DNA of 64,000 nucleotides, taken from the IMG/VR virus record IMGVR_UViG_3300029839_000128. One strand, given 5' to 3'. The translations under genes and the position numbers were made by a program. Numbering within the stretch: position 1 is the first letter of the stretch; the number at the start of each line of letters is the position of its first letter. Under the pieces are notes generated by a model that had not been told where the DNA came from, did no database searches, and saw only the letters and a list, made by a program, of their open reading frames with translations. This document shows, one piece after another, positions 1 to 64,000 of the stretch. The DNA comes from a virus (Duplodnaviria; Heunggongvirae; Uroviricota; Caudoviricetes).

Positions 1-547
1 CCATGGCGCAAATTGTTCTTGATTTCACACCAACGATGCAGGTACTCAATCAAATGCTGATTTCCTTTGGGCATCATAGTAGAAACAACAGGATGAATGG
101 TGACTGCGTGTAGACCGCATTCCTTGACCAGTTGATCCAGTCGGTTCTCGGTAAATTCCAGCACAACGGGGTTCCAGGTAGGCTCACCCATACGGGCATA
201 ATGGACATTGAAGCGGTTGGTAAAGCGCACATCCTCGTGCTCAATAATATAACGGATCTGATATTCCAAATCAGGCAGCGAGGCATTTCCGAAAAATCCA
301 TATTTATGAACATCGCAGAAAGTGCAGCTCATAGGACAACCCTTTTGTGTGCTGATCGTGGCGACCCATTTATCACGCAAATCAACCTCGCGATGGGTAA
401 CACCATCGATTTCTTTGGTCAGGCCGAGAAAATTCGCTTTAATGTTGTTCTCTTTGCCGTAGTCTCCGACGGTAAGAAACTCCAAACCGCGCATAGGGTT
501 AAAGTAGATCTTGCCGGTATGAGTCAAAACCATTTGTGTGTCTGACA
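1..547 (-). CDS. radical SAM domain protein, N-terminal part only (gene continues beyond window start)
   Basis: Hand translation of minus strand from ATG 547-545. It is absent from the ORF track because there is no stop inside the window. Sequence MSDTQMVLTHTGKIYF...KGCPMSCTFCDV...ARMGEPTWNP. CxxxCxxC cluster typical of the radical-SAM 4Fe-4S site plus a Gly-rich GEP motif. Open to position 1. Confidence 0.6.
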
Positions 548-558
548 TAATAATCCTC

Positions 559-884
559 CTATTTGCCGAACGCCTCTTCATAGGTGAGTTCGGTAACTTC
601 AAGAATGGCATTTACTTTAGCGTTGTTAATTCTGCCGCTGCTCAGGGCGGAACGCAGACGGAGGCCAGTTTTTGTCTCCAAATCTTTAATGAAGACGTGG
701 TTTTCACACATCCATTTGCGAAGTCCCGGAAACACAACAGACTGAGGTTTAACATGAATACTTCGGTTTTTGCGACCTTGGATTGCCTCATGGACGGCTT
801 GTTTGCTGATACCATACAGATCGGCAATCGCCTGATAGGTCATACCGCGTCTGCGGCATTCGATATATGCTTCAACTTTTGTCA
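559..884 (-). CDS. HTH DNA-binding protein (resolvase/sigma-region-4-like helix-turn-helix)
   Basis: ORF track 559..894. True start probably GTG 884-882 or an internal ATG. Motif GMTYQAIADLYGISKQAVHEAIQ is a classic HTH. Confidence 0.5.
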
Positions 885-903
885 AATCAATCACCTGAAT
901 AAT

Positions 904-1335
904 TTAATGAGTTGCAATAGGGCAGATGGTCATTCCGCGATCTTTGAAATATTGAATAGCATCGTCGGCGTGTAAATGCTCGAAAATCCATTCGACAGAG
1001 ACATAACGACGCTCTTTATAGGTTGTTCGGTAGGAAATGGTCTTGAAGTCTTTGGGGAAGAGTTTGCAGACGGAATCTTCCGGCCATTCACGGTGCCATG
1101 CACGAATATAAGGACGCCTACGAAAGAAGGTATGCGCCATATACAAACCTTCGTAAATATCAGCGTTCTCTGACTCCAGGCGATCTCTCATCAGTTCCCA
1201 ATCAATCGCGTTAGCAATTACCAGAACTTCCGGGATTTTTGCGTCGTCGCCACTACACCAACCGCTATACCCACACCGCACCCATTCGCCATCATCGATC
1301 TTAAATTCGTGGGCTACATCATAGATTTTCAACAT
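904..1335 (-). CDS. hypothetical protein (143 aa)
   Basis: ORF track. Tightly packed with neighbours on the same strand. Confidence 0.5.
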   Translation of the reverse strand: MLKIYDVAHEFKIDDGEWVRCGYSGWCSGDDAKIPEVLVIANAIDWELMRDRLESENADIYEGLYMAHTFFRRRPYIRAWHREWPEDSVCKLFPKDFKTISYRTTYKERRYVSVEWIFEHLHADDAIQYFKDRGMTICPIATH

Positions 1336-1704
1336 TTAACGCTTCCTCCAAGTATAACGCTTAACGCGAACATCCAACTTATAGCGTTGAGCGGTTTCTA
1401 TCATGTGGTGAGTTCCTTTGCTCTGTCCGTCCCAAAAAGCTACAAGCGCATCGGCGTTCTTTGCCATTTCCTCATTGCGGATGTATCCAGCAGCGCGTCC
1501 GTGTTCATCCCAGTCAGCTTCAAAATACCGGATACTATAACCGCGCTCTTTGGCATAGCGCTCACCAAGTCGATCGGCCCCACGAGCCATACCACAAACA
1601 ATTTGGATCTCATCGGTCACATTTGCCAGCAGTCGATCCATAACTTGAGCAAGTCCCTCGTAGTTATTGAAGTCACGGCCACCAGCAATGATTACGCGAA
1701 ACAT
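1336..1704 (-). CDS. SLOG-family (DUF2493/YspA-like, DprA/LOG-related) protein
   Basis: IIAGGRDF...GMARGADRLGERYAKERGY...ADALVAFWDGQSKGT matches the Rossmann-like SLOG/DUF2493 phage protein pattern. Confidence 0.55.
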   Translation of the reverse strand: MFRVIIAGGRDFNNYEGLAQVMDRLLANVTDEIQIVCGMARGADRLGERYAKERGYSIRYFEADWDEHGRAAGYIRNEEMAKNADALVAFWDGQSKGTHHMIETAQRYKLDVRVKRYTWRKR

Positions 1705-1716
1705 GAGACCACCTCG

Positions 1717-2175
1717 TTACAGCTTATACAGCACCAGACTATTGTGCTCAAATACTTCAGCCAACATATCCAGCACTGCGCCCCAGTCGCCACCGGCAAG
1801 ACCGCAGCCAATTCGATAAGGCATAGCAATTTCTACGTCAGGCGGAATATAGCCGGCAACTGGAGAACAGGCAGTCCGAAGAGCGCTCAGATCAGTACAA
1901 GAGCGAAAACGACTGTAATCCAGTTGACCAAACAAATTGATAATCATTCGTCCATCTCTGACATGGACACCAAGGTTTTGCCCTAACAGTTCAGCAGGGT
2001 TACGGCGGTGTTCATTGCAGACGCGCTTATACTCCTCATACACTTCAGGGTACATTGCTTTGATCTGCTTGGCAATACCAGCGCCCATAACTCCCATACA
2101 ATTCACTTGATGGCAGATATACATAGCTCTGGAACGAAGAACATCACCTTTCTTAATGGTAATCATTACAGCCAC
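1717..2175 (-). CDS. macro-domain protein (ADP-ribose binding/processing, Appr-1''-pase family)
   Basis: ICHQVNCMGVMGAGIAKQIKAMYPEVYEEYK resembles the macro-domain N-terminal Gly-rich ADP-ribose pocket. Size 152 aa. Confidence 0.6.
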   Translation of the reverse strand: MAVMITIKKGDVLRSRAMYICHQVNCMGVMGAGIAKQIKAMYPEVYEEYKRVCNEHRRNPAELLGQNLGVHVRDGRMIINLFGQLDYSRFRSCTDLSALRTACSPVAGYIPPDVEIAMPYRIGCGLAGGDWGAVLDMLAEVFEHNSLVLYKL

Positions 2176-2999
2176 ACCTCTACATATTCACGCTCTTTGG
2201 AGAAAATAGGCGGACACTTATCGACAACCCACCGTCGGCGCTCGATAATACGGTCTTCCATGGGGATACCTACGATCTGCTTATAGCAGCAAGAACCATA
2301 TTTCATACAGTGAGGATAATCCTCCCAATCAATGCCACGCTCCAGCAACATTTCCAGAATGTTGGCTTGGTTTTTCTTATGCAGTTCCTTGGCACTGTAA
2401 AATGCTTGCCCCGCTGCTTCAATACTGTTGCGAATGGCATCCTGCTGTCGCCAGATCAAACAGTTGCAGACTTCTTCTTTGGGTAGGGTAAAAACACGAG
2501 AATCAAACAGGGCATCTTTAGTAATCGCTTTTGAATATCGCCGGCACCGCTCTTTATCTTCCTCTGAATTAAAATCAACACGATGCTCCTTTTGATTGAT
2601 AGCGGAGTTCCGCATAAAGAAGTGACGCATCTGTTCTTTGAATGCGCGATTAAAAGCCAAGGTTGCCATGCTTGCAGAAACGCTTGCCATCTTCTGAATA
2701 TTGTAACCAAACCAACTGTCTGTGGTGAGGGTAGCGTAATCGGTAAGCACCAAGGTAATCTCATCGGACTGGGTATATCCGAAAACACAACCCTGAATAT
2801 TCTCACAGAGATATTTCATCGTATCCTGCATAGCGGCGGTCAACACTTCATCAAAAGGTTTTTTGAAGCCTTTGGTAAAGGTATGAAAAGCTTTACCATC
2901 CAATCGAATGATGACAGGAACACGACGGGTTAGATAATTCCGAGAGACGCCCTCGTACTTCTTCATACGATCGCCTAAGCTATCTTTCTTGTTTGCCAT
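2166..2999 (-). CDS. tRNA-His guanylyltransferase (Thg1)-like protein (TLP), 3'-5' nucleotide addition / tRNA 5'-end repair enzyme
   Basis: N-terminus RRVPVIIRLDGKAFHTFTKGF and GYTQSDEITLVL match the two Thg1-family catalytic motifs (hhhR.DG+.F.+F and SDE carboxylates). Length 277 aa fits. Confidence 0.7.
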   Translation of the reverse strand: MANKKDSLGDRMKKYEGVSRNYLTRRVPVIIRLDGKAFHTFTKGFKKPFDEVLTAAMQDTMKYLCENIQGCVFGYTQSDEITLVLTDYATLTTDSWFGYNIQKMASVSASMATLAFNRAFKEQMRHFFMRNSAINQKEHRVDFNSEEDKERCRRYSKAITKDALFDSRVFTLPKEEVCNCLIWRQQDAIRNSIEAAGQAFYSAKELHKKNQANILEMLLERGIDWEDYPHCMKYGSCCYKQIVGIPMEDRIIERRRWVVDKCPPIFSKEREYVEVWL

Positions 3000-3024
3000 A
3001 TCATTTTACCTCCTGATTGGCAGT

Positions 3025-3813
3025 TTAGTTGTTGATGGGGGGGGTAAGACAAGCGGCTTCAACTTTATCGTACTCTTCCCAAGGAATACGAACGGCGTGC
3101 TTGTGATCTTCCAGATAGGCAGTTCGACCATTAGCAATCAGCCAGTTATCAAAAAAGGTCTGCATTTCCGCAATAGCAGCATCTCCAATGTCGCTGAAAG
3201 CGTCTTCATACAAATCTTCGCAGGCAGAATCAACGATACTACGAGCGTCCAGGCTCATATGAATCTCCGAAGTACCCCATACATACTGCGGACGCTGGGT
3301 GGGATCTGTCCAGTCGTCATTATTCCAGCTATCAAAGAACTCATCCCAGTCTGTAAAGTAGCCATCGTTATATGGGAAGTAATCGCTATGACACATGGTA
3401 AATTTGGTGCCAAGAGCATTTGGCTCATACTTTGTGGCGCGGTCAAAAGCTTCCTGCAATTTCTTCTGCTCTTTTGCCCACTTGCGCTGCTGAGCCGCGC
3501 TACAGTCACATTGCAAAGTTGTTCTGGGAAGCTGTTTGCCACAGTCGGGGCAATAACGGACAATCCCGTTATAGCAGTTAGGGCAAAAAGAAATAGACTG
3601 ATGTTGATACGGAAACATACCGAATTTCTTATCAGGATCGTCAGATAAGCCATAGCGATTAGGTACAATACTTACACCGGTACCTTTGCAGACTGGACAA
3701 ATACCTTCATTGTCATGCAGATCTTTAACCAACTCTTGCTCTAACAAATGGGCAAACGCATCTTTTACACTCACTGTTTCACGAACTGGTTTAACAAAAT
3801 CAGACATAGGCAC
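3025..3813 (-). CDS. Cys-rich zinc-ribbon protein, unknown function
   Basis: Several CxxC pairs (CPVCKGTG, CPNCYNG, CPDCGKQ, CDCSAAQ). ORF track. Confidence 0.5.
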   Translation of the reverse strand: MPMSDFVKPVRETVSVKDAFAHLLEQELVKDLHDNEGICPVCKGTGVSIVPNRYGLSDDPDKKFGMFPYQHQSISFCPNCYNGIVRYCPDCGKQLPRTTLQCDCSAAQQRKWAKEQKKLQEAFDRATKYEPNALGTKFTMCHSDYFPYNDGYFTDWDEFFDSWNNDDWTDPTQRPQYVWGTSEIHMSLDARSIVDSACEDLYEDAFSDIGDAAIAEMQTFFDNWLIANGRTAYLEDHKHAVRIPWEEYDKVEAACLTPPINN

Positions 3814-3816
3814 ACC

Positions 3817-3999
3817 TCAAAACTCATTTTCCATGGAATGATATCTTTGAGGACACCCTTTGCACAACTCCTCCGCATAGGCGTCTCCATCAGGGCATTG
3901 CATACCATATCCATACTCACAGCTCAAATCCTGGGTATCTCCATACCATCTTTCTGTGATGGTGCCACCACAAGCACCAGTATAGCAAACATCGTTCAT
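3817..3999 (-). CDS. small Cys-rich protein (60 aa)
   Basis: ORF track. RBS GGAGG 7 nt upstream. Preceded by the conserved leader motif (4013-4033) and a sigma70-like promoter (4039-4066). Confidence 0.5.
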   Translation of the reverse strand: MNDVCYTGACGGTITERWYGDTQDLSCEYGYGMQCPDGDAYAEELCKGCPQRYHSMENEF

Positions 4000-4012
4000 G
4001 CACTAACCTCCA

Positions 4013-4066
4013 AATGATTTTATGAGTTGCTAAAAATAGTATATCACGGATCTCCAATTTGTCAAG
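4013..4066 (-). promoter_or_regulatory. sigma70-like promoter (TTGACA-N17-TATACT, 4039-4066) followed by the conserved 21-nt leader motif TTAGCAACTCATAAAATCATT (4013-4033) abutting the RBS
   Basis: Read on the minus strand: CTCTTGACAAATTGGAGATCCGTGATATACTATTTTTAGCAACTCATAAAATCATTTGGAGGTTAGTGCATG. Confidence 0.55.
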
Positions 4067-4117
4067 AGGAAATCCGTGATTTTATGAGTTGCTATTTGAA
4101 GTTTTTGCGAAGACGGC

Positions 4118-4705
4118 TCAGAGTGGAGCAAGATGGAAAATTACTGCCGTGGGATCGGCATTTTCCTTCAGCGTCTTCTTATACCGCTTTTTCCACCACT
4201 GGTAGATATGTTCATGGTTTTTAATAGATAAAAAACCCTCAATGAGCATTTGCGGCTCATTATAGTATAAACCAAACTCCTTTAAGTCTTCATCAGAAAA
4301 AGCACTTAAAGGCTTCTCTTGGACACCGGAGATAACTGCAGAGTGCCGAATAGCATAATCAGGAAGCTGATTAGCAGAAGACCACCGAGAAGCCTCCTCA
4401 ATTTCTGAGAAGTAGGTTTCATTGTTAGGTGGTACTATGCCACATTCTAAAACTACTTTACCGTCAAGGCGATAGAGAATGCCAGGAATATCATCTTCCG
4501 GTTTAATCTCGCCATTTTCCCGACGATAAACATGACAAATAACTTTTTTGAACGATTCTTTAATTTGCAGGGTATCGCCAATGTGGTACTCGCCTTTGCC
4601 AGCAGGAATAGCAAAAATCGAAAGTTTTTTGGCTATGAAGAGTTCCATATCAGCTGCATTCAGCGCCAGGTACATAGTCAATTCCCTCCAATCGCAACTG
4701 GGCAA
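4118..4705 (-). CDS. hypothetical protein (about 185-195 aa; start TTG 4705 or ATG 4675)
   Basis: ORF track. Its 5' end overlaps the 3' end of the frameshifted methyltransferase reading frame. Confidence 0.45.
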   Translation of the reverse strand: MPSCDWRELTMYLALNAADMELFIAKKLSIFAIPAGKGEYHIGDTLQIKESFKKVICHVYRRENGEIKPEDDIPGILYRLDGKVVLECGIVPPNNETYFSEIEEASRWSSANQLPDYAIRHSAVISGVQEKPLSAFSDEDLKEFGLYYNEPQMLIEGFLSIKNHEHIYQWWKKRYKKTLKENADPTAVIFHLAPL

Positions 4706-5455
4706 CCTCCGCCCAAGGAAGCCCGAAATAAGGGCTTTTCTTTTTGTCGCAGGTACCGTTATCGATACCTATGTACTGCCGCCCTTCCATTTTGGCAGCA
4801 ATCAAAGTGGAGCCGGTGCCGCAGCAGTTGTCCAGGACTACCCCCCCGCATTAGTGAAGGTACGGATAGCATATCGCAAAAGCTCGATAGGTTTTTCGGT
4901 AGAATGCAGCGCCACGGAAGGGTGAGGCTTGGGAAACCGCCAAATGGAAGCCGGATACTTCAAATCACTATCGGAAGACTGAACAAGAGTGTAGTCGCCA
5001 TAGCTCCGGTTAGAATGAATGTCTTTGGCCTGTTTTCCTACAGCAGAACCCTTGCTATGATTTTTCGCGCCCTTTACCATCTGCGGATGATAGACAGGCA
5101 AAAATTTATAAAAGACCATAATATCTTCGTGCTCACGCAGCGGCATTTTCTTGGCATTTAGGAAGCCGCTTTTGAGAACCTTATCCCAAATAATGTTGTA
5201 TCGGTGGAGTTTGGGATTGGAAAGCATCATGGTTGCGGTGAATTTATCCTGACCAAAAAGGAGAATGACTCCATGGGGTTTAATAATCCGCTCGTACTGC
5301 TCCCAGAGTTTATCAGGTGGGATGATCACATCCCACTGATTTTGAGTCGTTCCGTAAGGGAGATCCGCAAAGATCATATCAATGCTTTCGCTATCGATCT
5401 CCTTCATTACTTCCAGACAATCGCCGTTGATTACCGTATTGGGAGTAATGCTCAT
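4650..5455 (-). pseudogene. beta-class N6-adenine/N4-cytosine DNA methyltransferase interrupted by a frameshift in a C7/G7 homopolymer (4841-4847); possibly phase-variable
   Basis: Track ORF 4838..5455 has FADLPYG (DPPY-type motif IV) and ends NAGG* at the G7 run. Reading one nucleotide later continues VVLDNCCGTGSTLIAAKMEGRQYIGID... (motif I FxGxG) to a TGA at 4652-4650. A one-nucleotide insertion (G8) restores one 268-aa ORF. Confidence 0.7.
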
Positions 5456-5479
5456 AGTATCAACCTTTCGTTTGTTCCG

Positions 5480-5812
5480 TCATTCTTTTTTTTGAGCGCC
5501 TACAAGAGATTGATTGATACAATCGCAAACCTCACAGTAGCTCTTCATAGCTTCTTTAAGCTGAATCTGTTTTTCCTGGGGGAGCTTCTGGATCTCACGT
5601 CCCAGAATAGCAAGCGCTTCTGTTTCAGCGGCATCCATAAACAGGCTTGGGTCAATGGACTTGCCGGCATTAAAAGTTTTTTCATAAGAAGAGTTCATCC
5701 ATTCATGGAATTGGGCTTCCTGAATAGGGTTGAATGGAATACCCATCAACCCCATCAGGGTGGCCTCAAACAAACTTTGGGGAAGTTGCTGCAGATATTC
5801 AAATACGGTCAT
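5480..5812 (-). CDS. hypothetical protein (110 aa)
   Basis: ATG 5812 preceded by GGTAAGGAGG RBS. Longer track ORF 5480..5863 trimmed. Confidence 0.5.
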   Translation of the reverse strand: MTVFEYLQQLPQSLFEATLMGLMGIPFNPIQEAQFHEWMNSSYEKTFNAGKSIDPSLFMDAAETEALAILGREIQKLPQEKQIQLKEAMKSYCEVCDCINQSLVGAQKKE

Positions 5813-5822
5813 AATATCCTCC

Positions 5823-6122
5823 TTACCAGCAATCACCAAATGCCTGATAGCCAAGCTGGACACTGGATTTCCATTCGGCTTTCAGACGGGCTTTTAACTC
5901 GTTAGAGAGACCGCTGCACATGGCCTTGGTAAACTGGACGGTTTCATACTGACAAAGATAAGTGTCGTCATCAGAAGTGCCAAAGGCGACATACATACCG
6001 ACTTTATCTGCCCATTCGCAAATACCGTCGATTGTGGCTTTGTGCTTTGCGTAGTAGGCGTCCAGATCGGTAATGTTCTTGTCCAGTGTGAAAGATCCGC
6101 GCACAAACTTCTTCTTTGCCAT
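5823..6122 (-). CDS. hypothetical protein (99 aa)
   Basis: ORF track. Operon packing. Confidence 0.45.
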   Translation of the reverse strand: MAKKKFVRGSFTLDKNITDLDAYYAKHKATIDGICEWADKVGMYVAFGTSDDDTYLCQYETVQFTKAMCSGLSNELKARLKAEWKSSVQLGYQAFGDCW

Positions 6123-6127
6123 AGCGC

Positions 6128-6571
6128 TTACCTCTTTCCGGTAGAGCCGATCCCACCACGATCCTCGTTACCCAGGGTCTCCACGGCCTCGAAAATCAGC
6201 TGCGGCTGGTGCTCAATAATGCGGAACTGACAGATGCGATCGCCGGCATGAATAACGGTATCGCGTTTCGCCTCAGCAGGGAAAAACCACTGGTCATTAT
6301 CGCCACAGTAGGTTTCGTCAATGATACCAATACTATTGGTCTGGGTAATGCCGAAGTTCTTGAGGGTAGAGCTGCGAGGAGCCACAAGAGCCTCATAACC
6401 TGCGGGCAACTGCATGGCAACACCCAGGGGAATGAGTTTGCATTCGCCCTGCTTCAATTCCACATCTTCGGCAGCGCGGAGGTCAATCCAGTTTGACTTG
6501 CTTCCACCTACATAGGTAAGCGGTTCGATCTTGTCGCTAAGATAGCGAATTTTAATAGTTTGCTGGTTCAT
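6128..6571 (-). CDS. dut: dUTP diphosphatase (dUTPase)
   Basis: [11 protein letters not shown] (motif III) and C-terminal [10 protein letters not shown] (motif V) are typical of trimeric dUTPases. Confidence 0.85.
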
Positions 6572-6585
6572 ACGATATATCTCCT

Positions 6586-7101
6586 TTAACCCAGATATTT
6601 TTTGAACAATTCAGAAAGCTTCATATTATTCTGCTTTGCCAGCTCAATGGTGCAAGCACAGATATTCTTTTCGGTAGACGCGCCAATCTCATCACAAAGA
6701 TAGGTAAGAATATCACTATATTTGCGAGAGTTATAACACGCCTTTTTATCATAATCAGTGCCAAGACAACTGCCGCTTTCGAGATCTTCGCAATCATCGC
6801 ACAGGTGAATGCGCGTATAGCCATCCCACGCCTGCAGCTTTTCGCGGTGAATAGTAAACTCGGCATTGACAGCTCCAAGATTTGCGCCCTGAGCGTGCCG
6901 CCACCAACCCCAACCATTTTCCCAATCCTCCTCGTTGATAGAACAGAGATTGGAAAAATCTTCATCTGACAGCTCCCAGACCTGATATTCCTCACGGGGG
7001 CTGTCCTTGGGTGGTACATAATGGTAGGCACAAACAGCAGTGGTTAGATCGAGAGCTTGGACAGCCCGTTCAAAATGACCACCAGCAAGAATTTCAACCA
7101 T
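6586..7101 (-). CDS. hypothetical protein (171 aa, Cys/Trp-rich)
   Basis: ORF track. Confidence 0.45.
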
Positions 7102-7113
7102 TGGGAAACCTCC

Positions 7114-7377
7114 TTACAGCTCGATCTTTCGGTTCTCAAACTTCTTATAGGCGTCCAGATAAACTTCTCCCTTATCGCCATTGTAGGTAACTTCGTAATA
7201 CATCCCATCAAACAGAGTGGTAGAGAGCAATGCTTTGAAGTTTTGGAGAGTCTTGCAATACCAGACCACGAAGACCTTGTATTCTACCGGGCCGTCAGAT
7301 TTGTCCAGGTGCTCGTCGGTGTATTCTGCAACAAGGTCGATAGCTTTGCTCAAAAATTCACTATCGGTTTTAATCAT
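7114..7377 (-). CDS. hypothetical protein (87 aa)
   Basis: ORF track. Confidence 0.45.
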   Translation of the reverse strand: MIKTDSEFLSKAIDLVAEYTDEHLDKSDGPVEYKVFVVWYCKTLQNFKALLSTTLFDGMYYEVTYNGDKGEVYLDAYKKFENRKIEL

Positions 7378-7585
7378 TGAAATTCTCTCCTTTCAATACT
7401 TCATCAGATGTTTTGATATATAAGCCACAGTGACACATACCACTTTCCATTTCACGGAACTCTTTACACATACATTTAGTGTCTGGACTTCTGATAAGGA
7501 CACATGGGCAATATCCATCATTTTCTTTCAACTTCGCCCTAATTTCTTCTGCGTACTTTTTGTCGGGATTTACTTTAATCCTCAT
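7370..7585 (-). CDS. ferredoxin-thioredoxin reductase catalytic-subunit-like protein
   Basis: CPC...CMC...CHC spacing (GYCPCVLIRSPDTKCMCKEFREMESGMCHCGLY) matches the FTR catalytic-chain Cys pattern. Adjacent to nrdG/nrdD/glutaredoxin. Confidence 0.55.
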   Translation of the reverse strand: MRIKVNPDKKYAEEIRAKLKENDGYCPCVLIRSPDTKCMCKEFREMESGMCHCGLYIKTSDEVLKGENFND

Positions 7586-7597
7586 GCTATCCTCCTA

Positions 7598-8080
7598 TTA
7601 TGAAAGCTGCATAGCAAACTGGTTATCTGAAGAAAGAGTAATGCCGAGAACATCATCATATCTGTTCGCCTTATCGGGAATAAACCTGCCAAACTTAATA
7701 ATGATATTTTTATATTTCTTCAGACGATCAAGCTTAGGCTGTATTTCGTTTGGATAGTAGCCCGTGTAAATAACGATAGGGGAGATATCTCCATTTGAAC
7801 GAAATAACTTGATCAAAGTCTCGACCTCATCAATTTGCAAGAACGGCTCCATACCGCCAATTACAACCGCTTTAGTGATTGGATTATTTGCAAAATGCTG
7901 ATAAATCACTGAGTCGGGGATGTCTTTTGATGGAGCCTGGGCAAGAGGTGCGTTTTGACACACCTCAATACCCAGGTTCGATTCAGTACAGCATTTGAAA
8001 TCACAAAAACAGGTGTTAATGAACATGGAGGGGAGTTTGAAATTGGTAAAATCTTCTTCAATAATCCCCTTTACACGCAT
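7598..8080 (-). CDS. nrdG: anaerobic ribonucleoside-triphosphate reductase activating protein (radical SAM, short form)
   Basis: 160 aa. Cys cluster NTCFCDFKCC near the N-terminus. Start overlaps the nrdD stop (8080). Confidence 0.7.
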   Translation of the reverse strand: MRVKGIIEEDFTNFKLPSMFINTCFCDFKCCTESNLGIEVCQNAPLAQAPSKDIPDSVIYQHFANNPITKAVVIGGMEPFLQIDEVETLIKLFRSNGDISPIVIYTGYYPNEIQPKLDRLKKYKNIIIKFGRFIPDKANRYDDVLGITLSSDNQFAMQLS

Positions 8081-10002
8081 TACATGACCTCTTTCTTTGT
8101 CAAAACGTCATACCACTTTCTCTCATTAAACTCCTGCTTGCGAATTTTTTGGTAACTGCTTACGGGAGTATAGAAGCCAACAACGCGAGCATATGTATCT
8201 GCTACCGGTTTGCCGCAGCTGGGACAAGTGCTCGTTCCCATAAAAGCGTGTTTGTCAGCACACACAGAGATTTTCGTCGTGAACGCGAAGTAAATCACAC
8301 CCTGGCTTGCCACATAATTAAGCATATCCCAAGCAGCATCCTCATTCGGGAAGCGGCTTTCAATATCGATATGGGCGATGCAGCCACCGCCACATTTCTT
8401 ATCGAACAGATTTCCAAGCCGGCACTTTTCCTGGATCGTGCATTTCTCCATGAGCGGAATCCACTGATTGCTGTAGATAAAATACTTGTTCTGCTCGAAC
8501 AAAAGATTGTCTGCTGCACAAATGACACCGGCACAATTTTCAGCAGGAATCATCTCCAGATTGAATGTGAAATCACACTCAAAGTTGTCCTTTACATCAT
8601 TGATCGTGTCCAAAATTTCAGTGGCGAACTCCACGGCCTCATCGGAATACGACTTGTTACCCATTTCGTCCTCATTGATCAGACCGAACAGATCCATAAC
8701 CTCATACATACCGATGCCACCAATCGTACAGAACTGCTTATCCAGTTCCACAGCTCCATCCTGATAGTTCGGCAGAAGCCCTTTTTCAATGTTGCGCTTG
8801 ATTACATGACGCATAGAGAACAAAGCCTTACAATCAAGCAGCACGCGGTCTTTGAGGATATCGATATATTTCTTCTTGTTGAGCTTGCTTTCATAAGCAA
8901 TTCGTACCAGGTTAATGGTGCTCACGCGGCAAGAACCTACGCTCAGAGCAGTACCGCCGATAGAATTGATAAAGGCATCCAGCTTTTTTGTATCGCTAAG
9001 CAGTCGGCAACAGTTGCTCAAAATACCAATATTGTCACTGACAAAGAAGTTGGAATCAGACCACTTGATGTTATGATTGCTGCACCAACGAGCAAACTTT
9101 TCGTCCTGGAACTTTCCGTCTTTATAGTAGAGAGAGTATGTCAATACCGGGTAGGTGAACATATTTTCCTCGCGGATTTCACTCACAACCTCCATAAAGA
9201 CCTTCTGGAACTCAACCAAGTCTTCAATATGGTCAATAGCAAGCTGTCCATCTGGGAACTCAACGCCACCAAACAAAGACTCCAGATACGGACGATCAAA
9301 AATTGATACGTTGGTGAAAGCGCTCTGATCGATACGAAGGAAGGGCTGGTTCAAGCGATAGATAAACTTCTGGAACTGTTGACGAGCATAGTAGTTTGGA
9401 TCTTTCATGTAATATCCGCCATCTACATCTTTCTTCCAGAAATACCAAGCCCAAATCAAAACATTGGGGAGTCCAACCGCGCCAGACTGACGATTAGAAA
9501 GGAAGGAAACAAACTCAATCACATCATCAAAGTAGGTAGTAAGGTGCTTCGGTGCCTGATGGTTATAATGATCGAGAAAGAAAAGTCCTTCTGTTGCCAG
9601 CCTTGTCAAATCATTTGCCCAACAATAGGGGAAATAGCTCGCGGTTGTGCTGTCATTCAAATAGAATCCCTTACTGAACTCCTGCTCCAGCCACTGTTTT
9701 GCTGTGCGCAAACCCCACTGCTTCTTAATGGTGAGAAAAATTTTGTTCAGCGCAAACAGCTTGTCTTCGCTCTTTCCTTTTTCTGTCATAAAGCTTCTGA
9801 TATCTTTATGGTTTGCATTTGCATTAGGATCAATCGAGGCATCAGCCAGAGTGTCTTTATCAACGAAATTGTCGATAAATTCGGAAAAATCAAGCTGACT
9901 GGGATGCAGCCCGTTAATATACTCAAAGTCCTCGCCGTACCGCTTCTTCAAATCTTCAAAACAACGCTCGAAGTCTTTTGACAGTTTTAGAGTAATCTCC
10001 AT
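8080..10002 (-). CDS. nrdD: anaerobic ribonucleoside-triphosphate reductase (class III RNR)
   Basis: 640 aa. C-terminal Zn ribbon CPSCGKP plus glycyl-radical motif RVVGFYTP (C-terminal Zn ribbon plus glycyl-radical motif, typical of class III RNR). Confidence 0.85.
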   Translation of the reverse strand: MEITLKLSKDFERCFEDLKKRYGEDFEYINGLHPSQLDFSEFIDNFVDKDTLADASIDPNANANHKDIRSFMTEKGKSEDKLFALNKIFLTIKKQWGLRTAKQWLEQEFSKGFYLNDSTTASYFPYCWANDLTRLATEGLFFLDHYNHQAPKHLTTYFDDVIEFVSFLSNRQSGAVGLPNVLIWAWYFWKKDVDGGYYMKDPNYYARQQFQKFIYRLNQPFLRIDQSAFTNVSIFDRPYLESLFGGVEFPDGQLAIDHIEDLVEFQKVFMEVVSEIREENMFTYPVLTYSLYYKDGKFQDEKFARWCSNHNIKWSDSNFFVSDNIGILSNCCRLLSDTKKLDAFINSIGGTALSVGSCRVSTINLVRIAYESKLNKKKYIDILKDRVLLDCKALFSMRHVIKRNIEKGLLPNYQDGAVELDKQFCTIGGIGMYEVMDLFGLINEDEMGNKSYSDEAVEFATEILDTINDVKDNFECDFTFNLEMIPAENCAGVICAADNLLFEQNKYFIYSNQWIPLMEKCTIQEKCRLGNLFDKKCGGGCIAHIDIESRFPNEDAAWDMLNYVASQGVIYFAFTTKISVCADKHAFMGTSTCPSCGKPVADTYARVVGFYTPVSSYQKIRKQEFNERKWYDVLTKKEVM

Positions 10003-10003
10003 C

Positions 10004-10225
10004 TTACCGCTCCTTTTGTTCGTTAATCCATTTCACCGCTTCGGGAAACTCCATCAACACATTGTTACAGCCAAGAACGGGAACTTGTGTAATCCCCATG
10101 GACAGCATGGTGTCAACCGAAGTTTCTTCCGTGTAGGGAATGTTCTTTTCCGTGAGTTTTTTCTTCAAAATACCGCACTTAGGACACCCCGTAGAATAAA
10201 GAATGACCGACAAATCTTTACCCAT
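10004..10225 (-). CDS. glutaredoxin/NrdH-like redoxin
   Basis: 73 aa. CPKC active-site motif near the N-terminus. Located beside nrdD. Confidence 0.65.
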   Translation of the reverse strand: MGKDLSVILYSTGCPKCGILKKKLTEKNIPYTEETSVDTMLSMGITQVPVLGCNNVLMEFPEAVKWINEQKER

Positions 10226-10787
10226 GATTACCCTCCTTTTCTTGTTTGATCTTCTGAATTACATTAAAGATCTCATCCCAAGAGTTCACTCTTACCGCTC
10301 CAATCGCCTGTTCGTTAAACGAGCGATTATGTGGACGGTCAAACAAAATTTTGAAATAGTCTCCTCCTACAAGATTGTGCGGGCCATCGTCGATCAGAAT
10401 GTCGCCTTTTACCAACTGTTTGTTACTGGTGATGATAATATGATGGGCGTCCAGGAAGGGGAACAGCGCCAAGATACGATCAAATTTTGCCTTACAGGTG
10501 CGATAATCGGTGGCAGTAACCATGTAAAGCTGGTGCCCCTCGTCATAGAGTTGCTGAAGAATACGCTGACTGCCGGGGAGCGGATCAAGCCGCTCCCACA
10601 AGGCATCCATCTGAAGAACCCCGTAAACCTGTTCTTTTGTCAATTCGGGGAAAGCCATAGAAACATCCCACTGCTTTACGTCATCGATAGTAACGGTGGT
10701 ACCGTAACGCTCGTTCAGCATATCTACCCAGCAATTCAGCAGGTTCTCAGCAGTGTCGTCGGCGTCAAACAGAATTGTCAACGGCAT
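10218..10787 (-). CDS. HAD-family 5'(3')-deoxyribonucleotidase
   Basis: ILFDADDT (DxDxT motif I), YMVTAT (motif II), LIDDGPHN (motif IV). Likely start MPLTILF at 10787 (track ORF extends to 10835). Confidence 0.65.
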   Translation of the reverse strand: MPLTILFDADDTAENLLNCWVDMLNERYGTTVTIDDVKQWDVSMAFPELTKEQVYGVLQMDALWERLDPLPGSQRILQQLYDEGHQLYMVTATDYRTCKAKFDRILALFPFLDAHHIIITSNKQLVKGDILIDDGPHNLVGGDYFKILFDRPHNRSFNEQAIGAVRVNSWDEIFNVIQKIKQEKEGNHG

Positions 10788-11334
10788 TGTGCTTTTCCTC
10801 CATTTTCTTGTCCAAAACTTCGAGTACCATATCAATACCCAGCAAGAGATCCATCAGATCACCGTTATTGACAATGGTAAAGTCGTAGGGATAATTGTCC
10901 AGAGCCGTTTCGGAGCGGTGCGCCTGCTGCTCCGGGGTCAGAGGAGAAATAAATCCGGGGCGCTCCACTCGTACCAGCACAGCGTCAAAACCGTAGTGGA
11001 GGAAGATTTCGTACTCGTTGGGAAAACGACAGTCTGGAATCAGCACATAATCCCATTCATCCTTGAAGATAGTAAGGATATTAACGATGAAGTCCACCCA
11101 GTAGTCCGGGGAAACAGCGCGGATCTTATCAGTACCTACATACTGCAGAAGTGTTCTGCCGCGCTCATCCTTCTGACCATCCCATCCAAAAAAAGTCTTG
11201 CAGATGTACTTAACCAGATCACCAAAATGAGCAATCAAAACGCGCTGCCCCTTATCCTCCAGGGCTTGCTTCATAAAGCTGGCAGTTGTGTCTTTGCCAT
11301 TCTGAGCTTTACCTGAGATACAGATTACTTTCAT
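10765..11334 (-). CDS. deoxynucleoside monophosphate kinase (T4 gp1-like)
   Basis: P-loop ISGKAQNGKDT at the N-terminus. 189 aa. Nucleotide-metabolism neighbourhood. Confidence 0.6.
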   Translation of the reverse strand: MKVICISGKAQNGKDTTASFMKQALEDKGQRVLIAHFGDLVKYICKTFFGWDGQKDERGRTLLQYVGTDKIRAVSPDYWVDFIVNILTIFKDEWDYVLIPDCRFPNEYEIFLHYGFDAVLVRVERPGFISPLTPEQQAHRSETALDNYPYDFTIVNNGDLMDLLLGIDMVLEVLDKKMEEKHNAVDNSV

Positions 11335-11996
11335 ACCGTCACCTCAATATCATCAAAGAAAACGGGAATTTTTGCTTTGAACTCAGCCAGCAGCGGATTG
11401 GCAATCTCGCGCATCTGAGGATGTGCTGCAACAGGTGTACGCAGCTTAAAGAAGTGACGCCATTCACGCATATTCATGGTGATGCAGATCTCGGTTTTGG
11501 TAGAATTATTCAGAACAGAGCGAGCAATCTGAGGAGACGCGCCCAACTCAATCATCTTGTTATAGTGCAGCTCAGCATCCTCACAAGCCAACAACCACTC
11601 GTTGTAGATTGCCATAAAGGTTTCGGCGTCCAGGTTCTTGGTTTTGGGATCAATCTCCATACCACCGCGAAGGTCGATGTAGGTGATTTCGCTACCAAAT
11701 TTCTCGTTGGAGTAGTTGCAATAGCGGGTACTCTCCTGGGCGTAGCTGGCGATGCGATGGCGGACTTCTTCATGGGAAACACCGCGATCATTGATCAGAC
11801 GAACGGTAATGTTGTAGTGCTCAATAACAGCCTCGTGTCCGCGTTTGATGATGCCGGCGACAAAACTGCGGCAAGAGTCTTCAGTGATTTTGTCTTCGCT
11901 TTTGTAGCAGGTACGACCGACTGCTTCAATAGTCTTCAAGATCTGTTCAGGGTCAATGGGCGTGATGATCTGGAAGCTTGGTTTGATAATTTTCAT
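11331..11996 (-). CDS. thyX: FAD-dependent thymidylate synthase
   Basis: ThyX signature RHRIASYAQESTRY (RHRxxSxxxxSxR). Start preceded by AAGGAGTG RBS and the leader motif. Confidence 0.85.
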   Translation of the reverse strand: MKIIKPSFQIITPIDPEQILKTIEAVGRTCYKSEDKITEDSCRSFVAGIIKRGHEAVIEHYNITVRLINDRGVSHEEVRHRIASYAQESTRYCNYSNEKFGSEITYIDLRGGMEIDPKTKNLDAETFMAIYNEWLLACEDAELHYNKMIELGASPQIARSVLNNSTKTEICITMNMREWRHFFKLRTPVAAHPQMREIANPLLAEFKAKIPVFFDDIEVTV

Positions 11997-12035
11997 GTAA
12001 CCACTCCTTGCAATAATTTAATGAGTTGCTATGAA

Positions 12036-12647
12036 TTAGTGATAAGTCCTGAAGACATGACCACCAATCGTACAGTAATAAGTGCCGTAGGTCAAACTAC
12101 CAGTAGAAAAATACACTACGTCGGTATTTAGATCCAAAGCAGGATATCCGGCCAGGGCTTCTTCGACAGCATCCATTTGTTCTTCGGTATAGATGTTTCC
12201 TACGGCAAATTGAGAGGGAGCGAGAAGAATTTCAGAAAGAGTACCGGAGTATGCCTCGTGCATATAGCGGTTCAAAGCAACCTGAATTACGGCGACCTGC
12301 CCCTCGAAAGATTCTCCTCGCGCCTCGCTGTATGCCATACAAGCAAGCAGCTCTTTTTCCTCAAAGGTCAAATTTAGGGCAGCATACGGATGATCGGGAG
12401 CAACATCCTCTTCTGGTAGTGTTTCTGTTGTAACAGCACCAGTTTCCTCCGGTTCAGCTTCAACTCCATCAGGATTTGGGCTGTAATACACCAGAGCGCT
12501 TTCCAGCACAGCGGTGGAGTTCTGCTCGTCAGGGGTGCTCTCATTTGCAGAAATGGCGGGGATAACTCCAAGTGTTAAGCAAACAAGAATAATCATAAGT
12601 GCAGCGACAACCATTGCGGCAAGTCTCTGCCGTTTTCTTCTTCTCAT
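12036..12647 (-). CDS. cell-wall hydrolase, SleB/Hydrolase_2 family, with N-terminal transmembrane anchor
   Basis: ACMAYSEARGESFEGQVAVIQVALNRY matches the SleB-type hydrolase core. N-terminal hydrophobic segment. Confidence 0.6.
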   Translation of the reverse strand: MRRRKRQRLAAMVVAALMIILVCLTLGVIPAISANESTPDEQNSTAVLESALVYYSPNPDGVEAEPEETGAVTTETLPEEDVAPDHPYAALNLTFEEKELLACMAYSEARGESFEGQVAVIQVALNRYMHEAYSGTLSEILLAPSQFAVGNIYTEEQMDAVEEALAGYPALDLNTDVVYFSTGSLTYGTYYCTIGGHVFRTYH

Positions 12648-12661
12648 TTCGGGTGTTCCTC

Positions 12662-15600
12662 CTAAATCACATAGTCATATCCAACCAAATACCAATAGCC
12701 AGAACGCTCTTTCTGCACATCCGACGCAAAAATTACATCAAAGCGTTTGATCGGCTTTTTGTCGTAAATCCGGCTGCGTAAAGTCAGCCTGGAAGTTTTA
12801 CCGCTACCGATAGAACGTGTCTGAATGGCATATCCCCAAATAGAATTGTCTTTTTTACTTTTCAGCGGAAATACATCCATGACAATCAGCTTTCGCCGAT
12901 CTTCTGGTTTGTTGGTAGTAAGATCGATATAGCCCAAATTTTCAAGCTGTGTCTGCATTTTGATTTTTAGATCAAAATCCGGGATATTCATTTCCCGCAC
13001 CAGCTGCTCACAATGATGAAGCAGTCCCGGCATATCGGTAAAGGTATAACTCTTAGCCTGAGCGCCACCCTTTGCGACATCGGTGGCGTGTTGGGCAACG
13101 ATAGCCTCCAATTCGGGATTGAGCTTATCCTTTGCGATCTTCTTCATGGTTCCATTTTTGAAAAAGGTAAAAAACTCTACCATCCGCAACAGCTCTTTTG
13201 AGTTGCCGTATTCAGCAAAGTAGTCGATCTTAATAAGGATATCGCGCTGACGAGTATCCAGATGGGTTTTTTCACTCATTGCCATCAACAGATCCATAAA
13301 GGTTTCCGGTTTTCCAGCTTCAGCAAGGGCATACAGTTCATTGGCAACATCCCGGTTCAAAAACTTGACAGAGCTGATGCCTTTTGCGATAACTTGCTCG
13401 GCCTTGTTAAACAGATATTTGTCCTTGGAGATCCCGAAACGAGGAGGGACAATCTGAATACCGTAAAGCGTTGCCAGTTCGTTACCGCTTTTCACATCAT
13501 CTTCACCATTGGCGTTGTTTAGATAAGCGGTAATAAATTCATATGGGTGGTAGTATCGCAGATAAGCACAGAGATAGCCAATCATGCAATAGCCAATAGA
13601 ATGGTTGTATCCAAACATATAGCTGGAGGCATCCTGAATAATTTGTAGGAACTCTTTTGCCTCCTGCTCCGCAACATCACGGGGCTGAGGAGATTTAGAA
13701 CAGTAGCCCTCCAGAATATCAGGCAGTGCTTTTTTCAAACGCTCTTCATCTTTTCGACCGATAGCACGACGAGTATTGTCGGCGTCGGAACCAGTAAAGC
13801 CACAAATTTGCTGCAAGAACTTGATAACATCTTCCTGATAAATCAGGTATCCATTGTTGTCTTTCAGTAGATCATCGATAATAGGCGACGGATTTTTATG
13901 CGGTTTGTGCTGCATCAAATCGTCACGATAGGAAGCACCAGAAGGACGAAGAGCAGCAGTAATCAGACTCATATCAAAAATACTGTGCGGCTCATACTGT
14001 CGGAGCATAGAGAAAGCAAACTCACCTTCAAACTGGAAAATACCTACTGGGGAACGAAGCATATCTTTCCAGACTGCCTCATCTGTCCAGTTAATTTCGT
14101 GAGATTTAGGATAAGGCTTACCGATCAGGGCGTAAGCATCCTTGACGATCTCGATATTTTTGAGACCAAGAATGTCATACTTGACTAAGCTGACTTCGTG
14201 GACGCACTCCATATCAATCTGAAGGATTACTTTACCATCAGAATAAAATGTGCCATAGTTATCAGCTAAAGTAATCGGGCTTGCTACAATGCCTGCGGGG
14301 TGCATAGACTGAGAAATTGCCACATCCAACAGACCATCGTAGTAATAAAATACTTCGGGATACTTCTCACGAGCCTTAGCTTCGTTTGCCTCAAACTCTT
14401 TTTTGATCTGAGCGCTCACTTTGCCGGCCCAGGGGTTCTTGGCAAAAATCTTTTCATTTTCCTCTTTGAGTTTTGTGTACTCTTTGGTAAACTGGCGAAT
14501 CAGCTCAGCACGAGGAATATCCTTCATGTGGTCGGAGAAAATAAGATTGCCGTATTCGTCAAAGAAGTATAAGCCAAACCCGTCTCGCACATCTCCAAAG
14601 ACAATTTCTACATTCTCATCCTTCAGCTGCGCCATAACACGACGAAACTCTTTTTCGTCCCGCTGATGCTCACGGTTCCAGCGTAGCGCCAGAGCGCGGC
14701 AAATCTCGTCGATACAACCTTTAGATTTGATAGTGCCGATCGCCAGGATAAAAGCGGTATTCTTTTGACCAAAACGGTTGATAATGTACTCGTAGACTTT
14801 ATCTCGATCCGAAGGAGAAACATCAATATCAATGTCTCCGATTTCTTTTCTATCCTCGTTACAGAAACGAGAAAAAACCGTATGCCAGGTCTCAGGATTC
14901 AGATCGGTAATGTTAGTGACATAAGCCACACGAGATCCGCCACAGGAACCACGATTAAAACCAATAGGAATACCGTTCTCTTTGCACCAAGTCACCAGCT
15001 CAGACATGAAAAGCATAAAACCCGACATTTCAATCTTGTCGAAAACGCGCAACTCTTCTTTTATGGAAGAGTGGAAGTTTTCAATCTGGTCGGGAGTAAT
15101 AGCGCCCTCCGAAATTTTGCTATCCAAATTCCGGGCGATCGTTTTGCGCAGCATTTCCGGGTCTTTATCGCCATACAGAAGCGGATATTTGAAAGACAAA
15201 TCCAGGTCGAACGGCTCCACAGATGCCGCCATACGGTTGGTATTCTCAATAGCCTCCAGATAAAGAGCCTCCGGGAGAGCATTCTGTATGGCAAACATTT
15301 CTACAAGCTCTCCATAGGATTTATAGGAAAGATCGAAGCTATCCTCATCCTCAAATTCAATGTGCTTTGCCAACTGCATAATGCTTCGGCACTCGGCTTT
15401 ATAAGGATTGAGACTATGGGTATCAGTGCCGGCAATCAACGGAATGTGATAGCGTTTGGACATATCAGCCAAGTGTTGGTTGAATGCTACCTGCTGGGGA
15501 TGGTCGTGGGGCTGAATCTCCAGATAGTCATAGTGTTTAATCAGTCGCTCATACATGGGATGCGTAATCTCCATACGGTTAAGTGGAGAGGCCAAACAAG

Positions 15601-16027
15601 CGCTAATTTTGATTACATTTCCAGAAAGGCCCAAGAACTCATCAAAAGAAATGCGGGGTTTGTAGTAGAAGTGATCGTCCCGGCTGGAAAGACTAATCAG
15701 TTCGTTCATCTCCATCAGGCCGGCATAGTTCTTAGCGATCAAAATGGTATGGTAGTTGTCTCTGATCTTGGTTTGCTCTCCAGTCTGTCTGTCAGTATGG
15801 AGAAGTTTTTCGGTTAGATAGACTTCGCAACCGTGAAGATATTTCAAACCGGCTTTATCGCAAGCTATCTTTTTTTCTACCCATTGAAAAATGTTGCCAT
15901 GTTCGGTGAAAGCGATTGCGGTCTGTCCTAACTCTACAGCACGAGCGATATAATCGCCAAACTTAGTCGCACTGTCCAGTAAGGACAACTCAGTGTGGAC
16001 ATGATATGCAGTGTAGTTCCTATCCAC
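12662..16027 (-). CDS. DNA polymerase III alpha subunit (DnaE/PolC-type replicative polymerase with PHP domain)
   Basis: 1121 aa. N-terminal PHP motif YHVHTELSLLDS...AFTEHGN. Overall DnaE-like architecture. Confidence 0.85.
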   Translation of the reverse strand: MDRNYTAYHVHTELSLLDSATKFGDYIARAVELGQTAIAFTEHGNIFQWVEKKIACDKAGLKYLHGCEVYLTEKLLHTDRQTGEQTKIRDNYHTILIAKNYAGLMEMNELISLSSRDDHFYYKPRISFDEFLGLSGNVIKISACLASPLNRMEITHPMYERLIKHYDYLEIQPHDHPQQVAFNQHLADMSKRYHIPLIAGTDTHSLNPYKAECRSIMQLAKHIEFEDEDSFDLSYKSYGELVEMFAIQNALPEALYLEAIENTNRMAASVEPFDLDLSFKYPLLYGDKDPEMLRKTIARNLDSKISEGAITPDQIENFHSSIKEELRVFDKIEMSGFMLFMSELVTWCKENGIPIGFNRGSCGGSRVAYVTNITDLNPETWHTVFSRFCNEDRKEIGDIDIDVSPSDRDKVYEYIINRFGQKNTAFILAIGTIKSKGCIDEICRALALRWNREHQRDEKEFRRVMAQLKDENVEIVFGDVRDGFGLYFFDEYGNLIFSDHMKDIPRAELIRQFTKEYTKLKEENEKIFAKNPWAGKVSAQIKKEFEANEAKAREKYPEVFYYYDGLLDVAISQSMHPAGIVASPITLADNYGTFYSDGKVILQIDMECVHEVSLVKYDILGLKNIEIVKDAYALIGKPYPKSHEINWTDEAVWKDMLRSPVGIFQFEGEFAFSMLRQYEPHSIFDMSLITAALRPSGASYRDDLMQHKPHKNPSPIIDDLLKDNNGYLIYQEDVIKFLQQICGFTGSDADNTRRAIGRKDEERLKKALPDILEGYCSKSPQPRDVAEQEAKEFLQIIQDASSYMFGYNHSIGYCMIGYLCAYLRYYHPYEFITAYLNNANGEDDVKSGNELATLYGIQIVPPRFGISKDKYLFNKAEQVIAKGISSVKFLNRDVANELYALAEAGKPETFMDLLMAMSEKTHLDTRQRDILIKIDYFAEYGNSKELLRMVEFFTFFKNGTMKKIAKDKLNPELEAIVAQHATDVAKGGAQAKSYTFTDMPGLLHHCEQLVREMNIPDFDLKIKMQTQLENLGYIDLTTNKPEDRRKLIVMDVFPLKSKKDNSIWGYAIQTRSIGSGKTSRLTLRSRIYDKKPIKRFDVIFASDVQKERSGYWYLVGYDYVI

Positions 16028-16040
16028 TTTGCTTCACTCC

Positions 16041-17999
16041 TTATTGATTGATTGTTCCAAAGACCTCATCATCTTCTTCGGCTTCAAGAAGTTGCTGCGG
16101 TGGAAACGGCAACGGCGTCTTATAGGGGGTCTTATCCCATTTGTAGCGGTAGTCAAGCTCCGCCTCAGTGGTAAAGAAGCGCTTGGAGGGACGATCATAA
16201 AAGACTTCTATACTACGGCTTTCGTAACCGGTGAGACGGTCTTTTAGGATATCGATAATCACATCCGCCTTGATGGGTTTAACACGCCACCCACTACCAT
16301 TGAGTTTTGGTTCACCCTGTTTGTCTTTTTCCTGAACACGGTAAAGACTAATAATGCGGTGCGCAAGATCAATAATTGCGGAAATGCCCTGCACATCCAT
16401 TTTGTTCAGCCGACGCATCATGTCGATCTTATGAGGATGAACTACCAAAATCACAACCACATTGAACTTGACAGCAAAGGCGATCAATTCCATGATCAGC
16501 TCAGCCTGCTTATCATATTTGTTGTTGTCATTACCCTCCAAGTCCATAGCAGTCATATTGTCCAAGATCAACAGCTTTGTGCCGTATTTCCGAACGGAGT
16601 CTTCCATAGACTTGATAATGTCGGTTTTCTTATTAGATTCACCATCCTTACGGATATAGAGTCGGCCACGATAGAACTCGCTGATAGCTTTCTTGGCCTC
16701 CGGCGTCACCTTATAGAAAACGGAATCGTTGAAAGAGCACTCTTTCACATTGCGTTGACCGGCAAAAATGAAGTTCAGCCAGTTCTTAGCCTGGAAATTG
16801 GGAAGCTCACCGGAGAACAGATAGGCGTTCTCACCACGATCCAGGCATTGACAGATTACTTGGTTTAGAAAAGATGATTTACCGCTGCCGTTGATACCGG
16901 TTACGATATTCAGCGTGCCGTAAAAAAGCTTCATCAGATAGCGATCAAGGTTAGGCAGACCGGTGGGAATACCGTCCAGAGCATCAAGGTCAATATCTTC
17001 AATGTCGGAGAAGTCCACGACACCGGGCACCGGAGATTCCTTAGCGTCCAAAATCAGCTCCAGAACTTTTTCCTTTCCGAAGTAGAAAAGCACCTCGTTC
17101 AGATCGTTGATCGCCCGTTTGGTCTGCGTCTTCTCATCGATGTAGAAGTGTGGAACCTCAACAACCTTGGTGCGCCAGCTGCCCAGACGGTAAATACATT
17201 CCTTTTGCATCTTGAGACCGGCCTCATCGTTATCGGAACAGATGATGATAGAGTCAAACTGTTCCAACCACTCCCAATTTTCTTCAATCCAGCCAAAGTT
17301 GGTGCTGCCCAAGGGGACAGATACTGCATTGGTAAAGCCAGCTTCAATCGCTGACAGACAATCTGGTTCGCCCTCGCAGATCAGCAAAGGAACGGTGGCA
17401 TTTACACGATTCATATTGAATAGCAGCGGCGTCGTATCAGCACCTTTCTGACACCAACATTTGTTTTCTCCTTTGTTGACCTTACGGGAAGGACGATACT
17501 TAACCATAGTCAAAACATCATTAGTATCGTAGTAGTTGAAAACAGTATTACCTTCGTCGTCTTGCCGGACATCAGCATAATCGATGGTAGAACGGCTGAT
17601 TTTTCGCCGCTTAAAATAATCGTACACTTTGGTTTTGTCGTCACACACAACCTCTTTGGGATAGTGGTATTGGCGGCGGGTCTTAACGCCCAACTCGCCA
17701 AAAGAGTACGGCATTCCTGCCAGCTCAAAGAGCTTGCGACAAGCCTGGTTATAAGTCATGCCCTTCAGCATAAAAACATCCAGAATATCATAGCTGCGAG
17801 AACAGGCACCAAAACACCGAAAATTGTATGCCTTTTTGTTATAAATAAAAGAGGCGTGGTTTTCTGCATGAAATGGGCAACAACACTTCATGTCGCGCTC
17901 GTCATAATCTGTGATCCCCAGTTCCTCAACAATGATACGGGCGTTTTCATCGCCAAGCTTTTCTTTTGCCCGCATAATCACATCGCGTTCAATCTGCAA
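16041..17999 (-). CDS. bifunctional DNA primase/helicase (zinc-binding CHC2 + TOPRIM + DnaB-like helicase; T7 gp4-like)
   Basis: CPFHAENHASF...CFGAC zinc finger. TOPRIM LLICEGEPD / IIICSDNDEAG. Walker A GINGSGKSSF and Walker B LILDN. Confidence 0.85.
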   Translation of the reverse strand: MQIERDVIMRAKEKLGDENARIIVEELGITDYDERDMKCCCPFHAENHASFIYNKKAYNFRCFGACSRSYDILDVFMLKGMTYNQACRKLFELAGMPYSFGELGVKTRRQYHYPKEVVCDDKTKVYDYFKRRKISRSTIDYADVRQDDEGNTVFNYYDTNDVLTMVKYRPSRKVNKGENKCWCQKGADTTPLLFNMNRVNATVPLLICEGEPDCLSAIEAGFTNAVSVPLGSTNFGWIEENWEWLEQFDSIIICSDNDEAGLKMQKECIYRLGSWRTKVVEVPHFYIDEKTQTKRAINDLNEVLFYFGKEKVLELILDAKESPVPGVVDFSDIEDIDLDALDGIPTGLPNLDRYLMKLFYGTLNIVTGINGSGKSSFLNQVICQCLDRGENAYLFSGELPNFQAKNWLNFIFAGQRNVKECSFNDSVFYKVTPEAKKAISEFYRGRLYIRKDGESNKKTDIIKSMEDSVRKYGTKLLILDNMTAMDLEGNDNNKYDKQAELIMELIAFAVKFNVVVILVVHPHKIDMMRRLNKMDVQGISAIIDLAHRIISLYRVQEKDKQGEPKLNGSGWRVKPIKADVIIDILKDRLTGYESRSIEVFYDRPSKRFFTTEAELDYRYKWDKTPYKTPLPFPPQQLLEAEEDDEVFGTINQ

Positions 18000-18017
18000 T
18001 GATTAAACACCCCTCTC

Positions 18018-18788
18018 TTAAAGTAGATCTTCGTATTCGCAATCCTCAGCTACATCACATAGGTACTTGCAAAACCAAAACTCAAGGTTGGCCGGCCACT
18101 TGCCTTCGGACGTAATCTGCTCAATTAAATTACGCGCCCAATTTTCAACCTCTTGCATCCGCTCCATAGAAAACGGTTCGCAAATCCATGTGTTTGTACG
18201 GAAGCAGTTAAATTCCAGATAGTCTGGATAGCGCCCGTATAAAACGAAAACAGCGTGGGCGTAAATGTAAAGCTGTCTCAAATATTTGTCCAGCTCTATA
18301 TCCGATTGAGTAGGTTTTGAACGGTTCGAGCGGGGTTTTAGCGCTCTTGATTTATGATCGGTAATATAGAGCTTTCCATCTTCATCTTCCGACATCAGAT
18401 CTAAAAAACCAATAAATGGATAACCAGCAAACTCGAAGTGTAATTCACTTTCCACTTCGAGAATTTTCCGAGCAGGGAACGACAGCGTTTTCAAATACTG
18501 CCGCCCCTGCTCCAGATAGCTCGTGTAGATCTTATAGGAAGGAGCTTTCCCTGTAATTTGGTTTTGAAATTGTGTGAGATAATAGGGTACAAGCTCATCT
18601 TTTGCAAGCACTCCAGTCAGATACTTTTGAAGAATAGAGTGCATCAAGCTTCCATACTGCGCGAAAAATTTTGATTGTCCGCGAATACGAAAGATATATC
18701 GTTGCAGCCAAAGGTATGGACAGTCTTCATACGCCGTCAATCGTGAATAGCTCCATTCCATTGACCCGATCATCAAATCGTATCGCAT
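18018..18788 (-). CDS. PD-(D/E)xK nuclease, Cas4/RecB-like with C-terminal Fe-S Cys cluster
   Basis: LYITDHKS (D..DxK) plus Cys at CPYLW and FWFCKYLCDVAEDC. Adjacent to SSB and ERF genes. Confidence 0.65.
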   Translation of the reverse strand: MRYDLMIGSMEWSYSRLTAYEDCPYLWLQRYIFRIRGQSKFFAQYGSLMHSILQKYLTGVLAKDELVPYYLTQFQNQITGKAPSYKIYTSYLEQGRQYLKTLSFPARKILEVESELHFEFAGYPFIGFLDLMSEDEDGKLYITDHKSRALKPRSNRSKPTQSDIELDKYLRQLYIYAHAVFVLYGRYPDYLEFNCFRTNTWICEPFSMERMQEVENWARNLIEQITSEGKWPANLEFWFCKYLCDVAEDCEYEDLL

Positions 18789-18797
18789 AAAGACTCC

Positions 18798-19247
18798 TTA
18801 AAAGGGCAGATCGCCGTCGTCGTCACTTCCGTCATCATCGCCCAAGGCGGTAGGAGGCGGAGTATCCTTCTTGGTGGTCTTCTTGTTGCCTGAAGCGGAC
18901 TTCTTGGCAGCAGGAGCTTCGTCACTGCCACCGCCGTCAGACTTGTTACCGCAGAACTCCACACGGTCAGCCTTGACCTCCCAAGCGATACGGTTGTTGC
19001 CCTCCTTATCTTCGTACTTGCGACTTTGCATTTCGCCCTGCACCAGCATCTCGCGCCCCTTGGTAAAATACTGAGCGACGAACTCTGCGGCCTGACGCCA
19101 GAAAACAACGGTAAAGAAATCAGTCTCTTTTTCCTTAGAATAAGGGCGATCGACGGCCAGATCCACAGTACAAACAGAGGTACCATTTCCGGTCTGGCGC
19201 AGCTCAGGATCGCGCACAAGGCGTCCTTTAATCACAATAAGATTCAT
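18798..19247 (-). CDS. ssb: single-stranded DNA-binding protein
   Basis: OB-fold N-terminus MNLIVIKGRLVRDPELRQT and acidic tail DDDGDLPF. Confidence 0.85.
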   Translation of the reverse strand: MNLIVIKGRLVRDPELRQTGNGTSVCTVDLAVDRPYSKEKETDFFTVVFWRQAAEFVAQYFTKGREMLVQGEMQSRKYEDKEGNNRIAWEVKADRVEFCGNKSDGGGSDEAPAAKKSASGNKKTTKKDTPPPTALGDDDGSDDDGDLPF

Positions 19248-19996
19248 TCAGCGTTTCCTCCCACAAATTTGGTGATTGCGTCCATCAAATCAGTTGCAGT
19301 CTTGACATTATTGATGAGACGGTAGTTTCCAGAAGGTTTGCCCTTCTCATCTCTGACATATTTTTTGACCAAAGCGGTCAGCTTGGTTCTGGCGTCCTTC
19401 AGCTTGTCTTCGTCAGTAATGGCGGTAAGATAGTTGGACACCACACCATCGATTTCCTCAACCAACCCCTCTACGATCTGCCGCTCCTCAGCAACAACAG
19501 CTTCCATCTTCTTGGAGCGCCAGTTATCGGGATCATCATCAGGAGTCGCGATCTGGAAAAACTTCAGCATAAAATAGCGATGCAAATAACTCAGACCGCT
19601 GCCAACTGCTTGGCTGGCATCTCCTTGTTGCCCAACGATTACCCAGGGAACCACCAGCTGATCACTGGGATTATCCAGATTGACCCAGGTGAAGGTCATA
19701 TCGGCATTAACCAGAACCTCGTTGACGCTCTCTTCCAGCTTGTCGCCGTTCTTGGTGGACTTAATCTTGGTGTAGTTGTACGGCGTAATGACTGCGGTAG
19801 CAGGAACAATTCCGGGGTACAACAGTACATGGTATTTATCCATGCCAGCGGTTACACGCGCCAAAATCTCGTCCTCGGAGACATATTTGTAGTTGTAACC
19901 AGACTTGTTTTTACGGATGACCTCAACCATCTTGCGGATACCAGCCAGCTTCTGGTAAATTGTCATCTCTTCGATTGGTCTCTCAGTAGCAGACAT
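19244..19996 (-). CDS. ERF-family single-strand annealing protein (recombinase)
   Basis: GYNYKYVSEDEI and overall ERF-like N-terminal domain. Start overlaps the ssb stop. Confidence 0.7.
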   Translation of the reverse strand: MSATERPIEEMTIYQKLAGIRKMVEVIRKNKSGYNYKYVSEDEILARVTAGMDKYHVLLYPGIVPATAVITPYNYTKIKSTKNGDKLEESVNEVLVNADMTFTWVNLDNPSDQLVVPWVIVGQQGDASQAVGSGLSYLHRYFMLKFFQIATPDDDPDNWRSKKMEAVVAEERQIVEGLVEEIDGVVSNYLTAITDEDKLKDARTKLTALVKKYVRDEKGKPSGNYRLINNVKTATDLMDAITKFVGGNAE

Positions 19997-20014
19997 TTTA
20001 ACCTCCTAAATGAT

Positions 20015-20647
20015 TTAATCAGTTGCTTTCTCGGTTAAAAAGGTTGCCTCCATATCAGCTAAATGCGCCATAGCAGCCAGCGGGCACATTTCATATGCCT
20101 TATTCATACTGCTGTCACCGCCCTTGACTGCTGCATCAAAAGCTCCCATATGGAACCGGATCGCAAAAATTTCGTCTCGCTTGAGTTTGATAAAACTCTG
20201 AAGAATAATAACGGATTTTTCGCCATGGCCGAGAGGGAGCCGATCCTCAACCTTATAGTAAGGTTCTGCCACCCAATCAAAATAGCCACGCTCATCTTTC
20301 TTCGATCCACTATCGCTATATACCTTGACATTTTTGTAGTCAACAGCATAGTAGTTGGCTTTGGTCAGATCGTGAAACAAGGCAACAACAATAACCGATT
20401 CGGGATCAATACTCAAATCGGGATACCTGCCGACCATACCAACCAGGGCATCATAGACATTCAGACTGTGCTCAAGCAGCCCACCACGATAGCAGCCGTG
20501 AAAGCGAGAACTCGCAGGAGCAGTATAGAAATCAGACTTTTCAAGCCACTCCATCAAGGCATTCATGCCATCACGCTTAACAGTGCTACACAAGCTGATG
20601 AAGCGAGATTTCAATGCCTCCAGCTTCTCACCATCTTCCATAGACAT
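20015..20647 (-). CDS. HD-domain phosphohydrolase
   Basis: H...LFHDLTK HD motif. Start MSMEDGEK at 20647 with AGGAGTG RBS (track ORF extends to 20728). Confidence 0.6.
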   Translation of the reverse strand: MSMEDGEKLEALKSRFISLCSTVKRDGMNALMEWLEKSDFYTAPASSRFHGCYRGGLLEHSLNVYDALVGMVGRYPDLSIDPESVIVVALFHDLTKANYYAVDYKNVKVYSDSGSKKDERGYFDWVAEPYYKVEDRLPLGHGEKSVIILQSFIKLKRDEIFAIRFHMGAFDAAVKGGDSSMNKAYEMCPLAAMAHLADMEATFLTEKATD

Positions 20648-20756
20648 TCCATCACTCCTATTTGGTTTTTCTTTTACGGAAATTGTGTGAAAATCTGTTG
20701 CAGCTTTAGGGAGAAATAAGTGTCCCAAGGTAAGTTGTAACTCAGGATGAAGTAGA

Positions 20757-21008
20757 TCAATCTCCCAAAGATTTCAACAGAAAACAGGCGTCACAATAAC
20801 ATTTACCCTCTGCCTCAACTCTGGCATAATCACCAGTGATTGCTTCACCACAACCATCACAGTAGATTGCAGGAACATAGGAGCCACCACATACAGGACA
20901 GCCGCTAAATTCTTCATAAGGCGGGGTATCTAACCCATGACGCTCGATATAGCGTTTGGGTTCGTCAAAAATAGTGAGACAATCCAAGCAGATATACTTG
21001 TTTAACAA
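20757..21008 (-). CDS. zinc-ribbon protein (83 aa)
   Basis: CLDC...CPVCGG...CDGCGE...CYCDAC. Confidence 0.5.
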   Translation of the reverse strand: MLNKYICLDCLTIFDEPKRYIERHGLDTPPYEEFSGCPVCGGSYVPAIYCDGCGEAITGDYARVEAEGKCYCDACFLLKSLGD

Positions 21009-21298
21009 GGAACCACCTTCCAGACAGCAGTGTTGCGTCCGGTAATCGCACTGGGACGCCGGCCAATCACCTGAACCATCCCACTTTCTTTCAGCTCCGT
21101 GAGTCTGGGACGAACAAAATTCATATCCATATGAGAGATCTTGCCGTTATCCACAAGAGCTTGAACAACTTCTTCGGCAGTCATTCCGTCAGGATGCTCT
21201 TTCAGCACAGACAAAATCAAACCCTTACGATTATTACGCTTAGGGATGATTTTATCGTATGCCTCACGACGATTCTTCCTCGTGATATTCAAAACCAT
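21002..21298 (-). CDS. winged-helix DNA-binding protein
   Basis: Sequence resembles a winged-helix DNA-binding fold. Confidence 0.45.
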   Translation of the reverse strand: MVLNITRKNRREAYDKIIPKRNNRKGLILSVLKEHPDGMTAEEVVQALVDNGKISHMDMNFVRPRLTELKESGMVQVIGRRPSAITGRNTAVWKVVPC

Positions 21299-21335
21299 CG
21301 CTCCTTTGCTTTATTTTAGGGATTGCTAAATTGAC

Positions 21336-22178
21336 TTAGAATGAACAGTCACAAGGCAAAACATCTTCTTCCTGAATAAGTTTTCTTGCTACTGCCCAAA
21401 ATTTTTGTGGCGTTGTCTTTTCTGTCGGGGGCAATGCCTTTTGCTTGAGACGGGCGAACTCCGGTTCCAGCTCAAACAGAAATGCCTGCCGTAAAATGCT
21501 GAAGCCAATCTCTTTTTCTGCTTGCTTTGCTTTTTCCCAGATCTCAGGGTATAAACAGTACACGATAAACCAGTGTTGCTTACCGGCTTTCAGACAGCCA
21601 ATGCAGTTTGCGTGATTGAAAATACTGTAAGATTTCGGACGTTTAATCCCAATCTCCTCAATTTGATAAATAGAGCGATCATTCCAGATCAGCGGATATT
21701 CTGTGCGATACCCCATCACTGCCATAACACCGATGCGACGCCTAATTCTGGTCTGCTCGCTTGCATCAAATCCGTACACCAAAGACACATCTTCTCGGAT
21801 ATGAGGAGGATCGGCAGGGTAGTGCTCAGCCAGCCATTTATGAAATGGCTTAGTCTTTAACTCTTGTGTACAAAGCGCAGAGGATTGAATACCATATTTG
21901 AATGCTTTCAACTCCATACATACATCGAACTGGTCTTTATTTTCCCATCCAGGCATATTAGCGTAGGTAATAGGAACACCTAAATAATCCGAAACCTCTT
22001 GCTTGAAACGCTTAATATCAGGATCTTCGGTGCGAGAACATAAATCATGGTTAAGTAAGATTGTGTTTTCCGCTCCGTATTTCCGAACAATTTCTACGGC
22101 AGCAATCGCTGAGGAATGCCCGCCGGAATAACAGACGATATGCTTCATACCGACCACAACCATCTCGGTTGAGGTCAA
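21336..22178 (-). CDS. PAPS-reductase/PP-loop ATP pyrophosphatase family protein
   Basis: PP-loop variant VCYSGGHSSA near the N-terminus. C-terminal Cys pairs (CIGC, CDC). Confidence 0.55.
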   Translation of the reverse strand: MTSTEMVVVGMKHIVCYSGGHSSAIAAVEIVRKYGAENTILLNHDLCSRTEDPDIKRFKQEVSDYLGVPITYANMPGWENKDQFDVCMELKAFKYGIQSSALCTQELKTKPFHKWLAEHYPADPPHIREDVSLVYGFDASEQTRIRRRIGVMAVMGYRTEYPLIWNDRSIYQIEEIGIKRPKSYSIFNHANCIGCLKAGKQHWFIVYCLYPEIWEKAKQAEKEIGFSILRQAFLFELEPEFARLKQKALPPTEKTTPQKFWAVARKLIQEEDVLPCDCSF

Positions 22179-22284
22179 CTGCCCAATCCTCCAATGCTAC
22201 TTACCATATGGCGTTCACGCTGCAACGGACAGTTTTACTCTGCACTTATCAATTTTACAGAAACCCGGACTACCGGGATTAGTA

Positions 22285-22569
22285 TTAGCTCCTTCCTGTT
22301 TTAATAGTATTGATAGCGCTCTGTGCAGCGCCAAATCCATTGTCGCGGTCATACAGCCGCTCATCAAACTCTTCATCTGAGCTGAGATCTACTTTCATTA
22401 CGCGCCCACGCACATAATCAAAGTAATTAGTCTGCTGCAGCAAAAGTTCTGCTTGCTCCTTGGTCATATCTTCAGGTGTGTAATGGATGAATCCCATACC
22501 CTGGGGACGGGCACGGTTGTAAAGAGCAGCAAGAACATCGGGCTTACTCAAACCCTTGATTGAAACCAT
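22285..22569 (-). CDS. hypothetical protein (94 aa)
   Basis: ORF track. Confidence 0.45.
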   Translation of the reverse strand: MVSIKGLSKPDVLAALYNRARPQGMGFIHYTPEDMTKEQAELLLQQTNYFDYVRGRVMKVDLSSDEEFDERLYDRDNGFGAAQSAINTIKTGRS

Positions 22570-22715
22570 GTTAGTTACTCCTCTCGTGTGTTATGTGGAG
22601 AGGAGACGCCTCATGCGAAGCGTCCACCTCCTCCATTATTTCTGTTGTTCCAGAAGTCCCATAAGAGCGCAAATACCAACAGCAACAATGCGCCCGCTTG
22701 CAAGACTTCCATTTT

Positions 22716-23141
22716 TTACTCAGTTGCCGCCGGAAGCTGAGGCACCAGCTCATCCAACCAGTAGTTAAGCACCTTATTGTAGGTGTTGTCATTGCCCATG
22801 TAACGCTTGAGCATTGCGGCCATCAGACCAGTCTCAGCGTTAAAGGTATCACCAGGCTGACACTTTACGACAGTCTTGGTACCATCGTTCCAGTAGATAA
22901 TGGTAGCGGGGCCGTTGATAATCACACGATCAGGATGAGGCAAAGACCGGAGAGCGGGGGGGGTCTGACGGAAGTGGTCGGCGGCTGCGTTCCATCCCTT
23001 GATGAACTCATCAGTCAGGCAACCTCTCGGCGCAGACTTTGCGGGGATACCAAAGCGTACATACGGGGCGACGGGCAGCAAACTCTTTGCTGCTGCGATA
23101 TCGTCAACTGAAAGAGACCATACGGGCTTAATAGGATACAT
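22716..23141 (-). CDS. hypothetical protein (141 aa)
   Basis: ORF track. Preceded by a phage promoter motif (23157-23185) and AGGAGG RBS. Confidence 0.5.
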   Translation of the reverse strand: MYPIKPVWSLSVDDIAAAKSLLPVAPYVRFGIPAKSAPRGCLTDEFIKGWNAAADHFRQTPPALRSLPHPDRVIINGPATIIYWNDGTKTVVKCQPGDTFNAETGLMAAMLKRYMGNDNTYNKVLNYWLDELVPQLPAATE

Positions 23142-23156
23142 ATTAGTTCCTCCTCT

Positions 23157-23185
23157 ATTACAAATAGATTTTTAGGTTTGCTAAC
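23157..23185 (-). promoter_or_regulatory. phage promoter motif (TTAGCAAA-N16-TGTAAT family)
   Basis: Minus strand reads AGTTAGCAAACCTAAAAATCTATTTGTAATAGAGGAGG, then ATG. Confidence 0.5.
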
Positions 23186-23431
23186 TTATTTTTCTTTAGA
23201 GCTGCTTGAACTGTGGCTAAACAGTAGGTAACACAAGAAGTACAGCGCGTAAGCCTGCCAGTATGTAATAGCAGGGAGGCTAAACACAGCCGGCACTACC
23301 GCATTCCAAAGCAGCATGACCGGAAGTGCAGCCACCAAACCAATCACGGCCACCAGAACAGCAGCAAGGAACACCACACCAATACCATAAATCAGGGTTT
23401 TCACTACATTTCCTCCTCTCTTAATGGGCAT
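23186..23431 (-). CDS. small membrane protein (2 TM segments)
   Basis: Hydrophobic segments. Start overlaps the stop of the kinase-HD gene (operon end). Confidence 0.5.
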   Translation of the reverse strand: MPIKRGGNVVKTLIYGIGVVFLAAVLVAVIGLVAALPVMLLWNAVVPAVFSLPAITYWQAYALYFLCYLLFSHSSSSSKEK

Positions 23432-24332
23432 GAAGATCGCATTCGTTCAAGATCAGAAGACGGTTCCACTCCGCCTCGCCAATCAAATTAACGAGCTTTT
23501 TCATAGTCTTCTGGGGATTATCAGACTTGGAAACCACATAAGGGTACATATGCCAGCGGATCAGGAGCGCGACGGCCAGACGCTCTTTGGTGCTGAGATC
23601 TCCGGTATAGGCGAAGCTATCGTAAGCACCAACGCGCTCATGGTGATAGTAATGAGCAACCTCAGTGGGTTCGCCATGGGAATCATGGAAAACCTTGGTG
23701 TGCTCTTTACCAATATCATGGAGAATAACCGCACGCTTGAGAGCAATATCGGCATCGGGATAGTGGTCGAGCAGATAAGCCCAAGCCACCAAACAATGCT
23801 GACCAATGGTGAACTCGTGGTGGGGATTGTCATGTTCAATGGCGCAAAGGCGTCTGAGAGCATCGTCCAAAATCTCGTATCCGTAGTCGTTCTCGATCCA
23901 GATATCGTCCCAGCCCTCAGACATCATAGGAATGTCGAAGCTCTCATACATTCGCTTAATGACACTTTCAGGAATGGTGCGCTCTCTGGCGGCGTTGTTT
24001 TCCAAGCATTTGTAATAAGGCGCTGCCGTAAAAACACAGGCGGCATTGAGATTGGGAATGCGAAGCGCCCGTACACGGCTCAAAAACTGCTGGCGGCGGC
24101 GGAAGTTGATATTAGTGGCGTCGTAGACCACATTCTTGCCGGTGCGGAGGTCTTCAAGCACCCGGTCATGGAGCGTCTGGAAAACCAACTCCTGATTGCT
24201 CTGGTCGGAGATATTGCCCAGCAGCTCCTCGCGGATCGCGTCGCTGGAATGGATTACGGCGTCGGGCAGCTTTTGGGCATAATAGCTTTTGCCGCTTCCA
24301 GGGAGACCGACCATCATATAGAAATATTGCAT
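23421..24332 (-). CDS. P-loop polynucleotide kinase domain fused to HD phosphohydrolase domain (putative RNA 5'-kinase / 2',3'-phosphoesterase end-healing enzyme)
   Basis: N-terminus MMVGLPGSGKSYYA (Walker A, T4 Pnk-like). C-terminal HD motifs ...H...ILHDIGKEH...H. Translationally coupled to the upstream NTase. Confidence 0.65.
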   Translation of the reverse strand: MQYFYMMVGLPGSGKSYYAQKLPDAVIHSSDAIREELLGNISDQSNQELVFQTLHDRVLEDLRTGKNVVYDATNINFRRRQQFLSRVRALRIPNLNAACVFTAAPYYKCLENNAARERTIPESVIKRMYESFDIPMMSEGWDDIWIENDYGYEILDDALRRLCAIEHDNPHHEFTIGQHCLVAWAYLLDHYPDADIALKRAVILHDIGKEHTKVFHDSHGEPTEVAHYYHHERVGAYDSFAYTGDLSTKERLAVALLIRWHMYPYVVSKSDNPQKTMKKLVNLIGEAEWNRLLILNECDLHAH

Positions 24333-25144
24333 CAGTTCATACCTCCAATCTCAGAAAGAAAACAACGCTTGAGAATTTCTACCGTTGCGGTTTGAAGAAC
24401 TTCCTCCGCGTGCTTGTTGATAATGGGAGGGTAGGTATCCATATAATTCTTCTTGTCGGCAATCATGGTCTCAATGGTCTTGGACATAAGCTCCCGTGCT
24501 TGTTCCAAAGTGCAGCACCCACGTTTGACATCCATCAGGTAATCATGCTGGGCGCTGATCAGGCAATCCTCATAAGGAACGCCGGCAAGGTATCGGGTCA
24601 TAAACTCCCGCATACGCAAGGCGTGATGGAGTTGCTTGGGATCGTAGCCAAAGCGCTCGATCTTATCCATGGTGGCGGGATAGGGATGTTCCATTGCCTT
24701 TTGCTTTTCCAGAGCCATACCGACCAAACAGTTGACCCCGGCATAGTTGTTGTAGCGAGCAATATCCTCTCTGGCATCCAACACAGATTGGAAAAGATCT
24801 TCGTATTTGGGATTGAGGATCATATAGCGCGTAAACAAAATTTCGACAAAATTGACATTTTGCTTCTTGATACAATCGAACATCAAACGAATGTCTTTGA
24901 AGTCTAAGTGCTCATTATTCTCCATGATATGGGTAGTGCTAACTGGCTTACGGTTAAGTACAAAATCAGTGAAACTGGGAAGCACGATCACTTTGGTATC
25001 AATGTCGCTGCCCTCGTAATCCAGATCGTAGTTTTGAGATCCCTGCAAAAACAGCCCGACCCACTCCATACCAGATTTCATAACGGGCACCAGATGTTCT
25101 GCCATCCGTGCATAGATTTTCTTAGCTTTTTCAAAATCAGTCAT
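24332..25144 (-). CDS. pol-beta superfamily nucleotidyltransferase (possibly tRNA nucleotidyltransferase-like)
   Basis: GSQNYDLDYEGSDIDTKV equals the GS..(x)..DxD NTase signature. 270 aa with a helical C-terminal domain. In the operon with the RNA ligase and kinase-HD. Confidence 0.55.
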   Translation of the reverse strand: MTDFEKAKKIYARMAEHLVPVMKSGMEWVGLFLQGSQNYDLDYEGSDIDTKVIVLPSFTDFVLNRKPVSTTHIMENNEHLDFKDIRLMFDCIKKQNVNFVEILFTRYMILNPKYEDLFQSVLDAREDIARYNNYAGVNCLVGMALEKQKAMEHPYPATMDKIERFGYDPKQLHHALRMREFMTRYLAGVPYEDCLISAQHDYLMDVKRGCCTLEQARELMSKTIETMIADKKNYMDTYPPIINKHAEEVLQTATVEILKRCFLSEIGGMN

Positions 25145-25448
25145 CGTATGGCTCCTTTCTGATACAGTCTCGAACGAGTCGCTGATACAACAGTGGGTCG
25201 TATTGTTCCATATCCGACCAGAACATCAGATACTCGCTGTTCTTATATGTGTCTGTCACATCGCCAGAAGCGTCATAGAATCGGCCTCCAATCTCCTGAA
25301 CGAAATGGTTTTTGACTGGCTCATACATCATAGTTCCGCCAAAACGCTCTTGGAGGATAAAGGCAAACCAATAGCAACATCCACATAAAAAAGTTTCCTC
25401 AGCACCTTTGAAATGACGAATGAAATCAAGAACGATTTCTTTATCCAT
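25137..25448 (-). CDS. hypothetical protein (about 103 aa)
   Basis: Start MDKEIVLDF at 25448, overlapping the ligase stop by 8 nt (track ORF is longer). Confidence 0.4.
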   Translation of the reverse strand: MDKEIVLDFIRHFKGAEETFLCGCCYWFAFILQERFGGTMMYEPVKNHFVQEIGGRFYDASGDVTDTYKNSEYLMFWSDMEQYDPLLYQRLVRDCIRKEPYDD

Positions 25449-26940
25449 TGACTTCCTCGGAAACCTCCTGCTGCTCTTCCATATCAGGAGCGGCAGCGGA
25501 TTCTTTGATAATGCCCTCCAGCACCTTGAACGCAAAATTCTTATGCTTGTAGGCAGTAAACTTGGGACGGTTGACAATGCGAACAACCACACCCTCGCGA
25601 ACATGAGACTTTCCTACGGGATCAGGGCCGTCATAGAACTTCTCAGCCTGTTCCTTAACATAAGCACCAGCGTCGATATCGATAATGCTGCCCACATCAT
25701 CGGCGAGCGTAGAATAATGAGGAATATATTCCTTGCAGAAAACAGGAACACACTTGACACCCATCTGCTCACAACGGTAACGCATGAAGTCGGGGGTATA
25801 TTCCACCACATCGCCGTCCTCGTTAGTCATAGTCATACGATAGACATACATATCAGACTTAGGAGCATCCTCATACATCGCCTTGGTATTGACGCTGGTA
25901 GCAGAGAGATCCCCAATATCTGAGGTGGGGGTTGCAACCGGCTGATCACTGATGAACTTACGGCCATTGGGTTCACATCCATAGCTGAAAACAGTGGTTT
26001 TCCCGTACTGTTTGGTAAACTCCTTATCTCCAACCTTTGAATTGCTACCAGGAGACATAATTGGCGTTCCGTCATCAGTAAAGCCTACCACTTCATAGTA
26101 GACAGTTTCGCCTTTGTGGAGCTTTCCCTCAAAGGCTTTCGCGTGCTTCTCACGAAACGCATTGCTGCCATAAAATCCGCCGTCATAGCCATCCAAAACC
26201 ACACGACGAGTGCCAGTCACATAACCCCAATCGTAGATAGGAGTACGTTTGATGCGACGAGCAAGCCATCCAGGAATCTTCTCACTCTCATACAATGCCT
26301 TTGTCAAACGATTGCGGTAAGAGTATCCTTGAAGGATAGGAAGGAAGCCGGTACGCTGAGAAGTTCCGTGCATTTTCAGAGTAATCTCAATGAGATCACC
26401 AGGGCGAAATGCGCTCAGATTATAGGCCAGCTGCTCAGTATCGGAATGCTCGGTAAACAGAGGGGAAATAGGATCGTGCTTTTTACGAACGCGATTTCCG
26501 CCAATACCTCCACTATGAGATCGGCTTGCCTTGGGAATGTATTTCTCACAAATGGTAACACCATTCAAAATGGAGATGGTATCTCCCTCTTTGAGCTTGG
26601 AGATGTCTGTAAAATCTTTCAGACTGGACAGGGGAAGAAACAAACCGTCACTCTTCTCTCCTCTCAGCTTCAGCGCCTTGATATTGCGTTTTTCGGGATC
26701 AAGATATCCGCCGGCAGGATTCCCGTTCTGATCTTTACGACGCAGCAGATCATTCTTCTGAGCAAACTCAATACCCAGCTTACCGTCTGTAGGGAAGTAA
26801 ATGCCCAGCTGGTCAGGTTCCGTACCAAGATCCACAATAACGGTGTTGCCAAAACATTCGCCGCAGAGCAGACGATCTGCATTGGTATGCTTTCGCAGAT
26901 TGCGAATCCTGGTCACATACGCGCAGTACAAATTGATCAC
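25441..26940 (-). CDS. ATP-dependent RNA ligase, Rnl2-like nucleotidyltransferase domain with N-terminal extension
   Basis: Motif I EITLKMHGTSQR (KxHGT, as in T4 Rnl2 KIHGTN). Motif IV-like YYEVVGF. Motif V-like KHKNFAFK. 499 aa. Preceded by the leader motif and AAGGAG RBS. Confidence 0.7.
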   Translation of the reverse strand: MINLYCAYVTRIRNLRKHTNADRLLCGECFGNTVIVDLGTEPDQLGIYFPTDGKLGIEFAQKNDLLRRKDQNGNPAGGYLDPEKRNIKALKLRGEKSDGLFLPLSSLKDFTDISKLKEGDTISILNGVTICEKYIPKASRSHSGGIGGNRVRKKHDPISPLFTEHSDTEQLAYNLSAFRPGDLIEITLKMHGTSQRTGFLPILQGYSYRNRLTKALYESEKIPGWLARRIKRTPIYDWGYVTGTRRVVLDGYDGGFYGSNAFREKHAKAFEGKLHKGETVYYEVVGFTDDGTPIMSPGSNSKVGDKEFTKQYGKTTVFSYGCEPNGRKFISDQPVATPTSDIGDLSATSVNTKAMYEDAPKSDMYVYRMTMTNEDGDVVEYTPDFMRYRCEQMGVKCVPVFCKEYIPHYSTLADDVGSIIDIDAGAYVKEQAEKFYDGPDPVGKSHVREGVVVRIVNRPKFTAYKHKNFAFKVLEGIIKESAAAPDMEEQQEVSEEVNG

Positions 26941-26946
26941 TCCTTT

Positions 26947-26968
26947 AATGATTTTATGAGTTGCTATT
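26947..26968 (-). promoter_or_regulatory. conserved leader motif (TAGCAACTCATAAAATCATTA) immediately upstream of RBS
   Basis: Minus-strand read AATAGCAACTCATAAAATCATTAAAGGAGTG. Confidence 0.5.
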
Positions 26969-26989
26969 GAAAAGTATATACTCCTCCCG

Positions 26990-28144
26990 TTAAAGAGAGG
27001 TGGTATTCATGGATTTGAGGCTTTTTGCAGCCGCAGCGATTGCTTTGGCAGCAGTTCTCATTTCATCAGCCGTAGTGTCTGTACCCATGGAAATACGAAT
27101 AGTAGACGCAGCCAACTCTTCGGGAATACCAGCTCCCATAAGAACATGAGAAGGGTTAGGACTTCCAGCGCTACAGGCAGATCCGGCGGAAACACAAATA
27201 TCATCCTGATCCAATCGAAGCACCATTGCCTCACTATTTACACCAGGTACGGTCAAGCTGATAATGTTTAGCGCGGTATTATTCCCACCATTGATGGAAT
27301 ACTCATCGGGTTCCATATGAATAGCAAGACTATCAAAGAAGACCTTGCGAAGCGACTGCCATTTATCTTTCCATACGTTCAAATTTTTAACAACAAGCTC
27401 AGCAGCAACTCCCAGAGCGATGATACCAGGAACATTTTCAGTACCTCCACGAATACCGCACTCCTGACCTCCGCCGTAAATAAAAGGTTTTTTAGGGATA
27501 TCACTGCGGATATATAGAATACCAGTCCCCATAGGAGCGCCAAACTTATGGCCGGAAAGGGAAAGCATATCTATATGACAAGCTTTTACATCCATAGGCA
27601 CATGACCTGCGGCCTGAATTGCATCCACATGGAAAGGAACATTATAGGTTTTACAAAGAGTTCCAATATCTTTGATGGGATTGATAGTTCCCAACTCATT
27701 ATTGACCCACATAACGGACACAGCACCAACAATGCCATGGTATTGATCCAGTTTTGCTTTCAAGTCTTCCAAGTCTACTGCGCCAGCAATGTCTACTTTT
27801 GCGAAGATTGGACGGGCATAAGCAGCAGAGATAACGCATTTTTCTACCGGTTCTAAAATGGAGTGGTGCTCTACTTTAGTGGTAATAATAATATGACGGT
27901 TAAGATTTTTGATCCAAGCATTGTTCGATTCGGTGCCTCCGCTGGTAAAATAGATCTCAGACGGATCGGCATTGATCATCCGGGCAACCTGCCGGCGTGC
28001 CTTTTCGATTGCTTGATGTGCCCGCACACCCTGAGAATGAATGCTGCTTGGATTGCCTACATGATCAGGCTGAAGCCATTGAAGCATCTGTTTAAGCACT
28101 TCGGGGTGTACGGGAGTGGTTGCTGCGTGATCAAGGTAAATCAT
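26990..28144 (-). CDS. cysteine desulfurase (class V aminotransferase, IscS/NifS-like)
   Basis: MIYLDHAATTP start. SLSGHKFGAPMGTGILYIRS PLP-lysine motif. GSACSAG C-terminal catalytic Cys loop. 384 aa. Confidence 0.85.
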   Translation of the reverse strand: MIYLDHAATTPVHPEVLKQMLQWLQPDHVGNPSSIHSQGVRAHQAIEKARRQVARMINADPSEIYFTSGGTESNNAWIKNLNRHIIITTKVEHHSILEPVEKCVISAAYARPIFAKVDIAGAVDLEDLKAKLDQYHGIVGAVSVMWVNNELGTINPIKDIGTLCKTYNVPFHVDAIQAAGHVPMDVKACHIDMLSLSGHKFGAPMGTGILYIRSDIPKKPFIYGGGQECGIRGGTENVPGIIALGVAAELVVKNLNVWKDKWQSLRKVFFDSLAIHMEPDEYSINGGNNTALNIISLTVPGVNSEAMVLRLDQDDICVSAGSACSAGSPNPSHVLMGAGIPEELAASTIRISMGTDTTADEMRTAAKAIAAAAKSLKSMNTTSL

Positions 28145-28218
28145 TCAATACACTCCCCGTAAATAAAGGAGACTCAGAAACGATTAACATTAGGTGTTTC
28201 TTTCGTTCTGAGCCTCCC

Positions 28219-28239
28219 TTAATTTAATGAGTTGCTAAC
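28219..28239 (-). promoter_or_regulatory. conserved leader motif (GTTAGCAACTCATTAAATTAA)
   Basis: Upstream of the cysteine desulfurase. Followed by AAGGGAGG and a hairpin (CTCAGAACG...CGTTTCTGAG). Confidence 0.45.
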
Positions 28240-29775
28240 TTATGCTAAAGAGCGCATAGCATCCTCTACGGGCTGATAGCGCTCAGTATTGAGGGTTTCC
28301 AGCAGGCACTCATAAGGATCGAGCTTCCCACTCATTACCATTTTGGCAATGTTGGGAGAGAAACCGCTAACCAAAGCCACACCCAGATCGTTCTCCTTAA
28401 CAGGAATGGTGCCGGTGCGCGAATTGACATTCCAGAAGACCATCCGGGGCAACTGGTAGCCAGCATCCTGATATCGCTGAGCGATAGTGTCAAAGAGAGT
28501 GACGCTGGGGCGATTACGGGTATAGCTGTACCGAGATCTGACACCGCAAGTAGCACACCCATCGAACTCCATATCTGAGATGATGAGGATGTTCTGAGGA
28601 AGATCTTCCTGACACATATTGTTCTGGATGGCGGTATCCAGAATGAGATTGAAAACCGCCTCAATATTGGTATTGGCGACCTCATTATGGCGGCGGGCGA
28701 TACTCAACTTCTCGCGCAAGCTTTTACCCTTGCTGAGATCCACCAGCCTGGGAGTCTCGGAGAAGGTGATGTAGTTATCCTTAAACTGACCGGAGGAACG
28801 CTCAGCGAAATAAATTGCCAGAGCATTGGCAACTTCCAGAGCGGACACATCAGTGCCACCGACGCGGACGCTCATGCTTCCACTGCCGTCCGCCACAACA
28901 ATGGTATTGCCACATTCCTGAACAGTATCAGGCAAAGACTGCCACAGCGCCTCCAAAGTGGCGTCAGTACCAGACTTGCGACCATACTGATGTACGATGT
29001 CGTGAGGGAAAAGGGTTCCAGCGTTAATCTTTGCCTCGCCACGCTCGACGCTGGCAAGGAACTCACGACGACGATCCTCGTCGTGACGGAGGAACGCACT
29101 ATTGTAACGCAGATTTGCACGAGAAGGAACGCGCTGATAATCAATCTTATCCCAATCACGGGAAGACATCTGGCGCTCTACAACCTTCAGATACTCGGAC
29201 AGATTAGACAGGGTATGCTGATACTCTCGTTCGGTCATGTTCAGTGCCTTGCACAGCATGGATGCGTAACGACGTGACAGCTGAGAAGAGGATTTACGGC
29301 GAGGCATCCACTTGGCAAGCAGAGAAATACTCTTGTTCTCTTTGGCATCGGCCACATCCTGATAAAGCTGTTGAGCAACCAGAGTAAACACCTCGTCAGC
29401 AACGGCAGTATCCAACAGACACCAGAGGTCGTCCCAGCGGCCATATTCAGGCACCAGCGACACAACCGCCTGAATATATTCGGGATGCTCCTTTGCCATA
29501 GCCTCAATTACGGAGCGGAACAGACGACGCTCGCCCAGACCACCACGAATATCACGGGCAAAGAACAGCCACTTCATAGCGACAATCTTATCCTCAAAGA
29601 AAGCCGTAATGAAACGATCGGCGATATCTTGTTCAGAAGCAGAACGCAGAGAAGCGACCGCGAAGTTGAGATCCAGCAGCTTCCTTCCGGTAGTACGATA
29701 GCCCACAGCACCATTTTCGGTAATAGCGGGCGCACCATCAAGAGTAGTCTTGACAGCAGACATAAAATTGCTCAT
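28240..29775 (-). CDS. DUF2828-like protein with vWA/MIDAS motif (possibly Ro60/TROVE-like RNA-binding module)
   Basis: 511 aa. Helical N-terminal half followed by VVADGSGSM (DxSxS MIDAS). Immediately downstream of the tRNA-like cluster. Confidence 0.45.
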   Translation of the reverse strand: MSNFMSAVKTTLDGAPAITENGAVGYRTTGRKLLDLNFAVASLRSASEQDIADRFITAFFEDKIVAMKWLFFARDIRGGLGERRLFRSVIEAMAKEHPEYIQAVVSLVPEYGRWDDLWCLLDTAVADEVFTLVAQQLYQDVADAKENKSISLLAKWMPRRKSSSQLSRRYASMLCKALNMTEREYQHTLSNLSEYLKVVERQMSSRDWDKIDYQRVPSRANLRYNSAFLRHDEDRRREFLASVERGEAKINAGTLFPHDIVHQYGRKSGTDATLEALWQSLPDTVQECGNTIVVADGSGSMSVRVGGTDVSALEVANALAIYFAERSSGQFKDNYITFSETPRLVDLSKGKSLREKLSIARRHNEVANTNIEAVFNLILDTAIQNNMCQEDLPQNILIISDMEFDGCATCGVRSRYSYTRNRPSVTLFDTIAQRYQDAGYQLPRMVFWNVNSRTGTIPVKENDLGVALVSGFSPNIAKMVMSGKLDPYECLLETLNTERYQPVEDAMRSLA

Positions 29776-29852
29776 TTTCTCTTACCTCCTAAAAAATTGA
29801 GATACCCGGAACACGATTTTCATTTGTTTGCTGTTTGTGTTCAGAGAAGTGA

Positions 29853-29965
29853 AACGGCAGGCAGGATTTGAACCTGCGAATGGCGGCTTGGCATTTTTAC
29901 CTTGCTGTTAGCGAAACTTGTTCGCATTTTTATGGCCGCTGTCTTAACCACTTGACTACTGCCGC
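29853..29965 (-). tRNA. tRNA-like gene t1 (113 nt) with ~40-nt insertion replacing the anticodon loop
   Basis: Minus-strand read: acceptor GCGGCAG/CTGCCGT, D arm GTC-AAGTGGTTAA-GAC, 5-bp stem GCGGC/GCCGC enclosing a 47-nt loop (hairpin GCGAA-CAAGT-TTCGC then TAACAGCAA), variable loop CATTC, T arm GCAGG-TTCAAAT-CCTGC. No CCA encoded. Confidence 0.55.
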
Positions 29966-30049
29966 GTATATGTCTGTCTTTCCAGACCGTCACCATTTCT
30001 GCCCATTTATGAGGTTGGTTTAGAATGGTTTAAGCAGCTCTTCCTCCGG

Positions 30050-30162
30050 TGCCGGGAGCAGGACTCGAACCTGCGACCACGGGATTAACAGTCCTAATTC
30101 ATTGCTGATGGCGTACACCCGGTACGCACAATTACGCGCTCTATCCGCTGAGCTATCCCGGC
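30050..30162 (-). tRNA. tRNA-Asn(GUU)-like gene t2 (113 nt) with ~40-nt insertion between D arm and anticodon arm
   Basis: Acceptor GCCGGGA/TCCCGGC, D arm GCTC-AGCGGATA-GAGC. Insertion GCGTAATTGT[GCGTAC-CGGGT-GTACGC]CATCAGCAATGAAT. Anticodon arm TAGGA-CTGTTAA-TCCCG (E. coli tRNA-Asn-type loop CUGUUAA). T arm GCAGG-TTCGAGT-CCTGC. Discriminator A. Confidence 0.6.
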
Positions 30163-30372
30163 ATATATAATGAGCTATGAGCGCTTCCCTCATAGAAATG
30201 ATGCCCTCCGCAGTTGCGCACCCGCTTCGGTAAGGCGCACGGTACTCTAACTACCCCGTTACGTTATTCACACGCTACACCATTTTGCATCAACCTTGAA
30301 TGCCGTTGTTTACACCGAGTAGCTATCTCGATGCGCGTAGTTAGCTAAACCACGACGCCTGTTCTGTTTGTT

Positions 30373-30449
30373 CGCTCCAGCCTGGGACTCGAACCCCGGC
30401 CCTCCGGCCATACTTCGGCCAGCGTGCTTTCCGCCTACACCACTGGAAC
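30373..30449 (-). tRNA. tRNA-like element t3 (77 nt), non-canonical (A33, mismatched T stem), possible pseudo-tRNA
   Basis: Acceptor GTTCCAG/CTGGAGC pairs 7 bp. T loop TTCGAGT present but T stem has a G-A mismatch. Anticodon-like loop GAAGTAT lacks U33. Confidence 0.35.
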
Positions 30450-30616
30450 TAAGGCACGACAAACTTAGTCAATGGGCTTTATCTTTGCCCACTCATTATT
30501 AACTTTTGGATGTCGGACTCACCAGAATTGCACTGGAGCGGCTGCAACCGTGACCCTTATCCGACAAAGATCATATATACTTTTCAGAAAGGAGGTCAAC
30601 GCCAAATGTACGCTGA

Positions 30617-30728
30617 TGCAGAAGGTGGGACTCGAACCCACGACACATCATTCCCTTTTTTAGATTGCTGTTGGTGTCACATCAATAACACACTTTTATG
30701 ATTACTCTACCAGCTGAGCTACTTCTGC
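30617..30728 (-). tRNA. tRNA-like gene t4 (112 nt) with ~39-nt insertion replacing the anticodon loop
   Basis: Acceptor GCAGAAG/CTTCTGC, canonical D arm GCTC-AGCTGGTA-GAGT. Stem ATCAT/ATGAT encloses a 46-nt loop (hairpin GTGT-N12-ACAC then CAACAGCAA). Variable loop GTGTC. T arm GTGGG-TTCGAGT-CCCAC. Discriminator A. Confidence 0.6.
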
Positions 30729-30811
30729 ATATTGCCGTCTGTCCGGCTGTCAAGCGTCAATCCGCTTTGTTTGAGAGAGAGGGGGAGAAATGAGAGTTAG
30801 CGGCTTGAGGG

Positions 30812-30923
30812 GAGGGAGCTACGGAATCGAACCGTAAACAAAAGATTTCAAGTCTTTTTTGTTTAAGTTTGCTGTAAGTGTCCGCCGCCAATTACACTGA
30901 AAATGTTGCCACCAGACGCTCCC
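30812..30923 (-). tRNA. tRNA-like gene t5 (112 nt) with insertion; anticodon arm with UGA anticodon (Ser-type loop CUUGAAA) but short variable loop
   Basis: Acceptor GGGAGCG/AGCTCCC (one mismatch). Hairpin GTGT-AATTGGCGGCGG-ACAC then TTACAGCAAACTT. Anticodon arm AAAGA-CTTGAAA-TCTTT. T arm TACGG-TTCGATT-CCGTA. D region atypical. Confidence 0.45.
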
Positions 30924-31018
30924 ATATAGATGCCGCACTTACACGGCAGTAGTGGTCTTTCCCACCGTCATTTGAAAGGGGGTCAATACGGATTTACTAT
31001 CGCCGGCCACCACACCAG

Positions 31019-31112
<94 letters not shown>

Positions 31113-31116
31113 ATAT

Positions 31117-31145
31117 AACGGGCCGGGGTTCGACCCGTTTTTGAC
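31117..31145 (+). terminator. hairpin plus T-run (ACGGGCCGGGGTTCGACCCGTTTTT), candidate intrinsic terminator / boundary element upstream of the tRNA cluster
   Basis: Stem ACGGG/CCCGT followed by TTTTT on the plus strand. Superficially T-arm-like but no tRNA fold around it. Confidence 0.35.
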
Positions 31146-31255
31146 TATGTTCCGTATTACCGCATCAGGGAAAACATCGGATGATTCAAGTGACGCACTT
31201 ACATTTATGTACCCAAAACATATGTATAAAGTTGCTGTGGGCGTCACAAACTCCC

Positions 31256-31537
31256 TTATTGCTCTTCTGTGATCAGAAGCTTAGAAAAGTTGGAAATAAT
31301 CGCAGAGTTATGAGAACGCTGCTTATTCATGTTCTCACGGGTTTTTGCCAGACTTTCGGCATATTCGTCGATCTCCCGCACAGCATCATCAAGTTGCTGA
31401 TTGATCAACTCCAAACTGGAGATAGTACGAGTCACCAAATCCACAGCCTCATTTGCCTGCTGCGTCAGCAGTGCAACCTCACTGGTTTTTTCCTGAAGGA
31501 TATCAGTAGAAACGCTCTGTTTCTTTACAAAAGCCAT
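31256..31537 (-). CDS. small coiled-coil protein (93 aa)
   Basis: ORF track. Heptad-like composition. Confidence 0.45.
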   Translation of the reverse strand: MAFVKKQSVSTDILQEKTSEVALLTQQANEAVDLVTRTISSLELINQQLDDAVREIDEYAESLAKTRENMNKQRSHNSAIISNFSKLLITEEQ

Positions 31538-31546
31538 ATACCCTCC

Positions 31547-32446
31547 TTAATTCATACCGTCAATACTAACAATAGCATTTGAACCGGACACGGTGGGCAG
31601 CTCACCATCCCACTGCTCATACTTAATCTTCTCAATCAGGGTGTCGGTCAAAGAGGCAGCAATTACGCGATTAGCTTCGGCCTCGGCCTCAGCAGCAATA
31701 CGAATTACATCAGCCTCGGCATTTGCCTCAATAATGGCCTTTTCTGCGGCGATCTGAGCGACTTCCTTATCCTTCTCGGCGTTGATCTTGGCAGTCTCCG
31801 CCTCAATATTCGCCAACTCAAGTTCTTGCTGAGCGGTAACTTTCTTTTGGATAGCTGCGGCAGTTTCAGCGTCTACAGAAATATCGGTGAAATTTACGGT
31901 GTCAATAATAATTCCGTACTTATCAAACTTTTCACGCAAGTAGGTATCCAGCTCGGCATTGATCTGGGTGCGCTTATCTCCAAAAATATCCGTTACGGGA
32001 TAATTTGCGGAAACTTCCTGCGTCCAGGCCACAATCTTGGGCTTGATAAAGGTATCCTTGATGCTCTCTCCAGACTTGCCCTTAAACATTGTGAATGTCT
32101 GGGCTACACGATCTTCATCGAAACGATAGGAAAACTCCAGGTTGACGCGAACTGTTTTACCATCAGAAGTGGGGATGCTAAAACTCTCGTCCTTGGGAGA
32201 GTCGCCTTTATCCTCAGCGGTCAGGTAGGACTGTTCAATTCCAATGGAATAGGTTGTGACCTTCTTGGTGGGAGCGACGATGTGCCAGCCCTGAGTCAAC
32301 ACCTCACCGTCCACGCCACCGTTCATATTGTATACGACACCTACATAACCTGCAGGAATACGCTCAGTACAGGTCAGTGTCAAAATTAGGCCACCAAAGA
32401 TGATGATTGCCAGGACGATGGCTCCAATAAAGCCTTTCTTTCTCAA
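31547..32446 (-). CDS. SPFH/band-7 (prohibitin/HflKC-like) membrane protein
   Basis: N-terminal TM helix then a band-7 core (VVYNMNGGVDGEVLTQGWHIV..) and a long Ala/Glu-rich coiled-coil tail. 299 aa. Confidence 0.65.
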   Translation of the reverse strand: MRKKGFIGAIVLAIIIFGGLILTLTCTERIPAGYVGVVYNMNGGVDGEVLTQGWHIVAPTKKVTTYSIGIEQSYLTAEDKGDSPKDESFSIPTSDGKTVRVNLEFSYRFDEDRVAQTFTMFKGKSGESIKDTFIKPKIVAWTQEVSANYPVTDIFGDKRTQINAELDTYLREKFDKYGIIIDTVNFTDISVDAETAAAIQKKVTAQQELELANIEAETAKINAEKDKEVAQIAAEKAIIEANAEADVIRIAAEAEAEANRVIAASLTDTLIEKIKYEQWDGELPTVSGSNAIVSIDGMN

Positions 32447-32452
32447 CTTACA

Positions 32453-32653
32453 TTACCTCGATTCGTCATTATTTGTTTTGATCTCTGCTGTGTTTTCCGG
32501 TGTGTCTTCCGGTTGCGGATCTTCATGCTGCATTGCGTCTTTCGCATCGCCTAACACTCGACTTATCAGCCTGCCGATCGGGATGAATGCGAACGATAGC
32601 AAAAGCCACAACACAGCCGCTATCAGGAAGACAAGAAAGATGAATACAGGCAA
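32453..32653 (-). CDS. small membrane protein (NfeD-like partner of SPFH protein)
   Basis: 66 aa, one TM segment, acidic tail. 6-nt gap to the SPFH gene. Leader motif 32678-32699 upstream. Confidence 0.5.
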   Translation of the reverse strand: MPVFIFLVFLIAAVLWLLLSFAFIPIGRLISRVLGDAKDAMQHEDPQPEDTPENTAEIKTNNDESR

Positions 32654-32723
32654 CGATACCCCCCCCTATGTTAAAATAGATGATTTAATGAGTTGCTATT
32701 CTAAACCTAAATGGCCGAAGCCA

Positions 32724-33641
32724 TTAGGTAAAGAGCTGCTTATAAAGCTTGTAGTCACGCACTCGCGCAACACGTTTGGCTTTGTTATTCAGATCCTCGC
32801 AAAATACCTTGGAAGCAAATTCCGGGTCATCCAAATCAAAAGAAGAGCTTTCGCACTCCAATCGGTATGCGCGGTAGAAAATACCAGAGATATATACCAC
32901 ATCATACCGAAGAGAATAAACGCGACCAGCGATGGCGTTCAGACGATAAAGCATTCCGCGCATATTGTCCAAGTCAATCTGAGGATTCCGCTCGGTACGA
33001 ATCAAATACTCGGAATACATATATTTGTGAAAGATCAAGCCTCTGGCTTGCTGATAATATCCTTCGGCATCCCGCAAGCGTTCAAATAGCCGGCAAATTT
33101 CGTAGGGCATTTCGATCTTCTCATCGCCCTTCATCACACCATCCTCAAGAACTGCATCTTTTCGGAAGTTGATAATTTCATCCTCGGTGAATCCATACCA
33201 GGCAAGGTAAAGTATTGCGGAAGGAAGATCGTAAAGTGTATCGTCATAGCTATCTGCGGATCTTACAGAATCGTTAATAGCCGCCTGCAATGTTGCAAGA
33301 TTTTTGTGGTAATGAATGTGCTTACTGTTCTTGATACTCAGGTCATCAACGGTGACAGATGCTAAAATTTGTTCCTGTTCCGCAGGAAGAATCCCGTGAG
33401 CAATCAAATATCGGATATAGAACATTACTACTGCCTTGTGGTTGGGGAGAGTTCTGGTGTGCCGGATACGCATGGAATTAAACATGGCAACAAACTCTTC
33501 TTTGGTAAATCCGCTATCCAGAGATTTTCCAATCTCCTGCTCATAAGCTTCGACCTTTTTCCAGACCTGATCGAATACTTTCAGATTTGCGAAAGAGGAG
33601 TATCCGTTTTCGGAGTCCTCGAAAAACTTCTTGCGGATCAT
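32724..33641 (-). CDS. hypothetical protein (305 aa)
   Basis: Start MIRKKFF at 33641 with GGATAGGAGAGGGG RBS (track ORF extends to 33716). Confidence 0.5.
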   Translation of the reverse strand: MIRKKFFEDSENGYSSFANLKVFDQVWKKVEAYEQEIGKSLDSGFTKEEFVAMFNSMRIRHTRTLPNHKAVVMFYIRYLIAHGILPAEQEQILASVTVDDLSIKNSKHIHYHKNLATLQAAINDSVRSADSYDDTLYDLPSAILYLAWYGFTEDEIINFRKDAVLEDGVMKGDEKIEMPYEICRLFERLRDAEGYYQQARGLIFHKYMYSEYLIRTERNPQIDLDNMRGMLYRLNAIAGRVYSLRYDVVYISGIFYRAYRLECESSSFDLDDPEFASKVFCEDLNNKAKRVARVRDYKLYKQLFT

Positions 33642-33751
33642 ATTCCCCTCTCCTATCCGTCGAATATTTTTCTGTGTTACTATAATAGCACTTGCGCTGA
33701 ACTTTGTCAATAGCAAATCAGAAAATTATTCAAAGAACTTATCGAGGAGTT

Positions 33752-34207
33752 TTACTTGCATTTGCGAGAAAGATATTCCAGTAAGTATGCTCGATCCTGG
33801 TCGGAGATATTATCCAGAAAATCAGTCAGGCGGTCAGGTTGTGCGGTAAGCTGCCGCCAAGTGATGTAGTTGGCCTGCCAAACGCCAAGCCAATATGCAG
33901 AAAGCCCGGAGTTTTCTTTTTGATCAAAGAAGCGATCTAACAGAGACTTGATTTCTTCTGTGGCAGCCTCCAGAGTATATCGTCTCTTATTTCTTCCGTT
34001 ACCGAGGATCACCAACACCACTTTGATTGGCTGGGAAACCTGAATATTCAGATAGATTTGAGCGCCGGACGCCTCTGAAAGCTGCGCAGGCAGCGAGCCA
34101 TGATAGGGAAGCATGATATTGTCTTTACTCGCACTGCACAAATCAATGGCATTGGCATCCAGCGCGAAACCACCGAAATCTTCGACCAGGCTATTCAAAA
34201 CTTTCAT
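33752..34207 (-). CDS. hypothetical protein (151 aa)
   Basis: ORF track. Divergent from the XRE gene. Confidence 0.45.
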   Translation of the reverse strand: MKVLNSLVEDFGGFALDANAIDLCSASKDNIMLPYHGSLPAQLSEASGAQIYLNIQVSQPIKVVLVILGNGRNKRRYTLEAATEEIKSLLDRFFDQKENSGLSAYWLGVWQANYITWRQLTAQPDRLTDFLDNISDQDRAYLLEYLSRKCK

Positions 34208-34245
34208 TTAGCATCTCCTCCAAACCTTTAACTCATTGACTCACA

Positions 34246-34274
34246 CGAACTGATGTGATATAATCAGGCTGAAG
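34246..34274 (+). promoter_or_regulatory. sigma70-type promoter TTGACT-N17-TATAAT for the XRE/ImmA pair
   Basis: TTGACTCACACGAACTGATGTGATATAAT located 90 nt upstream of ATG 34364. Confidence 0.6.
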
Positions 34275-34363
34275 ACACGATTATATTCGTTCTGGGTGTT
34301 ATAATACCAGAATAAAAGCGTGTTGTCAATACCCTTTCACGAAAACTTTCGGGAGGTTGTATA

Positions 34364-34738
34364 ATGGATTCCATAATTTATACCAGAATAAAAGAATTGT
34401 GCTCTGAAAATGGGATCACAATCAATAAATTGGAAGCTGAACTGGGAATGAGCCAATACTCCATTGGAAAATGGAAAAATACTACCACGCCGACTATTGA
34501 TAAAATTTCCAGAATTTCAAAATACTTTAATGTATCCATTGATTATCTTGTGGGTGCTTCCGAAATCCGATCCACCGTAGATGATTTGATGAAAGATCGG
34601 GACTTTGTTTCTCTGCAGCGAGCCAGAGAACGACTGTCCGAAAAAGATAAGAGTCGCATGATGGCAATGCTTAGGATTGGCTTTGACCATGCCTTTGCCG
34701 ACGAAGATACCGATACGTCCAATTTATCGGACACCTGA
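34364..34738 (+). CDS. XRE-family HTH transcriptional regulator (Cro/CI-type)
   Basis: LEAELGMSQYSIGKWKNTTTPTIDKISRISKYFNVSIDYLVG is an XRE-type HTH. Confidence 0.75.
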   Translation: MDSIIYTRIKELCSENGITINKLEAELGMSQYSIGKWKNTTTPTIDKISRISKYFNVSIDYLVGASEIRSTVDDLMKDRDFVSLQRARERLSEKDKSRMMAMLRIGFDHAFADEDTDTSNLSDT

Positions 34739-34779
34739 TATGGTTTAATATAAATTGCCATAAAAGGAGGGAGGTCAAA

Positions 34780-35382
34780 ATGGTTAGAAGAGTTTTTGTA
34801 CAGCGTAAGGTTTTGGAGCTGTATCAAAAGATGGACGCTATTCAATTTCCTATTCAGACTAACAAGCTGTTGACATATATTCCGTATCGCTGCCGTATTC
34901 TGACCTACCAAGAGATGGCTGCGGTGGCGAACTGTTCTAAAGAAGATGTAGCTATAATGTGCAAGAGTAGCTCCGGCGCAACCCACTATGATATTGAAAA
35001 CGATCGCTATCTAATTTTGTATAATGAGTCGATGAACCAAGGTAGAATTTTATGGACGCTATGCCATGAAACCGGGCATATCTGTTTAGGACATTTGCAA
35101 ACAATCGACTGCGCGGAAATTGCCAATAACGACGGGCAGGAACCCTACAATCAGTACGAGAGCGAGGCAGATTACTTTGCATGGAATCTCATTGCGCCGT
35201 TACCAATTATGCGGGAGATGAGTATTCGATCTGCTTCCGAGATTAAGGCAAAGTTTGGTTTATCTACTCAAGCTGCCGCCCTACAATACGATCGATATGT
35301 TAAGTGGTGCCAAGGGCACATTAAAACATCGTGGGAAAACAACATACTCCGAGAATTTCATGGGAAATTCATTCGACAGTAA
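34780..35382 (+). CDS. ImmA/IrrE-family metallopeptidase (HEXXH)
   Basis: LCHETGHICLGH (HExxH) with a downstream E. Paired with an upstream XRE regulator as in ImmR/ImmA modules. Confidence 0.7.
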   Translation: MVRRVFVQRKVLELYQKMDAIQFPIQTNKLLTYIPYRCRILTYQEMAAVANCSKEDVAIMCKSSSGATHYDIENDRYLILYNESMNQGRILWTLCHETGHICLGHLQTIDCAEIANNDGQEPYNQYESEADYFAWNLIAPLPIMREMSIRSASEIKAKFGLSTQAAALQYDRYVKWCQGHIKTSWENNILREFHGKFIRQ

Positions 35383-35401
35383 CTTAGATGTCTATTTGCA
35401 G

Positions 35402-35432
35402 AAAACCGCCCTCAAATGAGGGCGGTTTTTTT
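35402..35432. terminator. bidirectional intrinsic terminator
   Basis: AAAACCGCCCTCAAATGAGGGCGGTTTTTTT lies between convergent genes. Confidence 0.7.
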
Positions 35433-38400
35433 AACTGATTTTTTGTTGACCCCAGGTAATCTGAAACTTTCCGTTTTCATCCTCTTCACGGCTCATTAAC
35501 AAAGACATAAGATCGTAATCCACGCCAAAACGATCATAAATTTCATCCAGATCTACATCTTGTCCCTTCATAAAGAGATTGAGACGTTCTTTAGATAGAA
35601 CCATCTGCATTTGGTTGGACTCAATACTTCCGCCATAAGTGACAAAATAAATGTCTTTCCAATCCACGGAGGTAAAGCGGATAAAGCGGTGATAAAACTG
35701 GCTCATGCGAGCGTTATTGAAATGCAGTTCTGGGATAATGATCTTGTTTACAAACTCGAAGTTGACACTGGATGGGAGACTTTGCTGGGTACAGAGCAAA
35801 ATACCATTGCCACTTGCTCGCAAAGTTTTTCGCAAAGCACGGCGCTTTGTAAGAGTGGTTGTAGACCCAGTAACGACGAAAAGAGAACGGTTAGGAAAAC
35901 GAGCGCGAATTTCTTCAGCGTATGACTCTACTACATTCTTGTGGCGGACGCCAATGACAACAATCTCCTCAGAGTTTTCCTCCAACATATCCATGACTTT
36001 GGCAATCTTTACTGGAGTGTCATTAGAATGATACTCTTCTACCGTATTAGGGGCGGCAGAAATACGGAGCAATAAGGTAATCTGCTGAATTAACGCCATC
36101 ATGCTATCCTTACGACTGTTTCCAGTTGAAGCAAAATAGCGACTACGCATGGTATAGAACTCCTCAATCGCCTGATTATAAACAGCATATTCAGCAGGGG
36201 AGAATTTAACGGGAACCTGATGAATGCGGCGAATATCTTTACCGGTAATCTCCTCAAAAGTGCGGGTGATCACAGAATAAGACAGGATTTTGCTAAGTAC
36301 ATCCGCATTATAAATATCCTGGGAGCGCTTGCCTACACCAAAGACAGTGATCTTCTCCGGCAGATGAGACTGCGAAAACAAAGTATAACCAGGCTTGTAA
36401 GCCGGGATAGGACTTCCATAATAAGGGTTGTTTGTAACTTCCAGATATCGCTCGCCCTCACTATCCTTATCATAGTGATACAGAGTTTCCGCCCAAGAGA
36501 TCATATTGTAAGAGTTATTATAAAGTAACTCAAGTTGGGGTGCAGCTTCCGAAATATTGTTGCGAGTAACCGTACCGGTCATCGCCAATTTGAATTTAAC
36601 GCGACGAAAACAGTCCAAAATAGCTTTGGTGCGTTTACTGTTGGGATTTGTCATCTCATCGCTTTCATCCAAAACCAAACATACATTTTGGTTACGGGAC
36701 TTAATATGACGCTTGATGTGCTTGCGATACTTTGTGAGCATATTCATAGTGATAATTACATACTCACCATCCTGTACCTGTTCCAGATCTTTCAGCCTCG
36801 TAACCATCCGGTAGGGCAGGGAGTAGTTACTAAGCACTTCATCCCAGTTGTTATTGATAGAAATAGCAGTAGACACCACCCAAGTGTTTCTGGCGTGCTG
36901 GTACCGCATACGGTACATACCAACGGCGATGCCGGCCAAAGTTTTGCCGCTGCCTTGTTCCCATTGGAGGAGATGATACTGCTTCTGAAGAATAAGATTG
37001 ATGTCGGATTTTTGCCTGTCGTTAAGATGAATTTCTTCCTCGTTCTCAAGATCGTACACCATGAACGCATCCAAAAACTGTGCAATTTTAGGGTCGGGAG
37101 ACATCTCTTCAAAAGGCATAGTCTCGATATGGTACTGCCGCTGTTTACGACGAATGACGCGAGCAAATTCACCAAGATTCTCAGGAATTTCACCCTCAGT
37201 GACAAGGCGGTGAATAGGGCCAGGATTCTCCAGCTTTTGAAGGACGGGTAACACCTTCCGGCTATACGCCTTAAAGACGATTTCGTGATCTCGCTTTACC
37301 ATTTTTACCACATCTGCGGTAGGTTTGGTATGCTGAGAGCGAACTGTGCGACGAAGATAAGCCAAGACCTTAGCTTCCGTAATGCGGATCTTCGCCCATT
37401 CTTTGTACTTCATATTCTCCGGCATGACCTGGTGCTCAAATCTGTAAAGATATTCCTGACACTTGGCATACTTATCCCGGATTTTCGGATTGCTCTTAAT
37501 CTGATAGAGCATCTTTTGGACTTGATAGTGAAAATCGCTGTCGTTCCCAGAATGAAGCGCAAGTTTTGCACGACTACGATCCCGTTGCATACGCTCTTTT
37601 GCGGGAGCCACTACGTTCTGACGAACAGTATTCAGGAGACTACCTGTGTTTTCCAGAGCAACCATAGAGAAGCAGTTGGCTTCCGTTAGATCGTAACGAT
37701 TTCCCTGATCTTCTGGATTTAGCTTTTTCTGCCAAAACATCAAGCTGGTAGGAAAATTTGAAACGCCCAGATATTTGAAGGCACCGGCAGGAATAGATAC
37801 CTGTCCCAAAAAAGAAAAATCTTTTTCCAGTTCAGAGATTTTTGCGTGATCCAAAAACTCATCCGCAAGGAATGAAGAAGGAACAACGATTGCCATAATC
37901 CCCAAGGGTTTAAGCAACTGCGCAGCTTTGACACAATAATACATCTGGGAAAGATATTCACCCTGGTCGGTGTCCCACTTCAGATTGAAAGGGGGATTGC
38001 CAACCACATAATCAAAGCGCATATTGGGATTATAATAGCGAATGTCACGATGTTCCAGATTGGCGGCTGGATAGAGATAGTGGGCAACTTTATGTGATTT
38101 GATGTCCAGTTCACATCCATAAAAGTTGGCCTCTATGGGCATGAAATTACAAAAGTTAGCAATGCCGCTTGTCAGATCGGCCACGGTCTCGTCCATACCA
38201 GGCTGCAACGCCTCCATGACAAACCGGCAAAGCGCAGGGGGTGTGAAGAACTGCCCATTTTCAATCTCTTTCTTGGCTTCTGAAAATTCGTGGTAGTTGT
38301 CAAAGTCAGAGCGGTTAAGTCCGTGTAAACCACCATCGCCAGTATAGGCATTGAAAATATCCTCGCAAGAGATCCCGGACTGAGCAGCCAAATCCTGATC

Positions 38401-38481
38401 CACCAAATAAAGAATCTTTTCGTTCAGCTCTTTGCGGGCTTCCTGGGGGATAGGCTGATTATGATATTGATACTTCATCAT
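35431..38481 (-). CDS. fused gamma-class N6-adenine DNA methyltransferase and SNF2/DEAD-box (SF2) helicase (1016 aa), DarB-like
   Basis: N-terminus GQFFTPP (motif X), DLTSGIANF (motif I), DYVVGNPPFN (motif IV NPPF). C-terminal helicase motifs QWEQGSGKTLAGI (I), LVLDESDEM (II), AMTGTV (III) plus a helicase-C region. Preceded by the phage promoter motif 38502-38531. Confidence 0.75.
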   Translation of the reverse strand: MMKYQYHNQPIPQEARKELNEKILYLVDQDLAAQSGISCEDIFNAYTGDGGLHGLNRSDFDNYHEFSEAKKEIENGQFFTPPALCRFVMEALQPGMDETVADLTSGIANFCNFMPIEANFYGCELDIKSHKVAHYLYPAANLEHRDIRYYNPNMRFDYVVGNPPFNLKWDTDQGEYLSQMYYCVKAAQLLKPLGIMAIVVPSSFLADEFLDHAKISELEKDFSFLGQVSIPAGAFKYLGVSNFPTSLMFWQKKLNPEDQGNRYDLTEANCFSMVALENTGSLLNTVRQNVVAPAKERMQRDRSRAKLALHSGNDSDFHYQVQKMLYQIKSNPKIRDKYAKCQEYLYRFEHQVMPENMKYKEWAKIRITEAKVLAYLRRTVRSQHTKPTADVVKMVKRDHEIVFKAYSRKVLPVLQKLENPGPIHRLVTEGEIPENLGEFARVIRRKQRQYHIETMPFEEMSPDPKIAQFLDAFMVYDLENEEEIHLNDRQKSDINLILQKQYHLLQWEQGSGKTLAGIAVGMYRMRYQHARNTWVVSTAISINNNWDEVLSNYSLPYRMVTRLKDLEQVQDGEYVIITMNMLTKYRKHIKRHIKSRNQNVCLVLDESDEMTNPNSKRTKAILDCFRRVKFKLAMTGTVTRNNISEAAPQLELLYNNSYNMISWAETLYHYDKDSEGERYLEVTNNPYYGSPIPAYKPGYTLFSQSHLPEKITVFGVGKRSQDIYNADVLSKILSYSVITRTFEEITGKDIRRIHQVPVKFSPAEYAVYNQAIEEFYTMRSRYFASTGNSRKDSMMALIQQITLLLRISAAPNTVEEYHSNDTPVKIAKVMDMLEENSEEIVVIGVRHKNVVESYAEEIRARFPNRSLFVVTGSTTTLTKRRALRKTLRASGNGILLCTQQSLPSSVNFEFVNKIIIPELHFNNARMSQFYHRFIRFTSVDWKDIYFVTYGGSIESNQMQMVLSKERLNLFMKGQDVDLDEIYDRFGVDYDLMSLLMSREEDENGKFQITWGQQKIS

Positions 38482-38501
38482 GTCACCTACTTTCTACTCC
38501 T

Positions 38502-38531
38502 ATTACAGACGATTATGACATACTGCTAACC
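38502..38531 (-). promoter_or_regulatory. phage promoter motif (variant CTGCTAACC) upstream of the MTase-helicase gene
   Basis: Plus strand tattacagacgattatgacatactgctaacc. Confidence 0.45.
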
Positions 38532-38580
38532 GTTCCAAAAAAAAATAGAGGGAGATTTTATCAGAGATCTCCCATAACTC

Positions 38581-38979
38581 TTAGTAGTCTTCCTTGCTGA
38601 GATTGCAATAATTGACACGCGCCGCCCATTCCGCATTTATAAACATGACCACAGCTTTGCCACTGTCATCCCGAATGAATGCGCACCGCGTTTTCAACTC
38701 AGGATTTTGCGGCGAAGTATAAATTAAACGATCCCCAAAAGAAAATCTATTAGTGGCAACGAGATCTGAGGAAGCCTCCGCTTCGGAATCGTCCGTGCAG
38801 AGCGCCAGAAAGTCGGGTTTAGATTTCTGCTTAATTTCATCCATAATAGGCTTCATCGCCAGCTCATGCGTCCAAACCGGACGCCCCATGATTTTCTCAA
38901 TGTACTCGTGCATATCTCCAAAGTTACACATGAGGAAACCAGTGTAAGCAGAAACAATTACTCGCTCTTGCTTAGTCAT
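38581..38979 (-). CDS. hypothetical protein (about 132 aa)
   Basis: Start MTKQERVIV at 38979 (track ORF is longer and low-complexity at its N-terminus). Confidence 0.45.
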   Translation of the reverse strand: MTKQERVIVSAYTGFLMCNFGDMHEYIEKIMGRPVWTHELAMKPIMDEIKQKSKPDFLALCTDDSEAEASSDLVATNRFSFGDRLIYTSPQNPELKTRCAFIRDDSGKAVVMFINAEWAARVNYCNLSKEDY

Positions 38980-38993
38980 CCTAACACCTCCGC

Positions 38994-39320
38994 TCAACAG
39001 TAAACAGGATCTTTTCCGCGCTCTTCGATTTCGCCACAGAAGCAATGTCCGCGATACTCCCAAATACTGTTCGGCCATTCGCCGCCGATCTTGGTAAAGG
39101 TGGCAAAAGTGGGACGAAGCTTCCCGGTGTCGGGATCTTCTCGGTGAGAATAAGGTTCTCCCATCTGAGAGCAGCGGGAGCAATAGCAGGCAGGCGGTAA
39201 GCAATCCATTGCGTTGTCCACAACCTCTTGATTTACATAGTCGCCGATCTTAGCGGTAGAGTAATCGAACTCTTCCGGGGTAAGTACGGGCTTATTATTG
39301 AACATCATTGGGAAATACAT
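38994..39320 (-). CDS. hypothetical Cys-rich protein (108 aa)
   Basis: ORF track. Confidence 0.45.
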   Translation of the reverse strand: MYFPMMFNNKPVLTPEEFDYSTAKIGDYVNQEVVDNAMDCLPPACYCSRCSQMGEPYSHREDPDTGKLRPTFATFTKIGGEWPNSIWEYRGHCFCGEIEERGKDPVYC

Positions 39321-39681
39321 CTCCTTCCTTAATACAAAGCGAGTGCTCCAGATCCAAATAAACTCCAGCTTTATCGCTGTATATTATGTAGGTTTCGTCC
39401 TTAGAAATCAGTTCGTCTTCGGAATGGCAAATATGGAGACGAGTTCCAGGTAAGGCGTCACTAATACTGGAATGATAGTATCCAGTAATCCGGGCGATAG
39501 CCTGCAGAAACTCACTGAGCGAGTGGACTTCGTTCAGATCATCCAAAATCTCCTGCCAAGTTTTTTCGCAGGTATCTTGCATACCCCAGAACTCCATCTC
39601 CCGTTTGTCTCCGTTGAACTCTTCGGAAACATAGTAGGTATTATTCTTCCGGTTATGAAAAATGATTTGTCGTCTGGTCAT
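39295..39681 (-). CDS. hypothetical protein (128 aa)
   Basis: ORF track. Overlapping stop/start with neighbours. Confidence 0.45.
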   Translation of the reverse strand: MTRRQIIFHNRKNNTYYVSEEFNGDKREMEFWGMQDTCEKTWQEILDDLNEVHSLSEFLQAIARITGYYHSSISDALPGTRLHICHSEDELISKDETYIIYSDKAGVYLDLEHSLCIKEGDVFPNDVQ

Positions 39682-40214
39682 TTGTGCCTCCTAAGCGGTA
39701 AGACAAGTGCAAAAGAGCAGCTGTCAGGATTATCCATCCAATTCTTGGGATAGATCAGTAGCGTGGAATTACGGGCATTGGGAATACGACCCAGATATGC
39801 CAGAGCACCAGTGCCAATGGCCTCCATAGCATCTACCACCAGGCGAGGATTAAAGTCTGTATCTTGTGCCGGCCCAATAGTAACGCGAGCAGTAGTGCCG
39901 TTCCGTTCTGCTTGACGCGCCAGCTTCTTCCAATCATCCAGCGGGAACTTTTCCTCAATCAAGGTATGATTCCCGTTATTGCGCTCGTTCATAATAACCC
40001 TACCCAAGCTATCAGCTTGGCTTGCATCTGCGAATCCCTCCGGCTTCTGATGGTAGTAAACAGCAACATAACCATCGGTTATGACATATCCATCTTCGAC
40101 CGGATGGACGCCTCCGAGAACAAAATTTCCATGATCCTTCACACCATTCTCGTTGTTGCGGGAAGTCTCACGGTTAATAATCCGCTGCAATGCCGCCTGC
40201 TGTTTCTTAGTCAT
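39678..40214 (-). CDS. hypothetical protein (178 aa)
   Basis: ORF track. Confidence 0.45.
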   Translation of the reverse strand: MTKKQQAALQRIINRETSRNNENGVKDHGNFVLGGVHPVEDGYVITDGYVAVYYHQKPEGFADASQADSLGRVIMNERNNGNHTLIEEKFPLDDWKKLARQAERNGTTARVTIGPAQDTDFNPRLVVDAMEAIGTGALAYLGRIPNARNSTLLIYPKNWMDNPDSCSFALVLPLRRHK

Positions 40215-41200
40215 GCTGCACTTCCTTTCAAATAACCATTGACGAACTCGTTGACTGCCGCTGCGCTGGCGAACTTAATATCCACACGCCCGTTTTTGAA
40301 GAGCTTTACGCTGCGCACCTTGTCCATCCAGGGAAACTCAAAGTAATTGGTTTCAATCTGCCAATTAAACATGGAAGGAAACGCCTTACATCCATATCCA
40401 AACTCACCACGATCGAAATGAGCAATGGCATCCAAAATGTGTCTGGTGCTTTCGGGAATCGACCATCTGGGTGTGCTCCATCCCGGATCAAAGTGACAGG
40501 CATATCGGGACAACTGCAGGACATCCTTCTTTACCTCAAAATCCTCAGCGTCCTTATCGCAACGCCAGTCGCGATGATGAGCGGCGTTGTAACACTTCTC
40601 TTTTAACTCTTTAAGAGCCTGTTCTGTAAAGGAAAACCCTCCCAGCTGGACGAAAATTTCGTCTATGATATCTTCATATCGAAGCGTGAGATTATAAATG
40701 GTGTCATGGTAGGATTTCAGTTCCGCTTCATAGGTCTCCTGGTAAATACGGTTAGCCTCTATCTGCTCCTTAGTCAGAGAATCCCAGCCCCAACGACTAT
40801 ACGGGGGCTTGTGTTCCGGTTGGCTGGGGATTAAGTGCTTCTGAATGTCGCTGCATTCCAGCTCCACATTGTAGGTGTGGGAGAAATAGGACACAATACG
40901 CTGAATTAAGGTCTTGTGGCGATCTACCAAGGCATTCGTCACATTGCGGACAGTCAGGTGATCGTGATCCATATAGGACTCATAAAACTCGGACTCTTTC
41001 TTACAAAGGAGCTGACGCTGTTCCTCAAGTGCTGCTTCCAACTCAACCATCACCTTGCGGAGAAACTCGCCGGCTTTTTCATAAGCTGTCTGGTTTTGTG
41101 TACAGAAGAGACGATCTGCCTCAGAGATGCGATTGTCTGCCTTAATCTCAACGGTAGCGAATTTATCAAGCAGGTTCATCCAAAATTCCCTCACTTTCAC
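40211..41200 (-). CDS. hypothetical protein (329 aa)
   Basis: ORF track. Confidence 0.5.
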   Translation of the reverse strand: MKVREFWMNLLDKFATVEIKADNRISEADRLFCTQNQTAYEKAGEFLRKVMVELEAALEEQRQLLCKKESEFYESYMDHDHLTVRNVTNALVDRHKTLIQRIVSYFSHTYNVELECSDIQKHLIPSQPEHKPPYSRWGWDSLTKEQIEANRIYQETYEAELKSYHDTIYNLTLRYEDIIDEIFVQLGGFSFTEQALKELKEKCYNAAHHRDWRCDKDAEDFEVKKDVLQLSRYACHFDPGWSTPRWSIPESTRHILDAIAHFDRGEFGYGCKAFPSMFNWQIETNYFEFPWMDKVRSVKLFKNGRVDIKFASAAAVNEFVNGYLKGSAA

Positions 41201-41885
41201 TTAACTCCAAAAGCTTTCCTACAGTCTCATCCATGGTTTTATCCAGATTGGCAGAGGAAACGGTCTGGAAAAGTTCATCCAAAATGCGAGGTGTATACTT
41301 GCGATTTTCCAAACCGTTCTCAAATCTGGCGAAGCTATCTTTCAAATTATTCAAACTGGAAATCACACCAGACTGGTTGATCAAGTTGAGCATAGTACAG
41401 ATGTCCTTGTATTGTCTTCGGCGCAAACGCATACTCTGTACGGCCTTGTACAGCTTATAGCCATCCACTACACCCACATTGGTAAATTCAATCTTATGCA
41501 ATAGGTCTTCCAGCGCTAAATCTGCGCTTCGCACTTGATTTGAGTAGTAGCATAATAGCACCCGCATGACGCGCCCGGTCTCGTAAAGGTTATTAACTAA
41601 ACCGGGCAGCGTTTCCAGATAGTTACTTGCCTGTTCCTCAGTAATCGTGGCTTCTGGGGATACCATAGGTTCAATCCCGCCTCCTACTGTGCAAGGTAAA
41701 ATTTCTACTTGGTCAATAGGAACAGAGGGTTTTACAGAATGAGCAAAATTGTTTGCCATATAGTTTTTCACGGCCTCTTCGTTATTGAACTTGCAGGCTC
41801 TTTTTAGCGTACCCCAAGTCCCAGTGCCGCTGCTTAGTTTTAAGAACTCCCCAGTGTCCTTACGCCGGACACAATACTTCATCAT
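41166..41885 (-). CDS. hypothetical protein (239 aa)
   Basis: ORF track. Confidence 0.45.
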   Translation of the reverse strand: MMKYCVRRKDTGEFLKLSSGTGTWGTLKRACKFNNEEAVKNYMANNFAHSVKPSVPIDQVEILPCTVGGGIEPMVSPEATITEEQASNYLETLPGLVNNLYETGRVMRVLLCYYSNQVRSADLALEDLLHKIEFTNVGVVDGYKLYKAVQSMRLRRRQYKDICTMLNLINQSGVISSLNNLKDSFARFENGLENRKYTPRILDELFQTVSSANLDKTMDETVGKLLELSESEGILDEPA

Positions 41886-42006
41886 GTACTACCCTCCTTA
41901 TAACGCTTGCGAACTACCATCTCAGCGTATTGATCAGCCTTGCGTCTTGCGCGTGCATCAATACACAGCTTGACTGCTATCAAGATAACACTGATGAATA
42001 TATCCA

Positions 42007-42846
42007 TCAGTTGATCACCTCCTGATGCGCCTCAATATACATTGCAAAATCAAACTCTGTTTTGCTAACTACATAGAAAAGTTCTCCGTCCGTCATACGG
42101 TGTTCAGTTTTAGGCTTGTTTCGCTCGCCAGTGCGTTTGTTCCATGAAACCACATTTTCTCGAAGCTGCGGAGTGTAACCCTTCTTTAAGAGAGCAATGA
42201 TAAACTCGCGCTTTGGCATTACCTTACCATCCACACGCACCAGGCTTTCCATACGCGCTTTAACCTTGCCAAATTTCATAGGTGTCATATCATCAGCCCA
42301 ACCCAGGTACTTGTCTTTCTCAGCCTGAAACTCAGCTTCCTGCTCAGCTTTCTTACGGGCTTCCTCAGCTTCATATTCTTGCTGGCGAACCGCTTCCTGC
42401 TCAGCTCTCCGGTGTAAATAATCCTCGCGATAAGTAGCACAGCGGTCGGCCAGGACAGGATTCCACTGGCGAACAAAACGGATCATGGCGTTGCCAACAA
42501 AATGCCCCTCATCCATAGCCTTTTCCAGATATTGCTCGAAGTTTTCCGGTGTATCCATTTTGAAGCGAACAATCTCTTCCAGCATCTTCTCTGGGGTATA
42601 CCGAGAAAGATTACGCATTTTGTACTGCCAAAGAAAGCCATCCTTTACATTGGGGAAGAATAGGAACAGACTGCTTTCATCTTCGCCCCATTCATTTTTA
42701 ACTTCACGCTCTTTGTAAAGCGGGCCAACGATATGCTGGACATCATAGAAATTGCGGACAGCGGTGCAGCCGTCTGCCTTGCTGTAAGAAATGGCGGAAC
42801 GACGCTCATACTCAGTAGTGAAATCAGCCAGCGTCATATTGATCAT
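42007..42846 (-). CDS. hypothetical protein (279 aa) with Glu/Ala-rich coiled-coil segment
   Basis: ORF track. Confidence 0.5.
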   Translation of the reverse strand: MINMTLADFTTEYERRSAISYSKADGCTAVRNFYDVQHIVGPLYKEREVKNEWGEDESSLFLFFPNVKDGFLWQYKMRNLSRYTPEKMLEEIVRFKMDTPENFEQYLEKAMDEGHFVGNAMIRFVRQWNPVLADRCATYREDYLHRRAEQEAVRQQEYEAEEARKKAEQEAEFQAEKDKYLGWADDMTPMKFGKVKARMESLVRVDGKVMPKREFIIALLKKGYTPQLRENVVSWNKRTGERNKPKTEHRMTDGELFYVVSKTEFDFAMYIEAHQEVIN

Positions 42847-42848
42847 GC

Positions 42849-43004
42849 TTAAACGCTCCTTTCTACCGTATAATCAATGTGGTGATCTGCCAGCCCAAGA
42901 AGAGCTTCGGCCAAAACATTATTCAGGCGAGAAGCGGTCTGTGCCTCGGTTTCTCCTTCGCGTGCAAGGATAGAAAGATTGATAGTAAAATTTAATATAT
43001 CCAT
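42849..43004 (-). CDS. small hypothetical protein (51 aa)
   Basis: ATG 43004 with AAGAGGAGGG RBS. Promoter motif 43035-43065 upstream. Track ORF 42849..43178 trimmed. Confidence 0.4.
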   Translation of the reverse strand: MDILNFTINLSILAREGETEAQTASRLNNVLAEALLGLADHHIDYTVERSV

Positions 43005-43034
43005 GATTCGCCCTCCTCTTAAACTCGTCATTAT

Positions 43035-43065
43035 ATTTACAGAAGAAATATCATTCTTGCTAACC
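43035..43065 (-). promoter_or_regulatory. phage promoter motif (TTAGCAAG...TGTAAAT)
   Basis: Plus strand atttacagaagaaatatcattcttgctaacc. Confidence 0.45.
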
Positions 43066-43074
43066 ATAAAAATA

Positions 43075-43101
43075 AAAAGCGCCCACATTGTGGGCGCTTT
43101 A
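43075..43101. terminator. intrinsic terminator hairpin
   Basis: AAAAAGCGCCCACATTGTGGGCGCTTT. Confidence 0.6.
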
Positions 43102-43125
43102 CATTTCGGGTCTGCCTGGTCTTCC

Positions 43126-43413
43126 TCAATCTTCCTCATCGATCTCATCCGAGTATCCAAGCTCAGTTCCGGTTTCAATGCGGTACAGAGTCTCCACAGC
43201 CTGCAACTGCTTCATATGATGGGGGAGCTGATCCTGAAGCATATTACGAACGTACTCTGCTTCATTCTGCTGACCAGCCAACTCTAACTTCTTTGTCAAA
43301 TCAGCGGCCTCTTTGCGCAACTTGATAATTTCAGACTGGATATGCTGTCCAGCCATTGCCAGGATCGCAGCATGAGTAATAATGGGTTCCAAATTTTTAA
43401 CTTTTGCCATCAT
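43126..43413 (-). CDS. hypothetical protein (95 aa)
   Basis: ORF track. Promoter motif 43452-43480 upstream. Confidence 0.45.
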   Translation of the reverse strand: MMAKVKNLEPIITHAAILAMAGQHIQSEIIKLRKEAADLTKKLELAGQQNEAEYVRNMLQDQLPHHMKQLQAVETLYRIETGTELGYSDEIDEED

Positions 43414-43492
43414 TGATTCCTCCTACCGTATAAATCATTTATCCTGTTTGTATTACAGGAAAACGCCAGCATCTGCTAACTTGAAAGAAAAA

Positions 43493-43870
43493 TTATCTCA
43501 AATCGGATTCGCTTTGTTTAATCAGCACATCAGTAAACCCGTTCATATACTGATAAACCCCATTTGATTTTTTCTTTACCTGAGTAAGCTGAAACATGGT
43601 ACAAATACGCTCAGAAAGTGTAGGATTATGAGTAGGATACTGATAAAAAAGCTGCCGCAATTCATATCCGGGACGAGTCGCCGTATTCATAAAATCATAT
43701 AGAGCTTCCAGAAGAATACTTTCAATCATCCGTTCGGAATACTTCTCCCACGGATAATCGCACTCCTTGCCAAGATAAATTTTTACGGCGTCCACCAGGG
43801 TATCAGCCATCGCCGCATAGCCGCAGTTCCCCTTGCAGGTCATTATGATATTACAGGTTCTTTGCTCCAT
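43493..43870 (-). CDS. hypothetical protein (125 aa)
   Basis: ORF track. GAAGGAGTG RBS. Confidence 0.45.
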   Translation of the reverse strand: MEQRTCNIIMTCKGNCGYAAMADTLVDAVKIYLGKECDYPWEKYSERMIESILLEALYDFMNTATRPGYELRQLFYQYPTHNPTLSERICTMFQLTQVKKKSNGVYQYMNGFTDVLIKQSESDLR

Positions 43871-43892
43871 ATAATCACTCCTTCAAAAAGAG

Positions 43893-43916
43893 TAGGGGCG
43901 GGAATGATCCCGCCCC
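43893..43916. terminator. intrinsic terminator hairpin (GGGGCGGGAATGATCCCGCCCC)
   Basis: Located after the stop of the DUF932 gene. Confidence 0.55.
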
Positions 43917-43923
43917 GTTCTGT

Positions 43924-44847
43924 TCAGCGCACCAGCAAGGAAGCCATCTTATCCATCATGGCGTGACCGTCCATGATACGCCCCCAGTTATTCTCCCGAT
44001 AGTTGGCCGTCTGCCGGCGAGGAGCATTGTGGGAAACCATATCACTCATAGCATTCAGAGCGCCCCAAGCGGTGCCTTTGAACTTGAGAATGTCGGGAGC
44101 GAAGTAGCAGATCATATACTCATCACGAACTGCCTTGACATTCCGCTTTTCGCGGTCGCTGGCATCCTCAGCAATAGGGAACATCTCTTCCAGAATGGCC
44201 TTGATCTTATCGTCGGTGACGGTAGTGTTTGCCATCTGGTCGGCGTAGACCGCCAGATGATCCATGTACTTGTTCGCCATATCCAGACACATCCGCGCCT
44301 CATGGAGCTTGGCCTGAATATCACCGGTGTGACGCACAGACCACGCACGCTTGGCAGTACCCAGCGCAAAATTCAGGGTGTTGTTACAGACCACACGGAT
44401 GGGGGTCATACAAACACGGATCGCCCCGCTGCCATCGTGGGTATTAGAGAAGCACAGGTAGGGTTCCGTCTTATCGCCGACAATCTCGGTATCCGGGAGT
44501 TTGGCAAGCAACCAGATCTTTTTGCCTCCGTTAAGACTTCCGGCGGTCTCGTAGTGAACCTCACCATCGATCAACGAATCAGTGAACGCGAACGCCTCCG
44601 CATTCTGGACGATCTTATAGCGGTCAGAAACGACGCCCAGCACAGCGCCGTCACTACTACGGACATTGGCCTTGAAATTCTGAATTTTTGCGCCGCCGCA
44701 GACCTGGATGTTTTTCTTATCCACCGTCCAGTCCAGACCAGCCAACCGCAAAGCATCAGCGCTGGTGGGAGCTTCCTCAACCATAGTGCCCAGCCCATGC
44801 CAGGGCTTCTCGCGCACATACATCATAGTTTCAACATTAGCTGCCAT
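43924..44847 (-). CDS. DUF932-like phage/plasmid-related protein
   Basis: 307 aa. Conserved block CFSNTHDGSGAIRV resembles the DUF932 (phage/plasmid-like) core. Promoter motif 44896-44926 upstream. Confidence 0.5.
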   Translation of the reverse strand: MAANVETMMYVREKPWHGLGTMVEEAPTSADALRLAGLDWTVDKKNIQVCGGAKIQNFKANVRSSDGAVLGVVSDRYKIVQNAEAFAFTDSLIDGEVHYETAGSLNGGKKIWLLAKLPDTEIVGDKTEPYLCFSNTHDGSGAIRVCMTPIRVVCNNTLNFALGTAKRAWSVRHTGDIQAKLHEARMCLDMANKYMDHLAVYADQMANTTVTDDKIKAILEEMFPIAEDASDREKRNVKAVRDEYMICYFAPDILKFKGTAWGALNAMSDMVSHNAPRRQTANYRENNWGRIMDGHAMMDKMASLLVR

Positions 44848-44895
44848 TGTATTGACCTCCTCAAAATTGTGTGGCAGGTGGTGCTGCCTATTCTT

Positions 44896-44926
44896 ATTTC
44901 AGAATAATTTAGTTATTTGCTAACTT
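44896..44926 (-). promoter_or_regulatory. phage promoter motif
   Basis: Plus strand atttcagaataatttagttatttgctaac. Confidence 0.45.
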
Positions 44927-44937
44927 GGATTTTGCTA

Positions 44938-45135
44938 TCAATCATAGATGAAATTATCACGACCGATATACTCACCACACTCGTAATCCTCATCGCAATA
45001 TCCAGAATACCAAGTGAGCGATCCATGCTTTTCCTCCAAGTCAACAAGTTTTCCCATACAGTCTTCTTCGCTGTTTCCACATACGATAACCTCTTCGCCA
45101 TCAGAAAACTGACCGACCATTTTCCAAGGACTCAT
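44938..45135 (-). CDS. small Cys-rich protein (65 aa)
   Basis: ATG 45135 with AGGAGGTG RBS. Promoter motif 45157-45187. Confidence 0.45.
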   Translation of the reverse strand: MSPWKMVGQFSDGEEVIVCGNSEEDCMGKLVDLEEKHGSLTWYSGYCDEDYECGEYIGRDNFIYD

Positions 45136-45192
45136 TTTCTCGCACCTCCTATTGCTCTCACAGATCAAAATGCAGTTTTGCTAACCGTTACT

Positions 45193-45540
45193 TTATTCTG
45201 TCCAGATTTTTTCCGTTGCGAACGAAACGCGGATATGATCGGCATCAGCAGAAATCACAACGCTATCCGCCATACCCATAATTTGTGCCAGCATTTCTGC
45301 CGATACCTTATCCAACGCGGCGGGACGACGAAGATCAACAAAAACCAACGAGTTCTGTTCGCACTTGTTGGGTTTAATCTCCTCAACGCTACGGACGCAA
45401 TCGCACACGCCCATGAAATCAATCAGCCCCTCTTTGATCTCCCGGTGTTGCTGGATTTTGACAAAGTTGGCGGTGCGGCCAACAAAGCTTTCATTATAGT
45501 CGTGCATCTCTGCAATCTGCTCAGGGGTATAATCTTTCAC
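45193..45540 (-). CDS. hypothetical protein (115 aa)
   Basis: ORF track. 4-nt overlap with the upstream gene. Confidence 0.45.
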   Translation of the reverse strand: MKDYTPEQIAEMHDYNESFVGRTANFVKIQQHREIKEGLIDFMGVCDCVRSVEEIKPNKCEQNSLVFVDLRRPAALDKVSAEMLAQIMGMADSVVISADADHIRVSFATEKIWTE

Positions 45541-45722
45541 TGATCTTTCCTCCTCAAATCCATGTAGTCTTTATAGCTCAACCCCATGCACTCAGCTGCA
45601 ACATGGAGCGCATCTTTCTTACTGCCCATAGAACCAGGTACAGGAATTTTGGGCGTTTCAACCTTGTGTGCATAATAGCGATTACTGCCCCTCTGCTTAG
45701 AGACATCATAAGTAATAGTCAT
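45537..45722 (-). CDS. small protein (61 aa)
   Basis: ATG 45722 with GAGGAGG RBS (track ORF is longer). Confidence 0.4.
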   Translation of the reverse strand: MTITYDVSKQRGSNRYYAHKVETPKIPVPGSMGSKKDALHVAAECMGLSYKDYMDLRRKDQ

Positions 45723-45729
45723 AAGGCTA

Positions 45730-45975
45730 TCATACCTCCTCACATTCAATTCCGAGTTCTGCATGGCACAGGACTTCATAAAACGCAATAGCCTGATCGA
45801 GATCGTCGAACCCCCAAACGAATGTAGGTGTCTTTTCTTCGGTAACAGGCACAACCCACACTCTATTTCCGTCACAATCGATCCACCTGTATTTCACCGC
45901 TTCTTCAGCAGAGAAAATAGACACAAGCTCTCGCTCTTGATACAAACGCTGCAAAACAACGTAAAACGCTTTCAC
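45730..45975 (-). CDS. hypothetical protein (81 aa)
   Basis: ORF track. Confidence 0.45.
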   Translation of the reverse strand: MKAFYVVLQRLYQERELVSIFSAEEAVKYRWIDCDGNRVWVVPVTEEKTPTFVWGFDDLDQAIAFYEVLCHAELGIECEEV

Positions 45976-45987
45976 GGAATTTACCTC

Positions 45988-46368
45988 CTAATAAACCGTA
46001 TGCCATTCCGGGTTCGACACAAGCTTTTTAAGATCAAGCTCTCGCAGATCGGCGGCTTCTTGCTCACCAACATCTGGAAAATCAGAAACATCCAAATCGT
46101 AAACATCGACGGAGATATCACCATTAGCATACGCGGCCTGAACAAGTCCGCCCTTAACCTCTACGGCAACACTCAAACGCTCCACAGGCGACTCCATCTG
46201 CGACCGGAGATTTTCAATCACAGCATCGATCATGTCAATCGCGCTGGCATTTGCCTCCAGAATATCGTCAGCGTCGGTATAACGATTTTCGCTTTCACGA
46301 TCTTCGAGCGCGGCATTCAAAGCATCCATAATGATGCTTAGCTCGATGTCGGTCAAATTGATATTCAT
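45988..46368 (-). CDS. acidic hypothetical protein (126 aa)
   Basis: ORF track. Promoter motif 46399-46430. Confidence 0.45.
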   Translation of the reverse strand: MNINLTDIELSIIMDALNAALEDRESENRYTDADDILEANASAIDMIDAVIENLRSQMESPVERLSVAVEVKGGLVQAAYANGDISVDVYDLDVSDFPDVGEQEAADLRELDLKKLVSNPEWHTVY

Positions 46369-46398
46369 AAAAAACCTCCTATTTTTTAATTGGTATTA

Positions 46399-46430
46399 TA
46401 TTTACAGACAAAGCGTGCAGTTTGCTAACC
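46399..46430 (-). promoter_or_regulatory. phage promoter motif
   Basis: Plus strand tatttacagacaaagcgtgcagtttgctaacc. Confidence 0.45.
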
Positions 46431-46437
46431 ATTAAAT

Positions 46438-46466
46438 AAAAAAAGCCCGCCTGGTGGCGGGCTTTT
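46438..46466. terminator. intrinsic terminator hairpin
   Basis: AAAAAAGCCCGCCTGGTGGCGGGCTTTT. Confidence 0.6.
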
Positions 46467-46474
46467 ACCTCCTA

Positions 46475-47011
46475 TCAAGATACAGCAGCATACAGTCTGG
46501 TACGGGGAGTGGCAATAGAGAATCGGGTTTCACCATTGGAAAACCATCCCGTGCAGACCAACTCATCAAATCCATACCGTTTGGCAAGATTACTTAACTT
46601 GCGATTGATCTTGTTGATCTCGGATTGATATTTCCGGTAGGCCACGCTACGGCAGCAGTCGAAATAATAATGACACTCATCATTGTCATAATCGTATCCG
46701 TGAAGGTCATGCTCTACTTCAACATAGAGCTGGATACCGGAATAGTATCCGCTCTCCAGCGTGATCTTGTGGAACATATACTCACTGTTCAGATCGTCCA
46801 ACTCAGAACGGATAATATCGCAGACATCCTCGCATTCCACATCATCAAAATAGCAGCAATCTTCCAGCTCTTCATTGGTATCGCAAAACTCACATCGCTC
46901 ATTTTGAGCATCCTGAATAGCACCACAAGCAGGGCATTGTTTGGCTTCCACATAGAACTCTTTGGCAAAGAGGGGAAAGTCCCTCATTATTCTAAAATTG
47001 GGAGCACTCAT
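46475..47011 (-). CDS. Cys-rich zinc-ribbon protein (178 aa)
   Basis: CPACGA...CEFCD motifs. ORF track. Confidence 0.45.
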   Translation of the reverse strand: MSAPNFRIMRDFPLFAKEFYVEAKQCPACGAIQDAQNERCEFCDTNEELEDCCYFDDVECEDVCDIIRSELDDLNSEYMFHKITLESGYYSGIQLYVEVEHDLHGYDYDNDECHYYFDCCRSVAYRKYQSEINKINRKLSNLAKRYGFDELVCTGWFSNGETRFSIATPRTRLYAAVS

Positions 47012-47013
47012 CT

Positions 47014-47226
47014 TTACACCTCCATCAGTTTGGAAAGTACCGCATAAAGGGTGCGGTAGTAATCGGAATTATACTTGTTCTGTGCGATTGCTTTGAGCTG
47101 ATACAACGCTTCGGTACAATCATTGATTTCAGCTTCGCTGGTGACGCCCACAATCTTGCATAACGCCTGGGCAATATCGTCGGGGTAGTATTGATCATGT
47201 GCAGGTTTCATAACTTGCCTCCTCAT
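47014..47226 (-). CDS. small protein (70 aa)
   Basis: ORF track. Promoter motif 47231-47260. Confidence 0.4.
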   Translation of the reverse strand: MRRQVMKPAHDQYYPDDIAQALCKIVGVTSEAEINDCTEALYQLKAIAQNKYNSDYYRTLYAVLSKLMEV

Positions 47227-47231
47227 TTTTA

Positions 47232-47483
47232 TTACAGACCGATATGGGCATTTGCTAACCCGGTAGAAAGATTTTTCCCGTCATAATAATCCAGAACAGA
47301 TTGAATACAGTCCAGCGCGGAAGGAGTAAAATGATCGCGCAAATCATCAATAATAGCCGGTACATCCAGCCGACATCCAATATACGGCTCGATTGCCTGC
47401 TCTATATACAGTTTTGCAGCAGGAGAATCAGCAACGCCAGCCTCAACAATTTCATCGTATAGGTCGCTAAAAATAATACTCAT
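47232..47483 (-). CDS. small protein (83 aa)
   Basis: ORF track. Its 3' end overlaps the next promoter motif. Confidence 0.4.
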   Translation of the reverse strand: MSIIFSDLYDEIVEAGVADSPAAKLYIEQAIEPYIGCRLDVPAIIDDLRDHFTPSALDCIQSVLDYYDGKNLSTGLANAHIGL

Positions 47484-47716
47484 ATTAAGTCCTCCACTTC
47501 ATGCCCCAGCGCAAAGACTTCATAGGCAGCAGACTCCAACCGCTTGATGGAAACTGTAGCATAGGGTTCATTTTCTTTGATTGCATCAGCCTCAGCACAC
47601 AAGAGATCGTGAACAAAGTTCAGAGCCTCAATAGGATCGGCTTCCAGAATCAACAGGGTAGAGTAGCGACTCTTGATCTCGTCAAACTTTTCTTTGGAAA
47701 TACTCACATTTTCCAC
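47480..47716 (-). CDS. small protein (78 aa)
   Basis: ORF track. Promoter motif 47727-47757. Confidence 0.4.
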   Translation of the reverse strand: MENVSISKEKFDEIKSRYSTLLILEADPIEALNFVHDLLCAEADAIKENEPYATVSIKRLESAAYEVFALGHEVEDLI

Positions 47717-47823
47717 CTCCTATTATATTTACAGACTCCTATCACTTTTTGCTAACCAAAAAGTAAAAAAAGATAAAAGGGGAGACCGACCACCACGACG
47801 ATCTCCCCAGGGGTTCCTACTAT

Positions 47824-48078
47824 TCAGAAGGTTAAAACATATCGATTATCCGGGACAACATCCATCCGAGAAATATGTAATACCAAAGAATCCAGAAAAT
47901 CGTGAATTACCTCACGCCCCTGCTCATTATCAGTGATATAGACGGTCTTCTCCCAGACTGGTGGACGCTCAATAGACTGGCCGGGAGTAAAGCATTGAAC
48001 ATTCACATAAAAAGTCTTTCCGTCTATCCAGGGGAAAACACGCACCTTAAAACTGCCTATCCATTTTTCAAAGTCCAT
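47824..48078 (-). CDS. small protein (84 aa)
   Basis: ORF track. Terminator hairpin downstream (47768-47812). Confidence 0.4.
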   Translation of the reverse strand: MDFEKWIGSFKVRVFPWIDGKTFYVNVQCFTPGQSIERPPVWEKTVYITDNEQGREVIHDFLDSLVLHISRMDVVPDNRYVLTF

Positions 48079-48089
48079 TCTTGACCTCC

Positions 48090-48293
48090 TTAATAAATGT
48101 CAATGCGTTTCGTAATTAGCAGATGAATACCCATTGGAGCCAGCAGAAAGACGGCACCAGCGTCTTGATCCTCTACTGTTTTTCCAGTGGAACATACCCA
48201 CAGGATCACACCACACAGTATCAGTAAAACCAATCCCATCAAACGCTGTTCTCTTCTTTTGCGACGATACATCTCTCTTGTCATTCGTGCCAT
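48090..48293 (-). CDS. small membrane protein (67 aa)
   Basis: One TM segment. Promoter motif 48317-48346. Confidence 0.4.
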   Translation of the reverse strand: MARMTREMYRRKRREQRLMGLVLLILCGVILWVCSTGKTVEDQDAGAVFLLAPMGIHLLITKRIDIY

Positions 48294-48352
48294 TATTTAT
48301 CACTCTCCTCATTCATATTCCAGAGTGATTTTCTGTTTTGCTAACTGAAAAA

Positions 48353-48384
48353 TAAAAAAAAGCGGGGAGGAAACCTCCCCGCTT
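48353..48384. terminator. intrinsic terminator hairpin
   Basis: AAAAAAAAGCGGGGAGGAAACCTCCCCGCTTG. Confidence 0.6.
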
Positions 48385-48388
48385 GATG

Positions 48389-48802
48389 TTATGCCACGAT
48401 GTAAGGGTTGTTCAGAGCCTTGGCATATTTCTTAGCCTCAGCCATGATCCGCTCGTCGTTCCACTCTACGGTGAACTTTGCCAGCTCGTTCCAAACTTTC
48501 CGGGGAAAGCCGGTCTCGCTCAGTTTGAAAGCCGCTCCCATGCCGCTACTGGTCATCATGCCGTTGTCGGTAGGCGTCCAGATCGACAGGTGCATCTCAG
48601 GCTGTACCAGACCGGTATAGCGGAAGCCGTCACGAACTTCTACCCAGCTGATCGACGCTTGAAGAACTTTGCCATCGGGCAGTTTGATGTTTCGCACAGC
48701 ACTCTTTTCATTCCACATCAGCAGCCGGTTCAGATCAAGCTGAAAACCGTTGGACAACTTTTTGTTCCAGCGGGAAATCTGATCTCTCGTATAACTCGCC
48801 AT
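48389..48802 (-). CDS. hypothetical protein (137 aa)
   Basis: ORF track. Confidence 0.45.
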   Translation of the reverse strand: MASYTRDQISRWNKKLSNGFQLDLNRLLMWNEKSAVRNIKLPDGKVLQASISWVEVRDGFRYTGLVQPEMHLSIWTPTDNGMMTSSGMGAAFKLSETGFPRKVWNELAKFTVEWNDERIMAEAKKYAKALNNPYIVA

Positions 48803-48814
48803 TGTATTTCCTCC

Positions 48815-49024
48815 TCAATACTCAATCTTAATCCGTTTATCGCCGTCTTTAATAGCATCACCCAGGCGGTCAGCAATCCCGGATAGCTGCTCGGAGCGCA
48901 GCCGCAGCAGCCCAGTCTCAATCTTCCCGACATCTGGATTTTCTGCCGCCTGAAGATATTGGGAAGACAACTTTCCCAACGTGCCAATTATCCAGGTCAG
49001 CTCATGCTTGGTGAAAGTCTGCAT
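48815..49024 (-). CDS. small protein (69 aa)
   Basis: ORF track. AGGAGG RBS. Promoter motif 49044-49072. Confidence 0.45.
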   Translation of the reverse strand: MQTFTKHELTWIIGTLGKLSSQYLQAAENPDVGKIETGLLRLRSEQLSGIADRLGDAIKDGDKRIKIEY

Positions 49025-49043
49025 ATCTACACCTCCTATTACT

Positions 49044-49072
49044 ATTACAGAAAGAAAAAGTTATTTGCTAAC
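49044..49072 (-). promoter_or_regulatory. phage promoter motif (reference example)
   Basis: Minus strand GGTTAGCAAATAACTTTTTCTTTCTGTAATAGTAATAGGAGG, then ATG. Confidence 0.5.
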
Positions 49073-49079
49073 CAATAGG

Positions 49080-49487
49080 TTAAATTTCTTCAATCTTGTA
49101 ATCGTAATCCGCATTCATCGGCCAACAGGGTTCCCCGAATAAGTCGTTTCCGGTAGAGGTGTAGAGAATATCATGGCAAAGGCGGGGCTGGTCTCCAGGC
49201 TCGCTATACTTCCAGAGCTTGCCATCCTCGTCCTCATAAGTCTCTCTGCCCCACTGGTCAATCCCGTGAAAATGCAAGGTCTTGGTCTTGATCGGTGCCG
49301 GCGTTAGCTCATAGTTTCTGACGGTATCGGGATCAAGAGGTTCTGCATACTCCACATAACCCCAGGCTTCGCGTCCGATTTCTTCACGAAACACTTTTTG
49401 ATCAAAATTCACCAGATTGACAGGATGATGTAGGTGGTTTGGAAAAGCGCCTGGTGTCAGAGGCCGCTGAGTGCTGAAATATTTCAT
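49080..49487 (-). CDS. hypothetical protein (135 aa)
   Basis: ATG 49487 with TAAGGAGGG RBS (track ORF extends to 49526). Confidence 0.45.
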   Translation of the reverse strand: MKYFSTQRPLTPGAFPNHLHHPVNLVNFDQKVFREEIGREAWGYVEYAEPLDPDTVRNYELTPAPIKTKTLHFHGIDQWGRETYEDEDGKLWKYSEPGDQPRLCHDILYTSTGNDLFGEPCWPMNADYDYKIEEI

Positions 49488-49497
49488 AAAACCCTCC

Positions 49498-49794
49498 TTA
49501 TCTCCGATTGAAAAGAGCTTGGTCAATTACACAAGTGATAGCGCTCATAGCGTCCATCAATTCCATAGCCTTTTTGGAATCATTCTCCATTGCAGCGTCT
49601 GTCCAGTTGCCATACAGTATTACGGTCATATCCCGAACATTTTGCAACTCAATGGTTGTACGGGTATCGATTTCTAACACGCCTTGGATTAACTTAATCT
49701 CAGCCTCGCTGACTATTCCTCGCTGTGCAGGATGGTAACGCTCACTCAAATCTCGGATAGAATGGAAATCGGTTTTGGTAGTCAAGTGTATCAC
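49498..49794 (-). CDS. hypothetical protein (98 aa)
   Basis: ORF track. Promoter motif 49824-49852. Confidence 0.45.
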   Translation of the reverse strand: MIHLTTKTDFHSIRDLSERYHPAQRGIVSEAEIKLIQGVLEIDTRTTIELQNVRDMTVILYGNWTDAAMENDSKKAMELMDAMSAITCVIDQALFNRR

Positions 49795-49860
49795 CTCTCA
49801 AAGTATTTGGGCTTTCTATTTTAATTACAGATAAAAAGTATGATTTGCTAACCATAAAAT

Positions 49861-49888
49861 AAAAAAGCGGGGAGAAATCCCCGCTTTT
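49861..49888. terminator. intrinsic terminator hairpin
   Basis: AAAAAAGCGGGGAGAAATCCCCGCTTTT. Confidence 0.65.
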
Positions 49889-49899
49889 GATCATATTGC

Positions 49900-50289
49900 T
49901 TATACTGCATAAACCAGCTCCACCCCATCGCGATCCGCAAAGAACTTCTCAGCCACAGGACAGTTGGAACAAAGCATAGTGTTACACTCGCCGGGATGTC
50001 GGCAGGCTCTCCCTTCAATGCCGCAGATCTCAGGAACTTTCCGCTTCTGGTGAAGAATGATCCGCTTCCCGGTCAGCTTCTCTGCCACAAGTCGCTTTAA
50101 GTAATCCAAGGCATACCCGTCCTTGCCGAATACCTGGCCGCCGATCCTCCACTCCCAGGTCTGACCGTTGTACTCAGGCTCTTTCTCCACGGCAATGGTT
50201 TTTCCGTTGCTCAGATGGATGATCCAGCGCTTTTCGTCTAATGCTTCGGCATTCAGAAATAGACTATCAGAAACATACATTTCAGTCAT
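49900..50289 (-). CDS. hypothetical Cys-containing protein (129 aa)
   Basis: ORF track. Promoter motif 50328-50358. Confidence 0.45.
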   Translation of the reverse strand: MTEMYVSDSLFLNAEALDEKRWIIHLSNGKTIAVEKEPEYNGQTWEWRIGGQVFGKDGYALDYLKRLVAEKLTGKRIILHQKRKVPEICGIEGRACRHPGECNTMLCSNCPVAEKFFADRDGVELVYAV

Positions 50290-50375
50290 GGTCTCGCCTC
50301 CAAAGTTTATTCTGTTATTGCTATTTCTATTACAGAACCGAAGAGCATTTTGCTAACCGGAAAAATAAAAAAAAT

Positions 50376-50530
50376 GGGAGGCTTGATCCCGGCTCAAGTC
50401 CTCCCAGAAAGCCGACCATTTCATCGGGGAAACGGCCTCAAAAACCCCGCTGCTGGCTATTCAATCAATTTTGTCAAGAAACAAAGGTTAATAGGGAGGG
50501 GAGCGTGCGTGCGTCATATGATCAACTCCT
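50376..50530 (-). ncRNA. candidate small RNA: promoter-to-terminator unit without convincing ORF
   Basis: Promoter motif at 50541-50569. Only a 9-codon ORF (MTHARSPPY). Internal hairpin CGGGG-N-CCCCG. Terminator GGGAGGCTTGATCCCGGCTCAAGTCCTCCC plus U-run at 50376-50406. Confidence 0.35.
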
Positions 50531-50575
50531 TCTATTTATGTTTCAGAAACTACTCTGGTTTTGCTAACCATAAAA

Positions 50576-50962
50576 TTATCCGTAAATTATTTCTCCAAAG
50601 GCGGCATATTGAATAACAGCATCGCCGTCATTGGCGTCCCAATCATCCATATCGGTACTTGCGCCGTTTTCAAGGTGAAGTTTGACGCCTTTCTTCAAAT
50701 CCTCAATAGTCATAGGATGATCCTTATCCTCTTCACGATCCCAGATATTCAGCTTTCCGCCTCTCTCCAAAATCTCGGCCATAACATCCTCATAACACGG
50801 ATCGTTCTTTTTGGCATCCACCAAACGCTTCCGCGCCGCCTCATAATCCTCTTGTTCAAAGCAAAGCTCTGCCCAGTAGTCAAAGCCGCCGGCTTCCATG
50901 GAGAGAATGTTTACTATGCTGTCAGTGGTCAGAGTAAATTCTACATTGATCTTGTGTTCCAT
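50576..50962 (-). CDS. acidic hypothetical protein (128 aa)
   Basis: ORF track. Promoter motif 50983-51012. Confidence 0.45.
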   Translation of the reverse strand: MEHKINVEFTLTTDSIVNILSMEAGGFDYWAELCFEQEDYEAARKRLVDAKKNDPCYEDVMAEILERGGKLNIWDREEDKDHPMTIEDLKKGVKLHLENGASTDMDDWDANDGDAVIQYAAFGEIIYG

Positions 50963-51006
50963 TGTATCAGCCTCCTATTTTTATTACAGAAGGGAAGCGG
51001 TGTTTG

Positions 51007-51264
51007 CTAACCGCCTCCACAATTTATTCCCTTGTAAATATCGCCTCGTGACGCAACACGGTGAACAATTACATCCCCATTGCTTTTGTCGTAGGCAAAA
51101 ATGATCCGATATTTTCCAACGCGCAGCCGATAGGTTCCCTCATAGTACATAGGAATAATATCGCCCTCCGGCAGTAATCCCAAAGCTCTCTCCACCCGTT
51201 CCCTGTTACGGTGATCCATTGCTTTAACACTACGCTTCGCTGTATTCAGATATTTGATCTTCAT
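51007..51264 (-). CDS. RelE/ParE-family toxin-like protein (type II TA toxin fold)
   Basis: 85 aa. LPEGDIIPMYYEGTYRLRVGKYRIIFAYDKSNGDVIVHRVASRGDIY matches the RelE/ParE core (YRlRvGdYRiiy...R). GGAGG RBS. Co-transcribed with the upstream 150-aa gene. Confidence 0.6.
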   Translation of the reverse strand: MKIKYLNTAKRSVKAMDHRNRERVERALGLLPEGDIIPMYYEGTYRLRVGKYRIIFAYDKSNGDVIVHRVASRGDIYKGINCGGG

Positions 51265-51277
51265 GGCAGCGCCTCCA

Positions 51278-51730
51278 TTATAAGTCGATCCACCATTGCG
51301 GTGCCAAATAGTAGCCCTCTTCAGCCTCCATCAAATCTATTGCGCCATCCAGGTCTTTTTCAAAACCGGGATAAAGATAGAGAAAGCTACCATTGTCCAG
51401 CTGACAGCGAATTTCCCCGCTTCCGATATGATCCACAGCAGTCAATAAGCGGGTAACAGTTCCGTTTGTGACATAAACCGGACGAAGAGAGAAAAGCGCC
51501 TTAACTATGCGGTCAAATAATGTGGGTGTGGTTTCCGGCTGATCCTGGGCTGAAATCTTAACGTAGGTGCTCACGGTGCCATCCATAAACCGCACAGTAG
51601 TGGTGCCGTCTACGGTTTCGATGTGATCCACCCCAAAACCACGACTTTCCAGACTCAAAACCATCCGAATCTCTTCTTCGGATAATCTCAGCTGCTTACC
51701 AGTGGTAGTCTTAAACTTATGCTGCTTCAT
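51278..51730 (-). CDS. hypothetical protein (150 aa), upstream partner of RelE-like gene
   Basis: ORF track. Promoter motif 51764-51792. Confidence 0.45.
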   Translation of the reverse strand: MKQHKFKTTTGKQLRLSEEEIRMVLSLESRGFGVDHIETVDGTTTVRFMDGTVSTYVKISAQDQPETTPTLFDRIVKALFSLRPVYVTNGTVTRLLTAVDHIGSGEIRCQLDNGSFLYLYPGFEKDLDGAIDLMEAEEGYYLAPQWWIDL

Positions 51731-51807
51731 GGTGTTGCCTCCTTTGTTTCTGTTCTCATTTTTATTACAGATAGTTTTTGATATCTGCTAACCAAAAAAA
51801 ATAAAAA

Positions 51808-51830
51808 AACGGGAGCCATAAGACTCCCGT
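51808..51830. terminator. intrinsic terminator hairpin (ACGGGAGCCATAAGACTCCCGT)
   Basis: A-run / hairpin / T-rich flank. Confidence 0.55.
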
Positions 51831-51837
51831 TCTGTTA

Positions 51838-52242
51838 TCAGATTTCAAAAGTTGACAGGTTCCAGGCATTTCCCAGCTCATAGCTCAGGCCGTATTTCAT
51901 CAAGATACCTCGGAACTCGGCCTCCACGCTGTTATAGTAGCTTATTGGAACATACATATTCAGCAGCTCGTACATCGGCCCTTCAAAACTCATACAAAGG
52001 ATATTTTCGCCGGTGTAATCGAAATATCGCCGTGGGTCAACGTCTTCTATCACATAATCCACAGCGGGATCATTGTAGGCATAGTGGCCTTTTCCATCAT
52101 CGGTGCTCAGCGCTTTCCCGTTGAAATAAATGCGGGTATCCATCCAAAGTCCATGGCGAATCATAAAATCTTTGATCTCGTAGGCCAGTTTTTCTCTCCG
52201 TGCGGCTTCGGTTTGCTCATCAGATTTCGCCCTCCTTTTCAA
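51838..52242 (-). CDS. hypothetical protein (134 aa)
   Basis: ORF track. Promoter motif 52256-52286. Confidence 0.45.
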   Translation of the reverse strand: MKRRAKSDEQTEAARREKLAYEIKDFMIRHGLWMDTRIYFNGKALSTDDGKGHYAYNDPAVDYVIEDVDPRRYFDYTGENILCMSFEGPMYELLNMYVPISYYNSVEAEFRGILMKYGLSYELGNAWNLSTFEI

Positions 52243-52305
52243 TCGTTCCTATTCTTATTACAGAATACTTTTTGATTTTGCTAACCAGTCAATAAAAAAA
52301 GATAA

Positions 52306-52327
52306 GCGGGCTGGTACTCCAGCCCGC
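52306..52327. terminator. intrinsic terminator hairpin (GCGGGCTGGTACTCCAGCCCGC)
   Basis: Flanked by an A-run. Confidence 0.55.
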
Positions 52328-52334
52328 TCAGATG

Positions 52335-52841
52335 TTACGCGATTGCGACGCGCTTACTTCCCGCCTGTTCCATATCGATCCGCTCGCTCCCGTAAAAACC
52401 ACGGATATCGTCAAGGCTCATATGTTTGTTGCTACGCTTGCGGTATCCGTCCCGATGGAAATACCATGCGCTCTTGTTGCTGCTCCACCGGAAGGAAAGC
52501 GCCTTCAGCTCTTCTTTATGCTCCTTGGTGTTTCCCGTAACCCATACCCAGGAACCGCAAACCTCAATGATAATCCCGTCCATATGGATCAGCTTCTCAA
52601 TGATATCCATAAACTCGGCGGCGGTTTCGGTGCTGGCGGTCTTTGCGGTGTAGGTCTCGCCCTCGGCGGTCTTATGAATGTCTTTTAGTCTGGAAAATAG
52701 CGTCTCATACTCGGCGTTGATTTGCTGCATAGCCTCCGTGGAACCACCACGATCCGGGTGATGCTTCATTGCTAATCTCTTGTACTGCTTCTTCAGGTCT
52801 TCCAAAGTCTCAGGATGATCAAACCACTTCATAATATGCAA
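52335..52841 (-). CDS. J-domain (DnaJ-like) co-chaperone protein
   Basis: LEDLKKQYKRLAMKHHPDRGGS contains the HPD tripeptide in J-domain helix II/III context. 168 aa. Confidence 0.7.
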   Translation of the reverse strand: MHIMKWFDHPETLEDLKKQYKRLAMKHHPDRGGSTEAMQQINAEYETLFSRLKDIHKTAEGETYTAKTASTETAAEFMDIIEKLIHMDGIIIEVCGSWVWVTGNTKEHKEELKALSFRWSSNKSAWYFHRDGYRKRSNKHMSLDDIRGFYGSERIDMEQAGSKRVAIA

Positions 52842-52858
52842 CCTCCGTCTGTGATATC

Positions 52859-52887
52859 TTGACTTGATTTCAAGTTCCTATTATAAT
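52859..52887 (+). promoter_or_regulatory. sigma70-type promoter TTGACT-N17-TATAAT on the plus strand (antisense to the early region)
   Basis: TTGACTTGATTTCAAGTTCCTATTATAAT. Overlaps the minus-strand phage promoter motif 52885-52915. Confidence 0.5.
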
Positions 52888-52951
52888 TACAGACAGAAAA
52901 GCGGTCTTGCTAACCGTTCCAAAAAATTATTTTTCGGGTGATTTCGTGGAG

Positions 52952-53152
52952 CTTGCGCTTGTAATCGTCGTGATCTGGCTAATAGCCGATGCAATCAAAG
53001 GATATAAGGCAGAGCGGTACGCGCAGAAAACCGTATTCGATCGTAAGCTTTCGTTCCCGGATTATATGTGTTCAAAACACCCGATCATGTCCACTTGCAT
53101 GATAATTTTGCTCTTGCTAACCGTAATTGCAATTTTTCTTAAAATTTTCTAA
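52952..53152 (+). CDS. small hydrophobic protein (about 66 aa, two predicted TM helices) encoded antisense within the early region
   Basis: GTG 52952 with GGGTGA RBS (track ORF 52907..53152). Own sigma70 promoter upstream. Plus-strand terminator CCCGCTGGAAGATGATCCAGCGGG plus T7 at 53164-53195. Confidence 0.45.
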   Translation, partial: LALVIVVIWLIADAIKGYKAERYAQKTVFDRKLSFPDYMCSKHPIMSTCMIILLLLTVIAIFLKIF

Positions 53153-53163
53153 AGTAAAATAGC

Positions 53164-53195
53164 CCGCTGGAAGATGATCCAGCGGGCATTTTTTT
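53164..53195 (+). terminator. intrinsic terminator (hairpin + TTTTTTT)
   Basis: AGCCCGCTGGAAGATGATCCAGCGGGCATTTTTTT. Confidence 0.6.
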
Positions 53196-53700
53196 ATAGC
53201 ATAGCCTCCATGATCTTGACTTTTTCCAGAGCTTCGGCCAGCAGTTCCCGATCCCGTGGCAAGCATTTTTCCATCTCCGGGTCTGCTTGGTCTTCCTCAA
53301 TCTCTTCCTCCCAATATTTCACCGTATTCCGCGCATCTTCAAGCTGCTTTAGGAAGCGATCTGGGCATCTTTCTCGGAGCCGCCGCAAACTTCTCAACTC
53401 TCTTTCCGTTCTTTCAACCTCTCGGCGCTTAGCAAGGTCTGCCCGCTCCTGCTCTGTCGATCCAAAAGAAATTGTCCCGCAGCCGTTCAACTTTGAATAG
53501 TTCAGGGTAACTATGCGGCCTCTCCATTCTCTGGTGTAGTAATGGTGTCGTGTCCGGTCTCCCTGGAACTGGTCAACCATGACCGTGTGCCGTTCCATGT
53601 ATCGCGTGCATATAGCCGTCTGTTTGCGTGTCAGCCAGTGTGTCTCCCGTCCAAACCGCTCAAAAAGAGACGGAAGAAAAGTATCGTCAAACCAGCTCAT
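53194..53700 (-). CDS. hypothetical protein (about 168 aa, Arg/Glu-rich C-terminus)
   Basis: Start MSWFDDTF at 53700 (track ORF is longer). Promoter motif 53732-53761. Confidence 0.45.
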   Translation of the reverse strand: MSWFDDTFLPSLFERFGRETHWLTRKQTAICTRYMERHTVMVDQFQGDRTRHHYYTREWRGRIVTLNYSKLNGCGTISFGSTEQERADLAKRREVERTERELRSLRRLRERCPDRFLKQLEDARNTVKYWEEEIEEDQADPEMEKCLPRDRELLAEALEKVKIMEAML

Positions 53701-53805
53701 TGTTACGCCTCCATTCGTTCTATCTATTATTATTACAAACACAAAAGAGGATTTGCTAACCTGTTTTCAAATAAAAAAACGGCAGGCCGTAGCCTGCCGC
53801 CCTGG

Positions 53806-54063
53806 TCAACTCAATTCAAATTCCAGCGCTTCAATAATCTCGGCCCGCATAGTTGACGGGCGATCCGATATAGCACCCAGCGCCGGCGCTTTCAGACACT
53901 CAAAAGCCATATAGGTAACACGTCCGACCGTCGCCGTCTTGACCTGACAGCTTTCACAGTGGAGACATTCACCATTGCAAGCCTTTACTGCTCGGAGCTG
54001 GCGCTTTAAGTCGGCAATCTCTTTTTTGGTCTTGACTATTCCGTTCCAATTATACGCACTCAT
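53806..54063 (-). CDS. small Cys-rich protein (85 aa)
   Basis: ORF track. Promoter motif 54096-54127. Terminator 53781-53798. Confidence 0.45.
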   Translation of the reverse strand: MSAYNWNGIVKTKKEIADLKRQLRAVKACNGECLHCESCQVKTATVGRVTYMAFECLKAPALGAISDRPSTMRAEIIEALEFELS

Positions 54064-54141
54064 TTTACACCCTCCATTTTTCGTTGTTCTATTTATATTA
54101 CAGAACGAAAGAGGATTTTGCTAACCAGTTCCATAAAAAAA

Positions 54142-54162
54142 GCGGCGGGAAACCCCGCCGCC
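54142..54162. terminator. terminator hairpin GCGGCGGGAAACCCCGCCGC (copy 1)
   Basis: Identical 20-nt hairpin recurs at 54644-54664. Confidence 0.6.
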
Positions 54163-54165
54163 GTC

Positions 54166-54576
54166 TTAGAATGGACATACGACATCACGCGGTCTATACC
54201 CATAGACATCCTTGTGATAATCGGAATAGTAGGAATAGAGATCATCCCATTCGTCTCTGTCTATTCCGCCTTGTTCCAGCCGCTTCTTAATATCCAACAA
54301 CTTCTTTTTGTCATCTTCAGCCTCTTCGAGCATCTTTTTATATCCATTCAGCTGCTCCGCGATCTTCTCCAGGGTGTCTCCACCCAGCCACGGAAGGGAA
54401 GGAGAGAACACCAGATAATACTCCACCTGATCAAAAGACTTAGGCTCCACGACGCCGCCGCAGGGCTTAATCGTCACCTCATCACCATTGCACGCCATTG
54501 TTACGGATATTTCCTGAAACTGCGCAGCGATGATCCGCCTCCGTAACTCCTGAGCTGTTCTTTCTATTGTCATCAT
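54166..54576 (-). CDS. hypothetical protein (136 aa)
   Basis: ORF track. Promoter motif 54597-54628. Confidence 0.45.
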   Translation of the reverse strand: MMTIERTAQELRRRIIAAQFQEISVTMACNGDEVTIKPCGGVVEPKSFDQVEYYLVFSPSLPWLGGDTLEKIAEQLNGYKKMLEEAEDDKKKLLDIKKRLEQGGIDRDEWDDLYSYYSDYHKDVYGYRPRDVVCPF

Positions 54577-54643
54577 CTTTTATCGCCTCCTATTATTATT
54601 ACAGACTCCGATCCGAATTTGCTAACCATCTAAATAAAAAAAA

Positions 54644-54664
54644 GCGGCGGGAAACCCCGCCGCC
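54644..54664. terminator. terminator hairpin GCGGCGGGAAACCCCGCCGC (copy 2)
   Basis: Exact duplicate of the hairpin at 54142-54162. Confidence 0.6.
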
Positions 54665-54667
54665 AGT

Positions 54668-54976
54668 TTATAATGAATGTGCCTCTTCATACTGGGAGAC
54701 CGTTTCCTGCAGGCGCTCGCGCTCCCTGTCCAGCTCTGCCAGTCTCTGCTTTGCGTCGTCGTACCGCTCCCGTGCGGCCAGCATATCATCGGCACGCCGC
54801 AGCCTGTCATAATGTCCGCGTTTTGCGGTCAGCTTCTCCACGCCGATCAAGTCCACGATCTTGCAAAAGTCGTCCTTGTCCAAGTCCAGAAGCAGATACA
54901 AAGAGTTGAGCGCCCACAGCTGCCCCTCGTTGATCTGCACGGTCTTCAACCGTTCATTAGCTTCACATAGCATCAT
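54668..54976 (-). CDS. coiled-coil protein (102 aa)
   Basis: ORF track. Promoter motif 55015-55046. Confidence 0.45.
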   Translation of the reverse strand: MMLCEANERLKTVQINEGQLWALNSLYLLLDLDKDDFCKIVDLIGVEKLTAKRGHYDRLRRADDMLAARERYDDAKQRLAELDRERERLQETVSQYEEAHSL

Positions 54977-55088
54977 AATTCACAGCCTCCATTCTGTGTT
55001 CTTGTTCCTATTATCATTACAGACGCTGAATCTGATTTGCTAACCAGAAACAAAAAAAAAGAACGGTGGGAGATCCCCGCCGCTTCTT

Positions 55089-55310
55089 TTACAGCCAGCC
55101 GTCCATCATCTGCTTCAAAATGTGCGCTGCATCCTCTTCGCCGCTGCACGTCCCCAGCAGCCGGAGCGCCCGATCCATCCGCCGCCGTAGCTCCGCCACA
55201 ATTAGAGCTTGCGTCTGCTTGCGGTCTTCCTGGTTGATCCGGTTCTGCTCAAACCCGTAGGCGCGAAAGAGCTGTTCCATGGTTCGCGCTTCGTAAATCA
55301 GTTTATCCAT
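55089..55310 (-). CDS. small protein (73 aa)
   Basis: ORF track. Promoter motif 55352-55381. Confidence 0.4.
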   Translation of the reverse strand: MDKLIYEARTMEQLFRAYGFEQNRINQEDRKQTQALIVAELRRRMDRALRLLGTCSGEEDAAHILKQMMDGWL

Positions 55311-55455
55311 CTCCGTCCTCCTGTTCCGTTGTGCGTTACTCTTCTGTTATTATTACAGACGCAGCCCACGATCTGCTAACCGATACGGAAAATTTTCTTG
55401 TGCGGATGGAAAAGAAAACGGGCGGGAGCCTCAGCCCTCGCCCGTCGTCCTTCGT

Positions 55456-55737
55456 TTACCACCTGACAATAATCATCTTATCGTTGCCGCTATGCTCAAT
55501 AGCGAATCCGTTGCTCTCCAGGATGTCACAAACGGCGCTGCACAGCTTCTCGGACTCAATGCGCATGGAATAGGAAGAGCGCCCCATGTTTGCCTCCTGC
55601 ATGATGCTCTGCTCCACGCTGGAGACCTTCTTTTCTGCGGCCTCAATCAATGCGGCCTGCCGCATGGCTTCACAGTTCTTGACCGCCGCTTTTGCGGCCT
55701 CGGCGTTGAAATTCATAATCATCATATGTCCCTCCAT
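55456..55737 (-). CDS. small protein (93 aa)
   Basis: ORF track. Promoter motif 55774-55802. Confidence 0.4.
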   Translation of the reverse strand: MEGHMMIMNFNAEAAKAAVKNCEAMRQAALIEAAEKKVSSVEQSIMQEANMGRSSYSMRIESEKLCSAVCDILESNGFAIEHSGNDKMIIVRW

Positions 55738-55820
55738 GATTTATCTGTTCGTGTTCTGGATTTCTCTATTCTTATTACAGAAACTTTCCCGGCTCTGCTA
55801 ACCATTCCAGCAAAAAAAAC

Positions 55821-55845
55821 AGGCCGGAGTTTTGCCCCGGCCTGC
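55821..55845. terminator. intrinsic terminator hairpin (AGGCCGGAGTTTTGCCCCGGCCT)
   Basis: A-run before, T-rich after. Confidence 0.5.
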
Positions 55846-55853
55846 CGTTCCAT

Positions 55854-56003
55854 TCAGTCTTCCATGTTGTCAGCCAGTCGATTGATCCAGCGATCCAGCG
55901 GCGGGATCAGCGGGAAAACATAGTCCGCAATCAGACCGCCCACGGCCAGGATCAGGAGAAACGCGGCCAGGATGCCCAGCCAGATAATAGCGTCTGCGAT
56001 CAT
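55854..56003 (-). CDS. small membrane protein (49 aa), GC-rich codon usage
   Basis: ATG 56003 with GGGAGG RBS (track ORF is longer). Confidence 0.4.
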   Translation of the reverse strand: MIADAIIWLGILAAFLLILAVGGLIADYVFPLIPPLDRWINRLADNMED

Positions 56004-56016
56004 GTTCCCGCCTCCC

Positions 56017-56376
56017 TCAGATGAAGTACATCTCGCCATTGATTTCCAGGGCAACGGCTTCCTGCTCCATCTCGTTCTTCAGTTCTTCGCACAGGGAGAC
56101 GACTTCCTCAATGTGCTGCTGCAGGTCGGCGTCGCTGGCATAGGCGAAAACTACGGTGGTGTTCTCAGCTACCAGACCAGCCACAGGGGAAAGCCAGTAG
56201 CCCAGCGCCGGGGTGCTGGTGGCACCGCCGAAATACTCAGAGAGGGCAGAGGCAACGCGCTTGACCTGCGCGGTGTTGTCGGTGGCCGTGTCCACGCCGT
56301 TGGTGGCGGGCACATAGACGGTGATCTTGCTGGAGAGCTTCAGGCAGTTCTTGAGCTTGGCGTTGACGATGTTCAT
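56017..56376 (-). CDS. hypothetical protein (119 aa), GC-rich codon usage
   Basis: ORF track. Hybrid promoter/leader motif 56446-56475. Confidence 0.45.
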   Translation of the reverse strand: MNIVNAKLKNCLKLSSKITVYVPATNGVDTATDNTAQVKRVASALSEYFGGATSTPALGYWLSPVAGLVAENTTVVFAYASDADLQQHIEEVVSLCEELKNEMEQEAVALEINGEMYFI

Positions 56377-56445
56377 AATTCAAACCCCTTTTCTATTCAT
56401 GGCCGGCGGCCTGGTGTTGACCGCCGGCTCGGTGTTCCTGTTCTT

Positions 56446-56475
56446 ATTTCAGAATGGTTTTATGAGTTGCTAACC
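56446..56475 (-). promoter_or_regulatory. hybrid motif containing both the TTATGAGTTGCTAACC leader-type and the ATTTCAGAA promoter-type elements
   Basis: Plus strand atttcagaatggttttatgagttgctaacc. Confidence 0.45.
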
Positions 56476-56491
56476 AAAGGAAAAGATTTTT

Positions 56492-57307
56492 TCAGCAGGC
56501 CACGGACTGGAGAGCCGCCCGCATTTTCACGATCCGCTTGTGTACAGCCACATTGGAGATCTTGACCTCGGCGGCAATCTCCCGCTCGGTCATCCCAGCG
56601 GCCACGCGCTCCAGAATGGCCTGATCCATCGCGTCCCGCCCGCTCTTGAAGCGTTCCAGGTCAGCCCGGATGATGGCGCTGGTCTCGGTGTTCGTGGTCA
56701 GGTCGGCAACTCTGGTCTCGGTGTAGCTCTCGGCCTCGCCGTTGTCGTTGGTAATCTCGAAGTCGGTCGCGGCGGCGTGCTTGCTGTCCTGGTAGAAGAT
56801 GGCCGCGATGCTGGCGCGGGCGGCGTTGTAAACGATGGAGATCAAGGTGATAGGGCGCTTGCCCTGAGCGGCGCGGCGCTCATTGGTGGCGGTCAGCTTG
56901 TCAGGATCAAGGGCAGCGGCCACGCGCAGCCAGGTTTCAGAAACAAACTCGTCGAGATCATGCGGCCCGTACAGGCCAAAGGCGGGAACCTCGGAGAACT
57001 GCAGGTAATGGTCTTCGGTGCTGTAGCCGATGGCGTTGCGGGCGGCGCGGTGAATGCAACGCTTCATCATGTTGACCTGCTCGGCCTCGGTCATGTTGCC
57101 CCAGCTGGCGACGCGCTCCGCAGCGTTGCGGGCGGCGTGCTGTCCCTCGGCCTCCGCCCACGCTATGCGCAGGCACTCGCCCATGATGACCTCGGAGACC
57201 TTGCAGCCGATTTCCTCGGCGGCGTTGCGGCGGATGTCCCAGGCGCGCCCCATGATGGCGGTGAGGTCGTAGGTCTTGCGGGTGGTGGTGTTGGTGGTGG
57301 TAGTCAT
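56492..57307 (-). CDS. sigma-70-family-like transcription factor (region-4 HTH), GC-rich
   Basis: C-terminus GMTEREIAAEVKISNVAVHKRIVKMRAAL resembles sigma70 region 4.2 / ECF-type HTH. 271 aa. GC about 65 percent with strong third-position GC bias, unlike the rest of the window. Two tandem leader motifs upstream. Confidence 0.5.
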   Translation of the reverse strand: MTTTTNTTTRKTYDLTAIMGRAWDIRRNAAEEIGCKVSEVIMGECLRIAWAEAEGQHAARNAAERVASWGNMTEAEQVNMMKRCIHRAARNAIGYSTEDHYLQFSEVPAFGLYGPHDLDEFVSETWLRVAAALDPDKLTATNERRAAQGKRPITLISIVYNAARASIAAIFYQDSKHAAATDFEITNDNGEAESYTETRVADLTTNTETSAIIRADLERFKSGRDAMDQAILERVAAGMTEREIAAEVKISNVAVHKRIVKMRAALQSVAC

Positions 57308-57323
57308 AGTATTGAACCCCTTT

Positions 57324-57465
57324 CAATCATTTTATGAGTTGCTATCGGAAGCGATCCGGGAATCCGATCCATCCGCCACGGCGGAGGCCGTTTCCCGCTC
57401 CCTTTATCTATACCTATTTTACCACCGTCAAGGGTATTTGTCAATCATTTTATGAGTTGCTAACC
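57324..57465 (-). promoter_or_regulatory. two tandem copies of the conserved leader motif (57324-57345 and 57443-57465) upstream of the sigma-like gene
   Basis: caatcattttatgagttgctat and caatcattttatgagttgctaac. Confidence 0.45.
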
Positions 57466-57479
57466 TGACAGAGAGGGGT

Positions 57480-58300
57480 GAAAAGTGACGAAATACAAGG
57501 CACAAAATTGTGCAGTATAACGAACGGCAACCGCCTGCCCCCAGCCCACCAGCCCAGCGGGATCATGCCAGCCCAGCGCCCAGCCTGCCCACCTGAGACG
57601 GCAGCGCCACGCCGCAGGCCAGCAGGAGCAAGGCCAGACGGCAGCGCGGAGCAGCCCGCGCCCGTACAGGCAGAGAGGCAGGCCAGCGGGAGAGCAGTAA
57701 CGACGGAGCAGGAGCGGAGCAGGCAAGCCGCCGCCAGAGCCGCACCAGCCCCACCCAGCCACACCACCAGCCGCCAGCCCCGACCAGCAGACCAACCACG
57801 CCCAGCCGGAGACCGTGCAGCCGATCCAATCCAACCCAGCCCCAGCGCCCGGAGCGATCCCGTGAGAGAGTCCAGAGGAGGGGAGGAGGGGAGGGAGGGA
57901 GAGAGGAGCGGCGCGGCCATCGGTGCAAATTTCCCGCCCAGGTCATAATATGCCGAACACGCCGCCCAACCGCCCAGGGCAGACCGTCCCGGAGCGATCC
58001 AGCCCCAGCGCCACCAGAGAGCAACCGGAACCGCCCGCCGTGCTGCGCTGCAGTTCTGCTTTTGGAGAGAATGCAGAACCAGCGACCCCGCAACCCCCGA
58101 AGAGCGACGGAAGACAGCCCCACCCGGCAGCAGTAGCCCCACCAGACCGGGGGAGCCTCGACATTTCCGCGACGCCCGCTCATCTACGATAAGCGTTCAG
58201 TACCTTCACCTCCACACCATTTCCCCAAAAACCAACTCAACCCCCAACCGCCATCGTATGTTATACCCTTACAACTCCTCGTCGGAGCCTCACTCAAGCT
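57480..58300. repeat. GC-rich (above 65 percent), strongly T-depleted low-complexity region with CCAGCC/CAGC-type short repeats and a purine tract
   Basis: Direct reading finds very few T on the plus strand. Track ORFs here encode Pro/Ala/Gln/Arg-rich low-complexity peptides on both strands. No RBS or promoter found. Confidence 0.5.
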
Positions 58301-58450
58301 AACCCACGTTTGTCAAGGTATTTTTGCTGTTTTCATGCACTTTTGAAACTGCTGTCCTTTCAGGGCTTTCCGTCATTTTGACGAAACCGTAACCTACGAA
58401 GATCTCCGTTGGTTCAATCCGAAAAGCAACAAATTAAATTAAAGATACTA

Positions 58451-58479
58451 TTGACTTTGACGGTACTTTTGTGTATAAT
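58451..58479 (+). promoter_or_regulatory. sigma70 consensus promoter TTGACT-N17-TATAAT
   Basis: ttgactttgacggtacttttgtgtataat. Followed by leader hairpin GTGGAAATCCAC and leader motif 58512-58528. Confidence 0.65.
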
Positions 58480-58511
58480 AGTGATGTGGAAATCCACGAC
58501 TTTAATCGTAG

Positions 58512-58528
58512 ATAGCAACTCATAAAAT
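58512..58528 (+). promoter_or_regulatory. conserved leader motif ATAGCAACTCATAAAAT (plus-strand copy) immediately upstream of RBS GAGGTGA
   Basis: Same motif as the minus-strand copies. Shows the motif follows gene orientation. Confidence 0.5.
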
Positions 58529-58540
58529 GAGGTGATTTGA

Positions 58541-59338
58541 ATGGAAATTCAGATGTCCTTGTTCGATACGGTACCTCAGATCACTGAGACGCCGGCAAGA
58601 GAACCTGGAAAAGTGATCCTTTTCCCTGGCATTCAGGAGACTCAGCCGCCCAAGCCTACTAACTACCGTAAGGGTGGAGAGCAAACCGTATTCCCCATCA
58701 AGAAGCAGGAAGAACTTGAGGCTATGGCGAACTGGCTGCACAAGAATGCAGATCGAAAGTATCTCCTCGGATTTATCCTTGGTATCAATCTGGGTCTGAG
58801 AGCAAACGAGCTGCTTACCCTGAAGCCGGCAGATCTCTTCCATGAGGATCATACTGTAAGGTACTCCCTGGATTTCTCTGATACTTCTGATCAGTATTCC
58901 CTCTACCAGAAGAAGGTTAATAAGCGCAGGCGGTTCTTCCTGAACGAAGCCTGTGTGTCTGCCCTTACATGGTACTATCACGGAGACTTCTCTAAGGCTT
59001 ATAAACATGAATACATTTTTTACTCTCGTGAGGGTGGTCACATCGAGGTAGACACCTTCCGTAAGAAGCTGAAGGATGCAGCTACGGCCTGCGGCATCCG
59101 GCAGAACATCGGAACCCATACACTCCGCAAGACCTTTGGTTATATGCACTACATGAGAAATAAAGATATTGTGTTTCTCCAGAGGCTCTTTGGACATTCA
59201 AGTGCTCTGATCACCATGCGCTATATTGGTATCGCTGAGGAAGAGGAGAAGAGAGCGTATCACTCGGTATCTATCAATTTGCTTGACTCTCTTCCTGTTG
59301 AGGCTGACAGCGACATTGAAAGCACCACCGGCCAGTAG
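58541..59338 (+). CDS. tyrosine recombinase/integrase-family protein (catalytic domain only, 265 aa)
   Basis: LRANELLTLK (box I Arg), HTLRKTF (HxxR), GHSSALITMRYI (box II with Tyr nucleophile). Confidence 0.7.
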   Translation: MEIQMSLFDTVPQITETPAREPGKVILFPGIQETQPPKPTNYRKGGEQTVFPIKKQEELEAMANWLHKNADRKYLLGFILGINLGLRANELLTLKPADLFHEDHTVRYSLDFSDTSDQYSLYQKKVNKRRRFFLNEACVSALTWYYHGDFSKAYKHEYIFYSREGGHIEVDTFRKKLKDAATACGIRQNIGTHTLRKTFGYMHYMRNKDIVFLQRLFGHSSALITMRYIGIAEEEEKRAYHSVSINLLDSLPVEADSDIESTTGQ

Positions 59339-59616
59339 GGGAGGAGGCTTCTTCCTGCAATGACCTTGCTACGGTCTGCCGAGCGAAGCGAGGCAGGAAG
59401 AAGGCAACCCCCTCAGAATTAAAAATTGCGTTTTTCATAACTTTTTAGCCTATTTTGAATGAAGTGAAAAAGAACCTTTTTCCTTTAAGGGCTTGATTTC
59501 ACAAACCCCGATGAATCAAGGGGTTGCGAGGGGTCAAAATCCGAATTTATAACCTCGAAAGTTATAAGCCCATTTTTCGATATCAGAACTTTTGAACATT
59601 TTTGGCTTTTTAGGAG

Positions 59617-60039
59617 GTGTCTATTTTGAGTCGTATAAGCAAGGATGACTACTACCTGAACATTGCTGCGGCGGTGTCAAAGAGATCTACCTGTATCCGC
59701 CGCCAGTACGGAGCGATCATCGTTAAGAATGACCGCATTATTTCCACCGGGTATAATGGCTCTGCTCGCGGAGAGGTAAACTGCTGTGACTCCGGGCGCT
59801 GCTGGAGAGAGGAGAACGGTATTCCTCATGGTGAACGGTATGAGGCTTGTGTAGCCGTACACGCTGAGGACAACGCAATTTCTCAAGCCGGCAGAGAGAC
59901 GATCGGCGCTACGCTTTACTTGGCAGGATTTGAAAACGGAAAGTCTATTCAGGCAGAGCCGTGTATGATGTGCGCCAGAAAGATCAAGAACGCAGGGATT
60001 GTTAAGGTCATTGCTTCGCAACCGGAGGGAGAGGTTTAA
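59617..60039 (+). CDS. deoxycytidylate (dCMP) deaminase
   Basis: HAEDNAI (HAE zinc ligand motif) and PCMMCARKI (PCxxC). Confidence 0.85.
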   Translation: MSILSRISKDDYYLNIAAAVSKRSTCIRRQYGAIIVKNDRIISTGYNGSARGEVNCCDSGRCWREENGIPHGERYEACVAVHAEDNAISQAGRETIGATLYLAGFENGKSIQAEPCMMCARKIKNAGIVKVIASQPEGEV

Positions 60040-60042
60040 TAA

Positions 60043-60627
60043 GTGGGAAGAAATTTATACATCGCCGATACCCATTTCGGCCACAAGAATATTATCCGAT
60101 TTGACAGCCGGCCATTTGCTACGGTTGATGAAATGGAGGAAGAGATGGTCAAACGGTGGAACGTGGCCGTCGAACCATCTGACACCGTATATATCTTAGG
60201 AGATTTCTGCTGGGGAAAGGAAGATGAATGGCTGCGCATCCTGAATATGCTGAAAGGTAGTAAAGTGCTGATTTTAGGCAATCACGATTTGAAGAATATG
60301 AGCAGCCAGCTTCGCAATAAGTTCCAAGATGTCAAAGATAAGAAGGAGATCACGGACGGCGGGCGTCATGTGATCATGTCTCATTATCCAGAGCTGCTTT
60401 ACAAGGGTTCTTATAATCCCTACTGCTATATGCTTTGCGGTCATGTCCATGTTACCCGCGAGAATGATTTCTTGGAGCGCTGGACAGAGGAGCTGCGGCA
60501 GAGTCGGCGAGAACCCAGTCATAGCTTCGGCAACATTATCAATGTAGGCTGCATGATGCCATGGATGGACTTTACTCCCCGCACGCTGGAAGATATTATT
60601 TCCCGAAGGTGGCTGAAATGTATTTAA
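60043..60627 (+). CDS. calcineurin-like metallophosphoesterase
   Basis: DTHFGH, GDFCWG and GNHD motifs. Confidence 0.75.
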   Translation: MGRNLYIADTHFGHKNIIRFDSRPFATVDEMEEEMVKRWNVAVEPSDTVYILGDFCWGKEDEWLRILNMLKGSKVLILGNHDLKNMSSQLRNKFQDVKDKKEITDGGRHVIMSHYPELLYKGSYNPYCYMLCGHVHVTRENDFLERWTEELRQSRREPSHSFGNIINVGCMMPWMDFTPRTLEDIISRRWLKCI

Positions 60628-60824
60628 GCGAAAAGCAGACTCATGCTTTAGAGATGGCTCTTGACGCTATGGACTATCGAAACAGCGGGGCAAAGGACGA
60701 AGAGCAAGAAGAGGCTTACGATACAATTTGTGAAATGCTGAAATCTGCTGCGGAAACAAAGGTTAGGCAAAAGAAAAGACGGGATGAAAAATCCCGGCGT
60801 AATTCTTACAATAGCAACTCATAA
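60618..60824 (+). CDS. small acidic protein (68 aa)
   Basis: Start MYLSEKQ overlaps the upstream stop (track ORF 60561..60824). Confidence 0.4.
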   Translation: MYLSEKQTHALEMALDAMDYRNSGAKDEEQEEAYDTICEMLKSAAETKVRQKKRRDEKSRRNSYNSNS

Positions 60825-60827
60825 AAT
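60811..60827 (+). promoter_or_regulatory. conserved leader motif ATAGCAACTCATAAAAT (plus-strand copy)
   Basis: Followed by hairpin CAGGAGTATCCCATATATCTCCTG and RBS AGGAGGAG before ATG 60892. Confidence 0.45.
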
Positions 60828-60891
60828 TATACAGCAAAAAGTAATGCAGGAGTATCCCATATATCTCCTGTCAGAATAGGAGGAGATATAT

Positions 60892-62592
60892 ATGGGGCTG
60901 TTTGTAGATAACTTTGCCGGTGGTGGCGGTGCGAGTACCGGAATTGAGCTGGCGATTGGACGCAATGTTGATATTGCCATCAACCACGACCCGGATGCTA
61001 TAGCAATGCACCGAGCAAACCATCCCAACACCAAGCACTACTGTGAAGATGTGTGGGAAGTTGATCCGGTGGAGGCGTGTGACGGTAGGCCGGTAACGCT
61101 TGCGTGGTTCAGCCCGGATTGCAAACATTTCTCCCGTGCTAAGGGCGGTAAGCCCGCCGATAAAAATATTCGTGGTTTGGCATGGGTAGCTGTCAAGTGG
61201 GCATATCTGGTACGCCCCAGCGTGATCATGTTGGAGAATGTACCTGAGATCCAGACTTGGGGGCCGCTTGGGAAAGACAACCGCCCTATCAAAGAGCGGG
61301 CTGGAGAGACATTCGACGGCTTTATTAAGGCGCTGTCTACTGGTATTTCGACAGATCATCCGGCATTCCCGGAGATGTGTGAAGCGCTGAGTATTTCGTG
61401 GGAGTCAGAAATGGCGATTGCGCTGGTAAAGGGGTTGGGGTACGATATCCAGTTTCGTACACTGCGCTCCTGTGATTATGGAGCACCCACAACACGGCAG
61501 CGTTTTTATATGATCGCTCGTTGTGATGGAAGGAAGATTGTGTGGCCGAAACCCACTCATGGACAGAAAAACAGCGCTGATGTGAAGTCGGGCAAAAAGA
61601 AGCCGTATCACACTGCTGCGGAGTGTATTGATTGGAGTATTCCGGCGCAGAGCATTTTTGAGCGAGATCGACCGCTTGCAGAAAATACGCTGCGCAGAAT
61701 CGCAAGAGGTATTCGGCGCTTCGTGATCGATAACCCGGAGCCTTTCATTGTGACGGTCAATCATGGCGGAGATAATTTTAGAGGTCAAAGTATCAATGAG
61801 CCGCTACAGACCGTGACTGCAAAGCACGGATACGGTATTGTGACTCCTACCATTATGTGCAACAACGAAAACAACGTGGGCGCAAGGGTAGACTCTCCGC
61901 TGCCTACCGTAACTACTGGAAACCGGAATTTCCTGGTGGCACCTACATTGATCCAGTATCACAGCGAAACTTCAAAAGAAGAGGTGCGTGGGCAAGAGGT
62001 GGATCAGCCGATTATGACTATTGACACCGCTCCTCGGTATGCACTTTCTTGTGCGCACATTATGAAAAATTATGGCGGCGGATATACGGGAGCCGGTAGT
62101 AAGGCGGACGCCCCATTGGATACAGTGACTGCAACCGATCACAATAGTTTGGTAACGGCTCACATTATGACTATGCGGAACCATATGGATGGTCAGCCTG
62201 TAGATGAACCTCTTGGAACCATTACGGCGGGCACAACCCATCATCTGGAAGTGCAGGCGTTCCTTCTGAAATACTACGGAAATGGGACGGCCAACTCTGT
62301 AAGTGAGCCGCTGGACACGGTAACGGCGAGGGATCGTTTTGCTTTGGTAACAATCCATGGTGAGGAGTACATTATTACCGACATTCGTATGCGTATGCTG
62401 CAGCCTCGCGAGTTGTTTAATGCCCAGGGATTCCCGGAAGATTACATCATCGACCATGACGCGGATGGCAAGGTATACCCCAAGGTAAAGCAGGTGGCGA
62501 GATGTGGAAACGCGGTGACGCCGCCGGTACCTGCGGCACTGGTAAGAGCCAATTTGCCGGAGTGCTGTGTGGCCGAGGTCAATGTAGCATGA
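60892..62592 (+). CDS. DNA (cytosine-5)-methyltransferase
   Basis: Motif I FAGGGGAS, motif IV SPDCKHFS, motif VI IMLENVPE. 566 aa with a large variable/TRD region. Confidence 0.85.
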   Translation: MGLFVDNFAGGGGASTGIELAIGRNVDIAINHDPDAIAMHRANHPNTKHYCEDVWEVDPVEACDGRPVTLAWFSPDCKHFSRAKGGKPADKNIRGLAWVAVKWAYLVRPSVIMLENVPEIQTWGPLGKDNRPIKERAGETFDGFIKALSTGISTDHPAFPEMCEALSISWESEMAIALVKGLGYDIQFRTLRSCDYGAPTTRQRFYMIARCDGRKIVWPKPTHGQKNSADVKSGKKKPYHTAAECIDWSIPAQSIFERDRPLAENTLRRIARGIRRFVIDNPEPFIVTVNHGGDNFRGQSINEPLQTVTAKHGYGIVTPTIMCNNENNVGARVDSPLPTVTTGNRNFLVAPTLIQYHSETSKEEVRGQEVDQPIMTIDTAPRYALSCAHIMKNYGGGYTGAGSKADAPLDTVTATDHNSLVTAHIMTMRNHMDGQPVDEPLGTITAGTTHHLEVQAFLLKYYGNGTANSVSEPLDTVTARDRFALVTIHGEEYIITDIRMRMLQPRELFNAQGFPEDYIIDHDADGKVYPKVKQVARCGNAVTPPVPAALVRANLPECCVAEVNVA

Positions 62593-62673
62593 GAAAGCAA
62601 TGCTATGGACGATGTGATCGGTGTGTATGGAAGTATAATGGCGGCTGTTCAGAGTGGCCGTTGATATGGAGGT

Positions 62674-62979
62674 TTGAAAATGACGAGCATTTTAGAGTTG
62701 ATCGCGGTTTTAGAGTGGATCGCCCTGGGTGTATTTGTACTCTTCCGGTTCCGAAAACTCGATAAGAAACTGAATGGGGTGCTGGATGATATTAAGCGGC
62801 AGGAAGAGGAGAGCGAAAAGAATGTTTGCTATCAGGAATGCAACTTGAGCTGTGATAGCTGCGCTAATCAAAAGGAAGATGGCTGTATGTTTAGGAGCGT
62901 CTGCGTAGCAGCTGTCTTCCAAGGGAAACAAGTGTCAAAACCCTCGTTTTATGTGCCAAAGGAGGCCGGCAATGAGTGA
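62674..62979 (+). CDS. membrane-anchored Cys-rich protein (101 aa)
   Basis: N-terminal TM helix, CxxC...C cluster. Confidence 0.45.
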   Translation: MKMTSILELIAVLEWIALGVFVLFRFRKLDKKLNGVLDDIKRQEEESEKNVCYQECNLSCDSCANQKEDGCMFRSVCVAAVFQGKQVSKPSFYVPKEAGNE

Positions 62980-63331
62980 GGGAAAAGTCGGGTTTATCAG
63001 TCCGTTTCAGAACGATCCTTTTGCGATTGTTTGTCAGGCGTACAAAAATCTATTCGACAAGCCTTTTGTAGCCTACTATGATCAGCACACGGAGAAAGAG
63101 CATAAGGAAGAGTACGGTTTTACTCACTTTGTCGATGGTGAGATTCCTGTTGTCATTATCTTTGCTGAACATCCCATCAATATCCAGGTAGAGACCTTTG
63201 CACATGAATTGGCTCATGTGGCAGTGGGAGTAGACCACGAGCATGATGAAGTGTGGAAGAAAGCTTTTGATGATATCTTTCGAGAGTACAACCGTCTTGG
63301 AGATGAGCTTTTTGAAGAAAGGGATGAATGA
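62972..63331 (+). CDS. putative Zn-metallopeptidase-like protein (HExxH), about 119 aa
   Basis: Start MSEGKV. FAHELAHVAVGVDHEHDE contains HExxH plus a downstream His/Glu. Confidence 0.45.
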   Translation: MSEGKVGFISPFQNDPFAIVCQAYKNLFDKPFVAYYDQHTEKEHKEEYGFTHFVDGEIPVVIIFAEHPINIQVETFAHELAHVAVGVDHEHDEVWKKAFDDIFREYNRLGDELFEERDE

Positions 63332-63576
63332 TTATGGCATGGTATTGGATTGTACTTCTCACGTTGCTTGGTGTGTGGACGGTTTCGGTTGTTCTGGCAC
63401 AGTTTGATGAAGACTATACGCTCTGGTGGGCGTGTGGTCTGTTGTATCCGGTGCTGTATCTTATCTTCTATCCCATTCGGGCAGTAAAACGCTACAATAG
63501 CGGGAAGCAGTATTATGAACGGCATGGAATTTCAAAGGTGCAGTACATATTTGGAAAACGTCCGAAAGAGAGATGA
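63328..63576 (+). CDS. small membrane protein (82 aa)
   Basis: Two hydrophobic segments. ORF track. Confidence 0.45.
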   Translation: MIMAWYWIVLLTLLGVWTVSVVLAQFDEDYTLWWACGLLYPVLYLIFYPIRAVKRYNSGKQYYERHGISKVQYIFGKRPKER

Positions 63577-63764
63577 CCCCTATGAGTAAAGGAAACGCTT
63601 TTCACAAGCTCTTTCAGATAGATGAATTTGCGCGGAGGTTTTATTGTGAACACGCACGGTTGAATCAGCTGCGTAGCGATAAATTCAGGTCAAAACGAAA
63701 GGTGCGCCGTCAGATGAAAGAAGAAACAAAAAGGAGTGCTGATGAGTATGATGACCGAGATTGA
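63573..63764 (+). CDS. small basic protein (63 aa)
   Basis: ORF track. Confidence 0.35.
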   Translation: MTPMSKGNAFHKLFQIDEFARRFYCEHARLNQLRSDKFRSKRKVRRQMKEETKRSADEYDDRD

Positions 63765-64000
63765 TAAGGCGATTCAGGAGTTTGAAGATGAAGCATATCA
63801 CCATAGTCTTCATCCTGAGATTAGTGATAAAGCTAAAACAACAGCTCTGGCTGCTTTGTACCGGGTCAAGGCGTTGGAGTCAGAATTGCAAGATTACCAA
63901 GAGATCAAGAAAGAGGTTTTAGAGTATCGAAATGCAGCAAGGTTGTATGGTGTGGATGCCCATACCATGCTGATGTTGGCAAAAAGTAAGATCGTGACCT
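63745..64000 (+). CDS. hypothetical protein, N-terminal part (continues beyond window end)
   Basis: ATG 63745 (MSMMTEIDKAIQEFEDE...) open to the end of the window. Confidence 0.4.

Follow-up and report, generated by a model that had tools for sequence, protein, structure and literature searches.

Two integrase-fold phage repressors serve as precedent. MrpR of SPbeta binds the element SPBRE at 10 ChAP-seq peaks (PMC10516654), and SroF of phi3T, acting as a monomer, recognises an asymmetric A-tract box of 26 bp (bioRxiv 10.1101/2025.11.27.690993). Our survey of the SPbeta sequence revealed 11 SPBRE copies, all of them (11/11) co-oriented with genes. These are located in the spacer between -35 and -10, just upstream of -35, or between -10 and the Shine-Dalgarno (SD) sequence, adjoining the latter.

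The window examined here, a 64,000-nucleotide stretch of caudoviricete DNA (IMGVR_UViG_3300029839_000128), covers roughly half the genome of a temperate phage (~123 kb) that infects gut Clostridia. The host is probably a member of the Oscillospiraceae, such as Flavonifractor. We interpret the two motif classes of this phage, with a probability of about 0.62, as two regulatory layers: operators of a repressor (~13) and promoters of a phage sigma factor (~25). Their coordinates are listed in Table 1.

The heptamer TTAGCAA is present in 32 copies versus 10.3 ± 2.7 expected in the window; 28 of these are on the minus strand, on which almost every gene up to ~58 kb lies. The figure of about 40 copies in two sub-classes, given in an earlier note on this DNA, was borne out and is far above chance. 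The sub-class 1 consensus, (A/T)TAGCAACTCATWAAATNATT, is 21 bp long and asymmetric, with an A-tract inside. The 21-mer TTAGCAACTCATWAAATYATT has 14 matches with up to three mismatches (0.02 expected), while the 16-mer core with up to two mismatches defines 13 strong sites. All 13 are oriented as the downstream gene (11 on the minus strand, two on the plus strand), and eight lie 12–21 nt before the start codon.

Sub-class 2 has the consensus GGTTAGCA(A/G)A-N12-TCTGTAATAnnAATAG, its second block being longer than first described (TCTGTAATAnnAATAG(G/A)A). The pattern TTAGCA-N15-YTGDAA yields 24 strict copies (0.08 expected), 24/24 on the minus strand and 22 within 43.0–56.5 kb, plus one or two variants (45184, possibly 53120). 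The gap had been mis-stated as 13–16 nt: it is invariant, 12 nt after GGTTAGCARA, which equals 13 after TTAGCAR, and the literal earlier pattern therefore gives 0 matches. Nor does AGGAGG-ATG generally follow within ~10 nt, as had been proposed; the trailing AATAGGA(GG) serves as SD in only ~8/24 copies, and in the others the SD begins up to 62 nt past the CTG. Most copies follow a terminator, with strong terminators found directly upstream in 14 cases.

Many sub-class 2 copies are crowded into the small-gene region, as would be expected of functionless remnants of duplicated intergenic DNA. However, only two short blocks are conserved in these copies, and their spacers and flanks contain ~0 bits of information; the copies are therefore not duplicated intergenic DNA. 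The absolute strand bias, the retention of the blocks in relatives whose surrounding DNA is 70–85% identical or unalignable, and the concerted variation of sub-class 1 within each genome also contradict this explanation, to which we assign a negligible probability.

Table 1. Predicted regulatory features of the window; operator, promoter and protein assignments are putative.
Feature	Coordinates	Strand	Remarks
Sub-class 1 operator, adjoins SD of ORF 559-885	898..918	-	1 mismatch in 16-mer
Sub-class 1 operator at transcription start of 4-kb promoter, adjoins SD of ORF 3817-3999	4013..4033	-	motif scan
SigmaA-type promoter TTGACA-16-TATACT (TG-extended), operator on either side	4038..4065	-	11/12
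Sub-class 1 operator, upstream of -35 of 4-kb promoter	4075..4095	-	motif scan
Sub-class 1 operator, adjoins SD of thyX (11331-11996)	12012..12032	-	motif scan
Sub-class 1 operator, adjoins SD of ERF gene (19244-19996)	20009..20029	-	2 mismatches
Sub-class 2 promoter, TTTGTAA variant, before ORF 22716-23141	23149..23186	-	
Sub-class 1 operator, adjoins SD of RNA-ligase gene (25441-26931)	26947..26967	-	motif scan
Sub-class 1 operator, upstream of class-V aminotransferase gene (26990-28144)	28218..28238	-	motif scan
Sub-class 1 operator, directly past hairpin 3' of repressor gene, before SPFH operon	32679..32699	-	motif scan
MrpR/YopR/SroF-family (integrase-fold) repressor candidate, 305 aa	32724..33641	-	proposed sub-class 1 reader
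SigmaA-type promoter of repressor gene, TTGACA-N17-TATTAT	33682..33710	-	read from sequence
Weak sub-class 1 site, reversed, adjoins -35 of repressor promoter, TAGCAAATCAGAAAAT	33710..33730	+	motif scan
Sub-class 2 promoter, N6-MTase/SNF2 helicase gene (35431-38481)	38494..38531	-	
Sub-class 2 promoter	43028..43065	-	terminator 43100-43076
Sub-class 2 promoter	43444..43481	-	
Sub-class 2 promoter, operator-like spacer (degenerate second hybrid), before DUF932 gene	44888..44925	-	
Sub-class 2 variant GGTTAGCAAA-N12-TCTGTGAG	45149..45186	-	outside strict pattern
Sub-class 2 promoter	46393..46430	-	terminator 46466-46441
Sub-class 2 promoter	47223..47260	-	
Sub-class 2 promoter	47720..47757	-	
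Sub-class 2 promoter, TCTGGAA variant	48309..48346	-	terminator 48384-48360
Sub-class 2 promoter	49036..49073	-	
Sub-class 2 promoter	49816..49853	-	terminator 49888-49863
Sub-class 2 promoter	50321..50358	-	
Sub-class 2 promoter, TCTGAAA variant	50532..50569	-	
Sub-class 2 promoter	50975..51012	-	
Sub-class 2 promoter	51756..51793	-	terminator 51833-51806
Sub-class 2 promoter	52249..52286	-	terminator 52330-52303
Sub-class 2 promoter, DnaJ-domain gene	52878..52915	-	
Sub-class 2 promoter	53724..53761	-	terminator 53803-53776
Sub-class 2 promoter	54089..54126	-	terminator 54162-54141
Sub-class 2 promoter	54590..54627	-	terminator 54664-54643
Sub-class 2 promoter	55008..55045	-	
Sub-class 2 promoter	55344..55381	-	
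Sub-class 2 promoter	55766..55803	-	terminator 55846-55818 upstream
Hybrid: first sub-class 2 promoter past sigma gene, sub-class 1 core (56472) in spacer	56438..56475	-	
Divergent ECF-like sigma factor candidate, 271 aa, N-terminal Gp111-like extension	56492..57307	-	proposed sub-class 2 reader
Sub-class 1 operator, adjoins SD of sigma-like gene	57325..57345	-	orthologous sites with own variant
SigmaA-type promoter of sigma-like gene, TTGACA-17-TAAAAT, TG	57416..57444	-	11/12
Sub-class 1 operator, ends 2 nt before -35 of sigma-gene promoter	57443..57463	-	motif scan
Degenerate sub-class 1 site, upstream of -35 of 58.45-kb promoter	58423..58443	+	3 mismatches
SigmaA-type promoter of Xer-like recombinase gene, TTGACT-17-TATAAT	58451..58479	+	sigma70 scan
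Sub-class 1 operator, adjoins SD of Xer-like recombinase gene (58541-59338)	58512..58532	+	motif scan
Sub-class 1 operator, upstream of C5-MTase gene (60892-62592)	60811..60831	+	motif scan

Sub-class 1 sites occur in three placements: ahead of -35, within the spacer of a promoter, and between -10 and the SD. Two pairs of sites, 4094/4032 and 58424/58513, flank TTGACA-16-TATACT and TTGACT-17-TATAAT, respectively; both of these textbook sigma70 promoters, recognised earlier, are real. The identities proposed for the associated genes (thyX, ERF, RNA ligase, class-V aminotransferase, SPFH, sigma-like, tyrosine recombinase, and C5-MTase) also hold. Taking sequence, modelled fold and analogy together, sub-class 1 is most likely the operator of the 305-aa repressor candidate, not a promoter or RNA leader.

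The 5' half of sub-class 1 (TAGCAA) is identical to the -35 core of sub-class 2, and the motif includes a near-consensus -10 hexamer (TAAAAT/TTAAAT). With the shared TTAGCAA core, the gene co-orientation and start-codon distances given above, and five or six stand-alone SD-adjoining copies upstream of which no good sigmaA -35/-10 was found, one could assume that a single phage factor reads both classes, sub-class 1 being a -35-less, -10-type promoter (CATAAAAT) or a 5'-leader of middle genes. We consider this unlikely. The earlier view that sub-class 1 is a promoter or a transcribed leader is not supported, as copies are also located upstream of -35 (4094, 57462, 58424), in a spacer (56472) and, once, in reverse (33711). 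The register relative to the transcription start is not conserved, in distant relatives the core coincides with +1 of perfect TTGACA-N17-TATAAT promoters, and none of the large ORFs in the window encodes a phage RNA polymerase. Since the proven SPbeta operators are equally co-oriented and SD-adjoining, these features are no argument for a promoter.

The strictly sense orientation, the position of eight copies immediately 5' of the SD, and the predicted location of the copy at 4032 at the very 5' end of its mRNA would also suit a linear RNA site within the translation-initiation region, recognised by a small RNA, a processing nuclease or a phage regulator of translation. This possibility appears very improbable, because folding predictions for the sub-class 1 copies gave no common secondary structure (z-scores -0.8 to +1.4, with differing folds) and the only Rfam matches in the window are three tRNAs, none of them at the motifs. 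Conserved copies upstream of -35 are not followed by an SD (4094, 57462, and orthologues), and the reversed copy at 33711 lies where no gene's sense transcript exists.

Both classes were found in related phages, where the earlier note had advised looking for them. The 3' half of sub-class 1 differs among these phages (CTCATAAAAT, CACATTAAAT, CAAAGTAAAT, CAAAGAAAAC, and AAACATTAAAG), and each genome repeats one variant at every orthologous regulatory site, the hybrid spacer among them, while the sub-class 2 blocks remain unchanged across the same phages. Therefore, one factor cannot read both, contrary to what had been suggested. At the RNA-ligase site, each relative with a recognisable motif has its own variant (L040-L070, L072/L073, L076, and others); none was recognisable at the RNA-ligase loci of the most distant relatives. 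The motif-N2-TTGAC arrangement at the sigma-gene promoter recurs with each relative's own variant, and the hairpin plus operator-like site after the repressor gene is kept in L041, L044, and L104, with a compensatory change in the stem.

The proposed reader of sub-class 1 shows sub-threshold similarity to the Pfam family MrpR_N_CB (E = 1.1e-4; 23.2 bits against a cut-off of 27), which covers profile positions 8–78 of 79; sub-threshold matches to this family occur in five of 11 orthologues. Its AF2 model (pLDDT 93.9) has as best Foldseek match YopR (8bj6, E = 1.8e-8), along with SroF (9rgl/9rd5) and MrpR (8a0a, 3.1e-7). The six best PDB matches are all YopR, MrpR or SroF, including DNA-bound SroF (E = 1.8e-8 to 3.7e-7), whereas true recombinases score 7.5e-4 or worse (XerA, 7.5e-4). 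At the sequence level, the hhalign comparison with MrpR was weak (E = 0.003, probability 10%), and a profile search of PDB sequences found no MrpR chain. Co-variation does not single out this protein, as the sigma, Xer-like and XRE proteins diverge nearly in parallel.

At the transcription start of the predicted repressor promoter lies a degenerate operator-like sequence, TAGTAACACAGAAAAAT, and the L104 orthologue has a clear operator there. The reversed site at this promoter also occurs in L040 and L104, each with its own variant; its conservation argues for action on DNA, not RNA. The closest named homologue is from Flavonifractor sp. An4 (97%). The exact repressor-candidate protein is present on contigs of up to 285 kb, which is consistent with an integrated prophage.

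Sub-class 2 is most likely a promoter class, as judged from sequence and structural modelling; its anatomy fits the -35/-10 type with a very short leader that had been proposed. The product of 56492-57307, named earlier as a possible reader, is the best candidate for sub-class 2, given its ECF-sigma similarity, its position and a changed consensus in one clade. It matches PHROG 1740 (a sigma factor family) and, nearly full-length but sub-threshold, TIGR02937, with an alignment that spans sigma2 and sigma4. Almost all its Foldseek matches are sigma factors. The gene heads the sub-class 2 array in every relative, the array beginning right after it. All relatives with a sigma gene and enough downstream DNA match a loose sub-class 2 pattern on the gene strand (3 to 19 matches), with the fewest in those 54–62% identical. 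One clade, whose sigma is only 39% identical, has the consensus GGTTAATTTT-N12-CTGGTAGATATAATAGGA, with unchanged geometry.

Alternatively, sub-class 2 might be read by host sigmaA, alone or with the 271-aa protein as a sigma4/LuxR-type activator at GGTTAGCAAA, with no phage sigma involved. The best register, TTAGCA-N16-TGTAAT, fits the sigmaA consensus at 9/12 positions, the region upstream is T-rich and UP-like, phages usually leave the transcription of their early genes to the unmodified host polymerase, and all sigma-family matches of the 271-aa protein fall under curated cut-offs. Nevertheless, this seems rather doubtful. In the candidate -10, the key A of position 2 is missing, and strict GG, TC and AATAG outside the hexamers are atypical for sigmaA, whose real promoters in this phage have textbook TTGACA/TATAAT hexamers. 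A sigma70-type scan found no excess of sites (26 vs 19 ± 4.4) and did not flag the sub-class 2 copies. The span of the TIGR02937 alignment, the 170–290 columns aligned by Foldseek to whole sigma factors and the changed consensus in the divergent clade also speak for a phage sigma.

The earlier description of a hybrid copy at 56446-56475 is correct in that both halves are present; we reinterpret it, from its sequence, as a putative operator lying within the spacer of the first promoter of the sigma-dependent array. In the circuit proposed here, whose binding partners, transcription starts and temporal order we infer, bound repressor would occupy this spacer and occlude the few host-type (sigmaA) promoters, among them the ones that serve the sigma gene, the 4-kb operon, the Xer-like gene and the repressor gene itself. 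At stand-alone SD-adjoining sites, which head the replication, nucleotide and RNA-repair blocks, it may form a roadblock or a local block. Once the repressor is lost, sigmaA would drive expression of the phage sigma, and the early array would then fire. Its ~25 promoters would be read by host core RNA polymerase with the ECF-like sigma, transcription starting near the conserved AATAG, which would place mRNA 5' ends at the SD or immediately ahead of it. The small early genes, anti-restriction-like ones among them, would each form a separate unit bounded by terminators.

MrpR/YopR of SPbeta and SroF of phi3T are monomeric integrase-fold repressors with asymmetric A-tract operators, and the 305-aa protein is their structural relative. 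Sub-class 1 shares with SPBRE its three placements, its co-orientation with genes and its SD-adjoining position. This suggests that the phage of gut Clostridia may employ the kind of integrase-shaped master repressor previously known from Bacillus phage SPbeta.

The core heptamer TTAGCAA occurs 32 times in the window, as compared with 10.3 ± 2.7 times in shuffled sequences, and 28 of the 32 copies lie on the - strand. The division of these repeats into two sub-classes, proposed in the earlier note, is confirmed, both being present in numbers far above expectation. Sub-class 1, an asymmetric 21-bp motif, gave 14 matches with at most three mismatches (0.02 expected). Its 16-nt core, TAGCAACTCATWAAAT, defines 13 strong sites at two mismatches or fewer (11 on the - and two on the + strand), all of which have the same orientation as the gene downstream. 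Sub-class 2, composed of a TTAGCA-containing block and a TCTGTAA-type block, was detected with the skeleton TTAGCA-N15-YTGDAA in 24 copies (0.08 expected); each lies on the - strand, 22 of them between 43.0 and 56.5 kb. The gap of 13-16 nt originally given for sub-class 2 yields no match if searched literally, since the distance is invariably 12 nt after GGTTAGCARA. The downstream block had been drawn too short and is now extended to TCTGTAATAnnAATAG(G/A)A. The spacers and flanks of the copies contain essentially zero information; hence the copies are not left over from duplicated intergenic DNA, an explanation that the earlier note had also considered.

Positions of the regulatory elements and genes considered here (SD, Shine-Dalgarno sequence; operator copies are named by coordinate)
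Feature	Position (nt)	Strand	Details
RNA-repair-like genes	2166-2999, 23421-24332, 25441-26931, 28240-29775		
Host-type promoter	between operators 4094 and 4032		TTGACA-16-TATACT; 4032 copy starts at predicted start site and runs into SD
Ro/TROVE-like gene	28240-29775		DUF2828/DUF7788; PHROG 850 'RNA-binding protein'
Rfam tRNA matches (three)	29853-31112		
Rfam tRNA matches of 112-113 nt	29853-29965, 30617-30728	-	not called by ARAGORN
tRNA-Thr	30373-30449		ARAGORN
tRNA-Ser	31020-31112		ARAGORN
Operator after repressor-gene hairpin	32698		
Repressor candidate	32724-33641	-	305 aa; reversed, weaker sub-class 1 copy abuts -35 of its promoter
orf151	33752-34207	-	
HTH_3 gene (ImmR-like)	34364-34738	+	
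M78 peptidase gene (ImmA-like)	34780-35382	+	
DUF932 gene	43924-44847		E 7.5e-60
Sub-class 2 variant, clear	45149-45186		outside strict pattern
DarA_C gene	49080-49487		E 1.7e-18
DnaJ-domain gene	52335-52832		
ORF-free gap in early array	52833-53193		361 nt
Antisense promoter in gap	52859-52887	+	TTGACT-N17-TATAAT
Degenerate sub-class 2 -35 in gap	53114-53120		
Sub-class 2 variant, doubtful	53120		
Bidirectional terminator in gap	53162-53187		
Gene following sigma candidate	56017-56376		
Hybrid copy	56438-56475	-	
Sigma candidate	56492-57307	-	271 aa
GC-rich island	56500-58250		GC 0.62-0.70
Promoter of sigma candidate	57444-57416	-	TTGACA-17-TAAAAT; 57462 operator copy ends 2 nt ahead of -35, 57344 copy abuts SD
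Conserved patch	~58036-58217		~180 bp
Host-type promoter	58451-58479	+	TTGACT-17-TATAAT; between operators 58424 (degenerate) and 58513
Xer-like recombinase gene	58541-59338		265 aa

Three host-type promoters are bracketed by sub-class 1 copies. The hybrid copy noticed earlier was recovered and is reinterpreted as a sub-class 1 copy inside the spacer of the first sub-class 2 promoter. Weak points of the operator reading proposed below are that the motif includes a -10-like TAAAAT and has the TAGCAA core in common with the -35 block of sub-class 2. A promoter of the sub-class 2 type, with TTAGCAA as the -35, was considered for sub-class 1 and rejected: there is no TCTGTAA-like block 13 nt downstream, and the start would fall past the SD. 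Promoters for a single-subunit or other phage RNA polymerase were also rejected: all ORFs of at least 496 aa in the window are otherwise assigned, none of them to such a polymerase. A further weak point of the operator reading is that no recognisable promoter was found upstream of five or six stand-alone sub-class 1 copies. The folding of six copies together with their SDs revealed no common RNA structure.

A precedent is available in the Bacillus phages SPbeta and phi3T. MrpR, the master repressor of SPbeta, binds its operator, SPBRE, at ten ChAP-seq peaks (PMC10516654), while SroF is a monomer that encircles DNA and binds a 26-bp asymmetric A-tract box (bioRxiv 10.1101/2025.11.27.690993). 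We extracted 11 SPBRE copies from NC_001884. Each runs in the direction of the local genes, and three placements are seen: within the -35/-10 spacer (yorE, yonP, yorZ, and yosX); immediately ahead of the -35 (aimR and yonX); and between the -10 and an SD that the copy abuts (yopV, yonX, and yopM). Co-orientation and the abutting of SDs are thus properties of a proven operator of the MrpR repressor family. The placements of sub-class 1 are exactly these three, and its 13 strong 21-mers are likewise asymmetric (non-palindromic), A/T-rich, and co-oriented, with an A-tract. Given these SPBRE-like placements, sub-class 1 is best explained as a putative operator, not as a promoter or leader; of the promoter/leader reading in the earlier note, the part that remains plausible is that sub-class 2 is a promoter class of a dedicated sigma factor.

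The candidate for the protein that reads this operator is the 305-aa product of ORF 32724-33641. The Pfam profile of the MrpR N-terminal core-binding domain (MrpR_N_CB) matched it over the whole profile with E 1.1e-4 and 23.2 bits, below the cut-off of 27, and matched five of its 11 orthologues. Searches with phmmer and profiles against PDB sequences yielded nothing relevant, and BLASTP against YopR was not significant. The MrpR-type assignment was settled by fold comparison only. The AlphaFold (AF2) model (pLDDT 93.9, pTM 0.88) retrieved only YopR, SroF, and MrpR at Foldseek ranks 1-7 (E 1.8e-8 to 9.7e-5), with YopR 8bj6 (E 1.8e-8), phi3T SroF 9rgl, the SroF-DNA complex 9rd5, and MrpR 8a0a (E 3.1e-7) as the best PDB matches. 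True recombinases, such as XerA, lambda Int, and Cre, followed at E 7.5e-4 or worse. The protein is therefore predicted to have a tyrosine-recombinase-like fold with core-binding and CAT domains, nearer to MrpR/SroF than to recombinases. MrpR keeps three of the seven recombinase catalytic residues, including K169 and Y304. In the 305-aa protein, K161, R215, R257, Y297, and Y300 are conserved among homologues, and hhalign paired its SGIFYRAY with SGHLYRAY of YopR, so that the histidine of HxxR is replaced by isoleucine.

The Xer-like 265-aa protein was also considered as the MrpR analogue. It has XerA as its best PDB match and retains R..HxxR..H..Y, and is accordingly of the true recombinase type; it matches PHROG 216 integrase (2e-47), is small compared with phage integrases, and may act in integration, dimer resolution, or regulation. 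Its gene has a sigmaA-type promoter between operators. An ImmR/ImmA-like gene pair is divergent from orf151, which lies directly upstream of the repressor gene. MrpR/SroF repressors are associated with the arbitrium (AimR/AimP) module and a LexA-controlled antirepressor, Sar, neither of which was noticed in the window. On account of its position and of a divergence exceeding that of all neighbouring proteins (64, 46, 43, and 29% identity in relatives), the orf151 product is a candidate antirepressor analogous to phi3T Sar.

Both sub-classes occur in related phages, where the earlier note had suggested looking for them, sub-class 1 in the form of lineage variants. In a comparison of 80 related loci, the closer relatives bear the motif at the same place in front of the RNA-ligase gene, with a constant 5' half, (T)TAGCAA(C), and a 3' half that reads CTCATAAAAT, CACATTAAAT, CAAAGTAAAT, CAAAGAAAAC, or CGAATAAAAT depending on lineage. 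In lineages further out, the 3' half is AACAATACAAAAT and resembles the 5' half of SPBRE; no recognisable motif was found at this position in the most distant loci. A given genome uses one variant throughout its orthologous regulatory positions, namely ahead of the sigma-promoter -35, at the SD of the sigma gene, in the first sub-class 2 spacer, at the Xer-like gene, and after the hairpin of the repressor gene. In distant relatives, either the core coincides with +1 of perfect TTGACA-N17-TATAAT promoters or the -35 and spacer are formed by the motif. The blocks of sub-class 2 remain constant across the same phages whose sub-class 1 varies. Two different readers are therefore required, which argues against the single factor envisaged for both sub-classes.

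Repressor orthologues diverge somewhat faster (81, 63, 60, and 40% identity) than the RNA ligases (87, 74, 70, and 66%). Since divergence in the sigma, Xer-like, and XRE proteins nearly keeps pace with that of the repressor, co-variation alone does not identify the reader of sub-class 1, and the assignment relies on structural homology and the SPbeta precedent. The concerted change of operators, the fast divergence of the repressor, and the prophage-sized contigs give indirect support to the view that the 305-aa protein binds the sub-class 1 operator and maintains lysogeny.

All sub-class 2 copies are intergenic and on the gene strand. Fourteen strong intrinsic terminators lie upstream of them, usually at a distance of 8-12 nt, and terminator-like sites number 38 against 16 ± 4.7 expected. 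Each copy consists of two conserved blocks at a fixed distance with an unconserved spacer. In the register of ECF sigma factors this reads GGTTAG-N16-TCTGTA, a spacing that is invariant in the 24 copies and agrees with the ~16-17 nt of a cognate promoter. The AGGAGG-ATG that was said to follow sub-class 2 was found in part: AATAGGA(GG) serves as the SD in about one-third of the copies, the AGGAGG within AATAGGAGG having proper spacing to ATG in ~8 of them, while elsewhere the SD begins up to 62 nt later. Transcription would accordingly have to begin at AATAG or earlier, which places the -10 function in TCTGTAA and not in TATAAT-like letters further downstream. TATAAT-like hexamers inside TCTGTAAnTATAAT were rejected as the real -10, since the start would then follow AGGAGG.

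The possibility that sub-class 2 represents housekeeping sigmaA/sigma70 promoters (TTGACA-N16-18-TATAAT, with A2 and T6 of the -10) is made less likely by the sigma70-type scan, which lists none of the 24 copies and shows no enrichment in the region (26 versus 19 ± 4.4 in shuffles). The best sigmaA register has G instead of A at -10 position 2, and the genuine host-type promoters of the window are few and of the textbook TTGACA/TATAAT kind. A phage-specific factor is favoured over unmodified host sigmaA. The products of the sub-class 2 array, with DUF932, DarA_C ('defence against restriction'), and DnaJ domains, are a typical early or anti-defence set. The ORF-free gap within the array may encode a small or antisense RNA.

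The 271-aa protein is encoded by the only sigma-like gene of the window. It matched TIGR02937 (sigma70-ECF; E 1.6e-4, residues 116-268, profile positions 26-163 of 165) and PHROG 1740 "RNA polymerase sigma factor" (2.2e-5), all sigma-family scores being under the curated thresholds. One homologue matched TIGR02937 with 2.1e-6, and 11 of 21 homologues matched Pfam Sigma70_r4_2. The structural model (pLDDT 76) gave a Foldseek list almost entirely of sigma factors (E 0.04-0.3); a profile of the family against PDB sequences returned only HTH matches with E > 0.03. ECF sigma genes typically, but not universally, form autoregulated operons with a co-transcribed anti-sigma gene. Here, the gene is preceded by a host-type promoter and operators and by no sub-class 2 promoter, and no anti-sigma signature was found in the next gene.

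Wherever a related locus includes the sigma gene and sufficient sequence beyond it, the loose sub-class 2 pattern is present in that sequence, with 3 to 19 matches on the gene strand and the fewest where the sigma protein is 54-62% identical. In a sister clade (loci L169-L183, e.g. L171 10900-16300), whose sigma homologue is 39-40% identical, the promoters read GGTTAATTTT-N12-CTGGTAGATATAATAGGA (consensus also written GGTTAATTTT/CTGGTAGAT), with unchanged geometry and again placed after terminators. Position and co-variation in sequence thus provide a circumstantial link between sub-class 2 and the sigma candidate. The sigma-like gene has a GC3 of 0.85, as compared with 0.49 in other genes, and lies in a GC-rich island (GC ~0.45 elsewhere). 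The ~1 kb between the divergent promoters beyond it contained no convincing ORF; a patch within this interval is 70-73% conserved in many relatives.

Other genes of the window encode a DnaE-type polymerase, DnaG/DnaB, NrdD, ThyX, ERF, a C5-MTase, an N6-MTase/SNF2 helicase, the Xer-like recombinase, and the HTH_3/M78 pair. A dispersed RNA-repair-like set comprises a Thg1-like tRNA-His guanylyltransferase, a PNK-like AAA_33 kinase with HD, an RNA ligase, and a Ro-like protein; sub-class 1 operators stand at the head of several members of the set. The two longer Rfam tRNA matches beside the Ro/TROVE-like gene could be tRNA-like, Y-RNA-like elements or intron-containing tRNAs. Megablast searches of INPHARED phages with 14.5 and 12 kb of the window gave no match. 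Among cultured phages, the nearest are Bacillus siphophages of ~165 kb (DnaE identity ~38%), while a 123-kb IMG/VR contig, 3300045988_147693, is 98% identical; the family is large, with metagenomic members of 70-200 kb. The exact repressor protein was present in 213 blocks of a public assembly collection, in contigs of up to 285 kb, and an annotated protein of Flavonifractor sp. An4 is 97% identical to one of the window's proteins. These occurrences suggest that the phage is a prophage integrated in gut Clostridia and abundant there. A scan of species-representative genomes with the sub-class 1 21-mer revealed only single chance-level matches in unrelated taxa, so these genomes include no host genome bearing the phage.

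We infer the following circuit. In the lysogen, the integrase-fold repressor would occupy ~13-17 operators, closing three host-type promoters (those ahead of the sigma gene, the 4-kb operon, and the Xer-like gene), moderating its own promoter, and blocking the first sigma-dependent promoter. Operators heading gene blocks may act as roadblocks, and the one directly after the repressor-gene hairpin would halt read-through into lytic genes. On induction, the sigma factor would be made from its sigmaA-type promoter and switch on ~25 early units. Because the (T)TAGCAA core is common to the operator and the phage-sigma -35 in every relative, the operator may even be a -35 element with a phage-specific extension. 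The repressor and sigma region 4 would then compete for one core at ~40 sites, the stand-alone operators abutting SDs would be repressor-gated entry, pause, or roadblock points, and a monomeric repressor would silence the 56-kb leftward unit without a promoter at each site. We consider this reading improbable. We know of no such shared-core design described for SPbeta-type repressors or phage sigma cascades.

If correct, the proposed circuit extends MrpR/SroF-type repression to a large, abundant family of 120-200-kb temperate phages of human-gut Clostridia, in which operator variants matched to repressor variants offer a ready-made set for the study of specificity. It would also define a regulon of ~25 promoters, with testable consensuses, for a divergent ECF-like phage sigma driving anti-defence-like early genes; the sister clade would represent a second specificity class and a natural pair for promoter/sigma swaps. 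For annotation, the two motifs would make it possible to predict both the transcription units and the immunity groups of these uncultivated phages by sequence alone.

To our knowledge, descriptions of monomeric repressors with an integrase fold (MrpR/SroF) date from no earlier than 2023-2025 and concern SPbeta-like phages of Bacillus only. The system considered here shares with them an integrase-like CB+CAT fold, the best structural match, in a protein of ~305-325 aa; an asymmetric, A/T-rich operator of ~20-26 bp with an A-tract; ~11-13 co-oriented operator copies per genome in the same three placements; and a quickly diverging repressor in a large temperate phage with DnaE-type polymerase, helicase/primase, and C5-MTase. 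It differs from SPbeta in that identity to MrpR is only ~15%, without a significant pairwise BLAST match, the operator sequence is another one, the probable host is a gut Clostridium-class anaerobe and not Bacillus, and many operators stand alone within long operons. An ImmR/ImmA-like pair is found beside the repressor instead of the LexA-controlled Sar, and the repressor would gate a phage sigma and an ECF-type promoter, both absent from SPbeta.

Phage sigma cascades are known from SPO1 (gp28 and gp33/34), T4 (gp55), and phiEco32 (gp36). They have in common with the present phage a gene with sigma2- and sigma4-like similarity, itself under a host-type promoter, and a large promoter set with phage-specific -35/-10 blocks at fixed spacing. 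The -10 block TCTG(T/A)AA resembles TCTGA of the E. coli sigmaE promoter, GGAACTT-N16-TCTGA. Unlike in these cascades, the sigma factor appears to drive small early, anti-defence-like genes and not middle or late ones; unlike in cascades and ECF sigmas, the candidate has an N-terminal Gp111-like extension, no anti-sigma in the next gene, no autoregulatory promoter, and family scores below curated thresholds. The SPO1 host-takeover module and the early regions of T5 and T4 also combine many small genes, each with a strong promoter and terminator, with anti-restriction-like products (here DarA_C and DUF932), but their promoters follow the host sigmaA/sigma70 consensus, whereas those in the present array are non-consensus and phage-specific. 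Both components, MrpR/SroF-SPBRE repression and a phage sigma cascade, are of known kinds; here they occur in a distant, uncultivated, and abundant gut-phage lineage, and the proposed wiring of the two together is unlike that of SPbeta.

Follow-up and report, generated by a model that had tools for sequence, protein, structure and literature searches.

A bacterial-type Thg1-like protein gene in a phage genome and its predicted role in tRNA 5′-end repair

Background

The chemistry of bacterial-type Thg1-like proteins (TLPs) is well understood, their natural substrates and purpose less so. The TLP of B. thuringiensis (BtTLP) has been described as primarily a 5′-end repair enzyme, and its three active-site carboxylates (D30, D75 and E76) have their counterparts in D29, D76 and E77 of hTHG1 (PMC3701042). 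Among the RNA-repair genes that occur sporadically in jumbo phages, PMC7824862 names Thg1. Two further described systems touch the locus studied here: the macrodomain proteins of the SCO6735/Bt_1257/DarG class, whose demonstrated activity is the removal of ADP-ribose from thymidine in DNA, and the orphan DarG-like macrodomains of phages (AdfM), which are an established anti-DarT2 defence.

Here we describe a TLP gene in a Caudoviricetes virus, a phage of a gut bacterium (IMG/VR record IMGVR_UViG_3300029839_000128). The analysis covers a stretch of 64,000 nucleotides, referred to as the window. With a probability of about 0.6, the gene encodes an active bacterial-type TLP that repairs tRNA 5′ ends within an accessory RNA-end-repair set of the phage.

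Results

The TLP gene has exact open reading frame bounds and is preceded by a ribosome binding site that was recognized from the sequence:

2166..2999, minus strand: Thg1-like protein (TLP) gene, 277 aa, ATG start
3009..3014, minus strand: Shine-Dalgarno sequence AGGAGG of the TLP gene, 9 nt 5′ of the start codon

The encoded protein covers positions 2-130 of 130 of the Pfam profile PF04446 (Thg1) with 109.7 bits (cut-off 29.2; E=1.3e-31), and it matches PHROG 4717 'tRNA-His guanylyltransferase' (E=4.5e-90) as well as BtTLP (PDB 4kgk, E=4.7e-60). The matches to the M. acetivorans TLP (5.7e-13) and to human Thg1 (4e-5) are weaker, and NCBIfam holds no model matching the protein. The predicted product is thus a bacterial-type Thg1-like protein, the match being far above chance. 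A first-pass annotation had proposed a Thg1-like polymerase on the basis of two motifs, VIIRLDGKAFHTF and QSDEITL. Both are present in the 277-aa frame, at residues 29-41 and 77-83, and the Thg1 profile search that it had suggested bears out the family, as do PHROG 4717 and 4kgk. The searches assigned the protein to no other nucleotidyltransferase family, and its catalytic carboxylates are conserved.

Active-site residues were mapped by alignment to E12, R28, D30, K43, S74, D75, E76, R131, R147 and N154 of BtTLP, with residue roles taken from PMC3701042. The corresponding residues of the phage TLP are E16, R32, D34, K47, S78, D79, E80, R168, R184 and N191. D34, D79 and E80, which align with the BtTLP carboxylates, are invariant in 26 homologues, and the same alignment shows no exchange at the seven residues for 5′-end activation or NTP binding (E16, R32, K47, S78, R168, R184 and N191). 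The active site is therefore intact, and the subfamily alignment has strongly conserved blocks and a mean column identity of 59%. An AF2 model of the protein (pLDDT 82.9, pTM 0.82) has the polymerase-like palm and fingers fold. All 32 of 32 significant Foldseek matches in the PDB are Thg1 or TLP structures, with BtTLP as the best (E=1e-19; target-normalised TM about 0.8). Relative to BtTLP the phage protein contains a net insertion of 33 residues at about residues 124-162; the variable helical hairpin as a whole spans about residues 118-162. In the model the insertion would extend the long palm helix and add a second helix with a disordered tip; its length and sequence vary across the TLP subfamily.

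Palm-domain proteins such as Cas10, GGDEF and mCpol make signalling nucleotides and appear as weak structural matches (E above 0.06), which could point to a decaying or repurposed TLP with no polymerase role, acting as a binding protein or as a cyclase-like signalling enzyme. This is hardly credible in view of the invariance of all BtTLP catalytic and NTP-binding residues in a subfamily of this column identity, the full-length reading frame, the strong Shine-Dalgarno sequence and close homologues that number in the thousands.

The segment DAIRNSI of the phage protein aligns to DCHINNL of human and eukaryotic Thg1, and the anticodon-recognition segment of HINNLYN type is absent. By sequence, the protein belongs to the TLP subgroup, the type of templated 5′-end repair, and not to the eukaryotic-type Thg1 proteins. 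The database name 'tRNA-His guanylyltransferase' would nevertheless suggest an enzyme specific for tRNA-His, which adds or restores G-1 on the tRNA-His of host or phage, with C73 as the template. Bacterial and archaeal TLPs can add G-1 opposite C73 in vitro, in support of this reading, whereas G-1 of bacteria is normally encoded in the genome and kept by RNase P. We consider specificity for tRNA-His unlikely, as the protein is of TLP type without the motif of anticodon-reading Thg1, and as neither the 64-kb window nor the 10 kb around the TLP gene in 85 related loci yielded a gene for tRNA-His. The literature can be quoted on both sides, with 'especially in the histidinyl tRNA' in the list of jumbo phage genes (PMC7824862) and with the primary role of BtTLP in 5′-end repair (PMC3701042).

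Relatives of the TLP occur in 162 GenBank phage records at 42-55% identity, mostly annotated 'tRNA-His guanylyltransferase', and in at least 571 viral stretches of IMG/VR; most viral relatives are already annotated. Together with the dedicated PHROG and the listing in PMC7824862, these numbers show that the activity had been overstated as unusual for a phage. As one more member of a known family of phage genes, it is ordinary and could be annotated already. Typical carriers of the subfamily found here (276-288 aa, including the insertion) are phages and prophages of gut Clostridia. Identity to any GenBank phage TLP does not exceed 55%, and a megablast search with positions 1-20000 of the window gave no match among GenBank phages, so that the virus has no close cultured relative there. 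The window does match IMG/VR UViG_3300045988_147693.

The gene context was compared at TLP loci flanked on each side by 8 kb or more, which represent 56 lineages (90% clustering) or 42 lineages (70% clustering). A CCA-adding enzyme, RlaP or another nucleotidyltransferase (NTase), a Pnk or an RNA ligase lies within 10 kb of the TLP gene in 26/56 and 18/42 lineages, and nine control genes of replication and nucleotide metabolism in 15/56 and 11/42. About 45% of the independent lineages thus have an RNA-end-repair gene within 10 kb, sometimes in the same operon, and such genes are the commonest identifiable neighbours of the subfamily elsewhere. Examples of tight operons are those of lineage L043 (Rnl, x, x, TLP, NTase, x, Pnk-HD, with overlapping reading frames), of L084 (RlaP, CCA-adding enzyme, x, TLP), of L006 (TLP, x, x, Metallophos, NifS, x, RlaP, CCA-adding enzyme) and of MAGs of Kiritimatiellia, in which the reading frame of an AAA_33 kinase overlaps that of the TLP. 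The raw neighbour counts (Pnk at 34/82 loci, NTase at 29/82) were rejected as evidence of strong linkage, since dereplication traced much of them to one large phage group. The linkage was recounted with added probes (RlaP, CCA-adding enzyme, a second ligase) and with the control genes. After dereplication each single neighbour gene is found in at most about 20-30% of lineages, and several cultured phages have no repair genes near their TLP gene.

In our window the Pnk/NTase/Rnl cluster stands 20 kb from the TLP gene; it is listed here together with the NifS-like gene:

23421..24332, minus strand: Pnk-HD, a fusion of a P-loop domain (polynucleotide-kinase-like) with an HD phosphohydrolase domain
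24332..25144, minus strand: nucleotidyltransferase (PHROG 388; no Pfam or PDB sequence match)
25441..26940, minus strand: ATP-dependent RNA ligase, Rnl (PHROG 968, E=2.5e-63; weak PHA02142 OB-fold and RNA_ligase matches)
26990..28144, minus strand: NifS/IscS-like class-V aminotransferase (cysteine desulfurase-like)

The Pnk, NTase, Rnl and cysteine desulfurase genes named in the first-pass annotation are thus all present, and in other phages, too, a NifS-like gene recurs near the TLP gene. The extended tRNA toolkit that had been proposed from these genes finds partial support in the frequent co-location elsewhere, but the distance within this window speaks against it.

The immediate neighbourhood of the TLP gene is different:

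1717..2166, minus strand: macrodomain gene, orphan, 149 aa, likely ATG at 2166-2164 (full reading frame 1717-2175)
1336..1704, minus strand: YAcAr SLOG domain gene, 122 aa, starting 12 nt past the macro gene
3025..3813, minus strand: orf262, 262 aa, CxxC zinc-ribbon motifs, no family assignment
4038..4065, minus strand: best sigma-70-like promoter match, TTGACA-16-TG-TATACT, 11/12

Profile matches confirm the macro and SLOG genes as neighbours, the SLOG protein covering positions 2-66 of 66 of PF10686 (67.8 bits, cut-off 28.2, E=7e-19). Within this phage lineage orf262 is conserved directly upstream of the TLP gene. The promoter match is a pattern match only, and promoter-like sites overall are not above shuffled expectation. 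It precedes a co-directional block of orf60, orf262, TLP, macro, SLOG, orf143 and HTH. No terminator-like site was found beyond it on the minus strand down to position 559. The likely ATG of the macro gene shares nucleotides with the stop codon of the TLP gene (TAATG); judged by this arrangement, the macro gene is translationally coupled to the TLP gene.

The macro protein matches the Pfam Macro profile marginally (21.8 bits, cut-off 22), PDB 5m3i with E=1e-10 and the macrodomain part of the NCBIfam model antitoxin_DarG with E=3e-17. A profile search against the PDB found Bt_1257 (2afc/2fg1, 7e-21), M. tuberculosis DarG (3e-18), SCO6735 (2e-16) and T. aquaticus DarG (2e-14). N22 in the first loop is invariant, and so is Q81, whose counterpart in M. 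tuberculosis DarG is the first Lys of TKK, the position of the catalytic Lys of DarG and TARG1. In SCO6735 the glutamine Q85 is essential (PMC9411070), and the Gln of the macro family occupies its position. Sequence comparison thus places the protein in the SCO6735/Bt_1257/DarG class (ALC1-like), with Gln at the catalytic position. A canonical DarG antitoxin (NF048014) was considered and rejected, since only profile positions 1-138 of 338 are matched, with 62.8 bits at a cut-off of 250. There is no DarT-like neighbour of the macro gene; with neither a C-terminal DarT-binding domain nor an adjacent DarT, the protein is not a DarTG antitoxin. Two roles had been offered for it, the disposal of Appr-1''-p from tRNA splicing and the reversal of ADP-ribosylation. 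The former is unlikely because its class acts on thymidine in DNA and because Pfam detected no Tpt1/KptA (PF01885) among about 55 of the larger ORFs of the window, which is part of a 123-kb genome. By its DarG-class relatives, the latter fits better.

The TLP and macro genes might also form a two-gene module that acts on ADP-ribosylated nucleic-acid ends and counters an RNA-targeting ADP-ribosyltransferase. The macro protein would strip ADP-ribose from an RNA 5′-phosphate (or base), and the TLP would activate and extend the freed end. The TAATG overlap without a terminator-like site between the genes is consistent with such a module, as is their adjacency in the unrelated lineages L110 (34-nt gap) and L091 (macro upstream). 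A macro or SLOG gene lies within 10 kb in 11/42 lineages, and in bacterial operons Thg1 has been reported with the RNA-end ADP-ribosyltransferase Tpt1/KptA (PMC8120803). The independent cases L091 and L110 argue against mere lineage-specific synteny as the origin of the adjacency. However, tight adjacency is seen in only 3/70 lineages. In addition, most close phage relatives (L003-L025) have no macro gene near the TLP gene, the nearest characterised macro relatives act on thymidine-ADP-ribose in DNA with AdfM directed against DarT2, and a cluster of unrelated counter-defence genes would explain the neighbourhood as well. We regard a joint module as rather improbable.

A separate observation concerns the distal cluster, in which a Ro60-fold protein adjoins a conserved tRNA gene array. 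Every gene of the array is interrupted by a hairpin-ACAGCAA module of about 40 nt, and the predicted tRNA-like transcripts are 112-113 nt long. The relationship of this DUF2828 protein to Ro60 is seen at the fold level only, and at the sequence level it has no match in the PDB. RNAalifold predicted no structure for the insert modules because their MAFFT alignment left the 5′ strands out of register; the stems were assessed by a motif-anchored stem count with a shuffle control. Scanning the interrupted tRNA-like genes with ARAGORN over every possible deletion was so permissive that it did not discriminate. The combination of a Ro60-fold protein and an interrupted tRNA-derived array is more unusual than the TLP.

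The TLP could mature or repair such phage-encoded RNAs, be it the phage's own tRNAs or the tRNA-derived RNAs next to the Ro60-like protein, instead of host tRNAs. IMGVR_UViG_3300045988_147693 encodes a TLP as well as the array, whose tRNA and interrupted tRNA-like genes mostly have no encoded CCA, and one array member in our phage has a G1-U72 wobble. The other acceptor stems of the array are perfectly paired, so that nothing suggests 5′ editing. Since the 6 kb around the array hold no TLP gene in any of 23 related loci, and only 13/86 TLP sources have a tRNA gene at a distance of up to 10 kb, we give little credence to a substrate of this kind.

Discussion

Repair of tRNA 5′ ends is the reading that we prefer for the TLP gene. 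Activity on 5′-truncated tRNA is the most likely one, as predicted from the B. thuringiensis and archaeal TLPs. The enzyme would activate the 5′-monophosphate of a truncated tRNA with ATP or GTP and would then add the missing nucleotides in 3′-5′ direction, with the 3′ strand of the acceptor stem as Watson-Crick template. Two-metal catalysis would be carried out by D34 and D79, together with E80 and R32. In an accessory end-repair set the TLP would join a 5′ kinase/phosphatase, 3′ nucleotidyltransferases and an RNA ligase; Pnk-HD could supply the 5′-phosphate that the TLP needs on a 5′-OH end left by a nuclease. Such a set would keep the tRNA pool usable when nucleases of host defence or of competitors damage tRNAs during infection. 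Our literature search turned up neither biochemistry nor genetics on any TLP from a phage, so that we infer the tRNA substrate and the physiological trigger, and likewise the cooperation with Pnk, NTase and Rnl. Some observations count against repair: the immediate neighbours are the macro, SLOG and zinc-ribbon proteins and not repair genes, no nuclease trimming tRNA 5′ ends has been identified in the presumed hosts, and the variable insertion relative to BtTLP may have consequences for the enzyme.

More tentatively, the phage may have a modular system for surveying and rebuilding the ends of tRNAs, with the TLP as its 5′-end arm. Healing would fall to Pnk-HD and a phosphoesterase, and sealing to Rnl. 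The TLP would restore the 5′ strand of the acceptor stem, and NTases of the CCA-adding or RlaP type the 3′ end. Such a system might act in coordination with the Ro60-like protein and the tRNA-derived RNAs, and would defeat host or competitor toxins acting on tRNA acceptor ends. If this holds, bacterial-type TLPs would gain a defined function in the conflict between phage and host. As TLPs are numerous in phages of gut Clostridia and often stand beside RNA-end-repair genes, tRNA-end damage may be a battleground of infection. These phages are a tractable place to find the physiological role of TLPs, for example with a prophage relative in Dysosmobacter or Oscillospiraceae.

Comparison with known systems

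The macro protein resembles AdfM in being a stand-alone phage macrodomain, but AdfM as described keeps the catalytic Lys (K78), where the macro family found here has Gln. DarG has a C-terminal DarT-binding domain and an adjacent DarT, whereas the 149-aa protein has neither.

The Pnkp and Rnl1 of phage T4, a kinase/phosphatase and an ATP-dependent RNA ligase, are analogous to the enzymes in the window, with a presumed role in healing and sealing tRNAs that nucleases have cut. T4 deals with anticodon-loop breaks and has no 3′-5′ polymerase, whereas here additional NTases and the TLP are present. Furthermore, the T4 phosphatase is of the DxDxT type, while an HD domain and a PHA02142/Naegleria-like ligase are found here.

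With the eukaryotic tRNA-His guanylyltransferase Thg1 the phage TLP shares fold, two-metal active site and chemistry, at 17-21% identity (E=4e-5). The eukaryotic enzyme performs non-templated G-1 addition, whereas templated repair is expected of the phage protein. The Thg1-family proteins of Bacillus phage G (gp378), Fusobacterium phage Fnu1 (gp147) and Xanthomonas phage XacN1 belong to the same family (PHROG 4717), although the neighbourhoods of their genes differ from phage to phage.

BtTLP (PDB 4KGK/4KGM) differs in that it is without the 33-residue insertion, while the phage TLP is phage-borne and its activity predicted. The two proteins are about 40% identical over their whole length and have the same fold, the same catalytic carboxylates, the same NTP-contacting Arg, Lys and Asn residues and the TLP-type WRQQDA-x-(K/R)NSI motif.

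Identity and active site of the Thg1-like protein

The gene at 2166..2999 (minus strand), encoding the Thg1-like protein (TLP), is listed among the ORFs of the window as an ATG-initiated frame of 277 aa, with an AGGAGG Shine-Dalgarno sequence 9 nt 5′ of the start. The best homologues among the matches listed are mostly 276-288 aa long. The first-pass annotation had proposed a Thg1-like 3′-5′ polymerase from two motifs, both of which are found in the translation. This identity was borne out by Pfam Thg1 (PF04446; 109.7 bits against a cut-off of 29.2, E=1.3e-31), by PHROG 4717 "tRNA-His guanylyltransferase" (E=4.5e-90) and by a sequence search of solved structures, where the Bacillus thuringiensis TLP (BtTLP, PDB 4kgk) ranked best (E=4.7e-60); another nucleotidyltransferase family was not assigned. 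The Methanosarcina TLP 5axk matched with E=5.7e-13 and eukaryotic Thg1 structures only at about 1e-4 to 1e-5. All 32 significant PDB matches of an AlphaFold2 model (pLDDT 82.9, pTM 0.82) are Thg1/TLP structures, again led by BtTLP (E=1e-19).

In BtTLP the conserved carboxylates are D30, D75 and E76, and the incoming NTP is contacted by E12, R28, R131 and R147 (PMC3701042). The chain numbering of 4kgk in our alignment agrees with that of the paper, and these residues correspond to D34, D79 and E80 and to E16, R32, R168 and R184 of the phage protein; K47, S78 and N191 correspond to K43, S74 and N154. All mapped catalytic and NTP-binding residues, including the Asp/Glu triad on which the proposed identity depended, are invariant among the query and 25 homologues. 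The human DCHINNL, part of the HINNLYN region, aligns with DAIRNSI in the phage protein as in BtTLP, so that it is a TLP and not an anticodon-reading Thg1. Compared to BtTLP, an insertion adds a net of about 33 residues to the phage protein (query 124-162 versus chain 120-125); in the model, it prolongs the long helix 97-130 and continues through a loop of low confidence into a helix at 145-160. This segment differs in sequence and length within the subfamily.

There is hardly any doubt that the gene is a genuine bacterial-type TLP, and its product is almost certainly active. With a probability of roughly 0.6, its task would be the templated 3′-5′ repair of damaged tRNA 5′ ends within a phage repertoire of RNA repair and counter-defence; here we infer both the tRNA substrate and the trigger. 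Of the first-pass interpretation, the identity and the link to RNA repair stand, whereas the rarity was overstated and the rationale for the macro domain is probably wrong.

Distribution and host

TLP had been called unusual for a phage, which does not agree with its distribution. By tblastn, relatives were detected in 162 of 50,697 GenBank phage records, at least 80% of the query being covered in 149 of them, and most of these records already carry the annotation tRNA-His guanylyltransferase. Bacillus, Prevotella, Caulobacter, Mycobacterium and Fusobacterium are among the hosts of these phages. At least 571 IMG/VR stretches and at least 581 stretches of GTDB genomes, mainly from gut Clostridia, encode the subfamily, and the protein database holds at least 8000 homologues at E<=1e-10. 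In a published comparison of jumbo phages, Thg1 is named as an RNA-repair gene of sporadic occurrence that restores 5′ nucleotides (PMC7824862). TLP thus belongs to a known and widely annotated phage gene family; our literature searches found no experimental study of any phage member.

A close relative of the window was not found in GenBank, and an exact 44-mer of the TLP gene also occurs in IMGVR_UViG_3300045988_147693, a contig of 123,263 bp. Synteny with prophage-like regions in Dysosmobacter segnis BX15 (locus L086) and Hominicoprocola fusiformis (L089) suggests an Oscillospiraceae host. One further viral contig, IMGVR_UViG_3300045988_141087 (126,623 bp), holds two TLP genes separated by about 40 kb, with 61% and 57% identity to the query; one lies in a replication block, the other beside a NifS-like gene (loci L020 and L031).

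Genomic context

TLP is part of a co-directional, tightly packed block (orf60, orf262, TLP, macro, SLOG, orf143, HTH). Pattern matching placed a near-consensus promoter-like site for this block at 4065-4038, and a pattern scan of the TLP strand down to position 559 revealed no terminator-like site. Upstream lie nucleotide-metabolism and replication genes, namely DNA methylase, NrdD, dNMP kinase, ThyX, Pol III alpha, primase-helicase, SSB, ERF and, by homology to the viral locus L001, dUTPase. Features of the window discussed here are:

3025-3813, minus strand: orf262, 262 aa, zinc-ribbon with a DnaJ-like CxxCxGxG and other CxxC motifs
21336-22178, minus strand: PAPS-reductase-like protein (PHROG 424)
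23421-24332: Pnk-like kinase fused to an HD domain (Pnk-HD)
24332-25144: nucleotidyltransferase (NTase; PHROG 388)
25441-26940: RNA ligase (Rnl; PHROG 968, E=2.5e-63)
26990-28144, minus strand: NifS/IscS-like cysteine desulfurase
35431-38481, minus strand: helicase-methyltransferase, 1016 aa, with DarB-like antirestriction similarity (PHROG 24008, PHROG 10089)
49080-49526, minus strand: DarA_C domain protein

No family could be assigned to orf262, which is the invariable immediate upstream neighbour of TLP in this phage lineage (14 viral and two prophage-like loci). The DarB-like and DarA_C proteins suggest a P1-like Dar antirestriction system. GC content reaches 0.62 at 56001-58000 compared to about 0.45 elsewhere, and the segment may be a recent acquisition; for ORF 56492-57307 a weak sigma-factor-like PHROG match is all that was found, and ORF 57450-58142 has no match.

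Association with RNA-end-repair genes

The Pnk, NTase, Rnl and cysteine desulfurase genes that had been taken as parts of the same toolkit are present, together with a YunG-like protein listed between NTase and RNA ligase; this cluster lies about 20 kb from TLP. For comparison, 82 viral and 80 genomic loci (TLP ±10 kb) were searched with the proteins of the window. Raw counts gave Pnk in 34 and NTase in 29 of the 82 viral loci, many of which are close relatives. Clustering at 70% TLP identity left 70 lineages; near TLP, Pnk and macro each occur in 9 of them and NifS-like and SLOG each in 8, so that no single neighbour dominates.

Pfam annotation of representative loci showed that other lineages carry different, non-homologous repair genes near TLP. 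The order is RNA ligase ... RlaP, CCA-adding enzyme, x, TLP in locus L084; TLP, x, x, Metallophos, NifS-like, x, RlaP, CCA-adding enzyme with HD in L006; and Rnl, x, x, TLP, NTase, x, Pnk-HD, with overlapping ORFs, in L043. In Kiritimatiellia MAGs, an AAA_33 kinase ORF overlaps that of TLP. No annotated repair genes were found next to TLP in the cultured phages Fnu1, PMBT8 and PK-3. With repair probes from these other lineages added, and considering only loci that extend 8 kb or more on each side, one or more RNA-end-repair genes lie within 10 kb of TLP in 26/56 lineages (90% clustering) or 18/42 (70%). For a control set of nine genes from replication or nucleotide metabolism, at least one of which had to be present, the counts are 15/56 and 11/42. 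The two probe sets are imperfectly matched, and the association is therefore moderate and not decisive.

In a plausible reaction sequence, RNA cut by a nuclease would carry a 5′-OH, and TLP would need a 5′-phosphate to activate; Pnk would supply this phosphate, with NTases and CCA-adding enzymes acting to restore the 3′ strand.

The NifS/IscS-like desulfurase is among the most frequent tight neighbours of TLP (4-5 independent lineages), and in L006 its gene (11971-13173) lies between a calcineurin-like phosphoesterase and RlaP plus the CCA-adding enzyme. Together with the PAPS-reductase-like protein it may serve tRNA thiolation, DNA phosphorothioation (DndA/DndC-like) or another role.

Macro and SLOG neighbours

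An ATG overlaps the stop codon of TLP in the sequence TAATG, and the macro gene therefore probably starts at 2166; the resulting 149 aa equal the length of the L001 orthologue. In NCBIfam it matches only the macrodomain portion of the DarG antitoxin model (E=3e-17), with a score far under the cut-off for the full length. A profile built from nine family members matched, among solved structures, Bt_1257 (7e-21), M. tuberculosis DarG (3e-18) and SCO6735 (2e-16), followed by T. aquaticus DarG, TARG1 and Poa1p. N22 is invariant in the family, as is a glutamine (Q81) at the position of the DarG/TARG1 catalytic lysine; SCO6735 and Bt_1257 likewise have glutamine there. In SCO6735 this residue, Q85, is essential, and the enzyme strips DarT-made ADP-ribose from thymidine in DNA (PMC9411070). 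Stand-alone DarG2-like phage macrodomains, AdfM, have demonstrated anti-DarT2 counter-defence (PMC13309987).

Disposal of Appr-1″-p, the tRNA-splicing by-product, had been offered as a role for the macro protein, with reversal of ADP-ribosylation as a second option. Tpt1/KptA was not found among about 55 ORFs of the window scanned with Pfam, which makes disposal unlikely; de-ADP-ribosylation of DNA, or possibly RNA, is the better reading.

Most close relatives of the phage have no macro gene near TLP. In a Ruminococcus MAG (L110), macro follows TLP after a 34-nt gap at only 51% (TLP) and 38% (macro) identity, and in Flavonifractor (L091) it lies upstream; given these loci, the pairing is more than local synteny. 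In the same restricted set of loci, macro or SLOG lies within 10 kb of TLP in 13/56 lineages (90% clustering) or 11/42 (70%). The SLOG protein clearly belongs to the YAcAr family. A macro-SLOG pair is a better fit here than a part in tRNA repair.

An interrupted tRNA-like array beside a Ro60-like protein

Next to the distal cluster, Rfam detected tRNA matches with anticodon loops replaced by about 46 nt. Features of this region are:

30924-30813, 30728-30617, 30162-30050 and 29965-29853, minus strand: four tRNA-like elements of 112-113 nt each
30373-30449, minus strand: tRNA-Thr with the unusual anticodon AGU (ARAGORN)
28240-29775, minus strand: DUF2828/DUF7788 protein (PHROG 850)

Apart from tRNA, no Rfam family matched the four elements. 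Each has an insert of about 40 nt in the anticodon arm. It opens with an A-rich lead and a covarying hairpin; two nucleotides further on comes the invariant (A/U)CAGCAA, followed by 8-15 more nucleotides. With the DUF2828 protein as probe, 23 viral loci (47-99% identity) were obtained, and in almost all of them 3-5 such elements directly precede the DUF2828 gene. Among 33 distinct modules the hairpin, counted from the conserved G-Y-G/C-R-C base, has a mean of 5.6 contiguous bp, compared to 2.5 for shuffled sequences, and its upper stem levels show 4-5 pair types. Exact removal of 40 nt turns two elements into canonical tRNA-Gly(GCC) and tRNA-Asn(GUU), and the split anticodon stem of the Asn family shows covariation from locus to locus. 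The module may be spliced out, or it may be the protein-binding part of a Y-RNA-like molecule.

The tRNA-Thr element scores below threshold in the Rfam tRNA model; position 33 is A instead of U, the T stem is imperfect, and its counterpart at the same place in the DUF2828 locus L169 reads GGU. It may be another non-canonical tRNA-like RNA. A Band_7/prohibitin (SPFH) gene (31547-32446, minus strand) flanks the array in 16 of the 23 loci, and two unrelated phages (Fnu1, L166 8389-9198; L084, 12369-13328) have such a gene at a distance of 1-2.5 kb from TLP.

No PDB sequence match was found for the DUF2828 protein. The six significant full-length PDB matches of its AlphaFold model (pLDDT 73.5) are all Ro60/TROVE, with the entries 9kop, 9l5y (Thermus phage phiLo Ro60), 1yvr and 2nvo; D. 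radiodurans Rsr and human Ro60 are among the proteins matched. By its predicted fold, it is therefore a divergent Ro60-like protein. Its gene has the tRNA-derived array on one side and the NifS/Rnl/NTase/Pnk genes on the other. In only 4 of the 23 loci is the array followed by Rnl, Pnk and NTase, and no TLP was found within 6 kb of it in any.

This layout parallels the bacterial rsr-Y RNA-RNA ligase operons, and the distal cluster is read as a Ro-type module of RNA surveillance and repair, not only as a T4-like ligation kit. Bacterial Ro60 orthologues are encoded beside tRNA-like Y RNAs, YrlA (PMC4201824). Unlike the elements described here, YrlA has a closed acceptor stem, has its ends in the Ro-binding stem and carries the motif GNCGAAN0-1G (PMC4201824); the phage elements therefore seem to form another class of Ro partner, one derived from tRNA.
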